A DNA stretch of 64,000 nucleotides. Origin: Hypanus sabinus (Eukaryota). The position numbers and the translations under genes were made by a program. The number at the start of each line of letters is the position of its first letter. Within the stretch, counting starts at the first letter, position 1. Shown here piece by piece: positions 1-64,000 of the stretch. Below the pieces are notes generated by a model. The model saw only the letters and a program-made list of their open reading frames with translations. It made no database searches and was not told where the DNA came from. The stretch is from NCBI RefSeq assembly GCF_030144855.1, contig NC_082733.1, positions 37,076,001-37,140,000 of the forward strand, read 5' to 3'.

Positions 1-1339
1 CATCTCCGTTATAAATGGACATCTCTCTATTCTAACGCTGTGCCCTCTGGTCCTAGACTCACTCACCATAGGGAACATCAGACCTGGTCTTAACAGCTGT
101 AAATGTAAATAGCCTCATTATATATTTTTTTTTGCACAGGGTAAATTGAGTGGGCTCCTGCTGTGCCACAAATCTCCATGATTCTTAATCGTCATATTGA
201 TTTTTTTTTAAAAATATCATTAACTGTCCCCTGTAGCTTGTGAGTTTTCATTATTTAAAGGTAATGACTAAATTAAATTTTAAAAAGTCAATTTTCTGTA
301 CAAATCAATTGTTGCATCCTCCTGGGATTACACCATTCTCAAAATGCTTTCATTATATTTTTCCCCGTGAAGCCACGGCTATTAATACTAGGGGCAGCGA
401 GGTGGGTAAATGTTGCTTCACATGACACGATTGTAGACTGCCTTCCCCCACAGCTCAGTCAAACGCCGCTTTCTTCATTTTGGGAATTTTACCACGGTCT
501 TTCAGCAATTAATTCCAGTTAATAACTGAAAGCACCCATCTTCAGGTTCCAGCATCGACCCTTGGATGATCTCCGCTCTCTCATCCGCTTTCTGCCCAGG
601 AACCCCGAGTGCAACGGCGGAGATAGCAAACAGCGTGTGTAGAACAATACTGCATCGATCCTTCTCGTAACACAGCACTCTCCCCTCCGACGGGAGTACA
701 AATTGTACTCTTTGACGGGGATAAAGAACTCTGTACGTGTAGATTACTTGGAGCACAACTGAATAATAAACACAAGATGTGCTGACGAAGGATCTCGGCT
801 TGAAACGTCGACTGTTTATTCATTTCCAGATGCTGTCTGACCTGCTGAGTTCCACCAGCATTTTGTGTATGTTGCTCTTTCTATATATAATAAACACCCG
901 TCTGTCAACGTCTTTATAACGTCGTGGGCCTTGTAGAAAATGCAAGCACTTTTCTACAGAGGCTGCAATTTCCTCATATCAAATACATAAAATACAGAAA
1001 CCAATTAAAATAATCAGCATTATGAAAAAGTGCCACACACCAGCAAAACTCGAAGGGTCAAACTCAATCATTCACATAGAAAAGCCCAGGTGAATTGCCC
1101 TACGTTCCCCCAAAATCCCACAGATAGATTCCGAGAACCTGCTTCTCTGACCGTCTGGATAAAAACAATGTCCCTGAAATCACGGTTGTGATGTCGGGGC
1201 GTCTAGCGATACAGTTTCCAGCAAGAAATAACTGACAAGGCTTTTAATCTTGCAAGCGCCGGGGGAGGGGGAAAAAAGCGTTTTGCAATCAGTTTTTTTG
1301 TAAGAACTCGCCCATCTTTAAACATCCTTTTAGCTTTTA

Positions 1340-1620
1340 AAGTGCAACTTACAGTTTGGTGAGATAGTCATTTCCAGTAAGTGTTGAGACTTAAAAGAGG
1401 ATTCCCATCAAATGACTCTTTGCAACATTCACTGGATACTGCTAGGGAGGCGGGGATTCAGCTGTCAACAAAGGCTCCAACCAGGAGGAGATGGCTTCCT
1501 AATGCTGATTGATTTCGAGATAGACCAATCTCCTCTACATACATAATAATTGATAGAAAGGGACGTCGTCCAATGACGGTTGGAATAGGCGGGCGTTTGG
1601 CGGCGTCGTGGAAAACACAC
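1340..1620 (-). promoter_or_regulatory. Candidate CpG-rich promoter and non-coding first exon of a divergently transcribed gene (DET1 is the neighbour expected from human synteny, but no coding sequence is seen)
   Basis: CCAAT at 1525-1529 and 1570-1574, GGCGGG at 1449-1454 and 1588-1593, local CpG enrichment, and a minus-strand donor-like ACT|GTAAGT at 1352-1347. Confidence 0.35.
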
Positions 1621-1759
1621 ACCCAACTGCCGAGTTTTTAAATCTTATCTGGAGTAATGAGATGATTCGCATACTAGCTACACCACCCCTTCATTACGGT
1701 TACTCAATAAAGTATCTTTTCATCTCCAGTTGCAAGCACCTAATTCCTTCGGGTATCAA

Positions 1760-2100
1760 ACACATTGATACAATCAAGAAGGCACACGGCTGTACTTCAT
1801 TAGGAGTTGGAGGAGATTTGGTATGTCACAAAAGACTCCAGCAAATTTTACAGATGTACTGAGGGGAGCTTTCTGACCGGTTGCATTACCAGTGCGGAGG
1901 TTCCAGTGCTCAGAATTGCTGGAAGTTGCAGAGGGCCAGCTCCATCAAGGGCACAAGCCTCCCTACTTTCAAGGACAACTTCAAAAGTCGATGTCTGGAG
2001 AAGGCAGCATCCATCGTTAAGGACCCTCACTATCCGGAACATGACCTCTTCTCAATGCTACCATCAGGGAGGAGATACTGGAGCCTGAAGACACAAGTTC
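1760..2100 (+). mobile_element. Rex1/Babar-type LINE 3' fragment
   Basis: Frameshifted RT C-terminus: FYRCTEGSFLTGCIT and AASIVKDPHYPEHDLFSMLPSGRRY. Confidence 0.7.
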
Positions 2101-2389
2101 AAAGTAAATGTATTGTCAAAGTACATATATGTCACTATATACTACCCTGAGATTTATTTTCTTGCAGGCATCCACAGGAAATACAAAGAAATACAATAGA
2201 TTTACTGAGAAACTGTACAGAGCAAAGATTGAGAAACAGCCAAAGTACAAAAACAAAAAGAGAGAAAAAAATAAATAAGCAATAAATACTGAGAACATGA
2301 GTTGTAGAATCCTCGAAAGTAAGTCCACAGATTGTGTATTCAGTTCAGTGCTGGGGTGATGAAATTGAATGAACTTATCCCTTCTGGTT

Positions 2390-3250
2390 CCAGAGTCTGA
2401 TGGTTGAAAGGAAATAACTTCTTGAACCTGGTGTTGTGGGACCTGAGGCTCATGTACCTTCTTCCTCTTGGCATCAGCAAGAAGAGAGCATGGCCTGGAT
2501 GGTGGAACTCCTTGATGATGAACACTGCTTCCCTGCGACAGAGCTCCTTGCAGATGTATTCAATGGTGGAGAGGGCCGTATCCATGACTTCTTGTAGACT
2601 TTTCTGTTCTAGGGCATTTCTACACCAGGCCATAATACATTTAGTCAGTACTGTATACTCAACGGTATATCTACAGAAGTTAGTTAAAGCTTTAGATGAT
2701 ATGCTGAATCTTTGCAAACTTTTTAGAAATGAGAAGAAACTCTTTGTAATGGCTGTTACATGCTGGACCCAGGACAGATCCTCTGAAATGATAATGCTGA
2801 GGAATTTAAAGTTGCTGATTCTCTTCACCTCTCATCCCCTGGTGAAGACAGGCTCATGGACCCTGGTTTTCTCCTCCTGCATCAATAATCAGCTCTTAGG
2901 TCTTACTGACATTGTTAAGCAACCAGTCAGCCTCCCTCCTATATGTTGATTCGTCACCATCTTTAATTCAGCCTATAAATGTGGTATCAAAAAGTTGTAT
3001 TGGAGCTGTACTTAATCTCACAGCCATAAGGATAAAGCAAGTAGAGACAGAAGGCTAAGCACACAGCCCTGTGTTGCACCTGCGCTAATGGTGATCGTGG
3101 AGGAAATGTTGTCAATCCAAGCTGACTAGGGTCTGGAAGTGAGGAAATTGAGGATTCAATTGCATAAGGAAGTATTGAAGCTAAGGTCTGGAATCTTATT
3201 GATAAGCTTTGTGGGGATGGTAGTATTGAATGCCAATCTGTAGTCAATGG
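2390..3250 (-). mobile_element. Rex1/Babar-type LINE fragment
   Basis: ORF 2340-2828 reads NFKFLSIIISEDLSW and HHPGHALFLLMPRGRRY. Confidence 0.7.
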
Positions 3251-3633
3251 CTCTTCACTCAACCCTGGAACATTTGGATCTGTGCATCTTTGAAACATGG
3301 GCGGAAACTGGAGCACCCAGAGGAACCCCACACAGTCACAGGTAGAATGTATGAACTCCCTACCAACAGCCACATTGTATGTTGAACATTGAAACCCGAT
3401 CAGTGATAGCTGGCGCTGTAAAGTAATTGGGCTAACCAACATGCTACCATGACTCACCTTCCATCTGGGCATGTTGCAGCAATCCCTGGACTCAATTCTG
3501 AATTCAATAACTTCAGTTAACTCACTTTCTCTGCTTGAATTAGAACAACACAGTTCTGGTGAAGATCATGAACACAAGAGATTCTGCAGGCACTGGAAAG
3601 CTTAAGTAGCACACACAAAACGCTGGAGGAACT

Positions 3634-3880
3634 TGTGAATTTGATATTTCAGTAATATTTGAGTAATCTTGTAAATATATTGTTTGATTACGCATTCTTG
3701 TTTATTTCAATAATTCATTACTGGTTATATGTATAAATACATAAATTACATACATCATCACAGCAACCATGTGATACGTGCATGCCTTGCTTAAGTTAAA
3801 CATGAAGTAAGACCCACATTACGAAATCCCATGCCTTCCTTTGAATTAGTTTAATGTTTTTGAAGTTACAAAGCACAGCA
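3634..3880. mobile_element. Solo LTR (247 bp) inserted into a Penelope tail; partial inverted copy at about 14055-14235
   Basis: TG...CA termini and a 5-bp TSD GAACT/GAATT that splits the host repeat ctggaggaactcagcagg. Confidence 0.65.
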
Positions 3881-5924
3881 GAATTCAGCAGGCCAGGCAA
3901 CGTATGGAATAAACAGTCAACATCATAGGCTAAGACCCCTCATCAGGCCCTCGGCTCAACATCTCGGCTGTTTATTCCTCTCCATAGATGCTGCCTGACC
4001 TACTGAGCTTTTCCAGCATTTTGTGTCCGATTTAAGGTCATACGTTTGCAGCATTGACTTTGTGTTTCTCACTCCACTAACACAGACTGACCTGTTGGGT
4101 ATTTCTTGCAACTCTATCTTTCATAATTTTTACATGTCCCAGGTTTGTTTCCCCCCCCCCCACCTCTCTCTCTTTATCTGTTTACCACACTGAACTGCTC
4201 TCATTAACCTATCAATCAGAGAGCTTCATCAACAGCTTATCACTATGGCAATCCTAGTCTTATCCTATCAACAAAATTCTCTTACTTGCATCCATCCCAA
4301 AAAGCCCCGTGGAGCAGCAAACTGAACTGGCCCATCTCTTGCCTCTGACCATGACACCCTGGCCATGTCAATCTGGCCTGGCGCTTAAATCATTCAAACT
4401 TCGGTTCATTGCTTACCATTGGGCTCAGGCTCCATCGCCTTGATAAGGCCGGTACTCGACCTTTCCAATTCAGCTTGGCTCTTAAGTCGATCAAACCTCA
4501 GATCCTTCCACGCCTCATCTCCAAGTCCTCTCCAGCAGCTCCAGCCAGGACATGCTGCAACTGACCTGCCTTAGCAAGACTCCAGTCACACCTCAAAAAA
4601 TATCAGCTTTACAGGCAATTCTGCTCAGCTCAGACAGGGAAGCAACAGGCCGCTTCCTTATTCAAGAAAGGGAGTAAGCGATCATTTACCAGAAAAAGTG
4701 TGAATAAAGAAGTTTATCAAGTCAAATCATTTATTGTCATTCGACTATATACACGTACACTGTCAAATGAGACATTTCTCCAAACCAGGATTTAAAGCAC
4801 AATAATACACATAACGCACATATGCCATACAGTAACTTATGAAAATAAGGATGAAATTTGCAGATGGATTACTTGTAAATAAACATACTAAAGTGCATAA
4901 ATTAAATATTGCAAGGCACAGAACAGATTAACCAGTGACACGTTGAATGTGATGCGGCAGGGATGGCCTGATGGAAGAAACTGTTTCCCATCCCGACTAT
5001 TCTCGTTTTTAAAGAGGATGCTGGACAGATGAGTGAGAGCGTTCCTGATAAATGTCCCTGATGGAAGGACGGGTGGATGGTCATCCATGATTTGAACTCC
5101 CAGGAACTTGGTGCACTTAACTCTCTCTATGGAGGACCCATGTCTTTGCAGAGTTGTATGGCTGAATAACAACTGAACTTGAATTCTAATTCTCTACCTA
5201 CAGATACTGCCCGCACTTCTATATCTTTACAACATTTTCTGTTTTTTTTAAATTTAAGTTTGGGATCTTGCGTCTCCTGAATAAAACACCAGGATTTGGG
5301 ATTGCTTCCATCAAACCTTTAGATCTTTAGATCTTGAACCAAAAGCAAAATACTTCTTTGTTGTTGGAAATCTGTAGTGAAACAGAATGTAATCAGCAAG
5401 CCAGATTCTAGTTGTGGTGACAGAAATCTATGGCCCCAGGGCTCAAAATCCAGAAGGCAGAGACTTAAAGTAATTATAGAAGGATTGGCAGGGTAGAGAA
5501 GGCGGAGATGGTAGTGGAGAAGGTGGAGGTGAGAAGACCTTTCATCCAGGGGTTGAACCTGGAACTTTCTGAAAGGGTGGCACAGGTGGGAACCCTCAAC
5601 ACATGTAAGCAGTTTTTAGGTGTACAGTAGATGAATAATCATGACTTGTAAGGCTATGTATCTAACAATAGATGGTGGGATTAAACTGAGTGACGTTTTC
5701 AACTGACAATGGTATAACTGGCAGGGTGTCTGAGAATGGTCTCACTTTCATAGACTCTACACCTATGTTCTTGGTATTACTTATTTATTTTGTATTTGCA
5801 CGGTTTGTCTTCTTCTGCACATTGGTTGTTAGTCAGTCTTTTCATTGATGCTATTGCATTTCTCTCTCCTACTCTAAATGCCCACAAGAAAATGAAATCT
5901 CAGGGTAGTATATGGTGATACATA

Positions 5925-6807
5925 CAGTACTGTGCAAAAGTCTTAGGCACATATATATAGCTAGGGTGCCTAAGACTTATGCACAGTACAGTAGTAATTT
6001 TATGCATTGCACTGTACTGCTGCCACAAAAATAAAACAGATTTCATGACATATGTGAGCAATAATAAACCTGATTCTGATATGGGTCTCTCTATTGTGGA
6101 CTGAGAGTGGAAAAGGGGTAGGGAGCAGGGGATCATGGCTGGGAAAAAGGGAGGGACTGAGAAGCATCAGAGAGACGTTCTGTAATGATCAATAAATCTG
6201 TGGTTGTGAACTCCCCATGATTTACAAAGACAGGTGTGAAAAAAGGGCTTGAAGGATGATTGGGGACCTGAGTCACCCCAACCACAAACTATTCCAACTC
6301 CTACCATCTGAGAAATGGTACCACAGCATAAGAGTCAGGACCAACAGGCTCCGGGACAGCTTCTTCCACCAGGCCATCAGACTGCTTAACTCACGCTGAT
6401 TTGAATGTATTTCTATGTTACTTTGACTGTTCTATTTATTATAAATAGAACTATGATTGCACTTTGCACATTTAGACGGAGACATAGCGTAAAGAGGTTT
6501 TACTCTTCATGTATGTTAAGGATGTAAGAAATAAAGCCAATTCAAAAAGTAATTGTTTGGAATCAAGTGACTTTGCCTGGTGTCTCAGGGCTGGGAATGT
6601 CTGCACCAGCGCATACCTTCCCCCACCCACCAGCTCTGGCACTCCTTCTCTGCCAGCTCTCCCACAGCACCCCGCCCTCACCATTCCCACCATACTTTGC
6701 TCCCACCAGATTTACAATCTCACTCTCCGCTCCACTTTGACAAATACCATACTGTGTAAAAATCTTAGGCACCCTATATATGTGCCTAAGAATTTTGCAC
6801 AGAAGTG
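5925..6807. mobile_element. Non-autonomous Tc1/mariner-like MITE with palindromic end modules; contains a nested LINE fragment at about 6200-6550
   Basis: Terminal cagtactgtgcaaaagtcttaggcac and its inverse; the internal sequence recurs at 8273-8798 and 26022-26473. Confidence 0.6.
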
Positions 6808-8272
6808 CATGTACGCTAATAATAAATTTACTTTGAACTTTGACCTCCGTCTGAGTCTTCTGTTCCAGGTTGATGATCTTTTTCTGGAGTCTGTGTGCCA
6901 TTAATTTAATTTCTCTGACATTACACCACTCATTTGGTACTGCACCAGTGTCAGCCTGCATTATCTATGTTCAAGTCTCTGAAGTGGGATTTGATCCAGA
7001 ATATACTAGGTTTTCCCAAAGGCAAGAAGTTTACCCACAGGGCCACATTAACCCATTAAGCTATTATTACCTTTGCTAAATAAAACTCCGAAGTATGTTA
7101 CGGGAAAGAACATGGAACATAAAACATGACAGCATTGTACACGTCCTTGGCCCACAGTGTTGTGCCAACCTTTAAACCTCCACTAACTCTCCCCTCCCAT
7201 ATAGCCCTCCATTTTTCTATCATCCATGTACCTATCTAAAATTTTAATAAGTGCCCCTGATGTAACTGACTCTACCACCATCCCTGTCAGGGCATTCCAC
7301 ACATCCACCACTGACATTCCCCATACACCGAAACACCTCCAAACACCAAAATAATTATGACCCACCCCCTTGGTATTAGCCATTAAAACTAACTAACTGA
7401 AAGATTCAGATTCTGATTCAAAAGCATTTATTTACCACACATGCATTGAAACATTCAACAAAATGTGTCATTTGCATTAACTACCACCACAACCTAAGGA
7501 TGGGCTGGGTATCATTTACTAATGGGTCATTAAAGTCCATCCATTCCTAGTTTCATGTTTTATAAATTTCTGAATAGTCTACTTAAGCCCAGATAGGAAG
7601 GGACCGTACTTTAGAATCACAGTAATTTATTAAGAGTAAAGTCATTACAATGCAGCACTATCATGGGTCTCAGAAGCTTCAAGAAGAAAAGTGGGCGAGC
7701 GTTTATATAATCTATTCCTTGTTAGCATTTCTACCTAGAGCCAGAGGGTGCAGTGTGCAGAAACAGTCCCTGGATTTATTCTGCCGGAGTTTCATAGCAA
7801 CCTTTGGTGAAAGCAAGCATCAAAGCAAGTTGATTGAATAGATTCAAGACTAAATGACATATGTTCTTAAAACCAAGACTAAATGTCTGCAGCCTTTGGC
7901 AACCGTTAACAAAGAACTTTCCGATACAAAAGGCTAGGAGTGTATGCTTCCTGCGTTTGCCTCGTTTCAGCTGTAAATATTCACCCATACTGCAAATGCA
8001 ACAAACCCCAAACTCAGATTTCTAGTATTTTACAGTTTTTTTTTGTTCTGAGAGATTGTTTTGTATTTCTGACTTTAGTGAGATGTGGGTATGATATGTT
8101 GGCGCAGGAAGTATGGTGCAGCACAATCCTCACTGATTCGATGCAAACAATGCATTTCAATGTATGTTTTGATATATGTGTGACAAATAAAGCTGTTATT
8201 TATTTTTATCTATCTATCTGTCTGTATGTATGTCCATCTATTTTTCTATCCATCAACCTATTTACCCATCTA

Positions 8273-8798
8273 CAGTACTGTGCAAAAGTCTTAGGCACAT
8301 ACTGTATATACAGTATTAGATTTTGCACAGTACTGTATTTGTCAACATGGAGCAAAGTGCGAGTTTGTAAATCCTGTAGGAGCAAAGGATGTTGGGAATG
8401 GCGGGGTAGAGCGCCGCGGGAGGGGTGTGGGACAGGTGGCAGAGAAGGATTGCCGGGGCAGGGGGTGGCGCAGGTGCAGCCACACCCAGCCCTGAGACAT
8501 CAGACAAGGTCATTTGGTTCCAAACAATTGGTTTATTCAGAATGCCTCTCTGGTGCTTCCTGCTCCCTCCCCTCTCCCTTGCCTTTCCCCAACCGTGGTT
8601 TCCCTCATCCTGCACACTTCCCACTCTTAGTCCACAATAAAGACCCATATCAGAATCAAATTTATCATCACTCACGTATGTCATGAAATTTGTTTTTTTT
8701 TTCTGCGACCGTAGTACAGTCCAATGCTTAAAATTACTGTGCAAAAGGCTTAGGGTCCCTAGTACAATATATATGTTCAAGACTTTAGCACAGTACCA
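8273..8798. mobile_element. Second MITE copy, inverted relative to 5925-6807
   Basis: Same termini and reverse-complemented core. Confidence 0.6.
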
Positions 8799-8817
8799 TA
8801 TCTACACATTTATGTAT

Positions 8818-8852
8818 TACCTATCTATCTATCTATCTATCTCTCTATCTAT
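8818..8852 (+). repeat. (TCTA)n microsatellite; related (AGAT)n at about 9315-9350
   Basis: ctatctatctatctatctatctctctatctat. Confidence 0.85.
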
Positions 8853-10239
8853 ATATGCATCCATTTACTTATATTTATTTACTTTATTAGTTCTTATCCT
8901 TTTGTCTATTTATTTATTTATTTGTTTGTTTGTTTAGAGATACAGTCCAACAAGACTGTGCCACCCCAGATACACCCCTGTGACAAATTAACTTACTATC
9001 CCATATGACTTAGGAATGAAGGAAACCAGAGCACCTGGAGGAAACCCATTCTTCTGGACCAGCTCAGTGTTATCCCAGTTGAAGAGTCCATCAATGCGAA
9101 TAGGTGTAATTGTTATGAATACCCCTGTGGACTTGGAACCCCCTGTTTGGTGACTTCACTGGAGAAAAGAACAGCAAGTGGAACCAAAAAAATACAAAGG
9201 CAATCTCACAATATGTTCACCATTGAGCCTTATCTCCTTCATTATTCATCTGCAGTGCATATTTAATACAGTTCTTTCTGTTTCGATTCCTCTTCTTTCC
9301 AGGTTGAGCAAGGGATAGGTAGATAGATAGATACATAGATAGATAGATAGAGACACATAGCTAATAGATTGATAAATAGGTAAATATCACTGCGTTCTCT
9401 GTGTAGAGTTTGCAAGTTCTTTTGGAGAAGCGGGACAATGCCACTGTTGCAGGGTAAGGGTCAAATAACCGTGACCATGTTGATTTCCTGTTGGTGACCC
9501 TGTTTCCTCCCACTACACAAAGGCATGAGGGTTGGTGACTTAATTGCTAGGTAAATTGTCATTAATATGCAGATGAATCAAGGGGATTTGATGAGAGTGG
9601 GGATATTAAACGGGTCTAGATTTGCTGTTGTTGTTTTGCTGCTTGTTGTGTTCTGTGTTGGGCTGCCGAACATTGTGGCCATGCTATACTGGTGTCAGGG
9701 TATGTGACATCACCTGCGGGCTGCCCCCAGCACAACCCTAAGTTGTGGAGGTTCGCGCAAGTGCTCCTTTCACTGTGTGCAGTAAGTAAATCTGAATCAT
9801 ATTAATAGTACATTGTGCTGCTGAAGGTCCAAATGGCCCATTTTTGTGCTTTATTTTGCTGCGACTCTGTGCCAAGGCTTAAAGCTCAAGAATTCCCCCT
9901 CTTTATCTCCCGCCCCTTCATGTTTATTTCCTCCTTTCATGTTCCACCTCATCCTTCCGATCTATTGTCTCTACATTTACAGGCGTTCCCTACCTGGCGT
10001 CCATGGACTCCTCAGTTAATGGTAGGAGACTCTGGCATAAAAATAGTTGGGAACCCCTACTCTACACATAGATTCATCTAATAAATTTTCTCTGGTGTAC
10101 TTTGGGACATTTAATGATGTTGATGTTTTTTTTTAAAAGGGGCTTCTCTCATTGGAGTTTTTTTGTACTAATATCTTGTTTTGCACAGTTTTGTTTTCAT
10201 TATCTGGTATATTTTTTATGTATGCTTATCTTAAGGAGA

Positions 10240-11650
10240 AAATAATCTCTTCCTCAATATCAACCAACAAAGGTTATTAACTTCAGGAGAACTTGCAGCA
10301 TTCACAGTTCCCTTTATGTCAGCAGCACAGCACTGGAAACTGCAAGCAGTTTCAAACTCCTTGGAGTGCACATCACACACAACTTCCCATAGTTCCAGAG
10401 CACTTCACACACAAACTCTCACGGTCCCTGAGCACATCCTGCACAATCAGCCAAGCTCACCAATGCTTCTACTTTCTGAGGGGGCTGAAGAGAGCTGGAC
10501 TGTGTAGTTCATAACTCACAACCTTCAAATGATGCGCAGTAGAGAGCATCCTAACATGCTGCACCACTGTGTGGTATGGAAACTGCATGGTGGAGGATAG
10601 GAAGGCTCTAAAATGGGAAGTCAAAACTGCCCAAGGTATCACTGTTAACAGCCTACCTGCCATCCAGGACATATTTTGAGAAAGGTGCCAGAAAAAGACC
10701 AGCACTATCATAAAGAATTCCACCAACCCTGCTCATGATCTGTTTGTCCCACTCCCGTCAGAGAGGAGGCTGCATAGCATCCATGCAAGGACCACCAGAC
10801 TCAAAAATGGTTACTTTCCCCAATCAGTAAGACTGATCAACATCTCCACCCACTAACCAACTCCACCACACTCCCAACAACCACCACCGCATTATCATTT
10901 CCTGTCAGAGTCACCTTATGTGCAGACATTCCTGTGCCTAGTGTCACTTTATGGGCATATAATCAATGTATGTATGTATGTATGCTATCTTATATATTTA
11001 TTGTCTTTTATTATTGTTTTATTTTTCTTTTTTTTGGGCTGCATTGGATCCTGATTAACAATTATTTCATTCTCCTTTACATTTGTGTACTGGAAATTCC
11101 ATTAAACAATCTTGAATCTTAAATCTTCCATATGTTGTCTGGACCTATTAGCCTGTGATGATGCTGCAAGCATATTTTTCATTGTACCTTCTTTCTAGGC
11201 ATCAAAACCTCTAAGGATCTATCCTGGGCCCAACAGATTGATGGAATTATGAAGAAGGCATGCGAGTGGCTACACTTTATTAGGAGTCTGAGGAGATTTG
11301 GTATGTCAACAAAGATTCCAGCAGATTTCTACAGATGCACCGTGGAGAGCTTTCTGACTGCTCACGTCACCAACTGATATGGAGGGGCCACCGCACAGGA
11401 TCGGAAAAAGCTGCAAAAGGTTGGAATCTTAGCCAGTTTCATCATGGGCACTACCCTTCCCACCACCAAGGACATCTTCAAAATATGATGTCTCAAGAAT
11501 GCAGCATCCATCATTAAGAACCCTCACCACCCAGTCTATGCCTTCTCATTACTGACATCAGGGAGGAGGTACCGGAGCCTGAAGGCACACATTCAATGTT
11601 TTAGGAAGTTTTTCCCCTCCACTTTCAGATTTCTGAACTACCCATGAACA
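10240..11650 (+). mobile_element. Two degraded Rex1/Babar LINE 3' fragments
   Basis: AHQCFYFLRGLKRAG, ESILTCCTTVWYG and similar remnants. Confidence 0.6.
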
Positions 11651-14600
11651 CATGAACACCATCTCACTTTTTTGCTCTTTTTGCATACATTTCATACTGT
11701 AATTTATAATATTTATATTATTATATTGCTGTGCAATGCTGACAGAAAACAACAAATTTCATTACATATGTCAGTGATAATAAACCATGGTTTTGTACCT
11801 CACCGTACTTTGTACACGGCAAAATACACATGGACATCCTGGTTTCCAGCTTTGCCTAAATTAAGGACTCTGGTTCAATGGATCCAATGCAGCCAGGAGC
11901 TACAGAAATGGAATGTGGGGACCACAAGGAGATGTACTGATTTGTGTCTGTGTCCATTAATAGAAAGGCTGGAACAAGATTAGATAACTTCCAGCTATAA
12001 CTGCCTCTTTGTCAAATACTGGCACCTGCTGCACAACAATGGCATTGTTCCTCCCATTCAAGATTCAAGATTGTTTATTGCCATTCTTCAGTACATGAGT
12101 GTAAAGAAGAGAATAATGATTATTTCTGATCCAATGCAGCATAAAAAAAGAAAACAAAAGGTACAATATACAAAAACAATTCTTCTCCTTCACTGTCTGT
12201 TTGGAATTTGCACTGTGACTCCACAAGTTTCCTCCTAGAGCTTATAAACTGGATTATCTTATCATTGAATTGTTCTGGGAGTAAGGGATCTCCTCTTGTG
12301 ATCAATTCTGGTTGCCTCATTATAGGAAGGACGTGAAGGCTTTAGAGAGGGTGGAGAGGAGATTGACCAGCATGCTGATCGGGTTGGAGAGCATGTCTTA
12401 TGAGGATAGGTTGAGTGAGTTAGGGCTTTTCACTTTGGAGTGAAGGAGGAAGAGAAGTGATTTGATATTTGTTGATTTGCGGCTGCTGTACATTGCAGTA
12501 CCCTTCGAGCCGTGCTGCCCAGCAACCCTTGATTTAATCACGGGACTATTTACAATGAGCAGTTTACCTACCAACCAGTGCATCTTTGGGCTGTGGGAGC
12601 AAACCAGAGCAGCTGGAGGAAACCCCGCAGACATGGAGTTGGGAGATACAAGCTCCTTACAGACAGCAGCATAGAGGGCTATGGTCTGGGTGCACGCCAA
12701 TGGGACTAGGCAGTTTAAATGACTTGGAGCTTATTTGTTCCTGAAACGTTGATTGTATCTTCGGGTTCCTGTACCACTTCTTTGATAGTAGCAATGAGAA
12801 GAGGGCATGTCCTGAGTGATGGGGAACCTTAATGGATGTTTCCTTCTTAAGGCATCACCCTTACAACATGTCCTGGATGCTAGAGAGGCAAGTGTCCTTG
12901 GTGGGGCTGGCTGAGTTTACAACTTTCTGCAGCTTTTCCTATGCCATGGCCCCTCCATACCAGACAGTGATGCAACTGGGTAGAATGCTCCCCACGGTGT
13001 GGCAGTGGAAGTCTGCAAGTGTCTATAATGACACACCAATTCTCCTCAAACTCCTAATTAAGTATAGCTGCTGTTGTGTCTTCTTCGTAATTGCATCAAT
13101 ATCATAGACACAAGATAGATCCTAGGAGATGCTGACACTCAGGAACTTGAAACTGCCCACTCTTTCCACAGCTGATCCCTTGATGAGCACTGGAGAGGTT
13201 TCCCTTGTCTTCCCCTTTCTGAAGACCACAATCAATCCCCTGACCTTACTGACAGTGAGTGTAAAGTTGTGCAGCAACACCACTCAGCCCCCGATCTATC
13301 TCATTCCTGTATGGCTCATATCACATCCGTCGTCCTAGCGATTCAGGTGCTTATCTATTTACTTCTTAAAGGGACTCTGCCGGCACTTCTGAACACTTGC
13401 TAATTCAGTTTATTATTGTCCATACAGATTTCATTGCAACAGTGCATCGATGTGTGGTTGTCCATCGTGTCCAACGACGACAGGAAACTTGTGTGGGAGA
13501 GATTTTAAAGTGGAAAAGCCATTGCATTGCAGCAGTTCCACTCTCTCAGCCTCTGAAGCCCAGGCCCAGTGGGACGAACAGGCCTCACAAACTGGGGTCT
13601 TCCTTGATTGCAGTGGATGACCATGACATCATCTATGCCTTGTTATGCCCTTTGCCCTCTGCAAAGCGTTGCAGTATTGCCAGTAGATCTCATTGGCCCA
13701 GTCCACCGAAGCTGACTTCCTATGCTGGGACAGGCTCACCCGGGTAAGAGTCTGCAGGCTGCCTTCACCTGGTTTAGACCGTCTGTCGAAGTGGTGTACT
13801 GGGATGTGGCCGCTGTCGCACGCAGGCAGCTGCTTGGAGCCACAGGTGAGAGCTGAGTGCCTGACGGGAACTAAAGGTGAGTGTGCTGCCCCAGAATAGA
13901 CATGACAAGCCCCTTCACCTGAGGAGTTACCCCTCCCTGGCCACCCATACACCTGATTCATTGAGATAGTACAAGGAAAAACAATTGCAAAATGCAGTGT
14001 TACAGTTACAGAGAAAGTGCAGTGCAGGCAGACAATGAGGTGTAAAACCATAATTGTTATATTTTGTAACTTCAAAACATTAAACTAATTCATAAGGAGA
14101 TATAGGAGTCCAAAATGTGAGTCTAAATTTGTGTTTACTTTAAGAGAAGCACGCACATATCACGTGGTAGTGTGAGAGCATAAGCAATTAACGTATTTAT
14201 ACGTGTAACTCACAATTAATTATTTAAAGAACAGAGGTTCAAAGGTACATTTATTATCAAAGTGTAAAACTCTGAAATTCTTCAGTTCTCCGGAAGGCAA
14301 TGAAACCAGGAAAGCAAAGAAAGTCAGCACGATCATCAACCCCCAAATCTCACCTACCCACTAAAATAATACAAACATAAACGGAACAGGCACATCATTC
14401 CCCAAATCCCACCACCCACAGAAAAAAAAACGAACAAAATGGATCAGGCACATCGACCCCCAAATCCCCGCACAAGAAAACGGGAATATTGGGCGTAAAA
14501 ACACAGAATAGAAAAACTATGAGAGTGAAAAAAATGACTCTCTTGGCCTGTGCAACATTCTCTAGGCTCTCCCCTCTCTGGTACAGTGCAGCTGATCAAA

Positions 14601-15509
14601 AAAGGCAGGCATCTGGCGCTCACCCTCTGCACTCAGATTGACGCTTCAATCTCCCCCGTTACAGTGCAGTATCCAGTGAACAATGGCAGCTGTAATCAGC
14701 GAAATGGGATCAAGCATCGGCCTCCTACTTCCTTCTCGCCCTGAGGTCCACTCGCTGCCTCTGCCTCCCGGAGACTTCAGAGCGCTGGAGCACCCACATG
14801 ATCTACAAACAGCAAAACAGAGGCTCCAAGGATTCTGTAATCACATTCAGGCCAAGAAACAAAAGTAAAATACATAAAAGAAGTGAAAAAGATGGTTATC
14901 CAGAAGATGTCGACCAAAGGAGTGTTGTATGCAGGAAGGTCCAATCAAACAATACATATACAAGACTACTCAAATATTATTGAAATATCAAATACACAGC
15001 CAACTGTAGATTATAAGGTCAAGTCTCTCTTATCTCACTTGGAGACCATTAACTAGCCTTATAACAGTGGGATAGAAGCTATCCCTGGTTTTTGGGCTTT
15101 TGTATCTTTTGACTGATGGGAGGGAGAGAAGGCAGGATGTCTGGGCTGGGTAAGGTCTTTGACAGTCTTAAACAGTTTCTGCCGGCACTTATGGCGTTCC
15201 AGGTTCCAAGCACTCTCTGCATGAAAAAAATTCTTCCTCGGATCTGCGTTAATTAAGTTATTAAAAGCAGCATGGGATTTGTTACCATGGCTGGCTTACA
15301 TGATGGTTATTTGTCACTTTTGTGTTGTTGAGGTTGTATTGTTGATTAGCCTTAGATGGTCCCACCAGGGGTTTTCCAAGGAAGGTATCTGCACTTTATG
15401 CATTAAGAAATAAATAAAAGTGATGAATAAATGCAAATAGACCACTGCAGTTCCTTGCCAAGGGGATTTCACAGAAAGGCAAAACAGTTACATAAAGCTC
15501 GAATTAAAC

Positions 15510-16110
15510 CAACAACCTTGCACTCAATGTCAGTAAGACCAAAGAGGTGATTGTGGACTTCAGAAGGGGTAAGATGAGGGAACATACAACAGTCCTCGTT
15601 GAGGGATCAGAATTGGAGAGAGAGAGCAATTTCAAGTTCCTGGGGTTAATATCTCTGAGGACTTAGCATATCAATGCAGCTGTAAAGAAGGCATGACAGC
15701 AGCTATAGTTCACTTGGAGTTTGAGGACATTTGGTATTTCATCTAAAACACTCACATATTTCTACAGATGTACTGTAGAGAGCATTCTAACTGGCTGCAT
15801 CACCGTCTGGTGTAAGGGGTGGGGGGGGGGGGCTGGGCACCTGCACAGGATTGAATTAAGCTGAAAAGAGTTGTAAAATTAGTCAGCTCCATCATAGGCA
15901 CCAGCTTCCATAGTACCCAAGACATCTTCAAGGTGCGATGCCTCAATAAGGCTGTGTCCATCACTACGGACCCCCATCATGCCCTCTTCTCATTATTACC
16001 ACCTGGAAGGAGGTACAGAAGCCTGAAGGCACACAGTCAGCAACTCAGAAACAGCTTCATCCCCTCTGCCATCCAGTTTCTGAACGGACACTAAACTCAT
16101 GAGCACTACC
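15510..16110 (+). mobile_element. Rex1/Babar LINE 3' fragment
   Basis: KTKEVIVDFR, FKFLGVNISEDL and YRCTVESILTGCITVW remnants. Confidence 0.65.
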
Positions 16111-16399
16111 TCACTGCTTTTTTTATATCTGTTTTTACACTTCTTATTTCATTGAACTATTTAGTATATAAATATATTTTTCCCTAAATTCAGTTTTTTC
16201 TATATTATCAAGTATTGCATTGAGTTGCTGCCGCAAAGTTAACAAATTTCATGACATATGCCAATGATATTAAACCTGATTCCAAAATTCAGTTAGTTTA
16301 ACTTTGCACAGTTCTGGTCTCCATATCCTTGGAGAGAGATATCTGAGGCAGAAGGGAGATGTGAACATATTTCAGAAGAAAGGAAACTAAATTGAGGGT

Positions 16400-17150
16400 A
16401 TGGGGCTGAGTACTGAGAATTCTTGGCTGCAGGCCAAGTTCATCCAGACCAACCCTTTTGACCACAAGTCTACCAGGCAGTGGTCAACATGGACTATCTT
16501 TCAGATACTGCAGGAGAAGGATTCGATGGACAGTGGGATGGTTCCTTGAGCAGACTGTCTAGACTATCAGGCAGAATGCCTCAACAACAGGCACTAAGAT
16601 CTTGCCTGGCTGGCCGAGAGAGGGGTTCTCCCTGTCAGATCCATCTTGCATGCTCGAACCATCACTCCCATCATGTACTGCTTCTGGGATGACAGTAACG
16701 GGGATAAGACAGTTCCTCATCTTTTTTGCAGACCGTGGACGCAAAGAGGGCATGGAGAAAGATGCAAGGGCCTAAGTCGCGGTTCATCGTGAGCAGCTGC
16801 GTGACAGAGACACACATGGAGACGGACATGAAGTGTTGCTAGCAGATCATCACCTTAGAGAAACACGCCCAGTTGTTGGTGTGCCCATACACTGAGATGT
16901 CTGTGGAGGAATGCTGTAGACTGGCACATTCCAGGCTGCAGGAGTACGTACTGAGGGACACACTGAAGTCCAGTACAGCCACAGCAAGGGTTTGGTAGGG
17001 AAGGTCCACAGGGTAGGGTTGTTTTGCTACTGGACAGAAAGGGGCCGAGTTGGGTGAGGAAGCCCCTCAATTATTATAGTTGTGGACCATCCTAGGGGGT
17101 TAAGAAATGTAACAGAATACTATTTAGCGCTCTGTAACAAAGTTCATTCT
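16400..17150 (+). mobile_element. Degraded Tx1/L1-clade ORF2 3' end
   Basis: LAHSRLQEYVLRDTLK from about 16921 resembles the Tx1 ORF2 C-terminus; zinc-finger remnant TVPHLF near 16710. Confidence 0.55.
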
Positions 17151-17199
17151 TGTAATCGTTTTTTTTTCACGAAGACAATCGGGAAGGTTGCTCTGACTT

Positions 17200-17525
17200 C
17201 CCAGCACTTGGTGGCGCTGGTGGCGTCTCTCCGCTGAGCGATGCGCCGAGCCGCGGCTTTGACCTCCGGTCGCTAAGCGGCGCGATGAACCTCCTCGCGG
17301 ACAGCGGGCAAGTTCCAACACGCCCAAGCTGCGACGGGAGAGAAATTTCTTGTGACGTTCAGAGAGCCGAATCAAAAGAGGATATGCGGCATCTCAACCA
17401 ATGATATTGAATCGAAGGCGGGACTGCGTGAAGCAATTGGCCAATCACCGGCTGAAGGAAGTTGAGATGGTGGCACGTGGCGCCGGCGACAGCTGGAGAT
17501 CACTCCTGGTGAGGAGCTGGGTACG
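17200..17525 (+). promoter_or_regulatory. AEN: AEN CpG-island promoter and non-coding exon 1
   Basis: Dense CpG; CCAAT/ATTGG motifs at about 17398-17445; E-box CACGTG at 17474-17479; donor candidates CTG|GTGAGG (17509) and TGG|GTACGG (17521); next acceptor ttttcttctgtctag ends at 17985. Confidence 0.7.
17306..17325 (+). promoter_or_regulatory. p53 response element-like site
   Basis: GGGCAAGTTC is a perfect RRRCWWGYYY half-site, followed with zero spacer by CAACACGCCC (2 mismatches). Confidence 0.6.
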
Positions 17526-17554
17526 GTATGGAGGGGCCGAATCGGCTCTGTCAC

Positions 17555-17850
17555 TGGGAAAGGGTGGGTGAGAGGGAGGGAGAGGGAGAGGGAGAGGAAG
17601 GTAAAGGGTACGTGGAGAGGGAAGGGAGGTATGGGTACCTGGAGGGGCGGCGGGAAGTAGAAGGGGGAGGAGGAATAGTGAGAAGGGGTGAAAGTGGGTA
17701 GGGGATGGCAGAGGGAGGAGGGTGAGTGGGAAGGAGGGGATGGCAGAGAGAGGAGGAATAGTGGGAAGGGGATGGCAGAGGGGGAAGGGGGGAGTGGGGA
17801 GTGAACCAGGACATGGGCCTGGGGGGGGGGGGTTGCTGGTGAGTGGGGAG
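17555..17850 (+). repeat. G/A-rich purine tract in AEN intron 1
   Basis: About 300 bp of GGG/GGA runs including a G run at about 17821-17832. Confidence 0.8.
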
Positions 17851-18028
17851 GAAATTGTACACGGATCTTTTGATTTATTTATCTTTCACGGCTGGATCTC
17901 CTTTGGTAAAAGAATATTTGTTCATTCTGTGGTAATTACTTTTGTATTTCCCATTGAATTAAAGGACCTATTTTCTTCTGTCTAGATTCCAAGTAGATAC
18001 CCTTACGCCATTGATAAATGAGCAAAGG

Positions 18029-18742
18029 ATGCCAGGGGTAGCCGACACTGTTATCCCAGTCCTGGAAGGCTCCATATCCAGGCTTTTGCTCCATGGGATC
18101 TGCAGTCCAGCTCGATCTCTCCGCCAGGGTAGTGAATGTCGGACCATCAGGCGCAAGAAGAAGCTGAGCAGGAAGTATCAGCGTTTCTTGGAAAGGAAAG
18201 CGTTCCTGGAGCGAAGGGGGATTTTGAAGCGGAGACGGGTCAGAGAGAAGGAGGGACCTGGAGACCATCCACAGTGCCCAGGTGGCTGCATCTTCCAGCA
18301 GGGAGTCACCAAGCAGCCGAGTGGCTCCTGTATGAATGCTAATTACTCCATCGTAGCCGGTGCCTTGCAAACCCAGACCACGACAGGAAGTATCACACCC
18401 ACTCTGTTGGGGGCGTCCAGCCCAGAACACAAGGCAAACCGTCTCACCCCCAAGGGCCTTGCCCTGCTGTCACCTGCTGCCACCTCTCGCAGGATGAGGT
18501 CGGGGGGCTTCTGCTGCAGTGCCACCAGGTGCGTGGCGATCGACTGCGAGATGGTGGGCACGGGCCCCTGTGGGTGGCTGGGTGAAGTGGCCAGATGCAG
18601 CATAGTTAACTATCAGGGTGACGTCATCTATGATAAGTACGTGAGGCCGGAAGGTCCCATCACCGACTACAGGACGCGGTGGAGTGGAATACGCAAGCAG
18701 CACATGGCGAGTGCGTTAGAGTTTAATGTTGCGCAGAGAGAG
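18029..18742 (+). CDS. AEN: Apoptosis-enhancing nuclease, coding exon 1 (238 codons)
   Basis: Basic NLS-like [20 protein letters not shown] as in AEN; Exo[13 protein letters not shown]; DYRTRWSGI; phase-0 donor GAG|GTGAGA. Confidence 0.93.
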
Positions 18743-21026
18743 GTGAGAGTACAAAAAAAATCACCAGTAATCTACTCCAAGCCCTTTGGAAAGCACCAAG
18801 TTCCACCTTGTACTTCTTCCTCCCCTCCATCAACCTTCTTACTCTGACTTCTCTTACTTTCTAGTACTGATGAAGGAACTCAGCTCGAAATGTTGACTTC
18901 TTTTCCCCCACAGATGTTGCCTGGCCTGCTGAGTTCCTACAACATTTTGTGCATATTGATTTGGATATTCAGCATCTACAGATTTTCTTGTGTTTGTGTT
19001 GTCCTTAAAATTAAACCCCGATCATTGGTGCCCCACTGTATATTTTATGGAGATCTGGTGGAGAGCCGTAGAGTCCTGTTTGATAGTTGGGCAATGGTGA
19101 GGCATGGCACCGTTAGGAAGGGCCGAAAAACAGTGAATATTAATATTGTCAGTGCTAGCAAGCCATTCTGCAGGTTGACACTTGGATGCTGAATTACTGA
19201 TTTCTTTGATGTTGGGCCAGAGAATGAAGTAGACTTTGAGTTTGAACAAACTCTTTCCCTAGTCGGATTGGAGCTGAAGAACGAATTTGTTCAAAATCAA
19301 GTTACTTGTCGTGCTCACAAGTGCTTGCATCTGCACCACAGGTACATTGCGTTAAGAATTTCACAACATTCACAAGAAAAATCTAAATGAACATTATTAA
19401 TTTTATAGTATACTTAAGTATACAAATGGACAAGTATAGGAGATGGAGAGGTGATCTTGTACAGGTGTATAATAACATGAGGGTCTCTTATTTTTCCCAG
19501 TTGGAAAATAAAAAAACTAGTACGCATAGGAAAGACTTAATTTTAGGTAATTTAATTTATCAAAGTATGTATATATCTGAGATCAGTTTTCTTACAGGCA
19601 TTGACAGTAGAGCAAAGATATAAAACAGAATCAATGAAAAACTATACAAAGACTGACAAACAACCCATGTGCAAAAGACTATTTGTGCAAATACCTATTA
19701 TATTAGTATTAATACTTAAATAAATACTACTGAGAACAGGAATTGTAGGGTCCTAGAAAGTGAGTTCATAAGTTATAGAAGCAGGTCAGAGTTGAGGTTA
19801 GTGAAGTTATTCATGCTGGTTCGGTTGCCTGATGATTGAAGGGAATAACTGTTCCTGAACCTTGTGTAACTGCTTCTCAATGGCAGCAGTGAGAAGAGGG
19901 CATGGCCCAGATGGTGGGAGTCCTTGATGATGGATGCTGCTTTCTTTGGGTAGTGCTCCACGTAATTGTTCTCCGTGGTGGGTATTCCATGATGTAGGAA
20001 CAGTTCAGTTGTGGAAGTTCATTCTTCACAAAAAGCTGCTGTTGAAATCTGGAATAACTGACTTGCGTGAAGAAATGGGCTTTAATTTTCATAGCTTAAT
20101 GGATTTGCTTTCGGGTTGTTTAGAAGGGCAGTTCCGTCCTACGGTGGGAGGCTGTAGGACCAGGGGGCACAGCCTCAGAATACAAGGACATTCAGAGGAA
20201 TTTCTTTAGCCAGATAATGGTGAATCTGTGGAATTCATTGCCGCAGATGGCTGTGGAGGCCAAGTCATTGGGTATATTTAAAACGGAGGTTGATGGGTTC
20301 TTGATTAGTAAGGCTTCAAAGGTTATGGGAAGAAGGCATGAAAATGGGGTTGAGGGCAATAATAAATCAGACTTGATGGAATGGCAGAGCACGTATGATG
20401 GACCGAATGGCCTGGTTCCGCTCCTACGTCTTATGGTCTTTTGGGATTTGGGCCCAGGAACGGCAGAGGTAGAGATGTACAGTGTTGAGTTTTAAAGATT
20501 AGAGAGCTTAGCTGTATTTGCCACATGGACATTGAAACATACAGTGAAATATGACACACAATCTAAGTAGGTGCTGGGGACAGTCTGCAAGGGTCACTAT
20601 GCTTCTGGCGCCAACATAGCATGCCCACGGCTCACTAACCCTAACTGTTTTGTGTGGGAGGAAACAGGAGCGTCTGGAGGAAGCCCACACAGTCACAGGG
20701 AGAATGTACAAACTCCTTGCAGTGGTGGAATTGAAACTCGAGAAAATCTGCAGATGCTGGAAATCAAAGGCAACACACACAAAATGCTGGAGGGATTCCG
20801 CAGGTCAGGCAGCATCCATGGAAAAGAGTAAACAGTCGATGTTTCGAGCTGAGACCCTTCTTTAGGACAGAACCCTGCGAATTGAACCTTGACCTTCTGA
20901 TCGCTGGCATTGTGAAGTGTTATGCTAACCGCTACATTGGTTTACTGTGTTGGTGGGAATGCAAGTCTGAGAGCGAAAATTGACTACAGTGGTTACACTA
21001 TTAAGTTCTGCTTTTTCTTCCCCCAG

Positions 21027-21227
21027 ATCATGAAGATCCTAAAAGGTAAAATTGTGATAGGCCATGCATTGCACAATGATTTTAAAGCCCTGAAGTATTT
21101 TCATCCGAGATCTCTAACGAGAGATACAAGCAAGATGCCTCTTTTGAAGAAGGTGGCTGGGTTTGCCGAAAAAGACTCTGTGTCCCTGAAGAATCTTGCA
21201 AAGCAGCTTCTGCGCAAATCCATACAG
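21027..21227 (+). CDS. AEN: AEN coding exon 2 (67 codons)
   Basis: Acceptor ttcttcccccag; [27 protein letters not shown] contains ExoII; donor CAG|GTGGGT. Confidence 0.95.
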
Positions 21228-21468
21228 GTGGGTTTGGAGTTGCAGGTCTTATTGCAGTAAGGCGATTCTGTTAATGCTGCTGTTATTGCAGTTGGTCAAG
21301 AAGACCCAGCCCCATCCATGCTGATGATTGGTTACTATTTGGCTGCCTTTACCATCCGAATGAGAGCATGCCAGTCAATTACAAAACCCTTTAGTGTTTG
21401 TCCCTTTTTACACTGTAAAGTTGCCTGTGATTTATAAAGAAAAAGATTAGCTTGATTTGTGATATGAA

Positions 21469-23005
21469 CAGTTGCAAGAAAAAGTTTTGCAATTACCTGG
21501 TTTTCTGCATTAATTACTCATAAAATGTGGTCTAATCTTTATTTAAGTCACAATGTGCCTAAACTTAATAACACTAAACAATTGTACTTCTTGTCAGTTC
21601 TGAGTACACCATTTAACCAATCACATTCTAGGTTCTAAAATGTATGTGACCTTCTGGGGCAGTGTTTTTGACAAAAGCTATTTGGAGTCAGATGTTCCAA
21701 TCAATATGATGAAATTGGAAGTGTGGGTTGTAGAGGTGCCCTGCCCTATATATAAAAAAAAGACACACAAAGTCAGGTTACTGACAGAGCCTGCTCTTCT
21801 CCAGAAAGATCTGTTTATGTGCACCATGCTTGATCAAAACAAATTTCAGAGGACCTTAGAAGAGGAATTGTAGAGATTTGTGAAGCTGGAAAAGGCTGTA
21901 AGAATGTTTCTAAAGACCTGAGTGTTCATCAGTCCACCATAAGAGAAATTGCTCACAAATGGAGGAAATCCAGTACTGTTGCTACTTTCCTAGAAGTGGA
22001 TGTCTTTCAGAGACGACACCAAGAGCACAATGTGCAATGCTGAAGGAAGTGAAAAAGAACCCAAGGGTGACAGAAAAGACCTGCAGAAATCTAGAATTCA
22101 CTAAAGTATGTTCATGCGTCCACTATAAGAAAAACACTGAACAAGAATGATATTCATGGAAGGACACAACAGAGGACAACACTGCTCTCCAAAAAAAAAA
22201 ATTACTGGGCATCTCAAGTTTGCAAACAAACACCTGGGTGTTCCACAATGCTCCTGGGACAATGTTCTGTGGACAGTTGAAACAGAAGTTGAACTTTTTG
22301 GCAGAAATGCACATCGCCATGTTTGGAGGAAAATGAGCTCTGTACAGCCCAAAACCAAAAGCTCAAACCAACTATGAATCATGGTAGAAGAAGCATCATG
22401 GTTTGGGGCAGCTTTGCTGCCTCGGGGCCTGTACAGTTTGTAATCATTGAGGGAACAATGAATTCAAAATTGTATCAAGATGTTTTACAGGAGAATGTCA
22501 GGGTAGCAGTCTGTCACCTGAAGCTTAATAGAAGTTGGATGATACATAAGACAGGAATCCAAAATACAAGTGTAGATCAACAGAATGGTTTAAAAAGAAT
22601 TAAATTTGTGTTTTGCAAATGCCAGGTCAGAGTCCAGACCTTAATTGAGATGCTGTGGCATGACCTGAAGAGGGCTGTTCATACAAGGTATCCCAGAAAT
22701 ATTGATGAACTGGAAGTCTTGTATGGAGGAATGGTCTATAAATCCTCCTCATCATTGTGCAAGTCGGATTAGCAGCTACAGGGAATGTTTGGTTCATGTA
22801 CTTTTTCCAGCCTGGACTCTGAATGATTAAACAATGTGTGCAATGAAGACATGAAAAGTACAATCGTTTGTATGGTTTTAGTTTAAGTAGATTGTATTTG
22901 TTTATTATTGTAACTTAGATGACGATCAGACCACATTTTATGATTGATTAATTAATGCAGAAAACCAGGTAATTGCAAAAGTTCACTAACTTTTTCTTGT
23001 AAATG
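21469..23005 (+). mobile_element. Degraded full-length Tc1 DNA transposon in an AEN intron
   Basis: Long TIRs (cagttgcaagaaaaag...gcaattacctggttttctgcattaat and inverse); frameshifted transposase WDNVLWTVETEVELFG, SIMVWGSF, IEMLWHDLKRAV. Confidence 0.85.
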
Positions 23006-23229
23006 TACATTGAAACATACAGTGAAATGGTCATTTGTGTCAAATAAAATCAGTGAGGATTTTATAACAGCATAGAATTACACTCAACTAAATGGCTGCA
23101 CCCTGTCAGTTAAAGTTATGGGGGAACAAATTGGCCACTTATTCTACAGCCATAGAATCATACCACTGGGAAACAGACTTTACAATCCACGCTGTCCATA
23201 CTGACCATCAACTACCCCTCAACCCACAT

Positions 23230-23736
23230 TTTTGTATGTTCATGGTCTTCCACTGCTGTAGCCCATCCACTTCAAGATTCAACGTGTTGTGTGTGCAGAG
23301 ATGGTGTCTGTATACCACTGTTGCAACACGTGGTTATTTGTGTTACTGTCGCCTTCCAATGAGCTCGATCTAGTCCGGCTGTTCTCCTCTGACCTGTCTC
23401 ATTGACAGGGCATTTTTATCCACAGAACTGCCACTCACTGGATGCTTTTTATTTCTCACACTATTTTCTATAAACTCTAGAGACTTGTGTGTGAAAATTC
23501 CAGGAGATCAGCACTTTCAGATACTCAACCCATCCTGTTTAGCATCAACAATCATTCCACGGTCAAAGTCACTTAGATCACATTCCTTTCTCATTCTGAT
23601 GTTTGGTTTGAACAAGAACTGAACCTCTTACGTCTCCCTGTTTTTATGAATTGAGTTGCTGCCACATGATTGGCTGATAAGATATTTACATTAATGAGCA
23701 GCTATACAGGTGTACCAAATAAATGGCCACTGAGTG
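23230..23736 (-). mobile_element. Non-autonomous Tc1-like element; same family at 33105-33630 (+)
   Basis: Terminus tggccactgagtg|TA; the body is the reverse complement of 33105-33630. Confidence 0.6.
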
Positions 23737-24557
23737 TATATTGTGAAATTTCTTTGCAACAATATATTAAAAATTGCTCTAAGTTTCAAGAAGAAATAAA
23801 AAATGAATAGGTAGTGCAAAAAGAGAGAAAAATACATGGGTATGAACAGTTGGCATAGGTTATGGAAACTTTCTGCTCCTGAGTGTAGATAAGTGTATCT
23901 TGTGGGTGCTCAGTAAATCTAACCCATGAACAGACTCCTTGGTTGGAGTTTCTGCTGCTGTTACCTGCTGGTCAAGATGAGGGAGGGCTGGCAGGTGTGG
24001 ACCTCTCCAAGGTGAATAACTGGTGGGGGTGGTGCAGTGGTCAGGGAAGTCACTCCACCCAGCTGATTTGAACATAGAAGGGCACAACACACCACAGACC
24101 CTTCAGCAAACAATGTTACTGATAATTGGGGAGTCTAGTACCAGAGGGCACAGCTGCAGATTACAAGGATGTTAGAACAGAGATGAGAAGGAATTTCTTT
24201 AGCCAAAGATGGTGAATCTGTAGAATTAATGGCCACAGATGGCTGTGGAGGCCAAAACATTGGGTATAGTTAAAGCAAAGGTTACTAGGTTCTTGATTAG
24301 TAAAGATGTCAAAGATTATGGGAAGAAGGCAGGAGAATGGGTTTGAGAGGGATAATAAGTCACGATCACATGGTGGAGCAGACATGTTGGGCTGAATGAC
24401 CTAATTCTTGTGTTATGGAACTTATGCCGACCTTTTAACTTTGCTCTTAAGATCAACCTAAATGTTCCCTCCTGCTAAGTCCTCCGTTTCTCTTTCATCT
24501 ATCCACCTTAAGAGTCTCTGAAATGTCCCTAATATATCTGTTTCACCTTTGTGACAG

Positions 24558-24761
24558 GTCGGCAGAGACGGTCACTGTTCTGTTGAGGATGCCCGCACTG
24601 CAATGCAATTGTACAAGCTAGTTGAAGTTCAGTGGGAAGAGAAGCTTCACAGCGAGTTGTGGACAGAACATGATCACACGGTGTCTGACACAAGCTCTGA
24701 AATCAGTCACTACATGGACGATCAGTACTGGCCTGCTGGATTACACGACGACTGCAAATGA
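24558..24761 (+). CDS. AEN: AEN last coding exon (67 aa plus stop); whole protein 372 aa
   Basis: Acceptor cctttgtgacag; VGRDGHCSVEDARTAMQLYKLVEVQWEE with ExoIII H..D; AEN-type C-terminal YMDDQYWP; TGA at 24759-24761. Missed by the ORF track. Confidence 0.95.
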   Translation, partial: VGRDGHCSVEDARTAMQLYKLVEVQWEEKLHSELWTEHDHTVSDTSSEISHYMDDQYWPAGLHDDCK

Positions 24762-26021
24762 TTGGAGAAGGATTTTTTAAAGTACGTACCTCCAGTGACG
24801 ATAAGCATTAATGCTGCTGATGGACTATTGCAATACAAACTCAGGTTGATTTGCCTGTTGGATGAGGACCAGTTTTTCACCTGTTCTCAGGCCTTCACTG
24901 TCCTGCCAGCAAATTGGCGCTTGTTCCCTCTCAGTGGTGGGTCAGGATCCATGCAGCCATAGTCCAGGATCAGGGCTAAGGTCTCAAGCCTGCTTCAATA
25001 CCAAGTTGTTCAGCATGCCAGTGCAGAATCTGGAGCAAGTTAAGGTGGGGGGGTGGGGGTTATTTGGTGCAATTGGGTCCTTCCAGAGTTCTGACTGAAA
25101 ATTCAACCCATTGTGATCTTAGTCTTGGAGAGAAAATGAATAGACTAGATTTGGTGTGGTGGATAAAGCTGAGTGGTTTTGTTCTGTCAATGTGGTTGAC
25201 CACAAAGGAACAAGAATTGCAACCTGTTAACCATGTTTTCTGTTTTAATACTTATCTTCAACATTTCTACTCACAACTCTGGCATGCAGAAGACAACTGG
25301 TACTGTTTCACTGATACCGGTTGGTCCCAGTTCCCAAATCCTGAAGCTAATGAGCATCAGGCTCTTTAGCTCAGAGAGCCAATCTTCTTTGTGCCCTCGT
25401 TCCAGTTCGCTGTCTAATTCTGAAGTACTGAGTTCAATGTCCCAACTGCTGCCCTTTCAGAAAAGGCCTCCAAGATTGCTGTGGGGTTTGGAGTAGCTGA
25501 TAACTCTCTTGGTCCATGTGACTGTCTCCTGAATAGTTCAGTGTGGTTCATCTTTACTTGGCCTGTACGAAAAGTGGGTGTCAGTGTGAGGCAGGAAGCT
25601 ATGTTCTCATCCTTCCCCAACCCATATTCCTGTGATATCTTGTGGATATACGAAAGTGAGGAGGAAAGTGGAATCTGTTACCATGACTGCTTGTTGAAAA
25701 CAGATCAGTTCTGAAGAGAAATTGTATCAGTAGGCATCTAGAGAGCCCCATTTGGGGGAGTGCTTGGGCTGAGCTACTGTAGGTTTATCACCTGCCACTA
25801 GCAGCACAGTGACACGGTAATAAAGCTGCTGTCTTGTGTCTAGTACCCACAAGTTCAAAGCTGACCTCTGCTGCTATCTGTGTGGAGTTTGCATGTTGTT
25901 CCTGTGACTATATGGATGGTCTTCCACATCTGAGTGACATATAGTATGGTAGATCAATTAGCCATTGTGTAGGCGAGTGGCAGAATCTGGGGAGAGCTGT
26001 TGGGAATGACCATAATACGAA

Positions 26022-26473
26022 CAATGCTGTGCAGAAGTCCTGGGCACATCTATAGGTGCCTCAGACCTTTGCACACTACTGTATTTGTCAACGTGGAGCA
26101 GAGGGAGTGTTTGTAAAACTGATGGGAGCAAGGGATGTTGAACATAGTGAGGGTGGGGGGGTGTGGGACAGGTGGTAGAGAAGGAATGCCGGGACAGAGA
26201 GTGGCATGGGTGCAGTGACGCCTCGCCCTGAGACACCAGACAACGTCATTTGATTCTAAACAATTGGTTTGCTGATCACTACGGAATATTTTTCTGGTGT
26301 TTCTTGCTTCCTGTCCATTTTCCTGACCGTGATTCCCCTCTCTCTGCCCCCATTCCACAATAGAGACCCATAATAGAATCAGAATTATCACCACTCTCAT
26401 ATGTTATGAAATTCTTTTTTTTTGTGGTAGTACAGTGCTGTGCAAAAGTCTTAGGGTTTCTAGCACAGTATTG
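26022..26473. mobile_element. Third copy of the palindromic-end MITE
   Basis: Same termini and core as 8273-8798. Confidence 0.55.
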
Positions 26474-27194
26474 TAGGAGCAGAATTGGGCCATTCGGCCC
26501 ATTGAGTCTGTTCCATCATGCCATCATGGCTGATATATTTCTCTCTCAACCCCATGTGAATGAGAAGAGAATTTAAAAAAAAACAGTTGGGATTAGTAAC
26601 AGGTTAGTATTAATGTGTGCTTAATAGTTGGATTGGACTCAGTGGATGAAGGAGGCTGTTCCTATGCCTTGTGACCTCTCACCCCTATGACATTGTTAGT
26701 GAGACATGAACTTGTGATATCATTCCCCCTTTGATGTCGTCACATGAGAGGCATGCTTTTCAAAATGTCTGCTTCAAGCTTGACTCCAACCTGCGTGATC
26801 ACAAGTGACAGCATCATTTGGTGAAAACTACAAGTTTATTGGCCTGCTCTGCCTCTGTCAATTTTAATTTTGTTTCAGGAATCATTTAGGAACTCCACTC
26901 TATTGCTAATGGTTTGGGGAGGGAGGATAGGACTCTGCCTGCATTCTGTGTTGGACTCTTAAAGCCACCCTCCCATGGACAAAATCTGACTGCAAGGAAA
27001 ACCGTATTAGTACGTTGGTGCCCACTGCATTTTTCAGGTATCCTTTTTTTAATCCACGTTGTTTTTTGAACCACTCTGTCCTCAACAGCCATTCATGTTA
27101 ATGGATTCTGTGTTGTATCTCTGCCATACTGAAGGTTATGAGGTTAGGTGATCATGCTGCAGTTTTCCTTCAGAATTGTACTGCAGTCTCTTTC

Positions 27195-27800
27195 AATTGA
27201 TATTTGATATTTGACTTGATATTTCAATCCCCATGATAAGTCAGCACTCTCGATGTTGGTAGTGGGCTTGGAGTAGTGACAAGGAGGGTTGGTACCTCAT
27301 TGGGGTCATCAGGTGGGCACCCTCCTTTGATGTTTTGTTGATAAGCCCACGATATCTCCAGAGGGCTCAATGGTGCTACCTGGCATCCCAGATCCACCCC
27401 CTTCAGTTCCATACCCTCCTGTCTTCATCTTGCAGCCCAGTTATTATCTTTCCTTTTAATCCAAATCCAATTACTGCTTTCTTCTGCTGCACTTGACAAG
27501 GACGTGATTGCTTGTTGGAGTGAATAACCCCTCACTCCCATCTTCAATAGACTGGTCAAAGATGTAGCCATAAATCCCCTGCATCCCACTTCTACAGGGA
27601 AAATCTTGGTCTTCCAGTTATTCTGGGCAGCTTCAGTTGCCAGTTCAGAGTACTTGGTCTTTTTCCTCTCAAGCTTCTTCAACACCATCTTCCCATGGTA
27701 CTGTCATTTCCACAACATTGACAGCTTGGCTGTTGTGGACCACAGGACCATGTCTGGCCAGAGTATGGAACTCCACTGTGCTGCCTGAGACATTCTCCCC
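27195..27800 (-). mobile_element. 5'-truncated HERO-like (restriction-like endonuclease) non-LTR retrotransposon
   Basis: WPDMVLWS, TVPWE and ERKKTKYSEL...FPVEVGCRGF...SSNWIWIKR; short repeat tail (ttgatat)n at about 27195-27223. Confidence 0.75.
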
Positions 27801-30800
27801 AGTATCCTGTCAAATCGTCTAATCAATGCTTCTGAATTGATGTGGTTGTCCTGGTATTCGTGGGAGCAGCGATAATACTTTGTTAGCTGGAGAATCATTG
27901 GCCTATCACAAAATTTGGAAATCAGCCATCCCAGTCCACTTTTAACTTTGTTTTTGCATTTGTGAGCCAGTGCTCTTTATCTCCTTGTCCCTCAAATGCA
28001 TTGCAAGTTTACAAAGCCTGTGGAACTAGTTTAGAAAAAAAGGGCTGTAATTATTGATTGCAGGCACTTTCAGTACATTCATCAGTTCTGTACCCAAACA
28101 AGTTTGAGCAACACTGTTGTCAATTTGAGTAAATTTTCAAAATGACTAACAATAAATTATTTTCAAATGATTTATTTTCTTATTTCTTTGTCTGACGTCT
28201 TCATTTTACCAGGTTCTCTGTTTCAGTGGTTTGCACATTGCTTATGATTCAGGCTGCTGGCTCTGCAGAGTTTGTGAACCAAGGGTCTTTAGTTGTTCTT
28301 GACACCCACGTCAGGCCTGACAATATACAGTAGGCAAGATAAATTGAGAGAGAATGGAATTTGTGGATAACTAGTTTGATGCTACAGATTAGCACAAACC
28401 ACTGACTACTAGGCAAATACAATACAATTCCAATAATTTACCATCCCATTTTTCTGAAATTGATAAACTAGAACCTAGTGCACATCATTGAGCACATTGT
28501 TGAATGAACAGAACTTAGTACAAGTACTTTGTACATTGAATGAAATCAAGTTTAAGGAGAATAGCATAAAGAAGGCCAATTTGGAGGAGTCATTTCTGAT
28601 TAAACCAGAAACACACACAAAATGCAGGAGGAACTCAGCAGGGTAGGCAACATCTGTGGAGAGAAATAAACATTCAACATCTTGAATTGAGACCCTTCAT
28701 CCTTTTTGTAGATACTGCTTGAATTGCCAAATTCTGCCAGCATTTTGTGTGCTGCTCTGGATTTCCAGCATCTGCAGAATCTCATGGATTAAACCACCAG
28801 AGCACTTGGGATTAACCTCCATTGCACAATCCATTCAGTCTGAGTGTATTTGGCATGTTGTTGAAAATCCATTGGTAGCTGGTGTTAAACTCAGTGAATG
28901 TTACTGAGTCATCGGCTATGTCCTTTTCATCTAGTGGGAATATTAGCACATACAGTTAATTACAATTTCTTTGTATTTGTCCAGAGATGATAAACATCAG
29001 CCATGGTAGTGTAGTGGTTAGCACAATGTTGTTAGAGCTCAAAGCAAAGTTCAGAGTCCAATTTAGGTGCTATCTCTAAGGAAGTTGTATGTTCTCTCTG
29101 TGACTGCATGGGTTTCCTCCCACATTTCAAAGTCATAGGTTAATTGGTCATTGTACATTGTTCTGTGATTAGGCTGTGTTAAACAGGTGGTTGTTAGGCA
29201 GTTAGCTTGTTGGACCGAAAGCCCAGTTAGGTGCTGTATCTCTAAATAATTAAATGACTAACTTAAGTTCAAGCTTCACTGTTGTTATCAGATCCATTAA
29301 TCTTTAATTACAGTCCTGGGTTACTGAAACTCACCATATTGGGCACTGGAAATTGGAAATGGAAACTGAAAATACTTTTAAAAAACTTTGAAATGAAACT
29401 GAAAATACTCAGTGACCCAAGCACATTTCAGATTAATGAAAGTTGCAAAAACTGAGAAAGCAACTTAATTATTTGTAAATGGCAGAGCAAGGAATTGATC
29501 ATTAGGACAAAAATCTTTAATGGATGTTGGTCTCACTGCCAGTGTTCAATATCCGTCTAGGGAAGCAGTTAAGAGTTGACCACTGGGGTCTGGAGTGGGA
29601 AAGGACAGCAGATTACCTTTCCTGAAGTGGTTTTTGTTTCCAGAAGTTTCTTGGTTACCATTCACTGAGACTTTCTGGTCACTCAATTTTAAATTTCCCA
29701 ACTTCAAGACAGGGGTTTGGACTTGTTTCCTAATCAATGGCCAAGAACTTTACCACCTAGAAGACCATGAATGCAAACAGGAAACTCAATATCTGAAATT
29801 GTTGGCCTCTTATGTGTAATACTTCCAACTAATGAGATGCTATTTTACAAGTTTATGATACACCCCATTGCCTCAGAGCAGAAAGCTAGAGCACAGCAGT
29901 TAGCATGGTACTATAAACACAAAATACACTGCAGATGCTGGGGTCAAAGCAACACGTACAACACGCTAGAGGAATTCAGCAGGTTGACTTCGTTTCCACG
30001 GATGCTGTCTGACCTGCTGTGTTCCTCCAGCATGTTGAGCATGAAACTATTTCAGCTTGGGGCATTCCCAAGTTTGGCATTCACTTCCAGCGCCAGCTAT
30101 AAAGAGTTTGTATGTTCTCCCTGTGATCGAGTGGGTTTCCTCTGGGCGCTCCAGTTTCCTCCCACAGTCCAAAGATGCACCAGTTAGTCATTATAAATTG
30201 TCCAGATTTAATAGGTTGCTGGTTGGTTCAGCTCGTTGGGCTGGAGGGATCTGATAAATAAAATAAACGATTGTGGGAGTAGAGTGAAGGGTTTTAGGTT
30301 TTTCGTATGCTATTACTGTTACGTTGGCGCCGATAGAGTGTGTATAGTATAAAAAACGTGTTGTTTGTGTTAACATCCCCGTGTGTTGGTTGTTAATGCA
30401 AACAACACATTTCACTGTATGTTTCAATATTAACATGATAAATAAATTTGAACCTTGAATCTTATTTGTTTTACTTAGAGATGCAGCACAGTAACAGGCC
30501 CTTAATGCCCAATTTCACCCATGTGACCAATTAACCCAATAACCCACACGCTTTAGGAATGTGGGAGGAAACTGGCGCACCTGGAGGAAACATGTGTGAT
30601 CACAGGGAGAATGTACAAACTTCTTACAGACGGGTGGGAATTGAACCTGGGTCGCTTGGTGCTGTCACCAAAGTTCAAAGTAAATTTATTACTAAAGTAC
30701 ATATATGACACCATGTACAATCTTGAGATTCATTTTCTTGTGGGTATACTCAATAAATCTATATAATACTAACTAAAACAGAGTAAATGAAAGACTGCCT

Positions 30801-31937
30801 AACTGCAGAAGACAACTTACTACAAATAGAAATAGATGAAGAAAAAGAATAAATAAATAAGCAATAAATGAAAAGAACAGATGAAAAGTCATTGAAAGTG
30901 AGTCCATAGGTTGTGGGAACATTTCAGTAATGGTGCAAGTGGAAGCTGAGAGAACCTATCCACTTTGGTTCAAGAGGCTGATGGTTAAGGGGTAATAACT
31001 GTTCCTGAACCTGGTGGTGTGAGTCCTGAGATTCCTGTACTGGCTTTCTGATGGCAACAGTGAGAAGAGAGCATGGTCTGGGTGTTGAGGGTCCCTGATG
31101 ATGATGAGTGCTGCTTTTCTGCAACAGCATTTCATGTAGATGAGCTCATTGGTTGGGAGGGCTTTACCTGCGATGGAATACTATCGTGCCAACCACCAAG
31201 CTACCGTGCCACCCCAAATCTTGGACATATCTAGGGAAACAGGCCATAGGATGTAATGTTAATAACCAATTGCTCATACTAAATCTGAGCAGTCAATACA
31301 GTATGCAGGTGATCCTGCAGTACAGAAGTTTGGATAACGAGTTTTCTCTTAGAGTTCACAAATCACAACCAAACCAAACTGGAATATGGAATAAAATTCA
31401 CTCATAAAATGTTAGTGAAAACAGAAGTAAATTTAAATGTAGATGGTTTTGCCTCTGCATCTGCATCCACATCCACCACCTTCTGCAGCTTTTTCCATTC
31501 CTCTCTCCACTGTGTATCTTTAGAAGTTTGTCAAAGTTTTTGGTGACATGACAAGTCTACGCAAACTTCTAAGAAAGCAGAGGCACTGTCATGCTTTCTT
31601 TGTGATGATACTTATGTACTGGTCTCAGGACAGATCCTCTGATGATGTTAATGCTGAGGAATTTAAATCTACAGACCCCCCCCCCCCTTCCCCGTAATGA
31701 AGACTAGCTCATAGATCTATGGAATTGAATCTCCGTCCTCAGCACTGGACAGCATTACACTAACTGCTACGTTACTATGCCACATGGAGCTATATTCACC
31801 CAATCAATGAGCCTCCTGATCTATTTTTTACTTTACTGTTTATCATATTGTGCTAAGTTCCTGAGTGTGAATCAGCGGACAGAAATTTGTCCAGAGAGAG
31901 TTTTAGCTAGACACTAATAAAGTACAAAGTGACTAAT

Positions 31938-32361
31938 GGCTCTCCTCCCCTTCTTACCCCATCCCTTTATTTATTTATTATTCCCCCTTTTTTTCCTCTC
32001 TCTGCCCCTCTCACAATCGCTCCTTGCCTGCTCTCAATCTCCCTCTGGTGCTCCCCTCCCCCTTTCTTTCTCCCTAGGCCTCCCGTCCCATGATCCTTTC
32101 CCTTCTCCAGCTCTGTATCCCTTTTGCCAATCAACTTTCCAGCTCTTAGCTTCATCCCTCCCCCTCCTGCCTTCTATTATTTCAGATTTCCCCCTCCCCC
32201 TCCTACTTTCATATCTCTTACTATCTTTTCTTTCAGATAGTCCTGACGAAGGGCCCCGACCCAAAACGTCAACTGTATTTTTTCCTATAGATCCTGCCTG
32301 GTCTGCTGCATTCTCCCAGCATTTTGTGTGTGTTGCTTGATTTCCTCGTGTTTGCATTTTT
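31938..32361 (+). mobile_element. Penelope-like element 3' end
   Basis: Matches the tail at 54980-55420; 12-bp TSD AAAGTGACTAAT at 31926-31937 and 32362-32373. Confidence 0.8.
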
Positions 32362-32383
32362 AAAGTGACTAATTCTCTGGATC

Positions 32384-33043
32384 TGTTCATGTAAAGTGGA
32401 TATGCAGGCGAACAGGCAGGGAATGGAGACTGCATGCAGGCGGATGTGGAATTTTAATTGGCATCTAATTTGAAAGGTTAACTTATTTGCTGATCAAAAG
32501 TTGTTCCAAAGTCTGCGCCTGCCATGCTGGTTAATGATGGGCCTGCCCGAGGTATGTAGCTGAGTTCCCTTTGGTTAGTATCCATGCGCTGCAGCACCAG
32601 TTTCTGGTCCCTGATCACATGCTGCTGCATCTCTGACTGGCTTCCTTACAGTCCTCAGGTGTATATGGGTAAATGTGTGTGTATGAGTCTCTTTTAAACC
32701 CTGAGTTCGCTCCAGGCTGTGAGCCGCGGACAATGCTGTAGAAACCATTTGAGAAGTGCGTTACAGTTAATAAGGGGAAGCGCTCATATTTTGGATGCAC
32801 ACTTAGTTAAGTAGTTGTTTATTGCTTGTTCAATCTCCTGTAACTTGGGCAGATTTAACAACTTGTATTGAATGCTGAGTGTTGTAGTTTCTATAGTTTG
32901 GGTGAATTGGATGAGAGCTTGTTTGATTTACATGCGAGTGAAGTATTTCACTGCTTGCTTGTGAATAAACAGTTGCTGTAATTATCCGCAATCAGTATCT
33001 GTTGTTTCACTTACCGAACCAGCGAAACTACTTGCATATAACA
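32384..33043 (+). mobile_element. Probable solo LTR (660 bp)
   Basis: Imperfect inverted termini TGTTCATGT...GCATATAACA; AATAAA near the 3' end; the TSD match is weak (ggatc/acatc). Confidence 0.45.
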
Positions 33044-35084
33044 ACATCGTTGCTGCCATAGGCATGATGGGCCAAAGGGCCTGTTTCTGAACTGTACTGT
33101 TCTACACTCAGTGGTCACTTTACTCGGTACACCTGTATACCTTATTAATGCAAATATCTAATCAGCCTACCATGTGACAGAAACTCAATGCATAAAAGCA
33201 TGCAGACATGGTCAAGAGGTTCAGTTGTTCTTCAGACCAAACATCAGAATCGGGGAAAATTGTGATCTAAATGACTTTGACCATGGAACGATTATTGATG
33301 CCAGACTGGTTAGTTTGAGTATCTCGGAAACTGTTGACCTCTTGGGATTTTCACACATTGCGATCTTATAGCGAGTTTTACAGAGAATGGTGGGAAAAAC
33401 AAGAAAACATCCAGAGAGTGGCAGTTCTGTGCGTGAAAACATCTTGTTAATGAGAGAGGTCAGACGAGAATGGCCAGACTGGTTCAAGCTGACAGGAAGG
33501 TGACAGGAACTCAAATAAATATGTATCATAACCATGGCATGCAGAAGGGCATCTCTGACTGCACACTGAACCTTGTTTGGCTGCAACAGCAGAAGACCAC
33601 AATGGGTTCCACTCCAGTACCTAATAAAACAGACACAGATTGTGCATTGTGAAATTTGATTTTTTCATCAGCAGTAGAGTGAAGTGCATAAAAAAATTCT
33701 AAGCTACAATAGGAAATATATGAAATAAACAAGTACAGTAGCGCAAACTGTGAGCAAGATAGTGAGGTTATGACTGGGGATTATAGCCTTTGTTATAAAT
33801 CCTGTAATTTGGAAGCTGATTTAAAATTTCAGGATGTTAACAGAAACTGAAAAGGCAGATGGTGAGAAACTATGTGCACTGGTCTGAGATCCGAGGATTA
33901 AAGGTTGTCTAACAAGTTAGACTTAAGGACATTTTTGATTTTCCAAAGAGTGAGGTTAGGCAGCACTTTTACACATGGGTAGTGGTAGAAATATAGAAAT
34001 CTCTTCTACAAAATGCAGATGATGCTGGACCAACCATTAAATTTAAATCTGAGTTTGATAAATGTTTGTTTGATTAGTGAATTATTTAAGGACACGGTGG
34101 GAGGGGGAGTGAGCATGTCGGGATTAGGTCAACGATCAGTTGTAAGCTCAGTTTGAGGGGTATGGATAGGGTAAATGCAAGCAGGCTTTTTCCATTGAGG
34201 TTGGGTGAGACTAGAACTAGAGTTCATGGGTTAAGGATGAGAGGTGAAATTTTTAACGGGAACCTGAGATTGGTGAGACTGTGGAATGATCTGCCAGTGG
34301 AAGTAGTGAATGTGGGTTCAATTTCAACATTTAAGAGACATTTGTGTATGTAGGTGGATGGGAGAGCAATTGTCCAGGTGCAGGTCAATAGGAATAGGCA
34401 GAAAAGTAGGTTGGCATGGATCAGATGGGCTGAAGGGCCTGTTGTTATGCCATAGGGTTCTGTGACTCAATGCATGTGGGAAAGGGTTTATGGGACGACT
34501 CATCTTCATCCTGTTCCTGAGTTAATTAAAAGATTAATTAAAATACCACAACATGCAATAGGCTGGCTGCTATTTGGAAACAGGATAATGGAGCAACAGA
34601 CATAAAATGCTGGAGGAACTCAGCCAGTCAGGCAGCATCTCTGAAAATAAATAAACATTTGTGGGAATGGGATAATAGAGTTTCCTTTGTAAGGGGTGAC
34701 GTTCTTCAGAAACTCAAATGTAATGGAAGTTACACCCAAACCTTTTTTTTAACCATCTCCGGCATTTGCAAGGTAAATTAAAGCATCACAGTGTGTGTAC
34801 ACGTATGGAGTCTGTCACAGGTCTTTTTGTCACACAGAGAAATTCATGCAGCTATCTTTTCCTGTCAGATGATCCAGGTTTGTGTATCAACAACTTCTGG
34901 GGAATTGGATAGAAGAATATACACTCGCTCTCTGCCGAAAAGTATTTTTAAGGTGGGGTGTATTCATGTGATTTTACAGTGGCAAGCCAACACAACAATA
35001 AGCAAATAGGACAACATTGTAACCATGGATACTATTAGGTGTGGACGTATATTATCTCTGTTGTTGACTTGATGATACCTTACT

Positions 35085-35160
35085 GAACAGAAAGTGACGA
35101 CAAAGCTGTTGAAATTTGGTTATGCTTTGTCACCAGCAGACGAGGGTTCGGTATAAAGGT
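35085..35160 (+). promoter_or_regulatory. ISG20 copy A proximal promoter: TATA box and disrupted IRF/ISRE motif
   Basis: TATAAA at 35152-35157; GAAAGTGACGAC at 35090-35101. Confidence 0.6.
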
Positions 35161-35244
35161 GCTCGAGCAAATGAGGAAACGGGAGAGCGAAGAGGAAGTT
35201 GCTGTTGCTACATTGGACCCTTTGCAGGGAGTACAAGCTGTACA

Positions 35245-35475
35245 ATGGTAGATCCTTCCAAGTATGTTGCCATGGACTGTGAGATGGTGGGACTTGGCTG
35301 CAATGGCCGTGACAGTGGTCTGGCGCGCTGTAGCATCGTTGATTATGATGGGAAGGTGATCTATGACAAATTTATCAAACCAGATGGGACAATTACAGAT
35401 TACAGGACACCCGTGAGTGGGATTCGCCCATCGGATATGGATACAGCTGTGCCTTATCAGATCGCCAGGGAAGAG
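35245..35475 (+). CDS. ISG20: Interferon-stimulated 20 kDa exonuclease, copy A, exon 1
   Basis: MVDPSKYVAMDCEMVGLG...SGLARCSIV...YDKFIKPDGTITDYRT.VSG: ISG20-type residues with no N-terminal extension; donor GAG|GTAAGT. Confidence 0.9.
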
Positions 35476-38392
35476 GTAAGTTTCCCCTTGTAATACTTCT
35501 TGTAATTATTCAGCCACATAACCATTCTTATTAATCCTTCCTTGAATATGTCTAACATCTGACTGAGAGATCTGGTGAAGGACTACTTGATGGAAGTTTT
35601 ACGTAGCACCCATTGTGACTTCATAAGACCATAAGATATAAGAACAGAATTAGGCCATTTGGCCCATTGAGTTTGGTCCATCATTCCATCATGGCTGATT
35701 TATTATCCTTTTCAACCACATTCTCCTGCCTTCTCCCCATAGCCTTTGATGCCCTGGCTAATCAAGAACCTATCATCCTCTGCCTTAAGTATACCCAATT
35801 ACTTAAGGATATTCAAAACCATTTTAAAGCCAATGGAAAGAGTTGGAAGAATGGCTACTTTGAGAAATTAGGAAAAAGTGATAGCCTGTTTATATCTAAC
35901 AAGCTCACACACGTGATAATAAACAGATTGCTTCAGTAATCTGGTAAATATTGGACCCAGTACAAGGGGAATTACCCCCCTGTTTATTGCCACGAATCTT
36001 TAGCATCTACTTGAGAGCAGAGGGAACCTGAGCTTTCAAACTCCAAGGAGTGCACATCACAAACAACTTCCCATGGTCCCAGAACACAGTCAAGAAAGCT
36101 CACCAATGCTTCAGCTTTCTGAAGGGGCTGAACTTTGCACACTCATACTGGCATCATTCTCCAGTTGCGCAGTAGAGAGCATCTGAACAAGCTGCACCAC
36201 TGCTTGATGTGGAAGCTGCACTGTGGCAGACAGGAATCTCTACAGCGGGTAGTCAAAACTGCCCAGAGCATCACCAGCTCCAGCCCACCCACCACGAAGG
36301 ATATATATGCAGAAAGGTGCTGAAAGAGGCCAGTAACATTGTGAAGGATCCCACCCACCCTGCTCATGAACTGTTTGCCCCACTCCCATCAGGGAGGAGG
36401 CTACGTGACATCCACCAGACTCAAAAGTAGATACTTTCCACAAGCAGTAAGACTGATCAACACCTCCACCCACAAACTCCATCGCGACTTTATTATTTAC
36501 CATTAGTCATTTTATGTACAGCCTAATGATCACTTTATGGACATACAGTCTCTCTAAGTATATAGCTATCTTGTGCATTTATATTTATCACTTGTTTTAT
36601 TATCATTATTTGTTCTTTATCTTTTGTGGTTTTGTTTAAGCTGCATCGGATCCAGCGTAACAATAATTTTGTTCTCCTTACACTTGTATTCATTAATCTA
36701 GTCTAAGGCTCAACCCTTTGAATACAGGATTCTCTTGGCAATGCTATAGAATGATCAGTGTAGGTCTTGTGCTGACGTCTCTTTAGTGGGACTTGAAGCA
36801 TAGCCATACTGGCAGTCATTGTTTCCCAGTCCAAACGTAAGCTGTCAAACCAGTTGTGTTCAGCAGTCGTCAACCAATCAACTTCAGGAATGCTTTGACG
36901 GAACTGAAATGGGAGGCTGTCTATTCTTCTCACATCTCTTCCTCCCCACCCCAACCAATAACTCACGAAGAAACTTAACTGAATTAATTAGTTGACCAAG
37001 AGTCTTAGTGACAAGGCTAGGTTTTGAGGGGCGAAACCAGGAGGGTATTATCAATAGGAGAGATTCTGCAGATGCTGGAAATCCAGAGTAAGACACACAA
37101 AATGCTGGAGGAACTCAGCAGGTCAGGCAACGTCTATGGAAAGGAGTAAAGAGTTGATGCTTTGTGCTGAGATCCTATATCAGATCAGGAAAGGAAGATT
37201 GAAAGAGACAGAATAGGAAGGTGGGGGTGTGCGAGGGGAAGGGGTGCCAGCTGGCAGGTGATAGGTGAAGCCAGATAAGGGGGAAAATAAAAAAAAAACG
37301 TTTAGTAACGTACAAGATGCTGGAGGATCTCCGCAGGTTAGGCAGCATCTATGGAGAGGAATAAAGAGTAAACGTTTCAGGCTGAGACCCATCATCAAGT
37401 ATTTGTCAGATATATTATTAGCTTCCAGTGCATCAAAGCTTTCTAAAACATCAGTAAAGGTTCCCCTGTAAAATATGAACAGATTTCTGAAATTTCAGTG
37501 ATATTAGTAATGATTTTGGATAAAGTGGATTCTCTTTTCCATGGCATGTCATTGGTTCTGGGTGGACTGGGCTCATCTCTGCTGTATCTTGTTTCGGTCC
37601 AGAGTGAAGGGTGTCGATCCAAAATGCCGACTGTTTACTTCCCACCATAGATACTGCCTGACGTGATGGTTTTCCCCCGGCAGTGTGTGTGTTGCTCCAG
37701 ATTCCAAAATCTGCAGTGCCGTGTGTCTCTGTAATCTGATTCCGTCTGATGTTTGTTTGATCAAACAGATCTTTATTTGGAAGTGTTATCAAAAGAAATG
37801 GATCCAAACTAAATAAGTGGAGTCTGAAATACACATCAGCCTTGATGTAATTAAATGTAAATACTCAGTGATAGGTGTCGGAATGTACTGCCTGGTACGG
37901 CAGATACGTCAGAGACTTTCAATAGACGTTTACATGAATGTGTGAGAAATGGAAGGGTATGGACATTGTGTATGCAGAGGGGATTATTTAGAATGGCCAT
38001 TTGATTACTAATTTAATTGGATCGGCACAACACTGTGGGCCGGAAGGCCTGTCCTGCGCTATGATGTTTCTATCTTCTTAAATGCTGGGCTGACAATCCT
38101 TTTCCTGTTATTCATACTTAACATAATTCAGAGTAATTAGCCGGCATCTGTGGCTAAGCAGTTAATATTTGTGTTTACTAACATTATGCTGGGGGCTTCC
38201 AGATAGCTTGACCAACACCCATCCTTCAGACAACACCAACAATCGATTGTTTTATCTCTGTGGGACCTTGCTGTGTGCAAAAAATCAATGGCAGCTCTGA
38301 CACTTTGAAAGCAGCTTGAGGCACCCTGAGGAAAAGTCAGGCAATCTCGGAGTGGAAGTTTGTTGCACTAACATTCTGCTGCTTCCATTCAG

Positions 38393-38593
38393 ATTCTGGA
38401 GATCTTGAAAGGAAAGATTATCGTGGGCCACGATCCCAGGTCTGACTTCTGTGTACTGAATACGGACGTTTCGAACTACGCCATACGGGACACCTCATCG
38501 TGCAAGTTACTGATCACAAAAGCAAAACTGAAAACCGACAGACGTGCCTCATTAAAGGCTCTCTGCCAGAAACTGCTGGGGAAAAGAATACAG
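38393..38593 (+). CDS. ISG20: ISG20 copy A exon 2
   Basis: Acceptor ttccattcag; ILEILKGKIIVGHDPRSDF...RRASLKALCQKLLGKRIQ; donor CAG|GTACAT; 201 nt, same as the AEN middle exon. Confidence 0.9.
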
Positions 38594-39399
38594 GTACATG
38601 AAAGGTCACATGAAACTTCTCTTCCTCTGTAATGCTTCTAATTCTATCCCATCCGTTCTTCAAAGTTTAAAGTTCAAGAAAATATTTTATCAAAGTGCAT
38701 ATATGTCACCGTAGGCTGCCATGGGATACATTTCCTTGTGGGCATTCACAATAAATACAAAGAAACACAACAGAATTAATGAAAAACTGCACGCAACAAA
38801 GACGGCAAACAACCAATGTGCAAAAGACACCAAACTGCAAATACAAAATAATATTAATAATAATACATAAGTAACAAATAAGGAGAACATGAGTTGTAGG
38901 CTCCTCATATGATAAGCCATTCAATCCCCGAATCATTTTTGTGAACCTCCTTTGAACCCTCTCCAATGTCAACATGCCCTCTCTTAGATAAGGGGCATTA
39001 ATGATGATGAGTAGGTACATGAGTAGGAAAGATTTAGAGGAATACAAACTGAACATGAGGGAATGGGATTACCTCAAAGAGATGACTTTGTGGGCCTGGG
39101 CGAGTTGGGCCAAGGGGCTGGTTTTCATGTTGTGTCACTCTGGCTCTACAACAGTGCCGATGTATGATGGAATCCTGGCCTTTACACAGGATCTCTCAAT
39201 GGCCGCACATCTGGCACAAACGGAAGAGCTACTTCATCACAGTTCCGATGACCTAGTTAATCATGACCCCAGCTACCGTCAATGTGGGGTTTGCCTGTTC
39301 TCCCTTTAACCAGCTGGGTTCCTCTAAATATTTCCTCCCACAATCCTAAGACATGAAGGTTAGACAGCCACTGTAACTTCCACCTAGTTGCTTGCAAAT

Positions 39400-40190
39400 T
39401 CATAACACCACAAGGTAGATGCAGATTAGGCCATTCGGCCGAGTAAGTCTGATCTGCCTTTTGATCATGGCTGATTTATTTTCCCTCTCCACCTCATTCT
39501 CCTATCTTCACCCTGTAACCTTTGATACCCTTACCAATCAAGAATGTATCAACCTCTGCTTTAAATCTACCCAATGACTTGATGTCCACAACTGCCTGTG
39601 GCAACGAATTCCGCTGATTCATTACCCTCCAGATAAGGAAATTCCTCATCATCTCTTTTCTAAAGGGATGTCCTCGTATTCTGAGGCATTTCAATCTTTG
39701 TTAGGTTTTGATGAGATCTCCCCTCATCCTTCTGCATACCAGTGAGTACAGGCCCAGAGCCATCAGTCGGTCCTTATATGGTATCGTTTTCGTTCCTGAA
39801 ATCATTCTTGTGAATCTCTTCTGAACCAATGGCAGCACATCCTTTCTTAGATAAGGGGCCCAGAACTGCTCACAATACTCCAAGTGACACCTTATAAAGC
39901 ATCAACTTTACATCCTCCCTTTTATATTCTAGTCCTCTGCAAATGCATACTCACATTGCATTTGCCTTCCCACTACCAACACAATCTCCAATTTAACCTT
40001 TAGAGAACCCTTTGCAACTCGGATTTTTGAATTAAAACAGCCTATGCTTTTATTTCTTCCTCCAAAATACATGACCATGCAATTCCTGGCACTATATTCC
40101 ATCTGCCACTTGCTTGCCCATTCTCCTAATCTGTCTATGTTCCTCTGCAGTCTCGCTGCTTCCTCAACGCTACCTGCCCTCCACCTGTCT
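39400..40190 (-). mobile_element. Old CR1 LINE fragment, also present in the duplicate at about 60540-61330
   Basis: LQRNIDRLGEWASKWQM and EYCEQFWAPYLRKD. Confidence 0.75.
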
Positions 40191-40311
40191 TCGTATTGCA
40201 TAAACAAACTCATAACGTCATGCTGCATGGACGCTGGACCTTAGTGTCTGAACCGACCATCAAGCTTTTATTCACGGGAGTTTAGAAAAATGAGAGTGGA
40301 TCTTATAGAAA

Positions 40312-41300
40312 TCTATCCCACAAGGATCTGTTCTGAGACTTCCACTTTTCGTGATTTTTATTAACGACTTGGATGTGGAGGTAGAAGGGTGGGTTGGCAA
40401 GTTTGCAGATGACACAAAGGTTGGTGGTGTTGTAGATAGTATAAAGGATTGTCAAAAATTGCAGAGAGACATTGATAGGATGCAGAAGTGGCGCGAGAAG
40501 TGGCAGATGGAGTTCAACCCGGACAAGTGTGAGGTGGTACACTTTGGAAGGACAAATCCCAAGGCAGGGTACAAAGTAAATGGCAGGATACTTGATAGTG
40601 TGGAGGAGCAGAGGGATCTGGGGGTACATGTCCACAGATCCCTGAAAGTTGCTTCACAGGTAGGTAGGGTAGTTAAGAAAGCTTATGGGGTGTTAGCTTT
40701 CATAAGTCGAGGGATAGAGTTTAGGAGATGTGATGTAATGTTCCAGCTCTGTAAAACTCTGGTTAGGCCACACTTGGTGTACTGTGTCCAGTTCTAGTTG
40801 CCTCACTATAGGAAGGATGTGAAAGCATTGGAAAGGGTACAGAGGAGGTTTACCAGGATGCTGCCTGGTTTAGAGAGTAAGGATTATGATCAGGGATTAA
40901 GGGAGCTAGGGCTTTACTCTTTGGAGAGAAGGAGGATGAGAGGAGACATAATAGAGGTGTGCAAGATATTAAGAGGAATAGATAGAGTGGATAGCCAATG
41001 CCTCTTCCCCAGGGCACCACTGCTCAGTACAAGAGGACATGGCTTTTAGGTAAGGGGAGGGAAGTTCAAGGGGGATATTAGAGGAAGGTTTTTCACTCAG
41101 AGAGTGGTTGGTGCGTGGAATGCACTGCCTGAGTCAGTGGTGGAGGCAGATACACTAGTGAAGTTTAAGAGACTACTAGACAGATATATGGAGGAATTTA
41201 AGGTGGGGGGTTATATAGGAGGCAGGGTTTGAGGGTCGGCACAACATTATGGGCCAAAGGGCCTGTAACGTGCTGTACTATTCTATGTTCTATGTTCTAT
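40312..41300 (+). mobile_element. Young 5'-truncated CR1 LINE specific to copy A
   Basis: FINDLD...KFADDTK...WQMEFNPDKC...LVRPHL; (TTCTATG)n tail; empty site at about 61447 in the duplicate. Confidence 0.9.
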
Positions 41301-41759
41301 ATACTATGACCAGGACTGGGTAAATTAGATGCAGAAAGGAGTTCCTAATGATGAAGTCTGGATTGGATTTTTTTTTATCATCGCATGTTCCGAGACAGTG
41401 AAAAGCTTTTGTTTTGCATACTAGCCAGGCAGATCATACCATATTTCATTATGTCAATGCAGTTATAGAGGAAGTGCGGGGCAGGTAGACAAAGTCAAGG
41501 ACCAGGGAGTCACAGTGTAAGGATAAAGGAGTAAGTTCAACGTTCAAAGTAAAGTTTATTATCAGAGTACATACATGTCACCACATACAACCCTGAGATT
41601 CTTTTTTCTGCAGGCATACTTGTCAAATCTATAAAACAGTAACTGTAAACAGGATCAATGGACAACAAACTGTGCAAGTGCAGATATTTAAAAAGCAATA
41701 AAGAATAAGCATGAAATAACAAGATAAAAGAGTCCTTAACTGAGTGTAGTTATCTCCTT

Positions 41760-42930
41760 TTGTTCAAAGAGCCTGATAGTTGAGGGGTAGTAACCGAACT
41801 TGAAACTGCTGGTGTGAGTCCTGAGGCAGTTGTACCTTCTACCTGATGGCTACAGCAAGAAAAGAGCCTGGCCTAGGTGGTGAGGATCTTTGGTGATTGA
41901 TGTACCATCAATAACTCTCGGAGACGTGAGGCAAGGTATAGTCTTTTATTGGCTGGAAGAAAGAACAAGCAGCAATTGACCACCGCACTACATCCTGGAG
42001 ACTGAGGCTGGGGCTGTCTCTCCAATCGTCTTTATACCAGGGTCCGTGGGAGGAGCCACAGGAGCAGTCAACGGGGGGGGGGGGGGGGGGCGTGTCCAGA
42101 CGGGTATATGTAGTTCACCACAATGATGGACGCTGCTTTTCTACGGCAACATTTCATGTCAATGTGCTCAATGATTTGGAGGGTTTTCCCGTGATGTACT
42201 GGGCCGAATCCATAAACTTTTGAAGGATTTTCCGCTCAAAGGCATTGGTGTTCCCAAACCAGGCTGTAATGCAACAAGTCAATACACTTCCAATCACACG
42301 TCTGTAGAAGTTTGCCAAGGTTTTTGATGACATGCCAAACTCTCACAGGCTCCTGTAGAAGTAGAGGTACTGTCGTGCTTTCTTCGCAATTATAATTATA
42401 TGATAGGTCCAGGCCAGGTCCACTGAGATAGTGACATTCAGGAATTTAAAGTTACTGGCCCTGTCCACCTCGGATCCTTTGATGATTACTGGCTCTTGGA
42501 CCGTTGTTTTCCCTCTCCTGAAGTCAGCAATTAGTTCCTTGGTCTTATTGACATTGAGTGAGAGGTTGTTGTTATTACACCACTCAGCCAAATTTTCAAT
42601 TTCCCTCCTGTATGCTGATTCATCACCCCCTTTGTTACAGCCCACATCAGTGGTGACATCGACAAACTTGTGTATGGTGTTGGAACTGTACTTAGCCGCA
42701 CAGTCAAAGGCATGAAGCGAGTAGAGCAGGGGTTAAGTACACATCCTTGTGGAGCTCCTGTGCTGATGGAGATTGTGGAGGAAATGTTTTTTCCAATCCA
42801 AACTGACTGGGCTCTACAAGTGAGAAATCCAAGATCCAATTGCAAAAGAGTGTATTGAGGCTCAGGTCTTGAAGTTTACTGATTAGTTTTGAGGGGATGA
42901 TGGTGTTAAATGCCGAGCTGTATTCGAAAA
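41760..42930 (-). mobile_element. Rex1/Babar LINE fragment, duplicated at about 61915-63075
   Basis: [33 protein letters not shown]. Confidence 0.8.
41898..42122 (-). mobile_element. Short solo LTR (family length about 205-225 bp); other copies at 51267-51472 (+), 53550-53762 (-) and 62045-62271 (-)
   Basis: TGTGG...CATCA termini with internal TATA-like and AATAAA motifs; 5-bp TSD gtgat/atgat. Confidence 0.75.
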
Positions 42931-43255
42931 AGAATACCCTGATGAAGGGTCGCGACCCAAAACCTCAACTGTTCACTCTTTTCCATTGATGCTGCCTGTC
43001 CTGCAGAGTTCCCCCAGCATTGTGTGTGTTGCATAGAACAGAGAAATGTCTTCTCCCAGGGGAATTTATGAAATTCTCTATCTGAAAATTAGATATTATT
43101 GTAGAAATCAAAGGACATGGTGAGAAATCAACAAGGTATTAAAGTAACAAAGAATCTGCTGGAGGATCTCAGCTGTCAGCTGGTCAATCAGTGCCTGTGG
43201 TTGAGACCGTGCCTCTGGGCTGAGAGTGGAGAGGGGAGATGGGCATTATAAAGTG

Positions 43256-44095
43256 TGTTACGTATTCAGGCAACAATAAATATATGAGTTCGGCAAGGGT
43301 TTCTTATAACAAACAACACGTTTATTAAACACAGAAAACAAACCCCCCAAAAGTAAACAAACACTACCGTAACCGGAAACAGCTGCTGAGCGGCTGTTCA
43401 AACAGTTAGTAAAGTGATATTCCAAAACAGTTCTTAAAGTGATATTGCCAAAAGTTCGATATGCTCACAGTCCATTTAAAAGGAGAGACTTTACAGGACG
43501 ATTTAAGTTCTCTTTCACGTCGCTTGCTTCGATCCCCGACGTCGAAATTCCCACGAAGAATTTACGAAACCAGAACGGCTTAAAGGCACTGACCTTTCCT
43601 TCCTCACTACCTTCAATCCTTTCTAGGTAAACCTAGGGATTAGCACGAAGATAGTCAACGAAATCCTTCCAAATAAGGATCAAACAAAGGTCGCCCCCGT
43701 TTCACCGTAGAAAGCGATTCTCCTCGATCTTTAACTTCCAACCTTGAATCTTCACTCTCCTTTAATTCTCAAACTAACAGAATCATAAAGAACCTGTTGG
43801 CATTAACCTTTTAAACTTTAGGCATTAAATAAAAACTTCATCCTTCAACTAAACTGCGTCATCACTTCAAACACGCAGTGGCATGAAGTCAACTTGGCAA
43901 ATCCAGCCACGAACTGCCCCTCCTCACAGGGTGGGGTCTACCTTTTATAACCTGTAAAAAACCCATCACATGATCTCTACTGGCGGGAAAATGATGTCAT
44001 TCCACCATCACAAGACCATCACCTCAAGTCCAGTACAGCTTCAACCCCAGTCACATGACAAGGGCACCACTGTCATGTGTCACGAGTACGTAACA
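43256..44095 (-). repeat. 3' LTR (840 bp)
   Basis: TGTTACGTA...TACGTAACA inverted termini; adjacent polypurine tract GGAGGGAGG (minus strand) at 44096-44104. Confidence 0.95.
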
Positions 44096-44291
44096 CCTCC
44101 CTCCAAAAAAAACATTTTTGGTCTGACAAGAACAAAAATTTTTAACAATTGCTTACAAGAAAAACAAAGGTATAAATTTTATAACATACACAATACACAA
44201 CACCATCATATAACAGCTTATAAGTCACAATACAGTAGGAGTGTTACAATTGAAAAAAAAAGCACTCCAAAAAAAAAATTACAGTGTACAT

Positions 44292-44534
44292 TCAACATCG
44301 AGATAGACAATCAGCAACCACATTATCTTTACCTTTAATATGAGTTATCACAATATTGTACTCTTGTAACATCAAACTCCAATTTAATAACCTTCTGTTT
44401 TTGTTTTTCATCTTACACAGAAAAACTAACGGATTATGATCAGTGTAAACAATAAGTGGTTTCTGAGTTGTACTAACATATACCTCAAAATATTCCAAAG
44501 CTAAAACAAGAGATAACAATTCTTTCTCTATTGT
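44292..44534 (-). pseudogene. Orphaned C-terminal RNase H fragment of the LTR element
   Basis: IEKELLSLVLAL...VYTDHNPL...WSLMLQEY...KGKDNVVADCLSR, out of frame with the upstream ORF. Confidence 0.9.
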
Positions 44535-47500
44535 CTCTGCTCTAACTGTAAATGTACTAATTTTTCATCAATATTTTCCAGAATGGTTGAATTTGGTAAC
44601 CTAACAGAAACAATGTTGGATTTAGAATGAAAGTCAGATGAATCATCTATCACGTTCCTAGTTAAATCAAACTCATTCTCACTAACCACAACAGTCACAG
44701 TATCAGATTGTTTCTCAAAATATGGTTTCAACATATTTATATGGCAAAGTTGTGTTGACCTTCTACGATCTGGAGTTTTTACCACGTAACCCACATCATT
44801 AATTTTAGACACAATTTCATAAGGACCATGAAATCTAGCTTGTAAAGGATTTGTCTGCACTGGGAAAAGAACCAACACCTTATCTCCAGACTTAAACATC
44901 CTCATCCTAGCATCTTTATCATACCAAGTCTTCATTTTCTCCTGAGCCAACTTTAAATTTTCCTTAGCTAAACTACAAGCTTTATGTAACCTGTCCTTAA
45001 ATTTCAACACATAGTCCAACAAATTAGTGTGTACTTCCTTATTAATCCACTGTTCTTTCAACAAAGCTAAAGGTCCTCTAACTCTATGCCCAAACACAAG
45101 TTCAAATGGACTAAAACCTAAAGATTCCTGTACCGATTCCCTTACTGCAAATAAAAGTAAGTTTATACCCTCATTCCAGTCACTTTCATTTTCCACACAA
45201 AATGTCCTAATCATATTCTTGAGGGTAGAATGAAACCTCTCCAAGGCACCCTGCGATTCTGGATGGTATGCAGACGAAGTGATTTGCTTAGCTCCCAATT
45301 TATAAACTATCTGTTGAAACAATCCAGACATAAAATTACTGCCTTGATCAGTTTGTATCTCCTTAGGTAATCCAAAATAAGTAAAAAAATTTATAAGGGC
45401 CTTTGTCACAGTCTTAGCTTTTATATTCCTAAGTGGTACTGCCTCTGGAAACCTAGAAGAAGTACACATGATAGTCAACAAATACTGATAACCAGTTTTT
45501 GTCTTTGGTAATGGACCAACACAATCTACAATAACTTTAGAAAATGGTTCACCAAATGCTGGGATAGGTTGTAATGGAGCTACTGGTGTAACCTGATTTG
45601 GTTTACCCACAATTTGACAAGTATGGCACGTTTTACAAAACATCGCCACATCTTTTCTTAGACCAGGCCAGTAAAAATGTTTTAAAATCTTGTCCACAGT
45701 TTTCCTTACCCCTTGATGTCCACCTAAAGGCACACTATGAGCTAAAGTCAAAATCTCATTTCGATAAGCTTTTGGAACAACTACCTGGTAAACAACATTC
45801 CAATCCTCACTTGCAGGAATTGTAGGCGATCTCCACTTCCTCATCAACACTCCTTTTTCCAAGTAATATCCTACTGGCACCTTATCAATTTCACTATCTA
45901 GTAAAACCTGCTCTTTTAATTTTATAATCTCAGAGTCTCTATTCTGCTCTGCTATCATCTCCTTCCTAGACAAAGATAAATCTTTATAGTCAGACTTACT
46001 CCCAGAATCTTGTTCAAACAACGAAGATAAGAAAGTCTCTGACACATCCTCAAAACTCGAATCCTGAGTTGAACAGTCCTGAATAACAACCTCATTCTGC
46101 GCATCAATCTTTTTAGCCATAGCTCTAGTCACAACACAGGAAGAATCTGTGTTAGAATTCATCTCTGGTTCCTCTGACTCCATTGTCAAATGCACTTCAG
46201 GAAAAACTTGTCCACCTGCCAAGTCATTACCTAACAATAAAGAAATACCCTTCACAGGTAAGCTATGCTGTAATCCTACTTTAACAAATCCAGTAACTAA
46301 CCCTGACTTTAAATTTACTTTATGTAAATGTACAGGCATAAAATCACTTCCAACACCTCTTATGTAATTTACCTCACCAGTATCAGACTCTTCATTAAAC
46401 TTCAACACACTGTCTAACATCAATGATTGAGAAGCACCAGTATCCCTAAGGATTTTTATTGGCACCAGAGTAGATCCTTCCTTCAAGGATACAAACCCTT
46501 CAGTTACAAAATGATCATATCCCTTTCTAACTTGGTCAGACTCTAACAAAGCCTCATTTGTTTTTATCAAACCCTGTAACTTTACAGGTTCTTCAGTATG
46601 TTGCACACAAGCATCTGGAACTGCTTCCTTCTCTTTCTTTCTCAATTTGAAACAGTTAGCTATTACATGGCCAGGCTTCTTACAATAGTTACAAGTAAGA
46701 CCAAACTGTCTTTCCTTCACAGGCTTTCCTTTCTCATTAACTTTCTCATTAACCTCCGATTTAATTTCAAATTTATCTAGAGTCTCCGTGTTATTTTTCC
46801 TCTTAAAAATTCTGCCCTGAGGAAATTTGTTCTTATGGTTCAAAACATACTCATCAGCTAATCTAGCACAGTCCTGCAATTTATCAGTATCCTTCTCATT
46901 TAAGTAGGTCCTTACTTCAACAGGAATGCTTCTTTTAAATTCCTCCATTAAAATCAGCTCTCTCAATGTATCATAGTCCCCATTTACATTTTTAGAAGAA
47001 ACCCATCTCTCAAAACACATAGCTTTATCATAGGCAAATTCCACATAAGTTTTTTCCACAGACTTTTTCAAACTTCTGAATCTTTCCCTATATGCTTCTG
47101 GGACTAACTCATATGCGTTTAAAATATGACTCTTTACAATATCATAATCAAGAGCTTGTGCAGCTGTTAAAGCTGTGTAAACTTGTTGTGCTTTGCCTTT
47201 AATTACACTTTGTAACAACACTGACCATTTATCTTTCGGCCACTCTGACATCAGAGCAATAGTTTCAAAATGTTGAAAATACCTTTCCACTTCTGTTTCA
47301 CTAAATGGAGGGACCAATTTAATTTCTTGACTAGCAACAAACGTTTTTTTAGAACCAGAAGACTGATTTCCAGTCCTTAATTCCTCCATTGCATATGCAA
47401 ATTCTCTCTTCTTTTGTTCTGCCTCCAATTTACACCTCTCCAAATCAGCTTTACTTTGTTCCAATTTCATTTGTTCGATTTGCAACTGCATCTCCAGATT

Positions 47501-47707
47501 ACTTATTTGAAACGACTCTAAAATCGATTCATCAAAAACACCCGAATCCACATAGTGTGACGCGATTTTCCTCTGTATTACAGCCTTAGAAGTAGTCTGC
47601 AAAATACCTTTAAGTTGCAATCTACTAGCTATCTCAAACACCTCAGTTTTTTTCGCCGTCGCCAACACCTCTGCAGCTGGCGAAGCCAGAAACTCATCAA
47701 TATTCAT
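44528..47707 (-). CDS. Gag (SCAN-like, zinc knuckle)-protease-integrase polyprotein, 1059 aa, truncated before RT
   Basis: ATG at 47707; PEAYRERFR...ILMEEF (SCAN-like capsid); CNYCKKPGHVIANC; LRDTGAS; H..H..CHTC; IVDCVGPLP, TDQGSNF, LERFH; GPY motif. Confidence 0.9.
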   Translation of the reverse strand: MNIDEFLASPAAEVLATAKKTEVFEIASRLQLKGILQTTSKAVIQRKIASHYVDSGVFDESILESFQISNLEMQLQIEQMKLEQSKADLERCKLEAEQKKREFAYAMEELRTGNQSSGSKKTFVASQEIKLVPPFSETEVERYFQHFETIALMSEWPKDKWSVLLQSVIKGKAQQVYTALTAAQALDYDIVKSHILNAYELVPEAYRERFRSLKKSVEKTYVEFAYDKAMCFERWVSSKNVNGDYDTLRELILMEEFKRSIPVEVRTYLNEKDTDKLQDCARLADEYVLNHKNKFPQGRIFKRKNNTETLDKFEIKSEVNEKVNEKGKPVKERQFGLTCNYCKKPGHVIANCFKLRKKEKEAVPDACVQHTEEPVKLQGLIKTNEALLESDQVRKGYDHFVTEGFVSLKEGSTLVPIKILRDTGASQSLMLDSVLKFNEESDTGEVNYIRGVGSDFMPVHLHKVNLKSGLVTGFVKVGLQHSLPVKGISLLLGNDLAGGQVFPEVHLTMESEEPEMNSNTDSSCVVTRAMAKKIDAQNEVVIQDCSTQDSSFEDVSETFLSSLFEQDSGSKSDYKDLSLSRKEMIAEQNRDSEIIKLKEQVLLDSEIDKVPVGYYLEKGVLMRKWRSPTIPASEDWNVVYQVVVPKAYRNEILTLAHSVPLGGHQGVRKTVDKILKHFYWPGLRKDVAMFCKTCHTCQIVGKPNQVTPVAPLQPIPAFGEPFSKVIVDCVGPLPKTKTGYQYLLTIMCTSSRFPEAVPLRNIKAKTVTKALINFFTYFGLPKEIQTDQGSNFMSGLFQQIVYKLGAKQITSSAYHPESQGALERFHSTLKNMIRTFCVENESDWNEGINLLLFAVRESVQESLGFSPFELVFGHRVRGPLALLKEQWINKEVHTNLLDYVLKFKDRLHKACSLAKENLKLAQEKMKTWYDKDARMRMFKSGDKVLVLFPVQTNPLQARFHGPYEIVSKINDVGYVVKTPDRRRSTQLCHINMLKPYFEKQSDTVTVVVSENEFDLTRNVIDDSSDFHSKSNIVSVRLPNSTILENIDEKLVHLQLEQRQ

Positions 47708-47808
47708 TGCTGCCGAATACCACAACAAGCCAAACAAAAGAACCGAGTAATCCCCGTTTCCAAAACACCGATTTAAAAGTTAGCAAGCATTTAAACTCAA
47801 AAAATTCA

Positions 47809-47826
47809 ATCCCGGACGAGCCCCCA
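47809..47826 (-). other. Primer-binding site for tRNA-Pro
   Basis: Minus strand TGGGGGCTCGTCCGGGAT, the classic 18-nt tRNA-Pro PBS, 7 nt from the 5' LTR. Confidence 0.9.
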
Positions 47827-47833
47827 TATTTAA

Positions 47834-48674
47834 TGTTACGTATTCAGGCAACAATAAATATATGAGTTCGGCAAGGGTTTCTTATAACAAACAACACGTT
47901 TATTAAACACAGAAAACAAACCCCCCCAAAAGTAAACAAACACTACCGTAACCGGAAACAGCTGCTGAGCGGCTGTTCAAACAGTTAGTAAAGTGATATT
48001 CCAAAACAGTTCTTAAAGTGATATTGCCAAAAGTTCGATATGCTCACAGTCCATTTAAAAGGAGAGACTTTACAGGACGATTTAAGTTCTCTTTCACGTC
48101 GCTTGCTTCGATCCCCGACGTCGAAATTCCCACGAAGAATTTACGAAACCAGAACGGCTTAAAGGCACTGACCTTTCCTTCCTCACTACCTTCAATCCTT
48201 TCTAGGTAAACCTAGGGATTAGCACGAAGATAGTCAACGAAATCCTTCCAAATAAGGATCAAACAAAGGTCGCCCCCGTTTCACCGTAGAAAGCGATTCT
48301 CCTCGATCTTTAACTTCCAACCTTGAATCTTCACTCTCCTTTAATTCTCAAACTAACAGAATCATAAAGAACCTGTTGGCATTAACCTTTTAAACTTTAG
48401 GCATTAAATAAAAACTTCATCCTTCAACTAAACTGCGTCATCACTTCAAACACGCAGTGGCATGAAGTCAACTTGGCAAATCCAGCCACGAACTGCCCCT
48501 CCTCACAGGGTGGGGTCTACCTTTTATAACCTGTAAAAAACCCATCACATGATCTCTACTGGCGGGAAAATGATGTCATTCCACCATCACAAGACCATCA
48601 CCTCAAGTCCAGTACAGCTTCAACCCCAGTCACATGACAAGGGCACCACTGTCATGTGTCACGAGTATGTAACA
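47834..48674 (-). repeat. 5' LTR (841 bp)
   Basis: Near-identical to 43256-44095. Confidence 0.95.
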
Positions 48675-49317
48675 AGTGGAATGGAGGAGCAGTGAGGGAG
48701 GGGGCAAGTAGGTGATCGGTGGAACGAGGAGGGTGTGAAGGGTGATGATCCAGGTGGTGGGAGGTGGAAGACTGAGGCAGGTGAGTGATAGGCAAAAGCC
48801 GACGGAAAAGATTAAAATGAAAATTGTTGATTTTGGATGATCTGTCGTAATTATATTAAATGGTTCAAAGTTCACAGCAGATAAAAGAAGCACAATGGAA
48901 TCAATGATAAAATACACACAAAGGCAGACAAACAATGTGCAAAAGATGGCAAATTGCCCAAATACAAAAATAAAAATAATAATAATAATAATCAATAGGT
49001 AATAGTGAGAACATAAATTGTAGAGTCTTTGAAAGAGAGTCCATATGTTGTGGAGTCAGTTCAGTGTTGAGGTGAGTGAAGTTATCCACACTGGTTCAGG
49101 AGCCTGATGGTTGAGGGGTAAAAGCTTTTCCTGAAGCTGGTGTTGTGGGACCTGGGTACCTCCTCGAAGGCTGCAGTGAGAAGAGAGTATAACCTGAATG
49201 GTGAAATACACTCTGGGGCCAAATTGTTTGCTCCTCCCCTAATTTCTATGTTTTTATAACATGTCTCTGACTTTTCCCACACCATGTTCCTGACTGGTTC
49301 CTCCTTTCCTTCAACAG

Positions 49318-49464
49318 GACAGCTACAAAGGACACTCGTCTGTGGAGGATGCAAGTGCAGCGATGGAGCTCTTCAGACTTGTAGATAACACGTGGGAGCT
49401 TCAACTCACCAATGGTCTCAGGGTGGAGATAGTAAACCGATTTGAAGGACGTAACAGATATTAA
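49318..49464 (+). CDS. ISG20: ISG20 copy A last exon (48 aa plus stop); whole protein 192 aa
   Basis: Acceptor ctcctttccttcaacag; DSYKGHSSVEDASAAMELFRLV with ExoIII; TAA at 49462-49464; AATAAA at 49467 and 49510. Missed by the ORF track. Confidence 0.9.
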   Translation, partial: DSYKGHSSVEDASAAMELFRLVDNTWELQLTNGLRVEIVNRFEGRNRY

Positions 49465-50386
49465 TGAATAAAACAACAACAGATTAAGGATTCTGATTTT
49501 CATATGCCAAATAAACAAGTAATTATATCAGCTGTAAGCCAAGTTCACTAAGTTCATTTTTTCTTCTCACTTTCCCAATACCACAAACTATTTGTTCTTT
49601 CCTGAAGTTCAGAGCAAGGACTCACCATACCAATGGCCTTTTGTCCTGTGTGGCCCCCTAGAGTATTGGGCTGCTGGTAATGCAAGGAGTCACCCATTGC
49701 TTCACTTTTTATTGTCATTTCAGCCCATTTTACTGCCTGGTCCAGATCCAACTGCAAGGCTTGATCGCTTTCCTCATTGTCTGGAACTCCGACAATCTTG
49801 TTGTCACTGCAAATTTGCTGGCCCAGTTTACCATACCATCATTAACATGGATGACACACAACAATGGGCTTTTCACTTTGTCTTTTTTCCAAAGGTGAAG
49901 GAACCAAATTTGGGATATGTATCCTTCCATTCCCTGTCACGTAGGCATGGAGCAAAATCGACAGTAGAGTAGTATAATGAAACATTTTTACCGAGTCATG
50001 CCAGCAACAATATGCATTGGGCAACTTACAGTATGGAAGCGATGAGCCAGGTTCACAGAGACAAAGGTTGGGAACCCTTGCTATAGACTGTCTGGTGGGC
50101 TGTCACACAACTATGCAACTGTAGTACATTGAGCCAGGTTCACAGAGACAAAAGCATACACACTCGAATGCCCAGGCAAAAAAGAGAAAGCCTTCCACAC
50201 GTAGGAGGCCCAATCAATTCACTGTGCGATCAGTCAGCCGCACGCACACTTGCCGCATTCTCACGATCGATCCGATACGGTTCACTCCCACTTTCATTAG
50301 CTCAGGGATTTGGGACAATTGTTGGGAGCCTATGATTGTCCAGGGTGATCAGATAATTGATCCTGGAGTGGCAAGACCCTATAGAC

Positions 50387-50466
50387 CCAGGGTTCCCAAC
50401 CTTTTTTATGCCATGGACCAATACCATTAAGCAAAGGGTCAGTGGACCCCAGGTTGGGAACCCCTG
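50387..50466. mobile_element. 80-bp hAT (Charlie-like) MITE
   Basis: TIRs ccagggttcccaacct / aggttgggaacccctg; 8-bp TSD CTATAGAC/CTGTAGAC. Confidence 0.7.
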
Positions 50467-51266
50467 CTGTAGACTGTCTGGTGGGCTATCACACATTGAT
50501 ACATTTGAGGTATGGTTTTAATACAACTTTTGACCAGAGTTCTTGTTGGATTCCATAAGCACAAGAGATTCTGCAGATGCTGGAAATTCAGAGTAACGTA
50601 CACAAAATGTTGGAGGAACTCAGCAGGTCAGGCATCCTCTATGACATTTCAGGCCAAGACCCTTCATCAGGACGAAACAGAGCGGAAAGGGGGAATGAAG
50701 GGACTCTTTGATTCTCTCCATAGATGCTGCCTGACCAGCTGAGCTCCTCCAGCATTTTGTATGATGGGCATACGGGGACTATAAGACCCAATTAGTGTGA
50801 ATGGATGTGTGATAGTCCTCGCGGACTCCGTCGGCTAAAGGACTATTTTTGAGCTGTATGACTACAAAACCACGTTTGAGTTAATAGTCCAACGATGAAG
50901 AATCTTCAGGGAAAGATTCCAGGCTGCTAACTGAATGAATAGCTAGCATCATCCACTGGAGGGTACAGGAACTGCACCCAGACACCATCAAACATCAGAT
51001 GGTAGGAACTTCACTGAACTCTCTACCGATACAAAATTGCTTTATTCTGAGTGTATCAAGATGAAGGTAGCACTATAGTTCATCTCATTCTACCTCATAA
51101 AGACGTATTCTACACACAATGTGTAATTTTTAAGGGCCCACTGCCAATCCAAAACTGGTGCATCAGATTAGACATCAGTGGAGAAGACTAAAGATTAACT
51201 GAAAGGTAGACCATGAGTTCATGGAACATGGAACCACACTGCACAGGAAGAGGCCCTTTGACCCAC

Positions 51267-51472
51267 TGTGGTAAACCATGTATACCTGTCTGGACATGCC
51301 CCTCTGCTGACTGCTCCTGTGGCTCCTCCCACAGACCCCTGGATAAAGGCGATTGTGTCACTGCTCCTCCCACTGTCCAAGACAGTATGGCCGTGGATCC
51401 ATTTTACTGCCAATAAAAGCCCCTCAGTATTTATTCTACTTCCAGTCTTTTGGAGTAATTGATAGTGCATCA
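51267..51472 (+). mobile_element. Short solo LTR
   Basis: TG...CA termini; perfect TSD CCCAC. Confidence 0.75.
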
Positions 51473-53549
51473 CCCACAATGTCGTGCCAAACCAGTTGAA
51501 GAGTAAATCAAAAATACCCAAAACCTAGCCCCTCCTACCTACACAATGTCCATATTCCTCCATCTTCCTCATATCCATGTGCCAATCTAAACGTTTCTTA
51601 AAAGCCTCTAATGTATTTGCCTCTACCAAATCAGACAGCACATTCCAGGCACCCACCAATCTAAGTAAAAAACTTACCCCCACATCTGGACTGGGTATTG
51701 ATAGTGAATGATCAGCCATGATCTCAGAATGGCGATGCAGACTCGAGGGGCCGAATGGTCTACTTCAGCACCTATTGTCTATTGTCTATATCCCCTTTGA
51801 ACCTACCCTCTCTCACCCTCAATGCATGGCCTTCTGTATTAGACACTTCTACTTTGAGAAATCTGTTTACTCTATCTATCCCTTTTCATAATCTTATAAA
51901 CCTCTAACAGATAGCCTCTCAGCCTCCAGCGCTCCAGAGAAAACAACCCAAGTTTGTCCAGCTTCTCATGATAGCACAAACCCTCTAAACCAGGCAACAC
52001 CACGGTAAAACTTTTCTGCACCCTCTCCAAAGTCTCAGCGTCCTATAGTGGGGTGGCCAGAACGTTATGCAATCCTCTGGATGTGGCCTAACCAGAGATT
52101 TATAAAGTTGCAACATAATCTCTTGACTTTTGAACTCAATCCCTCAAATAATAAAAGCAAGCATTCCATAAGCAAAACAAATAAACAGGAACGTATACGC
52201 AATTAAAAATGAGACAGAAAAAAAGGATTTAAAATATGTGTCATAATCAAGATTCACAGAGTTTTACAGCATAGATGGTGTCATATGACATGGGTGATCA
52301 TGTCATAAGGGTGACATGGGTGATAAGATCGTAATTATTCTTGACAAATTATTCAGAAGTTGTTTGCCATTGCCTTCTTACAGGCAATATCTTTACAAGT
52401 TGGGTAACCCTAGCCATTATCAATACTGTTCAGGGTTTTTCTCCTGGAGTCAGTGGTCACACAAACCTGGACTGAAAAGCACCAGCTGCTCATACAACCC
52501 TCCACTACCTGCTCCCATGGCTTCACGCGACCCTGATCGGGGTGGGTGGGGTTAAGCAGGTGCTACACCTTGCCCAAGGGTGTCCTGCAGGCTAGTAGAG
52601 GGGAGGAGTGCCTTACACCTCCTTTGGTAGAGGCATGTCTTCGCACCGCTACTCATAACTCCCTTTACCAATCAAAAACTAACCGCATCCAAAATACAGT
52701 TCACGATAATGTTGAGACTGTACTGATCATCCTTCACTAGCGTGATCCCACCTGGAGATTCTTTAGACCGGTACTGGACATGTCCAAAAGTGAGTGGGTA
52801 GTTACCACTCTGCGGGAGAGCTGGGGAAATGGGGTATCTCTGGCTAAGCTGACTCAAACCTCTTTGCTGCAAATTGGCACCATCGATTAGCTATTGCTAT
52901 TTCTACCTGTGACTGTCAGGTTGCTGAGAAAAGGCAGTGAAGGAGCATCGACTACTTCATACAAACATCAAACCAATTATTCTTGCTGCCTTTGGTCTCC
53001 AGGGTCACAATCAGTCCACAGTCAAAGTCACTTTGATCACATTTCTTTCCCATTCTGACGTTTGGTTTGAACAAGGACTGAACCTCTTATGTCTGAATGT
53101 TTTTATGCTTTGAGCTGCTGCCACATGATTGGCTGGTAAGATATTTACATTAATGAGCAGCTGTACAGGTGCTCCAAATAAATGGCCACTGAGTGTATAT
53201 CGTGATATTTCTTTTCGCAATATTAAAAGTTACTCTAAGTTTCATGAAGAAACAAAAAATAAATAGGTAGTGCAAAAAGAGAGAAAAATACATGGGTATG
53301 AACAGTTGGCATAGGTTATGGAAACTTCCTGCTCCTGAGTGTAGATAAGGGTATCTTGTGGGTGCTCAGTAAATCTAACCCAGGAAGAGACTCCTTGGTT
53401 GGAGTTTCTGCTGCTGTTACCTGCTGGTCAAGATGAGGGAGGGCTGGCAGGTGTGGACCTCTCCAAGGTGAGTAACTGGTGGGGGTGGTGCAGTGGTCAG
53501 GGAAGTCACTCCACCCAACTGATTTGAACATAGAAGGGCACAACACACC

Positions 53550-53762
53550 TGATGCACCATCAATAACTCTGAGACATGGGTTAAGGTAGGCTTTTATGGG
53601 CTGGAAGAAAGAACAAGCAGCAAGTGACCACCACACCACATCCTGGAGACTGAGGCAGGGACTGTGTCTCCAATCGCCTTTATACCGGGGTCAGTGGGAG
53701 GAGCCACAGGAGCAGTCAGCGGGGGGAGTGGTTGTCCAGACAGGTATATGTAGTTCACCACA
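53550..53762 (-). mobile_element. Short solo LTR specific to the duplicate
   Basis: Absent at the paralogous site near 24090; flanked by acacacc on both sides. Confidence 0.8.
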
Positions 53763-54239
53763 ACACACCACAGGCCCTTCAGCAAACAATGTTTCTGATA
53801 ACTGGGGAGTCTAGTACCAGAGGGCCCAGCTGCAGATTACAAGGATGTTAGAACAGAGATGAGAAGGAATTTCTTTAGTCAAAGATGGTAAATCTGTAGA
53901 ATTAATGGCCACAGATGGCTGTGGAGGCCAAAACATTGGGTATATTTAAAGCAGAGGTTGCTAGGTTTTTGATTAGTAAAGATGTCAAAGATTATGGGAA
54001 GAAGACAGGAGAATGGGTTTGAGAGGGATAATAAATTAGTCATGATCAAATGGTGGAGCAGACACGTTGGACTGAATGACCTAATTCTTATCTTTGTGTT
54101 ATGGAACTTGTGCCGACCTTTTAACTTTCCTCTTAAGATCAATCTAAATGTTCCCTCCTGCTAAGTCCTTCGTTTCTCTTTCATCTATCCACCTTGTCTC
54201 TCAAATGTCCCTAATATATCTGTTTCACCTTTGTGACAG

Positions 54240-54430
54240 GTCGGCAGAGACGGTCACTGTTCTGTTGAGGATGCCCGCACTGCAATGCAATTGTACAAGC
54301 TAGTTGAAGTTTAGTGGGAAGAGAAGCTTCACAGCGAGTTGTGGACAGAACATGATCACGCGGTGTCTGACACAAGCTCTGAAATCAGTCACCACATGGA
54401 CGATCAGTATTGGCCTGCTGGATTACACAA
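54240..54430 (+). pseudogene. AEN: Duplicated AEN last exon with a premature stop
   Basis: Acceptor intact; VGRDGHCSVEDARTAMQLYKLVEV then TAG at 54312-54314 (CAG in AEN); homology ends at about 54430. Confidence 0.88.
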
Positions 54431-55420
54431 CTTGGTAGTGGGTACCAAGCACATCTTTCCCTCCCCCGCCTTTCCGCTTTCTGCAGGGATTGCTCCCTAC
54501 GCATCTCCCTCGTCCATTCCTTCCCCCCCCCCCCCAACATCCCTTCCCACCGATCACCCTCCTGGCACTTATCCTTGTAAACAGAACAAGTGCTACACCT
54601 GCCCTTACACTTCCTCCCTCACCACCATTCAGGGCCCCAGACAGTCCTTCCAGGTGAGGCGATACTTCACCTGTGAGTCGGCTGGTGTGGTATACTGTGT
54701 CTGGTGCTCCCGGTGTGGCCCTTTATATATTGGTGAGACCCGACGCAGACTGGGAGACCGTTTCGCCGAACACCTACGCTCGGTCTGCCAGAGAAAGCAG
54801 GATCTCCCAGTGGCCACACATTTTAATTCCATGTCCCATTCCCATTCTGATATGTCTATCCATGGCCTCCTCTACTGTCAAGATGAAGCCACACTCAGGT
54901 TGGAGGAACAACACCTTATATACCGGCTGGGTAGCCTCCAACCTGGTGGCAAAAACATTGACTTCTCTAACTTCCGTTAATGCCCCTCCTCCCCTTCTTA
55001 CCCCATCCGACATATTTAGTTTTTTCCCCTCTCCTTTTTCTTTCCCTCTTTCTGCCCATCACTCTGCCTGTTCTCCATCTCCCTCTGGTGCCTCCCTCCC
55101 CCTTTCTTTCTCCCTAGGCCGCCCATCCCATGATCCTTTCCCTTCTTCAGCTCTGTATCTATTTTGCCAATCACCTTTCTGGCTCTCAGCTTCACCCCAC
55201 CCCCTCCGGTCTTCTCCTATAATTTCACATTTTCCCTTCCCCCTCCTACTTTCAAATCCCTCACTATCTTTCCTTTCAGTTAGTCCTGACGAAAGGTCTC
55301 AGCCGGAAATGTCGACAGTGCTTCTCCTTATAGATGCTGCCTGGCCTGCTGCAATCCACCAGCGTTTTGTGTGTGTTGCTTGAATTTCCAGCATCTGCAG
55401 ATTTCCTCATGTTTGCTTTT
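54431..55420 (+). mobile_element. 5'-truncated Penelope-like element with an open GIY-YIG endonuclease domain (stop at 54980)
   Basis: CxxxxCxxC linker, VVYCVWCSRCGPLYIGETRRRLGDRFAEH, PVATHF, LEEQHLIYRLGSLQPGGKN, then the pyrimidine-rich tail. Confidence 0.9.
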
Positions 55421-57105
55421 GAAACATCCAGTAAGTAACAGTTCTGTGGGTGAAAACATCTTGTTAATGAGGGAGGTCAGACGAGAATGGCCAGACTGGT
55501 TCAAGCTGACAGGAAGGTGACAGGAACTCAAATAAATATGTATCATAACCATGGCATGCAGAAGGGCATCTCTGACTGCACACTGAACCTTGTTTGGCTA
55601 CAACAGCAGAAGACCACAATGGGTTCCACTCCTGTACCTAATAAAACAGACACTGATTGTGCATCGTGAAATTTGATTTTTTCATCAGCAGTAGAGTGAA
55701 GTGCATAAAAAATTCTAAGTTACAATAGGAAATATATGAAATAAACAAGTACAGTAGCGCAAACTGTGAGCAAGATAGTGAGGTTATGACTGGGGATTAT
55801 AGCCTTTGTTATAAATCCTGTAATTTGGAAGCTGATTTAAAATTTCAGGATGTTAACAGAAACTGAAAAGGCAGATGGTGAGAAACTATGTGCACTGGTC
55901 TGAGATCCGAGGATTAAAGGTTGTCTAACAAGTTAGACTTAAGGACATTTTTGATTTTCCAAAGAGTGAGGTTAGGCAGCACTTTTACACATGTAGTGGT
56001 AGAAATATGGAAATCTCTTCTACAAAATGCAGATGATGCTGGACCAACCATTAAATTTAAATCTGAGTTTGATAAATGTTTGTTTGATTAGTGAATTATT
56101 TAAGGACACGGTGGGAGGGGGAGTGAGCATGTCGGGATTAGGTCAACGATCAGTTGTAAGCTCAGTTTGAGGGGTATGGATAGGGTAAATGCAAGCAGGC
56201 TTTTTCCATTGAGGTTGGGTGAGACTAGAACTAGAGTTCATGGGTTAAGGATGAGAGGTGAAATTTTTAACGGGAACCTGAGATTGGTGAGACTGTGGAA
56301 TGATCTGCCAGTGGAAGTGGTGAATGTGGGTTCAATTTCAACATTTAAGAGACATTTGTGTATGTAGGTGGATGGGAGAGCAATTGTCCAGGTGCAGGTC
56401 AATAGGAATAGGCAGAAAAGTAGGTTGGCATGGATCAGATGGGCTGAAGGGCCTGTTGTTATGCCATAGGGTTCTGTGACTCAATGCATGTGGGAAAGGG
56501 TTTATGGGACGACTCATCTTCATCCTGTTCCTGAGTTAATTAAAAGATTAATTAAAATACCACAACATGCAATAGGCTGGCTGCTATTTGGAAACAGGAT
56601 AATGGAGCAACAGACATAAAATGCTGGAGGAACTCAGCCAGTCAGGCAGCATCTCTGAAAATAAATAAACATTTGTGGGAATGGGATAATAGAGTTTCCT
56701 TTGTAAGGGGTGACGTTCTTCAGAAACTCAAATGTAATGGAAGTTATACCCAAACCTTTTTTTTAACCATCTCTGGCATTTGCAAGGTAAATTAAAGCAT
56801 CACAGTGTGTGTACACGTATGGAGTCTGTCACAGGTCTTTTTGTCACACAGAGAAATTCATGCAGCTATCTTTTCCTGTCAGATGATCCAGGTTTGTGTA
56901 TCAACAACTTCTGGGGAATTGGATAGAAGAATATCCACTCGCTCTCTGCCGAAAAGTATTTTTAAGGTGGGGTGTATTCATGTGATATTGCAGTGGCAAG
57001 CCAACACAAAAAAATAAGCAAATAAGACAACATTGTAACCATGGATATTATTAGATGTGGGCGTATTCTATCTCTGTTGTTGACTTGATGATACTTTACT
57101 GAACA

Positions 57106-57172
57106 GAAAGTGAAACAAAGCTGTTGAAATTTAGTTATGCTTTGACACCAGCAGACGAGGGTTCGGTATAAA
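57106..57172 (+). promoter_or_regulatory. ISG20 copy B promoter: IRF-E/ISRE plus TATA box
   Basis: GAAAGTGAAAC at 57106-57116; TATAAA at 57167-57172. Confidence 0.7.
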
Positions 57173-57259
57173 GGTGATCGAGCAAATGAGGAAACAGGAG
57201 AGTGCAGAGGAAGTTGCTGTTGCTACATTGGACCCTTTGCAGGGAGTACAAGCTGTACA

Positions 57260-57490
57260 ATGATAGATCCTTCCAAGTATGTTGCCATGGACTGTGAGAT
57301 GGTGGGACTTGGCCGCAATGGCCGTGACAGTGGTCTGGCGCGCTGTAGCATCGTAGATTATGATGGGCAGTTAATCTATGACAAATTTATCAAACCAGAT
57401 GGGACAATTACAGATTACAGGACGCACGTGAGTGGGATTCGCCCATTGGATATGGAAACAGCTGTGCCTTATCAGATCGCCAGGGAAGAG
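57260..57490 (+). CDS. ISG20: ISG20 copy B exon 1
   Basis: MIDPSKYVAMDCEMVGLG; open frame; donor GAG|GTACAT. Confidence 0.88.
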
Positions 57491-59412
57491 GTACATTTCC
57501 CCGTTGTAATACTTCTTGTAATTATTCAGCCACATAACCATTCTTATTAATCCTTCCTTGAATATGTCTAACATTTGACTGAGAGATCTGGTGAAGGACT
57601 ACTTGATGGAAGTTTTTATGTAGCACCCATGGTGACATCATAAGATTTAGGTCACTTGGTCACTTTATGGACATACAGACTTTCTAAGCATATAAGCTAT
57701 CTTGTGTATTTATATTTATTGTGTTATGTTTTATTATCAATATTTGTTCTTTAACTTTTGTGGTTTTGTTTAAGCTGCATCGGATCCAGCAATAATTTTG
57801 TTCTCCTTACACTTGTGTTCATTAATCTAGTCTAAGGCTCAACCCTTTGAATACAGGATTCTCTTGGCAATGCTATAGAATGATCAGTGTAGGTCTTGTG
57901 CTGACGTCTCTTAAGTGGGACTTGAAGCATAGCCATATGGGCAGTCATTGTTCCCCAGTCCAAACTTAAGCTGTCAGACCAGTTGTGTTCAGCAGTCGTC
58001 AACCAATCAACTTCAGGAATGCTTTGATGGAACTGAAATGGGAGGCTGTCTATTCTTCTCACATCTCTTCCTCCCCACCCCAACCAATAACTCACCAAGA
58101 AACTTAACTGAATTAACTAGTTGCCCAAGAATCTTAGTGACAAGGCTGGTTTTTGAGGAGCGAAACCAAGAGCGTATTATCAATAGGAGAGATTCTGCAG
58201 ATGCTGGAAATCCAGAGCAAGACACACAAAATGCTGGAGGAACTCAGCAGGTCAGGCAACGTCTATGGAAAGGAGTAAAGAGTTGATGCTTTGTGCTGAA
58301 ATCCTACATCAAATCAGGAAAGGAAGATTGAAAGAGACAGAATAGGAAGGTGGGGGTGTGCGAGGGGAAGGGGTGCCAGCTGGCAGGTGATAGGTGAAGC
58401 CAGATAAGGGGGAAAATAAAAAAAAACGTTTAGTAATGTACAAGATGCTGGAGGATCTCCACAGGTTAGGCAGCATCTATGGAGAGGAATAAAGAGTAAA
58501 CGTTTCAGGCTGAGACCCATCATCAAGTATTTGTCAGATATATTATTAGCTTCCAGTGCATCAAAGCTTTCTAAAACATCAGTAAAGGTTCCCCTGTAAA
58601 ATATGAACAGATTTCTGAAATTTCAGTGATATTAGTAATGATTTTGGATAAAGTGGATTCTCTTTTCCATGGCATGTCATTGGTTCTGGGCGGACTGGGC
58701 TCATCTCTGCTGTATCTTGTTTCAGTCCAGAGTGAAGGGTGTCGATCCAAAATGCCGACTGTTTACTTCCCACCATAGATACTGCCTGACGTGATGGTTT
58801 TCCCCCGGCAGTGTGTGTGTTGCTCCAGATTCCAAAATCTGCAGTGCCGTGTGTCTCTGTAATCTGATTCCGTCCGATGTTTGTTTGATCAAACAGATCT
58901 TTATTTGGAAGTGTTATCAAAAGAAATGGATCCAAACTAAATAAGTGGAGTCTGAAATACATTTAATTACATCAAGGCTGATGTGTAAATACTCAGTGAT
59001 AGGTGTCGGAATGTACTGCCCGGTACGGCAGATACGTCAGAGACTTTCAATAGACGTTTACATGAATGTGTGAGAAATGGAAGGGTATGGACATTGTGTA
59101 TGCAGAGGGGATTATTTAGAATGGCCATTTGATTACTAATTTAATTGGATCGGCACAACACTGTGGGCCGGAAGGCCTGTCCTGCGCTATGATGTTTCTA
59201 TCTTCTTAAATGCTGGGCTGACAATCCTTTTCCTGTTATTCATACTTAACATAATTCAGAGTAATTAGCCGGTATCTGTGGCTAAGCAGTTAATATTTGT
59301 GTTTACTAACATTATGCTGGGGGCTTCCAGATAGCTTGACCGACACCCATCCTTCAGACAACACCAACAATCGATTGTTTTCTCTCTGAGCCACCTTGCT
59401 ATGTGCAAAAAA

Positions 59413-59540
59413 CGAAGGGTCTCAACCCGAAACGTCGACATTGCTTCTCCTTATAGATGCTGCCTGGCATGCTGTGTTCCACCAGCATTTTGTGTGTGTG
59501 TATTGTTTGAATTTCCAGCATCTGCAAATTTCCTTGTGTT
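59413..59540 (+). mobile_element. Short Penelope-tail insertion specific to copy B
   Basis: Flanked by TGCAAAAAA at 59404-59412 and 59541-59549; empty site near 38280. Confidence 0.75.
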
Positions 59541-59658
59541 TGCAAAAAAATCAATGGCTGCTCTGACACTTTGAAAGCAGCTTGAGATATCCTGAGGAAA
59601 AGTCGGGCAAACTCGGAGTGGAAGTTTGTTGCACTAACATTCTGCTGTTTCCATTCAG

Positions 59659-59859
59659 ATTTTGAAGATTTTGAAAGGAAAGATTATCGTGGGCCACGAT
59701 CCCAGGCCTGACTTCTACGTACTGAAAATGGACATTTCGAACTACGCCACACGGGACACCTCAACGTGCAAGTTACTGATCGCAAGAGCAAACCTGAAAA
59801 CCGACAGACGTGCCTCGTTAAAAGTTCTCTGCCAGAAACTGCTGGGGCAAAGAATACAG
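59659..59859 (+). CDS. ISG20: ISG20 copy B exon 2; exon 3 expected about 40 bp past the window end
   Basis: ILKILKGKIIVGHDPRPDF...LLGQRIQ; AG/GT intact; the window end aligns to about 49279. Confidence 0.88.
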
Positions 59860-62800
59860 GTACAGAGTTGGTTTGCAAAGTCACATGAAACTTCTTTTCC
59901 TCTGTAATGCTTCACCTTCTATTCCATCCATTCTATTCCATAGATGGCAAACAAGCAATGTGCAAACGACAACAAACTGCAAATACAAAATAATATTAAT
60001 AATAATACATAAGTAACAAATAAGGAGAACATGAGTTGTAGGCGCCTCATATGATAAGCCATTCAATCCCCGAATCATTTTTGTGAACCTCCTTTGAACC
60101 CTCTCCAATGTCAACATGCCCTCTCTTAGATAAGGGGCATTAATGATGATGAGTAGGTACATGAGTAGGAAAGATTTAGAGGAATACAAACTGAACATGA
60201 GGGAATGGGATTACCTCAAAGAGATGACTTTGTGGGCCTGGGCGAGTTGGGCCAAGGGGCTGGTTTTCATGTTGTGTCACTCTGGCTCTACAACAGTGCC
60301 GATGTATGATGGAATCCTGGCCTTTACACAGGATCTCTCAATGGCCGCACATCTGGCACAAACGGAAGAGCTACTTCATCACAGTTCCGATGACCTAGTT
60401 AATGATGACTTCAGCTACTGTCAATGTGGGGTTTGCCTGTTCTCCCTTTAACCAGCTGGGTTCCTCTAAATATTTCCTCCCACAATCCTAAGACATGAAG
60501 GTTAGACAGCCACTGTAACTTCCACCTAGTTGCTTGCAAGTTCATAACACCACAAGGTAGATGCAGATTAGGCCATTCAGCCGAGTAAGTCTGATCTGCC
60601 TTTTGATCATGGCTGATTTATTTTCCCTCTCCACCTCATTCTCCTATCTTCACCCTGTAACCTTTGATACCCTTACCAATCAAGAATGTATCAACCTCTG
60701 CTTTAAATCTACCCAATGACTTGATGTCCACAACTGCCTGTGGCAACGAATTCCGCTGATTCATTACCCTCCAGATAAGGAAATTCCTCATCATCTCTTT
60801 TCTAAAGGGATGTCCTCGTATTCTGAGGCATTTCAATCTTTGTTAGGTTTTGATGAGATCTCCCCTCATCCTTCTGCATACCAGTGAGTACAGGCCCAGA
60901 GCCATCAGTCGGTCCTTATATGGTATCGTTTTCGTTCCTGAAATCATTCTTGTGAATCTCTTCTGAACCAATGGCAGCACATCCTTTCTTAGATAAGGGG
61001 CCCAGTGACACCAATACTCCAAGTGACACCTTATAAAGCATCAACTTTACATCCTCCCTTTTATATTCTAGTCCTCTGCAAATGCATACTCACATTGCAT
61101 TTGCCTTCCCACTACCAACACAATCTCCAATTTAACCTTTAGAGAACCCTTTGCAACTCGTATTTTTGAATTAAAACAGCCTATGCTTTTATTTCTTCCT
61201 CCAAAATACATGACCATGCAATTCCTGGCACTATATTCCATCTGCCACTTGCTTGCCCATTCTCCTAATCTGTCTATGTTCCTCTGCAGACTCGCTGCTT
61301 CCTCAACGCTACCTGCCCTCCACCTGTCTTCGTATTGCATAAACAAACTCATAACGTCATGCTGCATGGACGCTGGACCTTAGTGTCTGAACCGACCATC
61401 AAGCTTTTATTCACGGGAGTTTAGAAAAACGAGAGTGGAGCTTATATAAACTATGACCAGGACTGGGTAAATTAGATGCAGGAAGGAGTTCCTAATAATA
61501 AAGTCTGGATTGGATTGTTTTTTATCATTGCATGTTCCGAGACAGTGAAAAGCTTTTGTTTTGCATACTAGCCAGGCAGATCATACCATATTTCATTATA
61601 TCAATGCAGTTATAGAGGAGGTGCAAGGGAGGTAGACAAAGTTAAGGACCAGGGAGTCACAGTGTAAGGATAAATGAGTAAGTTCAACTTTCAAAGTAAA
61701 GTTTATTATCAGAGTACATACATGTCACCATATACAACCCTGAGATTCTTTTCCCTGCAGGCATACTTGTCAAATCTATAAAACAGTAACTGTAAACAGG
61801 AGCAATGGACAACAAACTGTGCAAGTGCAGATATTTAAAAAGCAATAAATAATAAGCATGAAATAACAAGATAAAAGAGTCCTTAACTGAGTGTAGTTAT
61901 CTCCTTTTGTTCAAAGAGCCTGATAGTTGAGGGGTAGTAACCGAACTTGAAACTGCTGGTGTGAGTCCTGAGGCAGTTGTACCTTCTACCTGATGGCCAC
62001 AGCAAGAAAAGAGCCTGGCCTGGGTGGTGAGGATCTTTGGTGATTGATGTATCGTCAATAACTCTCGGAGACGTGAGGCAAGGTATAGTCTTTTATTGGC
62101 TGGAAGAAAGAACAAGCAGCAATTGACCACCGCACTACATCCTGGAGACTGAGGCTGGGGCTGTCTCTCCAATCGCCTTTATACCAGGGTCCGTGGGAGG
62201 AACCACAGGAGCAGTCAACGGGGGGGGGGGGGGGGGGGCGTGTCCAGACGGGGTATATGTAGTTCACCACAATGATGGACGCTGCTTTTCTACGGCAACA
62301 TTTCATGTCAATGTGCTCAATGATTTGGAGGGTTTTCCCGTGATGTACTGGGCCGAATCCATAAACTTTTGAAGGATTTTCCGCTCAAAGGCATTGGTGT
62401 TCCCAAACCAGGCTGTAATGCAACAGTCAATACACTTCCAATCACACGTCTGTAGAAGTTTGCCAAGGTTTTTGATGACATGCCAAACTCTCACAGGCTC
62501 CTGTAGAAGTAGAGGTGCTGTCGTGCTTTCTTCGCAATTATAATTATATGACAGGTCCAGGCCAGGTCCACTGAGATAGTGACATTCAGGAATTTAAAGT
62601 TACTGGCCCTGTCCACCTCGGATCCTTTGATGATTACTGGCTCTTGGACCGTTGTTTTCCCTCTCCTGAAGTCAGCAATTAGTTCCTTGGTCTTCTTGAC
62701 ATTGAGTGAGAGGTTGTTGTTATTACACCACTCAGCCAAATTTTCAATTTCCCTCCTGTATGCTGATTCATCACCCCCTTTGATACAGCCCACATCAGTG

Positions 62801-64000
62801 GTGACATCGACAAACTTGTGTATGGTGTTGGAACTGTACTTAGCCGCACAGTCAAAGGCATGAAGCGAGTAGAGCAGGGGTTAAGTACACATCCCTGTGG
62901 AGCTCCTGTGCTGATGGAGATTGTGGAGGAAATGTTTTTTCCAATCCAAACTGACTGGGCTCTACAAGTGAGAAATCCAAGATCCAATTGCAAAAGAGTG
63001 TATTGAGGCTCAGGTCTTGAAGTTTACTGATTAGTTTTGAGGGGATGATGGTGTTAAATGCTGAGCTGTATTCAATAAAGAATACCCTGATGAAGGGTCG
63101 CGACCCAAAACCTCAACTGTTCACTCTTTTCCATTGATGCTGCCTGTCCTGCAGAGTTCCTCCAGCATTGTGTGTGTTGCATAGAACAGAGAAATGTCTT
63201 CTCCCAGGGGAATTTATGAAATTCTCTATCTGAAAATTAGATATTATTGTAGAAATCAAAGGACATGGTGAGAAATCAACAAGGTATTAAAGTAACAAAG
63301 AATCTGCTGGAGGATCTCAGCTGTCAGCTGGTCAATCAGTGCCTGTGGTTGAGACCGTGCCTCTGGGCTGAGAGTGGAGAGGGGAGATGGGCATTATAAA
63401 GTGGAATGGAGGAGGGGTGAGGGAGTAGGTGATCGGTGGAACGAGGAGGGTGTGAAGGGTGGTGATCCCGGTGGTGGGAGGTGGAAGACTGAGGCAGGTG
63501 AGTGATAGGCAAAAGCCGACGGAAAAGATTAAAATGAAAATTGTTGATTTTGGATGATCTGTCGTAATTATATTAAATGGTTCAAAGTTCACAGCAGATA
63601 AAAGAAGCACAATGGAATCAATGATAAAATACACACAAAGGCAGACAAACAATGTGCAAAAGATGGCAAATTGCCCAAATACAAAAATAATAATAATAAT
63701 AATCAATAGGTAATAGTGAGAACATAAATTGTAGAGTCTTTGAAAGAGAGTCCATATGTTGTAGAATCTGTTCAGTGTTGAGGTGAGTGAAGTCATCCAC
63801 ACTGGTTCAGGAGCCTGATGGTTGAGGGGTAAAAGCTTTTCCTGAACCTGCTGGTGTGGGACCTGGGGCTCCTCTACCTCCTTCCCGAAGGCTGCAGTGA
63901 GAAGGGAGCATAACCTGGATGGTGAAACCTGCTCTGGGGCCAAATTGTTTGCTCCTCCCCTAACTTCTATGTTTTTACAACGTGTCTCTGATTTTTCCCA

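Follow-up and report, generated by a model that had tools for sequence, protein, structure and literature searches.

In the Atlantic stingray (Hypanus sabinus), two intact ISG20 genes lie head-to-tail behind AEN. It is judged fairly probable that this pair is common to at least two stingray genera, that gene conversion has likely homogenised most of it but not exon 2 or the C-terminal tail, which have stayed copy-specific, and that both copies are working, likely interferon-regulated 3'-5' RNases. Mammalian ISG20 is a single-copy, interferon-induced antiviral DEDDh RNase. The window, meaning the whole stretch analysed, comprises 64,000 nucleotides of contig NC_082733.1 (positions 37,076,001 to 37,140,000), and its gene order is AEN, ISG20 copy A and ISG20 copy B, all on the forward strand.

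AEN lies directly upstream of the pair at 18029-24761 and consists of coding exon 1 with ExoI (18029..18742), exon 2 with ExoII (21027..21227), and exon 3 with ExoIII and the stop (24558..24761); its spliced product is H. sabinus XP_059808927. Copy A is composed of coding exon 1 at 35245..35475 (D11, E13, M14, and R54), exon 2 at 38393..38593 (H90, D91, S94, D95, R127, and R128), and exon 3 at 49318..49464 (H150, D155, and the stop), downstream of which AATAAA occurs at 49467. The start codon lies at 35245 rather than 35085, and the three coding exons give a protein of 192 aa. Copy B has coding exon 1 at 57260..57490, exon 2 at 59659..59859, which is its most copy-specific part and carries the derived residues P94, M101, T108, T113, A119, R120, and Q141, and intron 2 from 59860 to the window end at 64000. 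That end aligns to position 49279 of copy A, so exon 3 of copy B is projected at ~64039, ~40 nt outside the window. The earlier note, made from the letters of the window, had proposed two tandem ISG20 genes and left room for a missing or broken third exon in copy B. The tandem pair is borne out, as every visible exon is open, in phase 0, and bounded by AG/GT ends; ExoI (D11, E13) and ExoII (D95) are present in both copies, and within the window ExoIII is visible for copy A only. The third exon of copy B proved intact in the RefSeq protein XP_059808931, which equals exons 1 and 2 letter for letter and continues into an intact ExoIII; it is complete at 192 aa and has each of the five catalytic residues. 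RefSeq already annotates both Hypanus genes as ISG20-like. The 44-residue N-terminal extension in the RefSeq model of copy A begins in the last exon of AEN and looks like read-through rather than a real gain.

The assignment of both proteins to ISG20, likewise suggested earlier, holds in a 55-row tree, where the stingray copies group with tetrapod ISG20 (branch 100/94) and apart from AEN, ISG20L2, and REXO4. AEN (ISG20L1) and ISG20L2 share the DEDDh fold, and AEN also has three coding exons in phase 0, but both occupy separate branches and carry a long N-terminal extension; the ExoII motif is GHAL in the AEN of the window and GHDP in both ISG20 copies. The stingray proteins have the short ISG20 form of 192 aa with the nuclease domain only, and the ribose contacts M14, R54, and D91 correspond to human M14, R53, and D90. 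The DEDDh set D11, E13, D95, H150, and D155 is present in four of the four stingray proteins (ExoIII of copy B being read from XP_059808931). Copies A and B are 86% identical and keep every catalytic residue, and nine of ten candidate RNA-contact positions, taken from a residue list in part of PMC10085690, are identical in all four proteins. Of the solved structures, human ISG20 1WLJ is closest in sequence (E 4e-54) and is also the best fold match of the predicted structure of copy B (pLDDT 90.9; E 4e-25, TM 0.79/0.90), which points to a DnaQ-like fold. By extension from human ISG20, D11, E13, D95, and D155 together with H150 would hold two metal ions and remove nucleotides from the 3' end of single-stranded RNA. 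Both copies are predicted to be working RNases, and for rays antiviral action and induction by interferon may be presumed.

Human ISG20 resembles the stingray pair in its catalytic residues, in the equivalents of M14, R53, and D90, in clade membership, and in adjacency to AEN, which at 15q26.1 is described in a passage of a review (PMC9157404). ISG20 beside AEN in cartilaginous fish, as read from the window and the tree, suggests that the arrangement is at least of jawed-vertebrate age. In contrast, humans have one gene and the stingray two; the stingray proteins have a C-terminal tail of ~17 residues that is common to cartilaginous fish and of low confidence in the model, and they have S or P at human H93 and A at V128. 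Moreover, a TATA-like box is present in the stingray, whereas the human promoter is TATA-less according to a title in the reference list of the same review (PMC9157404).

The units of copies A and B share blocks 0.4-2.2 kb long that are 89-98% identical (E 1e-148 to 0), a match far beyond chance. The second unit begins at 53007 as a copy of the sequence from 23548 onward at 93-94% identity, exactly as the earlier reading had it. The start of unit B at 53007..54431 follows a non-homologous junction at 53006/53007 and reproduces AEN intron 2 and exon 3, of which the source is 23548..24749. The AEN exon 3 copy at 54240..54428 is dead; a CAG>TAG change makes a stop at codon 25 (54312-54314), and its 3' end is cut at 54431. 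One duplication copied the unit from AEN intron 2 through ISG20 and thereby placed this dead exon before copy B. An origin of the junction by crossover between homologous repeats is not supported, as by eye the 100 nt to the left of 53007 are unlike those to the left of 23548. Among the contigs listed none bridges 53007, with one contig of run X3 ending at 53007 and another beginning at 53045, and a 13.5-kb comparison was flooded by repeats.

The duplication is not confined to Hypanus. Hemitrygon akajei has one protein in the A cluster and one in the B cluster (support 93/75 for the two A proteins and 100/98 for the two B proteins), and the copy B frame is open over 192 aa in both genera. A third ray lineage (run X1) has a B-type exon-2 contig with 8 differences in 291 positions and an A-type contig with 25 differences in 279 that extends into intron 2 of copy A; the depths of the X1 contigs, ~18 and 32, are not a measure of copy number. 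In X15, a putative RNA run from a relative, B-type exon 2 is spliced to exons 1 and 3 alike. A spliced A-type contig is absent among those listed for X15 and X18, which has no bearing on the expression of copy A, and the A-type 3' half of exon 2 is absent among the contigs listed for X2. On these sequences the duplication is older than the split of Hypanus and Hemitrygon and is also present in the third lineage. The pair is old and mosaic, not a fresh copy. A recent duplication, which a divergence of 1.4-2.2% in most intron blocks would suggest, is ruled out by orthology, and independent duplication in each genus would need 15 residues to change in parallel. The age of a duplication cannot be read from near-identical introns; here the introns look recent and exon 2 is older than two genera. 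The lineage-specific expansion proposed earlier stands as a real, lineage-limited duplication in two dasyatid genera, but its growth beyond the window is unsupported, with only two copies observed. Protein-level searches, which pseudogenes or identical copies would escape, found no third Hypanus or Hemitrygon protein; a search with the exon 2-3 part of copy B gave 14 matches and no third Hypanus cluster, and 21 other named chondrichthyan species have one gene's worth of ISG20 protein each.

Two haplotypes of one gene assembled in tandem, with the A and B types as old alleles, would account for the many intron windows in which the copies differ by an allele-like 0-2%, and the two contig types of X1, taken alone, could be alleles. 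Such an artefact is hardly credible, however, since two independent assemblies each have one A and one B under consecutive RefSeq numbers after AEN, and as a haplotype unit B would need a null AEN exon 3, an 8.6-kb deletion, and a non-homologous join.

The differences among the four proteins are distributed in patches. Out of 38 variable residues, 15 follow the copy and 4 follow the species (6, 147, 148, and 164), and the two kinds are clustered (4 runs, p = 0.026). Of the 15 copy-pattern sites, 14 lie in exon 2 and the C-terminal tail, while the species pattern holds at residue 6 and over the first half of exon 3; over residues 145-170 the Hypanus copies have no differences from each other and 3 and 8 from their orthologs. 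When the X1 contigs are included, exon 2 has 25 variable sites, of which 12 follow the copy, 1 follows the species, and 12 follow neither. In the introns the copies differ less than the species do. Over the same non-coding intervals, A and B differ at 26 of 1601 positions against 54 of 1601 to X1, and at 31 of 2239 against 94 of 2247 to X2. The non-coding mismatches between A and B fall in marked clumps (chi2 152, 38 df, p 2e-15), and stretches of 427, 426, and 359 nt are identical. Some regions are thus closer between copies and others between species, as in partial concerted evolution. Taken together, the species-following and copy-following patches and the introns that are closer between copies argue for ongoing partial gene conversion, in which, after the duplication, patches of one copy would have replaced those of the other in each species separately.

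Two large indels bound a 400-nt block that contains exon 2, and the intron parts of this block differ by 6.3% and 12.1% compared with 9.0%, or 18 differences, for exon 2 itself. Divergence between A and B is 5.4% in the 100 nt next to a block end and falls to 0.9% at 600-1200 nt. The flanking indels would most likely shield exon 2 from conversion, so that copy B gathers its own residues there. Upstream of exon 1, divergence rises at ~34900 without a large indel, which an indel barrier explains poorly.

Copy B may instead owe its distinct residues to selection. It is possible, if doubtful, that neofunctionalisation works against conversion as in the red/green opsins and that selection keeps the exon-2 and C-tail residues of copy B, either for cutting or binding a different RNA class or for escape from a viral antagonist. 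Diverging exons amid converted introns are a published signature of this process (part of PMC3924837), and in the opsins, too, introns group by species and some exons by copy. For S94P, S113T, K141Q, E181A, and N184D, the residue of copy A is found in 13-14 of 14 outgroup proteins. Exon 2 of copy B has no residue differences between Hypanus and Hemitrygon as opposed to 4 in copy A, and P94, T108, T113, A119, and Q141 also occur in the B-type contig of X1. P94 lies where a predicted helix makes its first turn and occupies the position of human H93, reported as a candidate RNA-contact residue beside the catalytic D94, but in a passage of PMC10085690 human H93A is still active on the tested substrate. 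Nine copy-pattern residues are derived in B and four in A, a difference that is not significant (p 0.27). Positive selection was rejected as a demonstrated cause, with dN/dS between A and B at 0.77 overall and 0.84 in exon 2, neither above 1 nor different from 1 (Fisher p 0.5). The opsin peak is confined to an exon with known functional sites, whereas in the stingray the peak extends beyond the codons. A part of the same review (PMC3924837) states that large indels halt conversion, and with intron flanks as diverged as exon 2 and a block bounded by indels, selection is indistinguishable from a physical barrier. An extended version, in which P94 and the fixed exon-2 and tail residues confer another RNA specificity or antagonist resistance, selection protects them from conversion across genera, and the interferon-response elements have been swapped, is unlikely; if it were true, the two copies would offer a natural experiment on the means by which ISG20 distinguishes viral RNA from that of the host.

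The same high dN/dS can be taken for relaxed constraint on a redundant copy B, whose good appearance conversion preserves while it slowly heads for loss. In Hypanus B, six private replacements in exon 1 fit relaxation, the donor of this exon deviates from the consensus form present in A, and a far ISRE pair has been lost from B. We consider this course improbable, as the 192-aa frame is open in two genera, exon 2, the part least touched by conversion, is unchanged in the B protein between Hypanus and Hemitrygon, and B-type contigs are spliced in X15. The B-type exon 2 of X15 differs from Hypanus B at 3 sites, all silent (p ~0.015 if neutral), which suggests that it is at present under purifying selection; this signal consists of 3 sites, and against the X1 B-type exon three of six changed codons alter the residue. 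In the reading of a working, partly converted pair, the two genes most likely persist for the sake of dosage and a division of regulation.

Such a division would lie in the upstream sequences. An ISRE/IRF-E-like motif pair with a presumed regulatory role occurs at 29355..29404 (+) in a stretch retained by copy A alone. The upstream region that copy A has in common with B (33405..35244, +), a likely promoter by its motifs, contains an IRF-E-like motif at 33843-33852, an interrupted one at 35090, and TATAAAG at 35152. The corresponding region of copy B (55422..57259, +) contains IRF-E-like motifs at 55859-55868 (shared) and 57106-57115 (B only) and TATAAAG at 57167. Copy A would thus retain the far ISRE pair lost in B, and copy B would have an IRF site near the promoter whose counterpart in A is interrupted. 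Ahead of the two genes, IRF-E-like motifs give 5 matches against 0.55 expected, with a pattern chosen after the matches were seen; the strict ISRE pattern on its own does not exceed chance (1 match; 24 of 100 shuffles).

Expansion of interferon-stimulated genes is common according to part of PMC5747502, and among immune-gene duplications the stingray pair is of an ordinary kind, which may conceal a new role for one copy. In Myotis bats, PKR (EIF2AK2) is similarly a usually single-copy, interferon-induced antiviral gene that was duplicated in one lineage and is common to several species (sections of PMC9683710). Positive selection and functional differences were tested there, and neither is demonstrated for stingray ISG20; on the other hand, conversion is evident in the stingray pair, and the term gene conversion occurs 0 times in the main text of PMC9683710. 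No publication was found on this ISG20 pair or on ISG20 in stingrays or elasmobranchs, and, among the papers listed, titles and abstract beginnings gave no ISG20 duplication; the copy-count tables of PMC5747502 may be informative on ISG20 duplication in mammals. By its listing, the paper that matched ISG20 duplication in cartilaginous fish deals with carp. A preprint that matched ISG20 with zebrafish and shark orthologs deals with lamprey in its ISG20 passages. The choice of RNA targets by ISG20 is an open question according to part of the review PMC9157404, and two natural variants of 86% identity with a short list of fixed differences make targeting testable by exon swaps.

The two units also differ in content. 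The 8.6 kb of copy A at 24750-33404 are absent from unit B and replaced by a repeat-derived stretch of 990 nt (54432..55421, no strand assigned), which has a weak GIY-YIG match (E 0.0055) below the Pfam cut-off. Intron 2 of copy A alone contains an LTR retrotransposon on the reverse strand (43256..48674), with pieces of SCAN, integrase, and RNase H; no RT domain was found in its two scanned ORFs. Its LTRs of ~840 nt are 1 mismatch and 1 gap apart, and it is flanked by a 4-nt target duplication, whose empty counterpart is present in intron 2 of copy B at 63400-63403.

The tandem duplication of ISG20 behind AEN is real. Self-comparison of the window gave one large direct duplication, in which 23548-24749 and 33405-49279 are repeated at 53007-64000; the earlier note had placed the junction at 53007 and its source at 23548, and both coordinates are correct. 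The duplicated blocks are 89-98% identical, with large indels between them. When translated and checked for splice sites, the window shows three + strand genes: AEN (coding exons 18029-18742, 21027-21227, and 24558-24761; 372 aa), ISG20 copy A (35245-35475, 38393-38593, and 49318-49464; 192 aa), and ISG20 copy B (visible coding exons 57260-57490 and 59659-59859). Every exon of these genes in the window is open, in phase 0, and has AG/GT ends. The spliced AEN equals Hypanus sabinus P0257 (XP_059808927), copy A residues 45-236 of H. sabinus P0122, and exons 1-2 of copy B residues 1-144 of H. sabinus P0005 (XP_059808931), all letter for letter; copy A exon 1 also matches a H. sabinus RefSeq protein at 100%. 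Window base 64000 corresponds to copy A 49279, which projects copy B exon 3 to 39 nt past the edge. The P0005 record has 192 aa and an intact ExoIII motif, and so this database entry, which reaches beyond the window, settles the worry that the exon might be missing or broken. RefSeq lists the two genes already, as ISG20-like.

The exon-1 donor of copy B (57491-57496) is GTACAT, which its RefSeq model still uses, and that of copy A is the consensus-type GTAAGT. RefSeq isoform X2 of copy A has a short alternative last exon, which would drop ExoIII and whose sequence lies in intron 2 of each copy (41770 and 61917); skate and elephant-shark records (P0010, P0016) also include forms ending before ExoIII. 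RefSeq copy-A models XP_059808929/930 start in the AEN last exon (24758-24784) and are spliced to an acceptor at 35137 ahead of ISG20 exon 1, a structure suggestive of transcripts that read through from AEN into ISG20, or else of a gene model that fuses the two. The long models of whale and cotton rat (P0001, P0003), the top protein matches to copy A exon 1, may be similar fusions.

Unit B, the duplicated stretch from 53007, begins inside AEN intron 2, with no homology on the left side of its left end. Its copy of AEN exon 3 contains a premature stop and is truncated at the 3' end. The 8.6 kb of copy A at 24750-33404 is replaced in B by 990 nt of repeat-derived sequence. At 54315-54980 (+), an open stretch of 221 codons runs from the tail of the dead AEN exon 3 into a presumably Penelope-like repeat that matches GIY-YIG weakly, and is probably not a gene. 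Intron 2 of copy A contains an LTR retrotransposon on the - strand (43256-48674) with a 4-nt target duplication, whose LTRs differ by one mismatch and one gap. Its 1083-codon ORF encodes SCAN and integrase domains, an RNase H piece comes next, and no RT domain was found in the two ORFs scanned; the SCAN domain and the integrase ahead of RNase H are reminiscent of Gmr1-like elements. Copy B keeps the empty target site, and the insertion is therefore later than the duplication. The element is very young and may be polymorphic.

In a nuclease-domain tree of 55 rows including ISG20, AEN, ISG20L2, and REXO4, all 27 ISG20-named rows fall on one side of a 100/94 branch, apart from the other three families, and the AEN of the window joins that of Mobula at 100/91. 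One REXO4-named row placed among ISG20L2 is probably a misnamed record. Human ISG20 is the best solved-structure match of copy B, both by sequence and by predicted fold. The catalytic residues D11, E13, D94, H149, and D154 (numbering of the human structure 1WLJ), as given in PMC9157404, are conserved in the four stingray proteins, namely copies A and B of H. sabinus and Hemitrygon akajei. Nine of the ten candidate RNA-contact positions of human ISG20 taken from PMC10085690 are shared by A and B; at the tenth, human H93, copy A has S94 and copy B has P94. The pair came out as ISG20 in each membership test that could be run and would work like ISG20, with putative activity and induction. Lungfish ISG20 (P0020, clustered with Protopterus annectens records) groups with tetrapod ISG20 yet has an AEN-like ExoII, with GHAL for GHD. 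No ISG20-named ray-finned fish protein occurs among the best 120 of 937 matches to copy A exon 1; those named are ISG20L2, REX4, or unnamed.

Hemitrygon akajei has one protein in the cluster of each copy, and in the tree the B proteins of the two genera pair at 100/98 and their A proteins at 93/75. Sequencing run X1 (organism A) gave two exon-2 contigs, a B-type with 8 differences in 291 nt and an A-type with 25 in 279 that continues into copy A's intron 2. The X1 B-type is without Y97, M101, and R120, and therefore represents a lineage separate from H. sabinus and Hemitrygon akajei. In run X15, which is putatively RNA, the loose ends of a B-type exon 2 match the exon 1 end and the B-type exon 3 start of P0123, so copy B is spliced there; X15 and X2, both from organism B, may come from the species of P0121/P0123 and were not counted as an extra lineage. 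A further 21 named chondrichthyan species, two of them Mobula, each have one gene's worth of ISG20 protein among the matches listed, one of these searches covering the best 120 of 937, and dasyatid stingrays or their close stem are therefore the most likely origin. No third copy was seen among the listed chondrichthyan matches. The single-copy status of mammalian ISG20 was checked for human only.

The copies are mosaics. Of 38 variable residues in the four stingray proteins, 15 follow copy (residue 19, ten in exon 2, and 176-184), 4 follow species (6, 147, 148, and 164), and 19 follow neither. K148 and R164 occur in both Hypanus copies, and R and K in both Hemitrygon copies and nearly all outgroups; residues 145-170 do not differ between the Hypanus copies. 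In non-coding sequence, A and B differ at 178/7981 aligned bases (2.2%), and the mismatches are strongly clumped, with nine identical tracts >200 nt. Over the same non-coding intervals, the distance between the Hypanus copies is smaller than that from copy B to relatives: 26/1601 vs 54/1601 for X1 (3 pieces), 31/2239 vs 94/2247 for X2 (5), 46/1930 vs 103/1940 for X3 (4), and 25/1723 vs 51/1723 for X7 (4), where pieces came from the 8 shown per run after dropping those overlapping exons or outside A/B-aligned blocks, and both exon-2 types are shown only for X1 and X2. A duplication older than the species split, with introns younger than the split, is a product of gene conversion (PMC3924837). 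The most homogenised non-coding part, 33800-34900 vs 55816-56914, is the 1.1-kb stretch that precedes the likely promoter, with 4 mismatches in 1098.

TATAAAG lies 93 nt upstream of the start codon in both copies. The IRF-E-like pattern GAAASTGAAA, picked after its matches had been seen, has 5 matches in the window vs 0.55 expected, all upstream of the ISG20 copies and one a duplicate of another. Two (29362 and 29395) lie in the stretch lost from copy B, the 57106 match is whole only in B, and one, inside the near-identical upstream stretch, is common to both copies. These motifs presumably bind IRFs, and their distribution suggests that the copies may respond differently. Human ISG20 is induced by IRF1 through one ISRE (PMC9157404).

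Exon 2 stays distinct within a 400-nt block flanked by two large indels, and the intron parts of that block (6.3% and 12.1%) are diverged as much as the exon (9.0%). A and B differ by 5.4% in the 100 nt next to a block end and by 0.9% at 600-1200 nt from it. The favoured reading is that the large indels would act as a conversion barrier and that purifying selection acted on B later. On the other hand, selection may have held exon 2 apart through neofunctionalisation of copy B. Of the copy-pattern residues, nine are derived in copy B and four in copy A, and several of the former occupy positions that hardly vary among 14 other chondrichthyans; the exon 2 protein of B is unchanged between Hypanus and Hemitrygon, and the X15 B-type exon differs from Hypanus B at three sites, all silent. 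However, nine vs four is not significant, A/B dN/dS comes to 0.77 overall and to 0.84 for exon 2, and selection-held neofunctionalisation is rather doubtful beside the barrier followed by purifying selection. It is more improbable still that copy B was neofunctionalised with a changed RNA specificity and with interferon elements swapped between the copies.

No publication on the stingray pair was found in a search that covered few subscription journals. Expansion of interferon-stimulated genes is common (PMC5747502). As an event, the stingray duplication resembles the bat PKR duplication (PMC9683710), and in pattern the pair resembles the opsin pair.

What the first reader, a model, noticed from the sequence alone, without database searches (positions are those of the whole stretch)
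57100..57175. Interferon response element intact in ISG20-B but broken in ISG20-A
Seen: copy B has GAAAGTGAAAC about 50 bp upstream of TATAAA. The aligned site in copy A (35090-35101) reads GAAAGTGACGAC, which loses the second GAAA and creates a TGACG CRE/ATF half-site. Known: GAAANNGAAA is the IRF/ISGF3 core, and human ISG20 is induced through an ISRE. Inference: the paralogs have split their regulation, with one interferon-inducible and one rewired or silenced.
Basis: partly seen in the sequence, partly recalled or inferred. Interest (0 to 1): 0.78.

Follow-up and report, generated by a model that had tools for sequence, protein, structure and literature searches.

The report
Stingray ISG20 copy B gained ISRE
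In the Atlantic stingray's duplicated ISG20 antiviral gene, the two copies do differ at an interferon-response motif, but the "broken" version in copy A is the old, conserved ray sequence and the perfect motif in copy B is the new one, so this is a probable gain rather than a loss, and its effect on expression is untested.

Summary
Copy B reads GAAAGTGAAAC at 57106-57116, 50 bp before TATAAA. Copy A reads GAAAGTGACGAC at 35090-35101. The window is the Hypanus sabinus AEN-ISG20 locus, with ISG20 tandemly duplicated.

The interpretation has the direction backwards. Sawfish, a skate genome and skate mRNAs all carry the copy-A sequence, and a shark carries a CpG-decayed form of the same length. 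Copy A therefore keeps the ancestral element. That element sits in the most conserved 20-mer of the upstream region. Copy B made a canonical ISRE from it by a 1-bp deletion plus G>A. The reverse strand, TGTTTCACTTTCT, matches the published human ISG20 ISRE except at one free position. The electric ray Narcine made the same change independently.

The promoter assumption is weak:
- The TATA box is specific to the Hypanus lineage, and TATAAA occurs about once per kb in the window.
- Skate mRNAs start 171-307 nt upstream of the ATG, so the site is usually inside the 5' leader.
- Annotated copy-A proteins begin about 10 kb upstream.

Copy A is intact. It has other ISRE-like sites, one shared with B at -1.4 kb and a cluster found only upstream of A at 29.36 kb. 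"Silenced" is not supported.

This is an ordinary kind of cis-regulatory turnover with a reversed reading. Function is untested.

The parts
57106..57116 (+). Copy B ISRE/IRF-E core GAAAGTGAAAC. The reverse strand of 57105-57117 reads TGTTTCACTTTCT.
   Evidence: It is derived relative to four other ray sequences. It matches the consensus AGTTTCN2TTTCN and the listed human ISG20 ISRE TGTTTCAGTTTCT (PMC5985295).
35090..35101 (+). Copy A element GAAAGTGACGAC. This is the ancestral batoid form: one IRF half-site (AACAGAAAG) followed by TGACG.
   Evidence: It is identical in Pristis L001, Rhinoraja L003 and the skate mRNAs L007-L013. It lies in the most conserved 20-mer of the upstream 420 bp.
57167..57172 (+). 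TATAAA of copy B. It is specific to the Hypanus lineage and is shared with copy A at 35152-35157.
   Evidence: It aligns to ACAAAGG in Pristis, Stegostoma and Heptranchias.
57260..57490 (+). Copy B coding exon 1 (77 codons, ExoI/ExoII motifs).
59659..59859 (+). Copy B coding exon 2. Coding exon 3 lies just beyond the window end, at about 64036-64185.
35245..35475 (+). Copy A coding exon 1.
38393..38593 (+). Copy A coding exon 2.
49318..49464 (+). Copy A coding exon 3, stop codon included.
33405..43255 (.). Duplicated unit A. Its partner is 55422-63403.
55422..63403 (.). Duplicated unit B.
35120..35139 (+). Pyrimidine-rich tract plus an invariant CAG. The NCBI copy-A models use it as a 3' splice site. 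The copy B equivalent is 57135-57154, with a B-derived T>A at 57145.
24758..24781 (+). The ATG..AAA stretch (MIGEGFFK) that opens the NCBI copy-A proteins. Its ATG overlaps the AEN stop codon, and a GT donor follows at 24782.
   Evidence: The stretch is missing from the copy-B side, where the duplication ends at 54428. Pristis has no donor there.
18011..24761 (+). AEN-like (apoptosis-enhancing nuclease) gene upstream. Coding exons seen include 18524-18772 (part of the 18011-18847 ORF), 21024-21227 and 24558-24761.
   Evidence: 90% identical to Mobula 'apoptosis-enhancing nuclease-like'.
33843..33852 (+). ISRE-core match GAAACTGAAA(AG), 1.4 kb upstream of copy A. Copy B has the same at 55859-55868.
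   Evidence: It lies in a conserved block, but Pristis and Rhinoraja read GAAAYTGATAAG there.
29356..29404 (+). ISRE cluster found only upstream of copy A (GGAAATGGAAACTGAAAAT ... GAAACTGAAAAT), 5.9 kb before copy A's ATG.
   Evidence: The segment is not duplicated upstream of copy B and has no equivalent in Pristis.
57041..57088 (+). Conserved upstream ATG in an ACCATGG context, opening a 15-codon upstream ORF. Copy A has the same at 35025-35072.

Best explanation
The window is the AEN-ISG20 locus of the Atlantic stingray, with ISG20 tandemly duplicated into copies A and B. About 150 bp upstream of the ATG there is an element conserved across rays. Its invariant core is GAAAGTGA and its ancestral form is GAAAGTGACGAC. 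Copy A keeps that ancestral form. In copy B, a 1-bp deletion plus a G>A change turned it into a canonical interferon-stimulated response element, GAAAGTGAAAC. The reverse strand, TGTTTCACTTTCT, has two tandem GAAA half-sites at the spacing that IRF1 and ISGF3 need. The likely result (inferred, not shown) is that copy B gained stronger or more direct IRF/ISGF3-driven induction. Copy A keeps the ancestral regulation: a single IRF half-site next to TGACG, plus more distant ISRE-like sites. Copy B is also the more changed copy in other ways. Its protein branch is longer. It lacks the 7 kb upstream segment with the A-only ISRE cluster, it lacks part of intron 1, and its exon-1 splice donor is altered. 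Shown: the sequences, the direction of change, the conservation and the convergence with Narcine. Inferred: factor binding, interferon inducibility, and the position of the transcription start in Hypanus.
For: - Sequences and homology of the two sites.
- Species and gene identity.
- Direction of change: Pristis, Rhinoraja and skate mRNAs share copy A's 12-mer. Both differences inside the motif are derived in copy B. Heptranchias has the A-length version with CG replaced by CA.
- Conservation: the 20-mer holding the site is the most conserved in the 420 bp before the ATG across six ray sequences, and GAAAGTGA is the longest invariant run.
- Motif quality: it differs from the listed human ISG20 ISRE only at an N position of AGTTTCN2TTTCN. 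About 0.01 such matches are expected by chance in 600 bp on both strands.
- Convergence: Narcine has the same derived 11-mer at the orthologous place, yet shares almost none of copy B's other derived changes. The protein tree groups A, B and Mobula together, apart from Narcine.
- Copy B more derived: 14 versus 7 polarised differences upstream of the ATG, 15 versus 8 amino-acid changes, and branch lengths 0.13 versus 0.049.
- Divergence islands: A/B divergence peaks at the proximal region and the exons, inside otherwise nearly identical duplicates.
- Precedent: human ISG20 is induced through a single ISRE and IRF1 (Gongora 2000, as cited in PMC9157404 and PMC5388505).
Against: - There are no expression, binding or transcription-start data for Hypanus.
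- In a skate the orthologous site lies inside the 5' leader of most mRNAs, with 5' ends 171-307 nt upstream of the ATG. In the annotated copy-A transcripts it would be intronic. It may therefore not sit upstream of the start site.
- The TATA box is lineage-specific, and TATAAA is common in the window.
- The excess of copy-B-derived changes is not statistically significant (binomial p about 0.2).
- dN/dS between the copies is about 1, which fits relaxed constraint as well as adaptation.
- Most rays and sharks examined have no ISRE within 500 bp of the ATG, so a proximal ISRE is not required for this gene family here.
- The closest relative, Mobula, could not be read, so the gain cannot be dated relative to the duplication.
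Confidence: 0.5

Rival explanations
1. One reading: the ISRE is ancestral, and copy A lost it by mutation, which created a CRE half-site and silenced or rewired copy A.
For: Human ISG20 uses a proximal ISRE. Narcine has the intact 11-mer at the same position. The NCBI copy-A models start from a distant upstream exon.
Against: Copy A's exact 12-mer is present in Pristis, Rhinoraja and an unidentified skate, and Heptranchias has its length. Under any ray phylogeny the common ancestor of Hypanus and Pristis had the copy-A state. Copy A is intact and is the slower-evolving copy.
Confidence: 0.06
2. Neutral turnover. The change in copy B is one of many substitutions in a fast-diverging segment. It resembles an ISRE by accident and has no regulatory consequence, because the site lies in the transcribed leader or an intron rather than in a promoter.
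For: There are 21 differences in 420 bp. dN/dS is about 1. The skate 5' ends lie upstream of the site. The copy-A models splice in downstream of it. TATAAA is common.
Against: The site is the best-conserved element of the region, so changes there are unlikely to be neutral. The same two-step change arose independently in Narcine. It matches the ISRE at every constrained position, flanks included. Published tables list ISREs at intragenic and intronic positions (PMC5985295 Table 1).
Confidence: 0.2
3. The conserved element is not an IRF site at all. It could be a site for another factor that needs GTGACGAC (for example a bZIP/IRF composite), or an RNA-level signal in the 5' leader. On this reading copy B destroyed it under relaxed constraint, so copy B is the copy that lost ancestral regulation.
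For: The CpG-containing GTGACGAC is kept in three ray lineages. The site is transcribed in the skate. Copy B also carries other derived, possibly degenerative changes: the exon-1 donor reads GTACAT where every other sequence has G at +5, a T>A in the pyrimidine tract, a deletion in intron 1, and loss of the upstream 7 kb.
Against: The part invariant across all rays is the GAAAGTGA half, which is an IRF-type half-site. Narcine tolerates the same change in its only listed copy. Copy B's coding sequence and catalytic residues are intact.
Confidence: 0.2

Closest known systems
Human ISG20 promoter ISRE (Gongora et al. 2000, Nucleic Acids Res 28:2333, as cited in PMC9157404 and PMC5388505; sequence TGTTTCAGTTTCT in Table 1 of PMC5985295)
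   Same: It belongs to the same gene family and the same neighbourhood, with AEN immediately upstream. It is a single proximal ISRE. Copy B's reverse strand, TGTTTCACTTTCT, is identical at every constrained position, including the unusual leading TG.
   Different: The stingray motif is not inherited from a common ISRE at this position. It is derived within rays, while sharks carry ISRE-like motifs at other positions and in the other orientation. The human promoter is TATA-less, whereas Hypanus has a lineage-specific TATAAA 50 bp downstream. Binding and induction are untested here.
Cis-regulatory divergence of young tandem duplicates by gain or loss of transcription-factor sites (general, from established knowledge)
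   Same: The two copies are mostly 96-98% identical, with one canonical site present in one copy only. Protein evolution is asymmetric and the flanking content differs.
   Different: The direction is a gain on a conserved precursor, not degenerative loss. The same gain recurs in a second ray order.
IRF half-site / IRF element, and composite IRF-bZIP elements (from own knowledge; a lead, not tested)
   Same: The ancestral form GAAAGTGACGAC has one GAAA half-site preceded by AA-N2 (AACAGAAA). [quoted passage not shown] It is followed by TGACG.
   Different: From recollection (not checked here), the spacing (GAAA, one base, then TGACG) does not match described AP-1-IRF composite elements. No binding data exist.

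Membership tests
ISRE (interferon-stimulated response element) | Sequence match to AGTTTCN2TTTCN / GAAANNGAAAC | tested here: met
   Copy B, 57105-57117 reverse strand, reads TGTTTCACTTTCT. Copy A fails: it has no match within 500 bp of its ATG even allowing 1 mismatch.
ISRE (interferon-stimulated response element) | Located in the proximal promoter, close to and usually upstream of the transcription start | tested here: inconclusive
   The motif is 50 bp upstream of a TATAAA, but that TATA is lineage-specific and the hexamer is common. Skate mRNAs start upstream of the orthologous site. No Hypanus 5' ends were available.
ISRE (interferon-stimulated response element) | Bound by ISGF3 or IRF1, and needed for interferon induction | not testable with these tools
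   This needs EMSA or ChIP and reporter or qPCR assays.
ISRE (interferon-stimulated response element) | Conserved at the orthologous position in related species | tested here: not met
   Only Narcine shares it. Pristis, Rhinoraja, the skate mRNAs and copy A have GACGAC. Only the first half-site, GAAAGTGA, is invariant.
ISG20 (DEDDh 3'-5' exonuclease, interferon-stimulated gene 20 kDa) | RNase_T/DEDDh exonuclease domain with ExoI, ExoII and ExoIII residues intact | tested here: met
   Pfam RNase_T on exon 1: copy B reaches the Pfam cut-off (24.9 bits against 24); copy A falls just under it (23.3 bits). DCEMVG, GHD and GHSSVED are present in both copies. Copy B's third exon was read from protein P0001, not from the window.
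ISG20 (DEDDh 3'-5' exonuclease, interferon-stimulated gene 20 kDa) | Orthology: best hits are ISG20, and AEN lies immediately upstream | tested here: met
   That AEN and ISG20 are neighbours in human is from own knowledge.
ISG20 (DEDDh 3'-5' exonuclease, interferon-stimulated gene 20 kDa) | Induced by interferon | not testable with these tools
   No paper in the library mentions both ISG20 and elasmobranchs.

The most novel reading that the evidence does not exclude
Rays carry a conserved 'pre-ISRE' (GAAAGTGACGAC) in the ISG20 leader/promoter, and it has been converted to a canonical ISRE at least twice independently, in Narcine and in Hypanus copy B. In Hypanus the conversion followed or accompanied the gene duplication. 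It would mark the birth of a fast-evolving, directly interferon-driven antiviral paralog beside a conservative ancestral copy. That would be a natural example of repeated, selection-driven creation of an interferon-response site.
Probability: 0.25. Interest if true: 0.5.

Novelty: new member of a known kind. Interest (0 to 1): 0.33.

Why it matters
If copy B's new ISRE works, this locus would be a clean natural experiment. Two neighbouring paralogs differ at a defined two-change site, and the ancestral state is known from four other rays. That would let one ask how an antiviral gene becomes directly interferon-responsive in cartilaginous fishes, where interferon-stimulated promoters are almost unstudied. 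As it stands, it is a sequence-level case of binding-site turnover between young duplicates. The main value of this check is the correction: the change is a gain in copy B, not a loss in copy A, and the assumed TATA-driven start is unproven.

Tried and rejected
- One search failed because I gave exon coordinates one base out of frame. It was repeated correctly.
- DNA for Mobula birostris (the closest outgroup), for the Hypanus record itself and for Hemiscyllium could not be fetched because the files were too large. Amblyraja isoform P0005 is not on record. The gain therefore could not be dated within stingrays, and copy B's third exon was taken from protein P0001.
- The Gongora 2000 paper (PMC102735) is not held. 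Its content is cited through PMC9157404, PMC5388505 and PMC5985295.
- I considered that the invariant CAG with its pyrimidine tract marks an ancestral non-coding first exon upstream, as I recall for human ISG20. This is not supported as ancestral. Skate mRNAs run through the site unspliced, and Pristis has no GT donor after its AEN stop codon.
- I considered an ancient duplication, with copy B orthologous to the Narcine type. This was rejected. A, B and Mobula group together in the protein tree, and Narcine shares only 3 of copy B's 14 derived upstream changes, two of them the motif itself.
- I considered positive selection on the proteins, because the exons are 6.5% diverged against 0-2% in most of the introns. 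But dS is raised as well and dN/dS is about 1. A mosaic from gene conversion, with divergence islands at the exons and the proximal region, fits better.
- The A-only ISRE cluster at 29.36 kb has no equivalent in the colinear Pristis intergenic region, so it is not a conserved ancestral promoter.
- The bacterial promoter scanner was not used because it does not apply to a vertebrate genome.
Nothing else was changed.

Full report
**What is in the window**

[quoted passage not shown] A second Hypanus protein, P0002, matches the upstream copy.
- Copy A has coding exons at 35245-35475, 38393-38593 and 49318-49464.
- Copy B has coding exons at 57260-57490 and 59659-59859. Its third exon lies just past the window end.
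- Upstream lies an AEN-like gene, whose last exon is 24558-24761. It is 90% identical to Mobula "apoptosis-enhancing nuclease-like".
- Copies A and B belong to a tandem duplication (33405-43255 and 55422-63403), mostly 96-98% identical.
- Both copies keep the DEDDh motifs. Exon 1 of both hits Pfam RNase_T: copy B reaches the cut-off and copy A falls just under it.

**The observation**

Copy B has GAAAGTGAAAC at 57106-57116, TATAAA at 57167-57172 and its ATG at 57260. Copy A has GAAAGTGACGAC at 35090-35101 and TATAAA at 35152-35157.

The strict 11-mer is rare: 4 matches in the window against 0.95 expected. The reverse strand of 57105-57117 is TGTTTCACTTTCT. The published consensus is AGTTTCN2TTTCN, and the human ISG20 ISRE is listed as TGTTTCAGTTTCT. 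Copy B differs from the human element only at a free position (PMC5985295).

**Direction of the change**

I fetched the orthologous loci of Pristis pectinata (L001), Narcine bancroftii (L002), Rhinoraja longicauda (L003), Stegostoma (L004), Callorhinchus (L005) and Heptranchias (L006). I also fetched spliced RNA-seq contigs of an unidentified skate, L007-L014. These are about 90% identical to Rhinoraja in the exons, and the species is not Amblyraja.

| Sequence | State at the site |
|---|---|
| Pristis, Rhinoraja, skate mRNAs, Hypanus copy A | GAAAGTGACGAC |
| Narcine, Hypanus copy B | GAAAGTGAAAC |
| Heptranchias | same length as copy A, with both CG replaced by CA |

Both differences inside the motif, a 1-bp deletion and a G>A, are therefore derived in copy B. 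Whatever the ray phylogeny, the common ancestor of Hypanus and Pristis had the copy-A state.

Narcine appears to have reached the same sequence independently. It shares only 3 of copy B's 14 derived upstream changes, two of which are the motif itself. The protein tree places A, B and Mobula together, away from Narcine.

**The site is a conserved element in its "broken" form**

Across six ray sequences, the 20-mer CTGAACAGAAAGTGACGACA is the most conserved 20-nt stretch in the 420 bp before the ATG. GAAAGTGA is the longest invariant run. TGACG is therefore conserved, not created in copy A. Copy A still has one IRF-type half-site (AACAGAAA). No ISRE-like 11-mer, even with one mismatch, lies within 500 bp of the ATG in copy A, Pristis, Rhinoraja or Callorhinchus. 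The sharks carry CAAAGTGAAAC at other positions on the other strand.

**Is this a promoter?**

- The Hypanus TATAAA aligns to ACAAAGG in Pristis, Stegostoma and Heptranchias. The sharks have their own TATAAAA about 45 nt further downstream.
- TATAAA occurs about once per kb in the window.
- The skate mRNAs are correctly spliced at the coding introns. They are colinear with the genome for up to 315 nt upstream of the ATG.
- Four skate contigs begin with the SMART template-switch oligonucleotide, complete or truncated, which gives 5' ends about 307, 249, 189 and 171 nt upstream of the ATG. The longest start at a conserved E-box (CACGTGAT; CATGTGAT in Hypanus), about 30 nt after a TA-rich stretch. 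In the skate, then, the element is usually inside the 5' leader.
- In Hypanus, both NCBI copy-A proteins (194 and 236 aa) open with MIGEGFFK. That peptide is encoded at 24758-24781, overlaps the AEN stop codon and is followed by GTACGT. They then continue from about 35137, which lies between the motif and the TATA.
- That upstream piece is missing on the copy-B side, where the duplicated fragment of the AEN last exon stops at 54428 and carries a stop codon. Pristis has no donor at that place.
- I could not obtain any Hypanus transcript ends.

**Other interferon-type motifs**

GAAANNGAAA occurs 13 times in the window against 4.3 expected.

- Both copies share GAAACTGAAAAG 1.4 kb upstream (33843 and 55859). 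It lies in a conserved block where the outgroups read GATAAG.
- Only copy A has a dense cluster at 29356-29404 that includes a perfect GAAATGGAAACT. The cluster lies in the 24.7-31.9 kb segment that was not duplicated. It has no equivalent in the colinear Pristis intergenic region.

Copy A is therefore not obviously without interferon-type input.

**How the copies have diverged**

- Divergence is mosaic. Many 200-bp windows have 0-2 differences. The proximal upstream region has 15 per 200, and the region around exon 2 has up to 27 per 200.
- Exons 1-2 differ at 28 of 432 nt, with dN about 0.06-0.07 and dS about 0.06-0.09.
- The proteins differ at 26 of 192 residues: 15 derived in B, 8 in A and 3 unresolved. 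Branch lengths are 0.13 for B and 0.049 for A.
- Copy B also has a derived exon-1 donor (GTACAT, where every other sequence has G at +5). It has lost about 900 bp of intron 1 that is partly conserved in Pristis.
- Copy A is the conservative copy and copy B the changing one, although the asymmetry counts are not significant on their own (p about 0.2).

**Most likely mechanism**

Copy B converted a conserved single-half-site element into a two-half-site ISRE of the type that IRF1 and ISGF3 bind. Human ISG20 is induced through just such a single element (Gongora 2000). I consider a gain of direct interferon/IRF responsiveness in copy B the best single reading, at about 0.5. Two alternatives are each about 0.2. 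One is no functional consequence. The other is that copy B simply damaged an ancestral element whose function is something else.

**Verdict**

This is a familiar kind of event, binding-site turnover between young duplicates of an interferon-stimulated gene. The modest point of interest is the apparently convergent gain in two ray orders. Interest is about 0.33.

Noticed in passing
window 43256-48674: An LTR retroelement present only in copy A's intron 2. The two direct repeats are 840 and 841 bp (99.8% identical), have TG..CA ends and are flanked by a 4-5 bp target-site duplication (AGTG). Copy B shows the empty site at about 63395-63405. The minus strand holds one intact 1069-aa ORF (44528-47737) with SCAN (capsid-like) and integrase domains, but no reverse transcriptase or protease hit.
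   Followed up: partly
window 33405-40316 compared with 55422-61454: A/B divergence is mosaic. Long stretches have 0-2 differences per 200 bp. Islands of 7-13% lie at the proximal upstream region with exon 1 and around exon 2. This suggests gene conversion that spares the functional parts, or an older duplication than the flanks imply.
   Followed up: partly
window 57041-57088 and 35025-35072: An upstream ATG in a strong ACCATGG context is conserved in all rays examined (ACCATGA in Stegostoma). In both Hypanus copies it opens a 15-codon upstream ORF. In Pristis and the skate the upstream ORF runs into or through the GAAAGTGACGAC element. This points to possible translational control if the leader is transcribed, as it is in the skate.
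   Followed up: partly
window 54243-54428: A duplicated fragment of the AEN last exon lies upstream of copy B. It carries an in-frame TAG at 54312-54314 and is cut off before the AEN stop codon. This marks one breakpoint of the duplication.
   Followed up: yes
window 24486-24496 and 54172-54182 (minus strand): GAAAGAGAAAC, a strict ISRE-core match, lies about 60 bp upstream of the AEN last exon. It is copied along with that exon upstream of copy B, about 260 bp before the ATG used by the NCBI copy-A models. Conservation in other species was not checked.
   Followed up: no
window 35628-36527: About 900 bp are present in copy A's intron 1 and absent from copy B. One part (about 35812-35976) is homologous to Pristis intron 1, so copy B has a deletion. 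Another part (about 35620-35805) is a dispersed repeat with copies elsewhere in the window and in other species.
   Followed up: partly
window 57491-57496: Copy B's exon-1 splice donor is GTACAT. Copy A and Pristis have GTAAGT, and all six other sequences keep G at +5. This is a copy-B-derived weakening of the donor.
   Followed up: partly
window 57207-57213 (copy A 35192-35198): GAGGAAG, an ETS/PU.1-type core within AGAGGAAGTTGCTGTTGC, is the second-longest invariant run in the ray upstream alignment, about 50 bp before the ATG.
   Followed up: no
L008:1-20, L003 about 2620-2640, window about 56981-56988: The longest skate mRNAs begin at a conserved E-box, CACGTGAT (CATGTGAT in Hypanus). Human ISG20 basal expression is reported to involve USF-1 (PMC9157404), which from own knowledge binds CACGTG E-boxes.
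   Followed up: no

Follow-up and report, generated by a model that had tools for sequence, protein, structure and literature searches.

Homogenised introns and copy-specific exon segments in a tandem ISG20 pair of stingrays

The two tandem ISG20 genes of the Atlantic stingray, Hypanus sabinus, here called copy A and copy B, form a mosaic: they are nearly identical along most of their aligned length and strongly diverged in a set of short blocks. This heterogeneity is far beyond chance, gene conversion between A and B is well supported, and a second genus, Hemitrygon, has the same copy-specific residues in exon 2 and the C-terminal tail. We think it probable that the pair goes back to an old dasyatid duplication, that B has diverged functionally, that conversion goes on, and that convertants in exon 2 and the tail are selected out. 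An earlier note on this DNA had proposed that divergence between the copies peaks at exons and promoter and not at neutral DNA, with conversion homogenising the non-coding DNA while functional differences are protected, as in immune-gene arms races; its observation is partly confirmed and its interpretation partly supported.

Two intact ISG20 genes follow AEN

The window, a stretch of 64,000 nucleotides of the Hypanus sabinus genome, carries AEN followed by the two ISG20 genes. The gene upstream of copy A is closest to AEN proteins in the comparison set (65-67%).

18512-24761, + strand: AEN-like gene (gene C), exonuclease-domain exons 18512-18742, 21027-21227 and 24558-24761
35245-35475, + strand: ISG20 copy A coding exon 1, 77 codons, donor GTAAGT (open reading frame, tblastn, splice context)
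38393-38593, + strand: ISG20 copy A coding exon 2, 67 codons
49318-49464, + strand: ISG20 copy A coding exon 3, 48 codons plus stop, with the ExoIII His and Asp inside
53007-54430, + strand: duplicated AEN 3' end, homologue of 23548-24748, 3-10% diverged
57260-57490, + strand: ISG20 copy B coding exon 1, donor GTACAT, identical to XP_059808931
59659-59859, + strand: ISG20 copy B coding exon 2, 10 copy-specific residues in common with Hemitrygon B

Both open reading frames are intact. The donor of B exon 1 is weaker than its counterpart in A, and exon 3 of B lies ~40-185 bp past the end of the window. Copy A corresponds to Hypanus sabinus XP_059808929/30, whose annotation places an upstream first exon within the AEN 3' end; an exact sequence look-up of the 192-aa A protein returned no record. 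Transcript evidence for A or B was found only in the form of the NCBI models, and an Rfam scan of the 64-kb window gave no family above its threshold. The copy of the AEN 3' end, with which the second duplication unit begins, contains a pseudo-exon interrupted by an in-frame stop. Its first part (53007-53270), which had been flagged as more diverged, does differ by about 10%.

The RNase_T domain (PF00929) is kept in both copies, at residues 8-163 of B (E = 5.8e-16) and in A according to precomputed annotation. Like human ISG20 (1WLJ), to which both copies match at E = 4e-54 (4.2e-54 for B, by sequence alignment with the structure), they keep the DEDDh residues and have an AEN-like gene upstream; in both A and B these are D11, E13, D95, H150 and D155, which line up with human D11, E13, D94, H149 and D154. 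In the protein search, the stingray copies match best to ISG20 or ISG20-like proteins from rays, sharks and tetrapods, and the search returned only two ISG20-like proteins of Hypanus. B-type proteins have a Pro directly before the ExoII catalytic Asp, a position at which none of 118 other aligned sequences has Pro. Among the species listed in the protein search, no other has two ISG20 clusters, although paralogues more than 90% identical would share one cluster. We found no paper on ISG20 in cartilaginous fish in the literature searched.

Divergence between the copies falls into two rates

A two-rate HMM describes the A/B alignment with a low state of 0.67% (77% of aligned sites) and a high state of 8.2% (23%), a gain of 80 log-likelihood units over a single rate. 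Counted per 100 bp, the differences have an index of dispersion of 3.95, a value that never exceeded 1.63 across 2000 permutations. The tracts and blocks of B with their homologues in A, and the large insertions present only in A, are the following.

55476-56978, + strand: homogenised tract upstream of the promoter (A 33459-34964), ~0.5%
56979-57259, + strand: core promoter and 5'UTR block of B (homologue of A 34965-35244), 6.1% diverged
57608-58317, + strand: raised intron-1 region without an exon (A 35592-37188)
58318-59369, + strand: homogenised intron-1 tract (A 37189-38241), 0.78% with the inversion masked
59370-59979, + strand: high block around exon 2 (A 38242-38837), 47/463 = 10.2%
59980-61444, + strand: homogenised intron-2 tract (A 38838-40305), 1.1%
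61445-61762, + strand: intron-2 high block without an exon (A 41298-41615), 5.3%
61763-63755, + strand: homogenised intron-2 tract (A 41616-43255 and 48679-49044), ~1.0-1.1%
63756-64000, + strand: high intron block just upstream of exon 3 (A 49045-49279), 22/235 = 9.4%
35630-36526, no strand assigned: A-only insertion in intron 1, ~887 bp
40306-41297, + strand: A-only 5'-truncated LINE (reverse-transcriptase fragment), 992 bp
43256-48678, - strand: A-only LTR retrotransposon in intron 2, LTRs 43256-44095 and 47834-48674

The long non-coding tracts had been put at about 1%, and the alignment gives 0.90% and 1.08% for the two that were singled out. Taken as a whole, exons are more diverged than introns (6.5% vs 2.3%, odds ratio 2.9). 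Set against the high state, the picture changes: high-state non-coding DNA is 9.5% diverged and exon dS is 0.087, so the exons do not exceed unconverted neutral DNA in divergence. The high blocks are 0.2-0.7 kb long, and their non-coding parts are diverged as much as the exons or more; around exon 2 the left flank stands at 8.0%, the exon itself at 9.0% and the right flank at 15%. Three high blocks are without any exon; among blocks of this kind, the part of intron 1 that follows the A-only insertion (A 36527-37188) is 4.7% diverged and A 41298-41615 is 5.3% diverged. As worded, the proposed peak at exons and promoter is not confirmed: exon 2 and the approach to exon 3 do fall in the highest blocks, but the flanks are equal or higher and exon-less blocks exist.

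In a formal alignment, exons 1 and 2 jointly lie in high blocks more than expected (circular-shift P = 0.038). Placement is unusual for exon 2 (P = 0.036) and for the last 150 bp before exon 3 (P = 0.009), but exon 1, as a 231-bp window, is not exceptional (P = 0.23). Judged on this window alone, exons have a genuine but modest tendency to lie in high blocks, based on three exons in all. An apparent peak of 19 mismatches at 37834-37856 comes from a single 22-bp micro-inversion, which was masked. CpG hypermutability was rejected as a cause of the exon divergence, with exons at 4.6% and high-state non-coding DNA at 7.8% once CpG transitions are removed.

Insertions and deletions punctuate the same alignment. 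The LTRs of the A-only retrotransposon are 99.8% identical, with TG..CA ends and a short target-site duplication, and each copy carries private TE insertions. On one side of the exon-2 block, B has a 138-bp SINE insertion (59407-59544); on the other, A has a 133-bp indel (38660-38792). Every exon-bearing block also adjoins a large indel or TE insertion. High-state non-coding DNA holds about 14 indel events in 1595 bp. The exons hold none, with, at that density, 3-4 expected in exons 1-2 and 4.4-5.1 when exon 3 is included (Poisson estimate, P ~0.006-0.045).

Exon 2 and the tail are copy-specific in two genera

Hemitrygon akajei also has a tandem ISG20 pair, in the same arrangement (A-B-TMED-like) as Hypanus. 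In a four-way comparison at the protein level, 15 residues separate A from B in the same way in both genera (exon 2 has 10 of them, the tail 4 and exon 1 one), residues 6, 147, 148 and 164 are species-specific in both copies, and no site groups in a conflicting way. At residues 147, 148 and 164, all in exon 3, both Hypanus copies have the derived state, and both Hemitrygon copies and Mobula have the other; conversion has thus entered coding sequence. The idea that conversion homogenises non-coding DNA draws support from the two-rate mosaic and from these three residues, but the process is not restricted to non-coding DNA and reaches exon 3.

Between the genera, B exon 2 is unchanged at all 67 residues, compared with 17 changes in the remaining 125 residues of B (Fisher P = 0.0008). 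This stasis and the shared copy-specific residues support the protection of functional differences in exon 2 and the C-terminal tail, and the same two findings weaken, for these segments, the alternative of relaxed selection with patchy conversion that the earlier note had allowed. Constraint looks weak in exon 1 of Hypanus B and in the 5' part of exon 3 of Hemitrygon B, with five private B changes in each. The A orthologues of the two genera differ at 10 of 192 residues, so the species split is far older than the 0.55% low-state divergence, and the low-divergence tracts would be younger than the split.

Constraint on the coding exons changed after duplication

An exact recount agrees with the hand counts made earlier: A and B differ at 10/231 nt (7 aa) in exon 1 and at 18/201 nt (13 aa) in exon 2, and the differences in these two exons divide into 20 nonsynonymous and 8 synonymous. 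Pairwise dN/dS is 0.71 (dN 0.062, dS 0.087; 0.63 in exon 1 and 0.80 in exon 2), not different from 1 (P = 0.5), in keeping with the earlier estimate of a value near 1 and not clearly above it. We used a skate transcript (L001; dS ~0.8) as the coding outgroup, a poor guide to polarity for replacements and a wholly unreliable one for synonymous sites. Long-term dN/dS, from A vs the skate orthologue, is 0.11-0.15, and the ratio of nonsynonymous to synonymous differences, 20:8 between A and B, contrasts with 28.5:49.5 between A and skate (P = 0.0017). Constraint changed after the duplication. Copy B is the faster lineage, with 15-17 private residues vs 3-7 in A.

The promoters differ at a predicted ISRE

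The copies have aligned TATA boxes, at 35152-35157 in A and 57167-57172 in B. Over 34965-35244 they differ at 17/279 sites, and within the last 210 bp upstream of the ATG at 12/209; the earlier count was about 17 in 210 bp. The promoter difference is real and includes a predicted ISRE core unique to B.

35090-35101, + strand: site in A homologous to the B ISRE, GAAAGTGACGAC, second half-site broken
57106-57116, + strand: ISRE core GAAAGTGAAAC, B only, 154 bp before the ATG

No other ISRE core was found within 1 kb upstream of A. Human ISG20 is induced through a single ISRE, and stingray B has its predicted ISRE core near the TATA box; the dasyatid stingrays have ISG20 as a tandem pair, and in Hypanus its member A lacks the core. 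This difference may mean that A and B are regulated differently.

Probable selection against convertants and its rivals

In the history we favour, the AEN 3' end and the ISG20 segment would have been duplicated in tandem in a dasyatid ancestor, before Hypanus and Hemitrygon split. Copy B would then have gained about a dozen replacements and copy A three or four, those of B clustering in the C-terminal tail and in exon 2, directly behind the ExoII catalytic Asp. Repeated non-allelic gene conversion between A and B would have followed, in Hypanus resetting ~3/4 of the aligned locus to 0.5-1% and overwriting the 5' part of exon 3. Tracts that erased the residues by which exon 2 and the tail identify each copy would have been lost in both genera, most likely by selection, as the two proteins would now differ in function. 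Indirect hints of such a functional difference are the stasis of B exon 2, the Pro before the catalytic Asp and the ISRE difference. Selection, rather than mechanics, would thus keep the blocks unconverted, and the blocks would be wider than the exons because unconverted exons drag their immediate non-coding flanks along.

Much the same picture could arise from conversion blockage, given the large heterology beside the exon blocks. Random tracts would have been stopped near heterologies or diverged segments, the exons would lie there by chance, and B would be relaxed. Of the 23 indel events, 15, including four of the five large ones, are in or at the edge of high blocks, and exon 2 sits within only 381 bp of homology between the SINE insertion and the 133-bp indel. 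Such a neutral patchwork also fits the high blocks without an exon, the dN/dS that does not differ from 1 and the faster evolution of B. Yet indels would be expected to build up in old unconverted DNA in any case and may be a marker of the blocks, not their cause, and divergence is low at the left side of the 992-bp insertion and at both sides of the LTR element, so heterology alone does not make a block. The identity of B exon 2 in two genera, with 17 changes elsewhere in the protein, is not what relaxed constraint would leave, and exon 2 and the tail have remained copy-specific in two independent lineages. We regard this explanation as unlikely, if far from negligible. Recurrent positive selection, driving the exons apart faster than neutral DNA in an ongoing arms race, would account for the excess of replacements over the long-term rate and for the clustering of private B changes in Hypanus exon 1 and in the 5' part of Hemitrygon exon 3, and a rough calculation would put dN/dS for exon 2 on the B stem at or above 1. 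Against it, the pairwise value, 0.71, is not above 1, dN is below dS and below high-state non-coding divergence, and the copy-defining sites have been static since the genera split, which speaks for a single shift followed by constraint and not for turnover. An arms race, as invoked in the earlier note, is not shown, and we consider it improbable.

A young duplication (~0.6%) whose diverged blocks came from a third donor, be it AEN, an unseen ISG20 paralogue or a haplotype, is very improbable, as is the reading of the near-identical tracts as assembly artefacts; no positive evidence for a third donor or an artefact was found. AEN was rejected as a conversion donor: at the 28 A/B exon differences, it matches A at 6, B at 6 and neither at 16. 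A further ISG20 donor finds no counterpart among the ISG20-like Hypanus proteins returned by the search, which number two, and the divergence of the AEN 3' fragment from its source (3-10%) fits an old event. Assembly collapse, which the earlier note had raised for the near-identical tracts, is made improbable by the independent assembly of the second genus, with the same pair and the same copy-specific residues, and by the low-divergence tracts themselves, which carry 35 substitutions and 8 small indels; the private TE insertions of each copy point the same way.

Comparison with known systems

The pattern is already well known and its mechanism is textbook; the stingray ISG20 pair is a new example. 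In the catarrhine L/M opsins, introns are homogenised by conversion while certain exons are kept divergent by selection against convertants that blur the difference, and exon sequences group by gene while the conversion signal groups by species (gibbon study, PMC3213168). The stingray genes are likewise tandem paralogues with homogenised introns and divergent exons. They share with the opsins an alternation of homogenised and old tracts that exceeds chance, exons more diverged than introns as a whole, and protected segments that group by gene across species, at 15 sites of which 10 are in exon 2. For the opsins, the residues under protection are established spectral-tuning sites, and the data include population samples, intron trees and GENECONV tracts; the stingray case, in contrast, comes from the DNA of one genome with a species-level signal from protein sequences, and conversion is demonstrably inside part of exon 3. 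For human RHD/RHCE, and in two-locus models of conversion and selection (Innan; Teshima and Innan), a local divergence peak is reported around a selected exon on a homogenised background, and conversion tract length determines how wide it is. The stingray locus differs in its genes and lineage, and in having three protected segments, not one.

Implications

ISG20 is a broad antiviral exonuclease whose choice of targets is still debated. It is possible, and we suggest it tentatively, that the second dasyatid ISG20 was neofunctionalised: B would have undergone a burst of change after the ExoII motif (with the Pro before the Asp) and in the tail and then been frozen, B would have kept the ISRE, and A would have lost it, with some of its transcription now starting in the AEN 3' end. 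Convertants would then be selected against, which would maintain B as an inducible form with altered substrate or target and A as a more constitutive one. A pair kept distinct at ~15 residues since the genera split is a natural experiment, and its copy-specific residues may point to changes in what the enzyme does that leave catalysis untouched. The locus is also clean and compact enough to measure, in a vertebrate lineage that evolves slowly, how long conversion tracts are and how strongly selection acts against conversion, and its value is that of a worked example and a lead for ISG20 biochemistry.

Gene order and duplicated units

The window contains no Ns, and a six-frame search with exon peptides recovered three ISG20-like genes, all on the + strand. 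The product of the tandem copy A matches XP_059808929/30 and that of exons 1 and 2 of copy B is identical to XP_059808931, all from Hypanus sabinus (Atlantic stingray). The third gene, farthest upstream, is most similar to AEN proteins (65-67%), giving the gene order AEN, ISG20-A, ISG20-B.

Genes and copy-specific insertions, in window coordinates
18512-18742, 21027-21227, 24558-24761, + strand: AEN-like gene, 3 exons (six-frame peptide search)
35245-35475, 38393-38593, 49318-49464, + strand: ISG20 A, 3 exons (six-frame peptide search)
57260-57490, 59659-59859, + strand: ISG20 B, exons 1 and 2 (six-frame peptide search)
35630-36526: A-only insertion, about 887 bp
40306-41297: A-only LINE fragment, 992 bp
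43256-48678: A-only LTR retrotransposon, in intron 2
59407-59544: B-only SINE, 138 bp, 114 bp upstream of exon 2

Exon 3 of B lies just outside the window's far end; the gene table lists B as 6926 bp long. Exon 1 ends at a GTAAGT splice donor in A (35476-35481) and at GTACAT, a weaker match to the consensus, in B (57491-57496); both exon 2 donors are of the GTACA type. No Rfam family reached its gathering score anywhere in the whole window (1-64000).

Self-comparison resolved two colinear units, in which 33405-43255 plus 48679-49279 (unit 1, holding A) corresponds to 55422-64000 (unit 2, holding B). Farther upstream in unit 2, 53007-54430 matches the 3' end of AEN including its last exon (23548-24748), at 3-10% divergence from this source. 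Because the AEN 3' end was duplicated too, the duplicated unit spanned from inside AEN through ISG20. The copied last exon is a pseudo-exon at about 54240-54430 carrying an in-frame stop, and the homology breaks off sharply 13 bp 5' of the AEN stop codon (24748 / 54430). Dispersed repeats aside, the 1 kb of unit 2 after 54430 matches nothing in the 8.6 kb that come next in unit 1.

The B insertion is a short, SINE-like dispersed repeat with an A-rich target duplication and diverged relatives at 55289-55416, 32246-32333, 42944-43029 and 63086-63180. The LTR retrotransposon in A is a young element with LTRs 99.8% identical, TG..CA termini and a short duplication of its target site. Its one open frame of 1069 aa (44531-47737, minus strand) encodes a complete integrase as well as a SCAN-like gag domain; after it comes only the tail end of an RT-RNase H domain (RNase H piece 44295-44519), so that integrase lies upstream of RNase H, an order reminiscent of Gmr1-like Ty3/gypsy elements. 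No RT core was found in the element.

Divergence between A and B falls in blocks

We compared A and B in a MAFFT global alignment of 8385 aligned sites and 214 substitutions, with one 22-bp inversion masked. Dispersion per 100 bp was 3.95, whereas none of 2000 permutations exceeded 1.63, and a two-rate HMM placed 77% of sites in a homogenised low state at 0.67% and 23% in a diverged high state at 8.2% (log-likelihood gain 80). This mosaic, far beyond the permutation range, bears out the gene conversion between copies proposed in an earlier note made from sequence alone. The hand counts of that note recurred in the alignment (exon 1 10/231, exon 2 18/201, 20 nonsynonymous to 8 synonymous), its promoter count stands at 12/209 to 17/279, and its two long non-coding tracts, put at about 1%, measured 0.90% and 1.08%. 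The masked micro-inversion (A 37834-37856, B 58962-58984) lies within an otherwise homogenised tract and appears in a plain alignment as a false peak of 19 mismatches.

The same note placed the divergence peaks at exons and promoter rather than neutral DNA, a reading that goes further than the alignment allows: the peaks are blocks rather than exons. Divergence around exon 2 is 8.0% in the left intron flank, 9.0% in the exon itself and 15% in the right flank; it reaches 9.4% in the intron directly before exon 3, and two exon-free regions are also raised, at 4.7% and 5.3%. With dS of 0.087 and dN of 0.062 against 9.5% for high-state non-coding DNA overall, the exons are of the same age as the adjoining unconverted neutral DNA, neither older nor faster. 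For windows of their size, exon 1 is ordinary (P = 0.23), exon 2 ranks in the top 4% and the segment leading up to exon 3 in the top 1%; exons 1 and 2 fall jointly in high blocks with a circular-shift P of 0.038. Judged on this window alone, the tendency of exons to lie in high blocks is genuine, though modest. CpG decay was ruled out as its cause on the A/B alignment, and AEN was rejected as a sequence donor for the diverged segments.

The copies differ from before the genus split

A cluster look-up found an A-type and a B-type protein, one of each, in a second dasyatid, Hemitrygon akajei; their accession numbers are consecutive, and they lie in the same order as in Hypanus, with the same TMED-like gene downstream. 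The ray Mobula birostris shows one ISG20, and the 10 kb upstream of it hold no further gene. In a four-way comparison of both copies in both genera, 15 sites are copy-specific in both (1 in exon 1, 10 in exon 2 and 4 in the C-terminal tail, residues 176-184), 4 are species-specific in both copies (residues 6, 147, 148 and 164), and none groups in conflict. Between genera, B shows 0/67 changes in exon 2 against 17/125 in the remainder (P = 0.0008). The duplication and the differences in exon 2 and the tail are thus older than the genus split, and since then exon 2 of B has been under strong purifying selection rather than decaying. At residues 147, 148 and 164, the state common to both Hypanus copies is derived relative to Hemitrygon and Mobula; post-split conversion therefore entered exon 3 in Hypanus.

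A orthologues differ between genera at 10/192 residues. With orthologues differing at 5-9% of residues, the neutral species distance must be many times the 0.55% of the homogenised Hypanus tracts, and these protein-level differences suggest that the tracts were reset long after the split. Private replacements in B gather in a different exon in each genus: Hypanus has 5 in exon 1 (residues 2-66; 57260-57490), and Hemitrygon has 5 toward the 5' end of exon 3 (residues 145-169). Such clusters might be remnants of old B-type sequence that A has overwritten in the other genus, or might mark bursts specific to each lineage.

Coding and regulatory differences

Between A and B, dN/dS is 0.71 and does not differ from 1 (P = 0.5); between A and a skate orthologue it is far lower, at 0.11-0.15 (N:S contrast P = 0.0017). 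B has evolved faster: 15-17 of its residues are private, compared with 3-7 in A (P = 0.002 with Pristis as outgroup, 0.09 with Mobula). Several B replacements fall at positions invariant or nearly so among the other aligned cartilaginous fish, including a Ser to Pro change immediately before the ExoII catalytic Asp, where Pro occurs in 0/118 other sequences. Both copies retain the DEDDh residues and the RNase_T domain, and neither has a coding indel. The high-state non-coding density (about 14 events/1595 bp) predicts 3-4 indels in exons 1-2, or 4.4-5.1 once exon 3 is counted (Poisson estimate, P ~0.006-0.045).

In the 280 bp before the ATG, the copies differ at 6.1%. An ISRE core, GAAAGTGAAAC (57106-57116), precedes the TATA box of B by 55 bp; the homologous site in A reads GAAAGTGACGAC, and no other ISRE core lies within 1 kb in A. 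Human ISG20 induction runs through a single ISRE (PMC9157404). The NCBI models of A (XP_059808929, XP_059808930) begin with an exon at 24758-24781, its ATG overlapping the AEN stop codon, spliced to 35137, past the broken ISRE but short of the TATA box; this adds 44 in-frame residues. Unit 2 has no counterpart of this exon. These isoforms could reflect transcriptional read-through from AEN into ISG20 or the use of an alternative promoter, and together with the ISRE they hint that A and B are regulated differently.

Selection against convertants as the likely mechanism

Most likely, an old tandem duplication has been subject to ongoing conversion and to selection against convertants. B would have diverged functionally early, and non-allelic gene conversion would still be running across the locus; selection would discard convertants that blur exon 2 and the tail, passively shielding the non-coding flanks of the exons. 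The stingray locus would thereby show the same pattern as the L/M opsins, conversion with selected removal of convertants (PMC3213168). The main rival is that conversion is mechanically blocked near large heterologies, since each exon-bearing high block adjoins an indel or a TE insertion. However, old unconverted DNA would gather indels in any case, homogenised sequence borders the LTR element on both sides and the LINE insertion on its left, and blocking leaves the constancy of B exon 2 in two genera unexplained.

Protection of functional differences, as the earlier note had it, now has reasonable support at exon 2 and the tail, given the sites copy-specific in both genera and the unchanged exon 2 of B. 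Its arms-race framing is not supported, as dN/dS is below 1 and the copy-defining sites are static. The locus adds a further case to a familiar mode of evolution; its interest is moderate and lies chiefly in the lead that it offers into ISG20 function.
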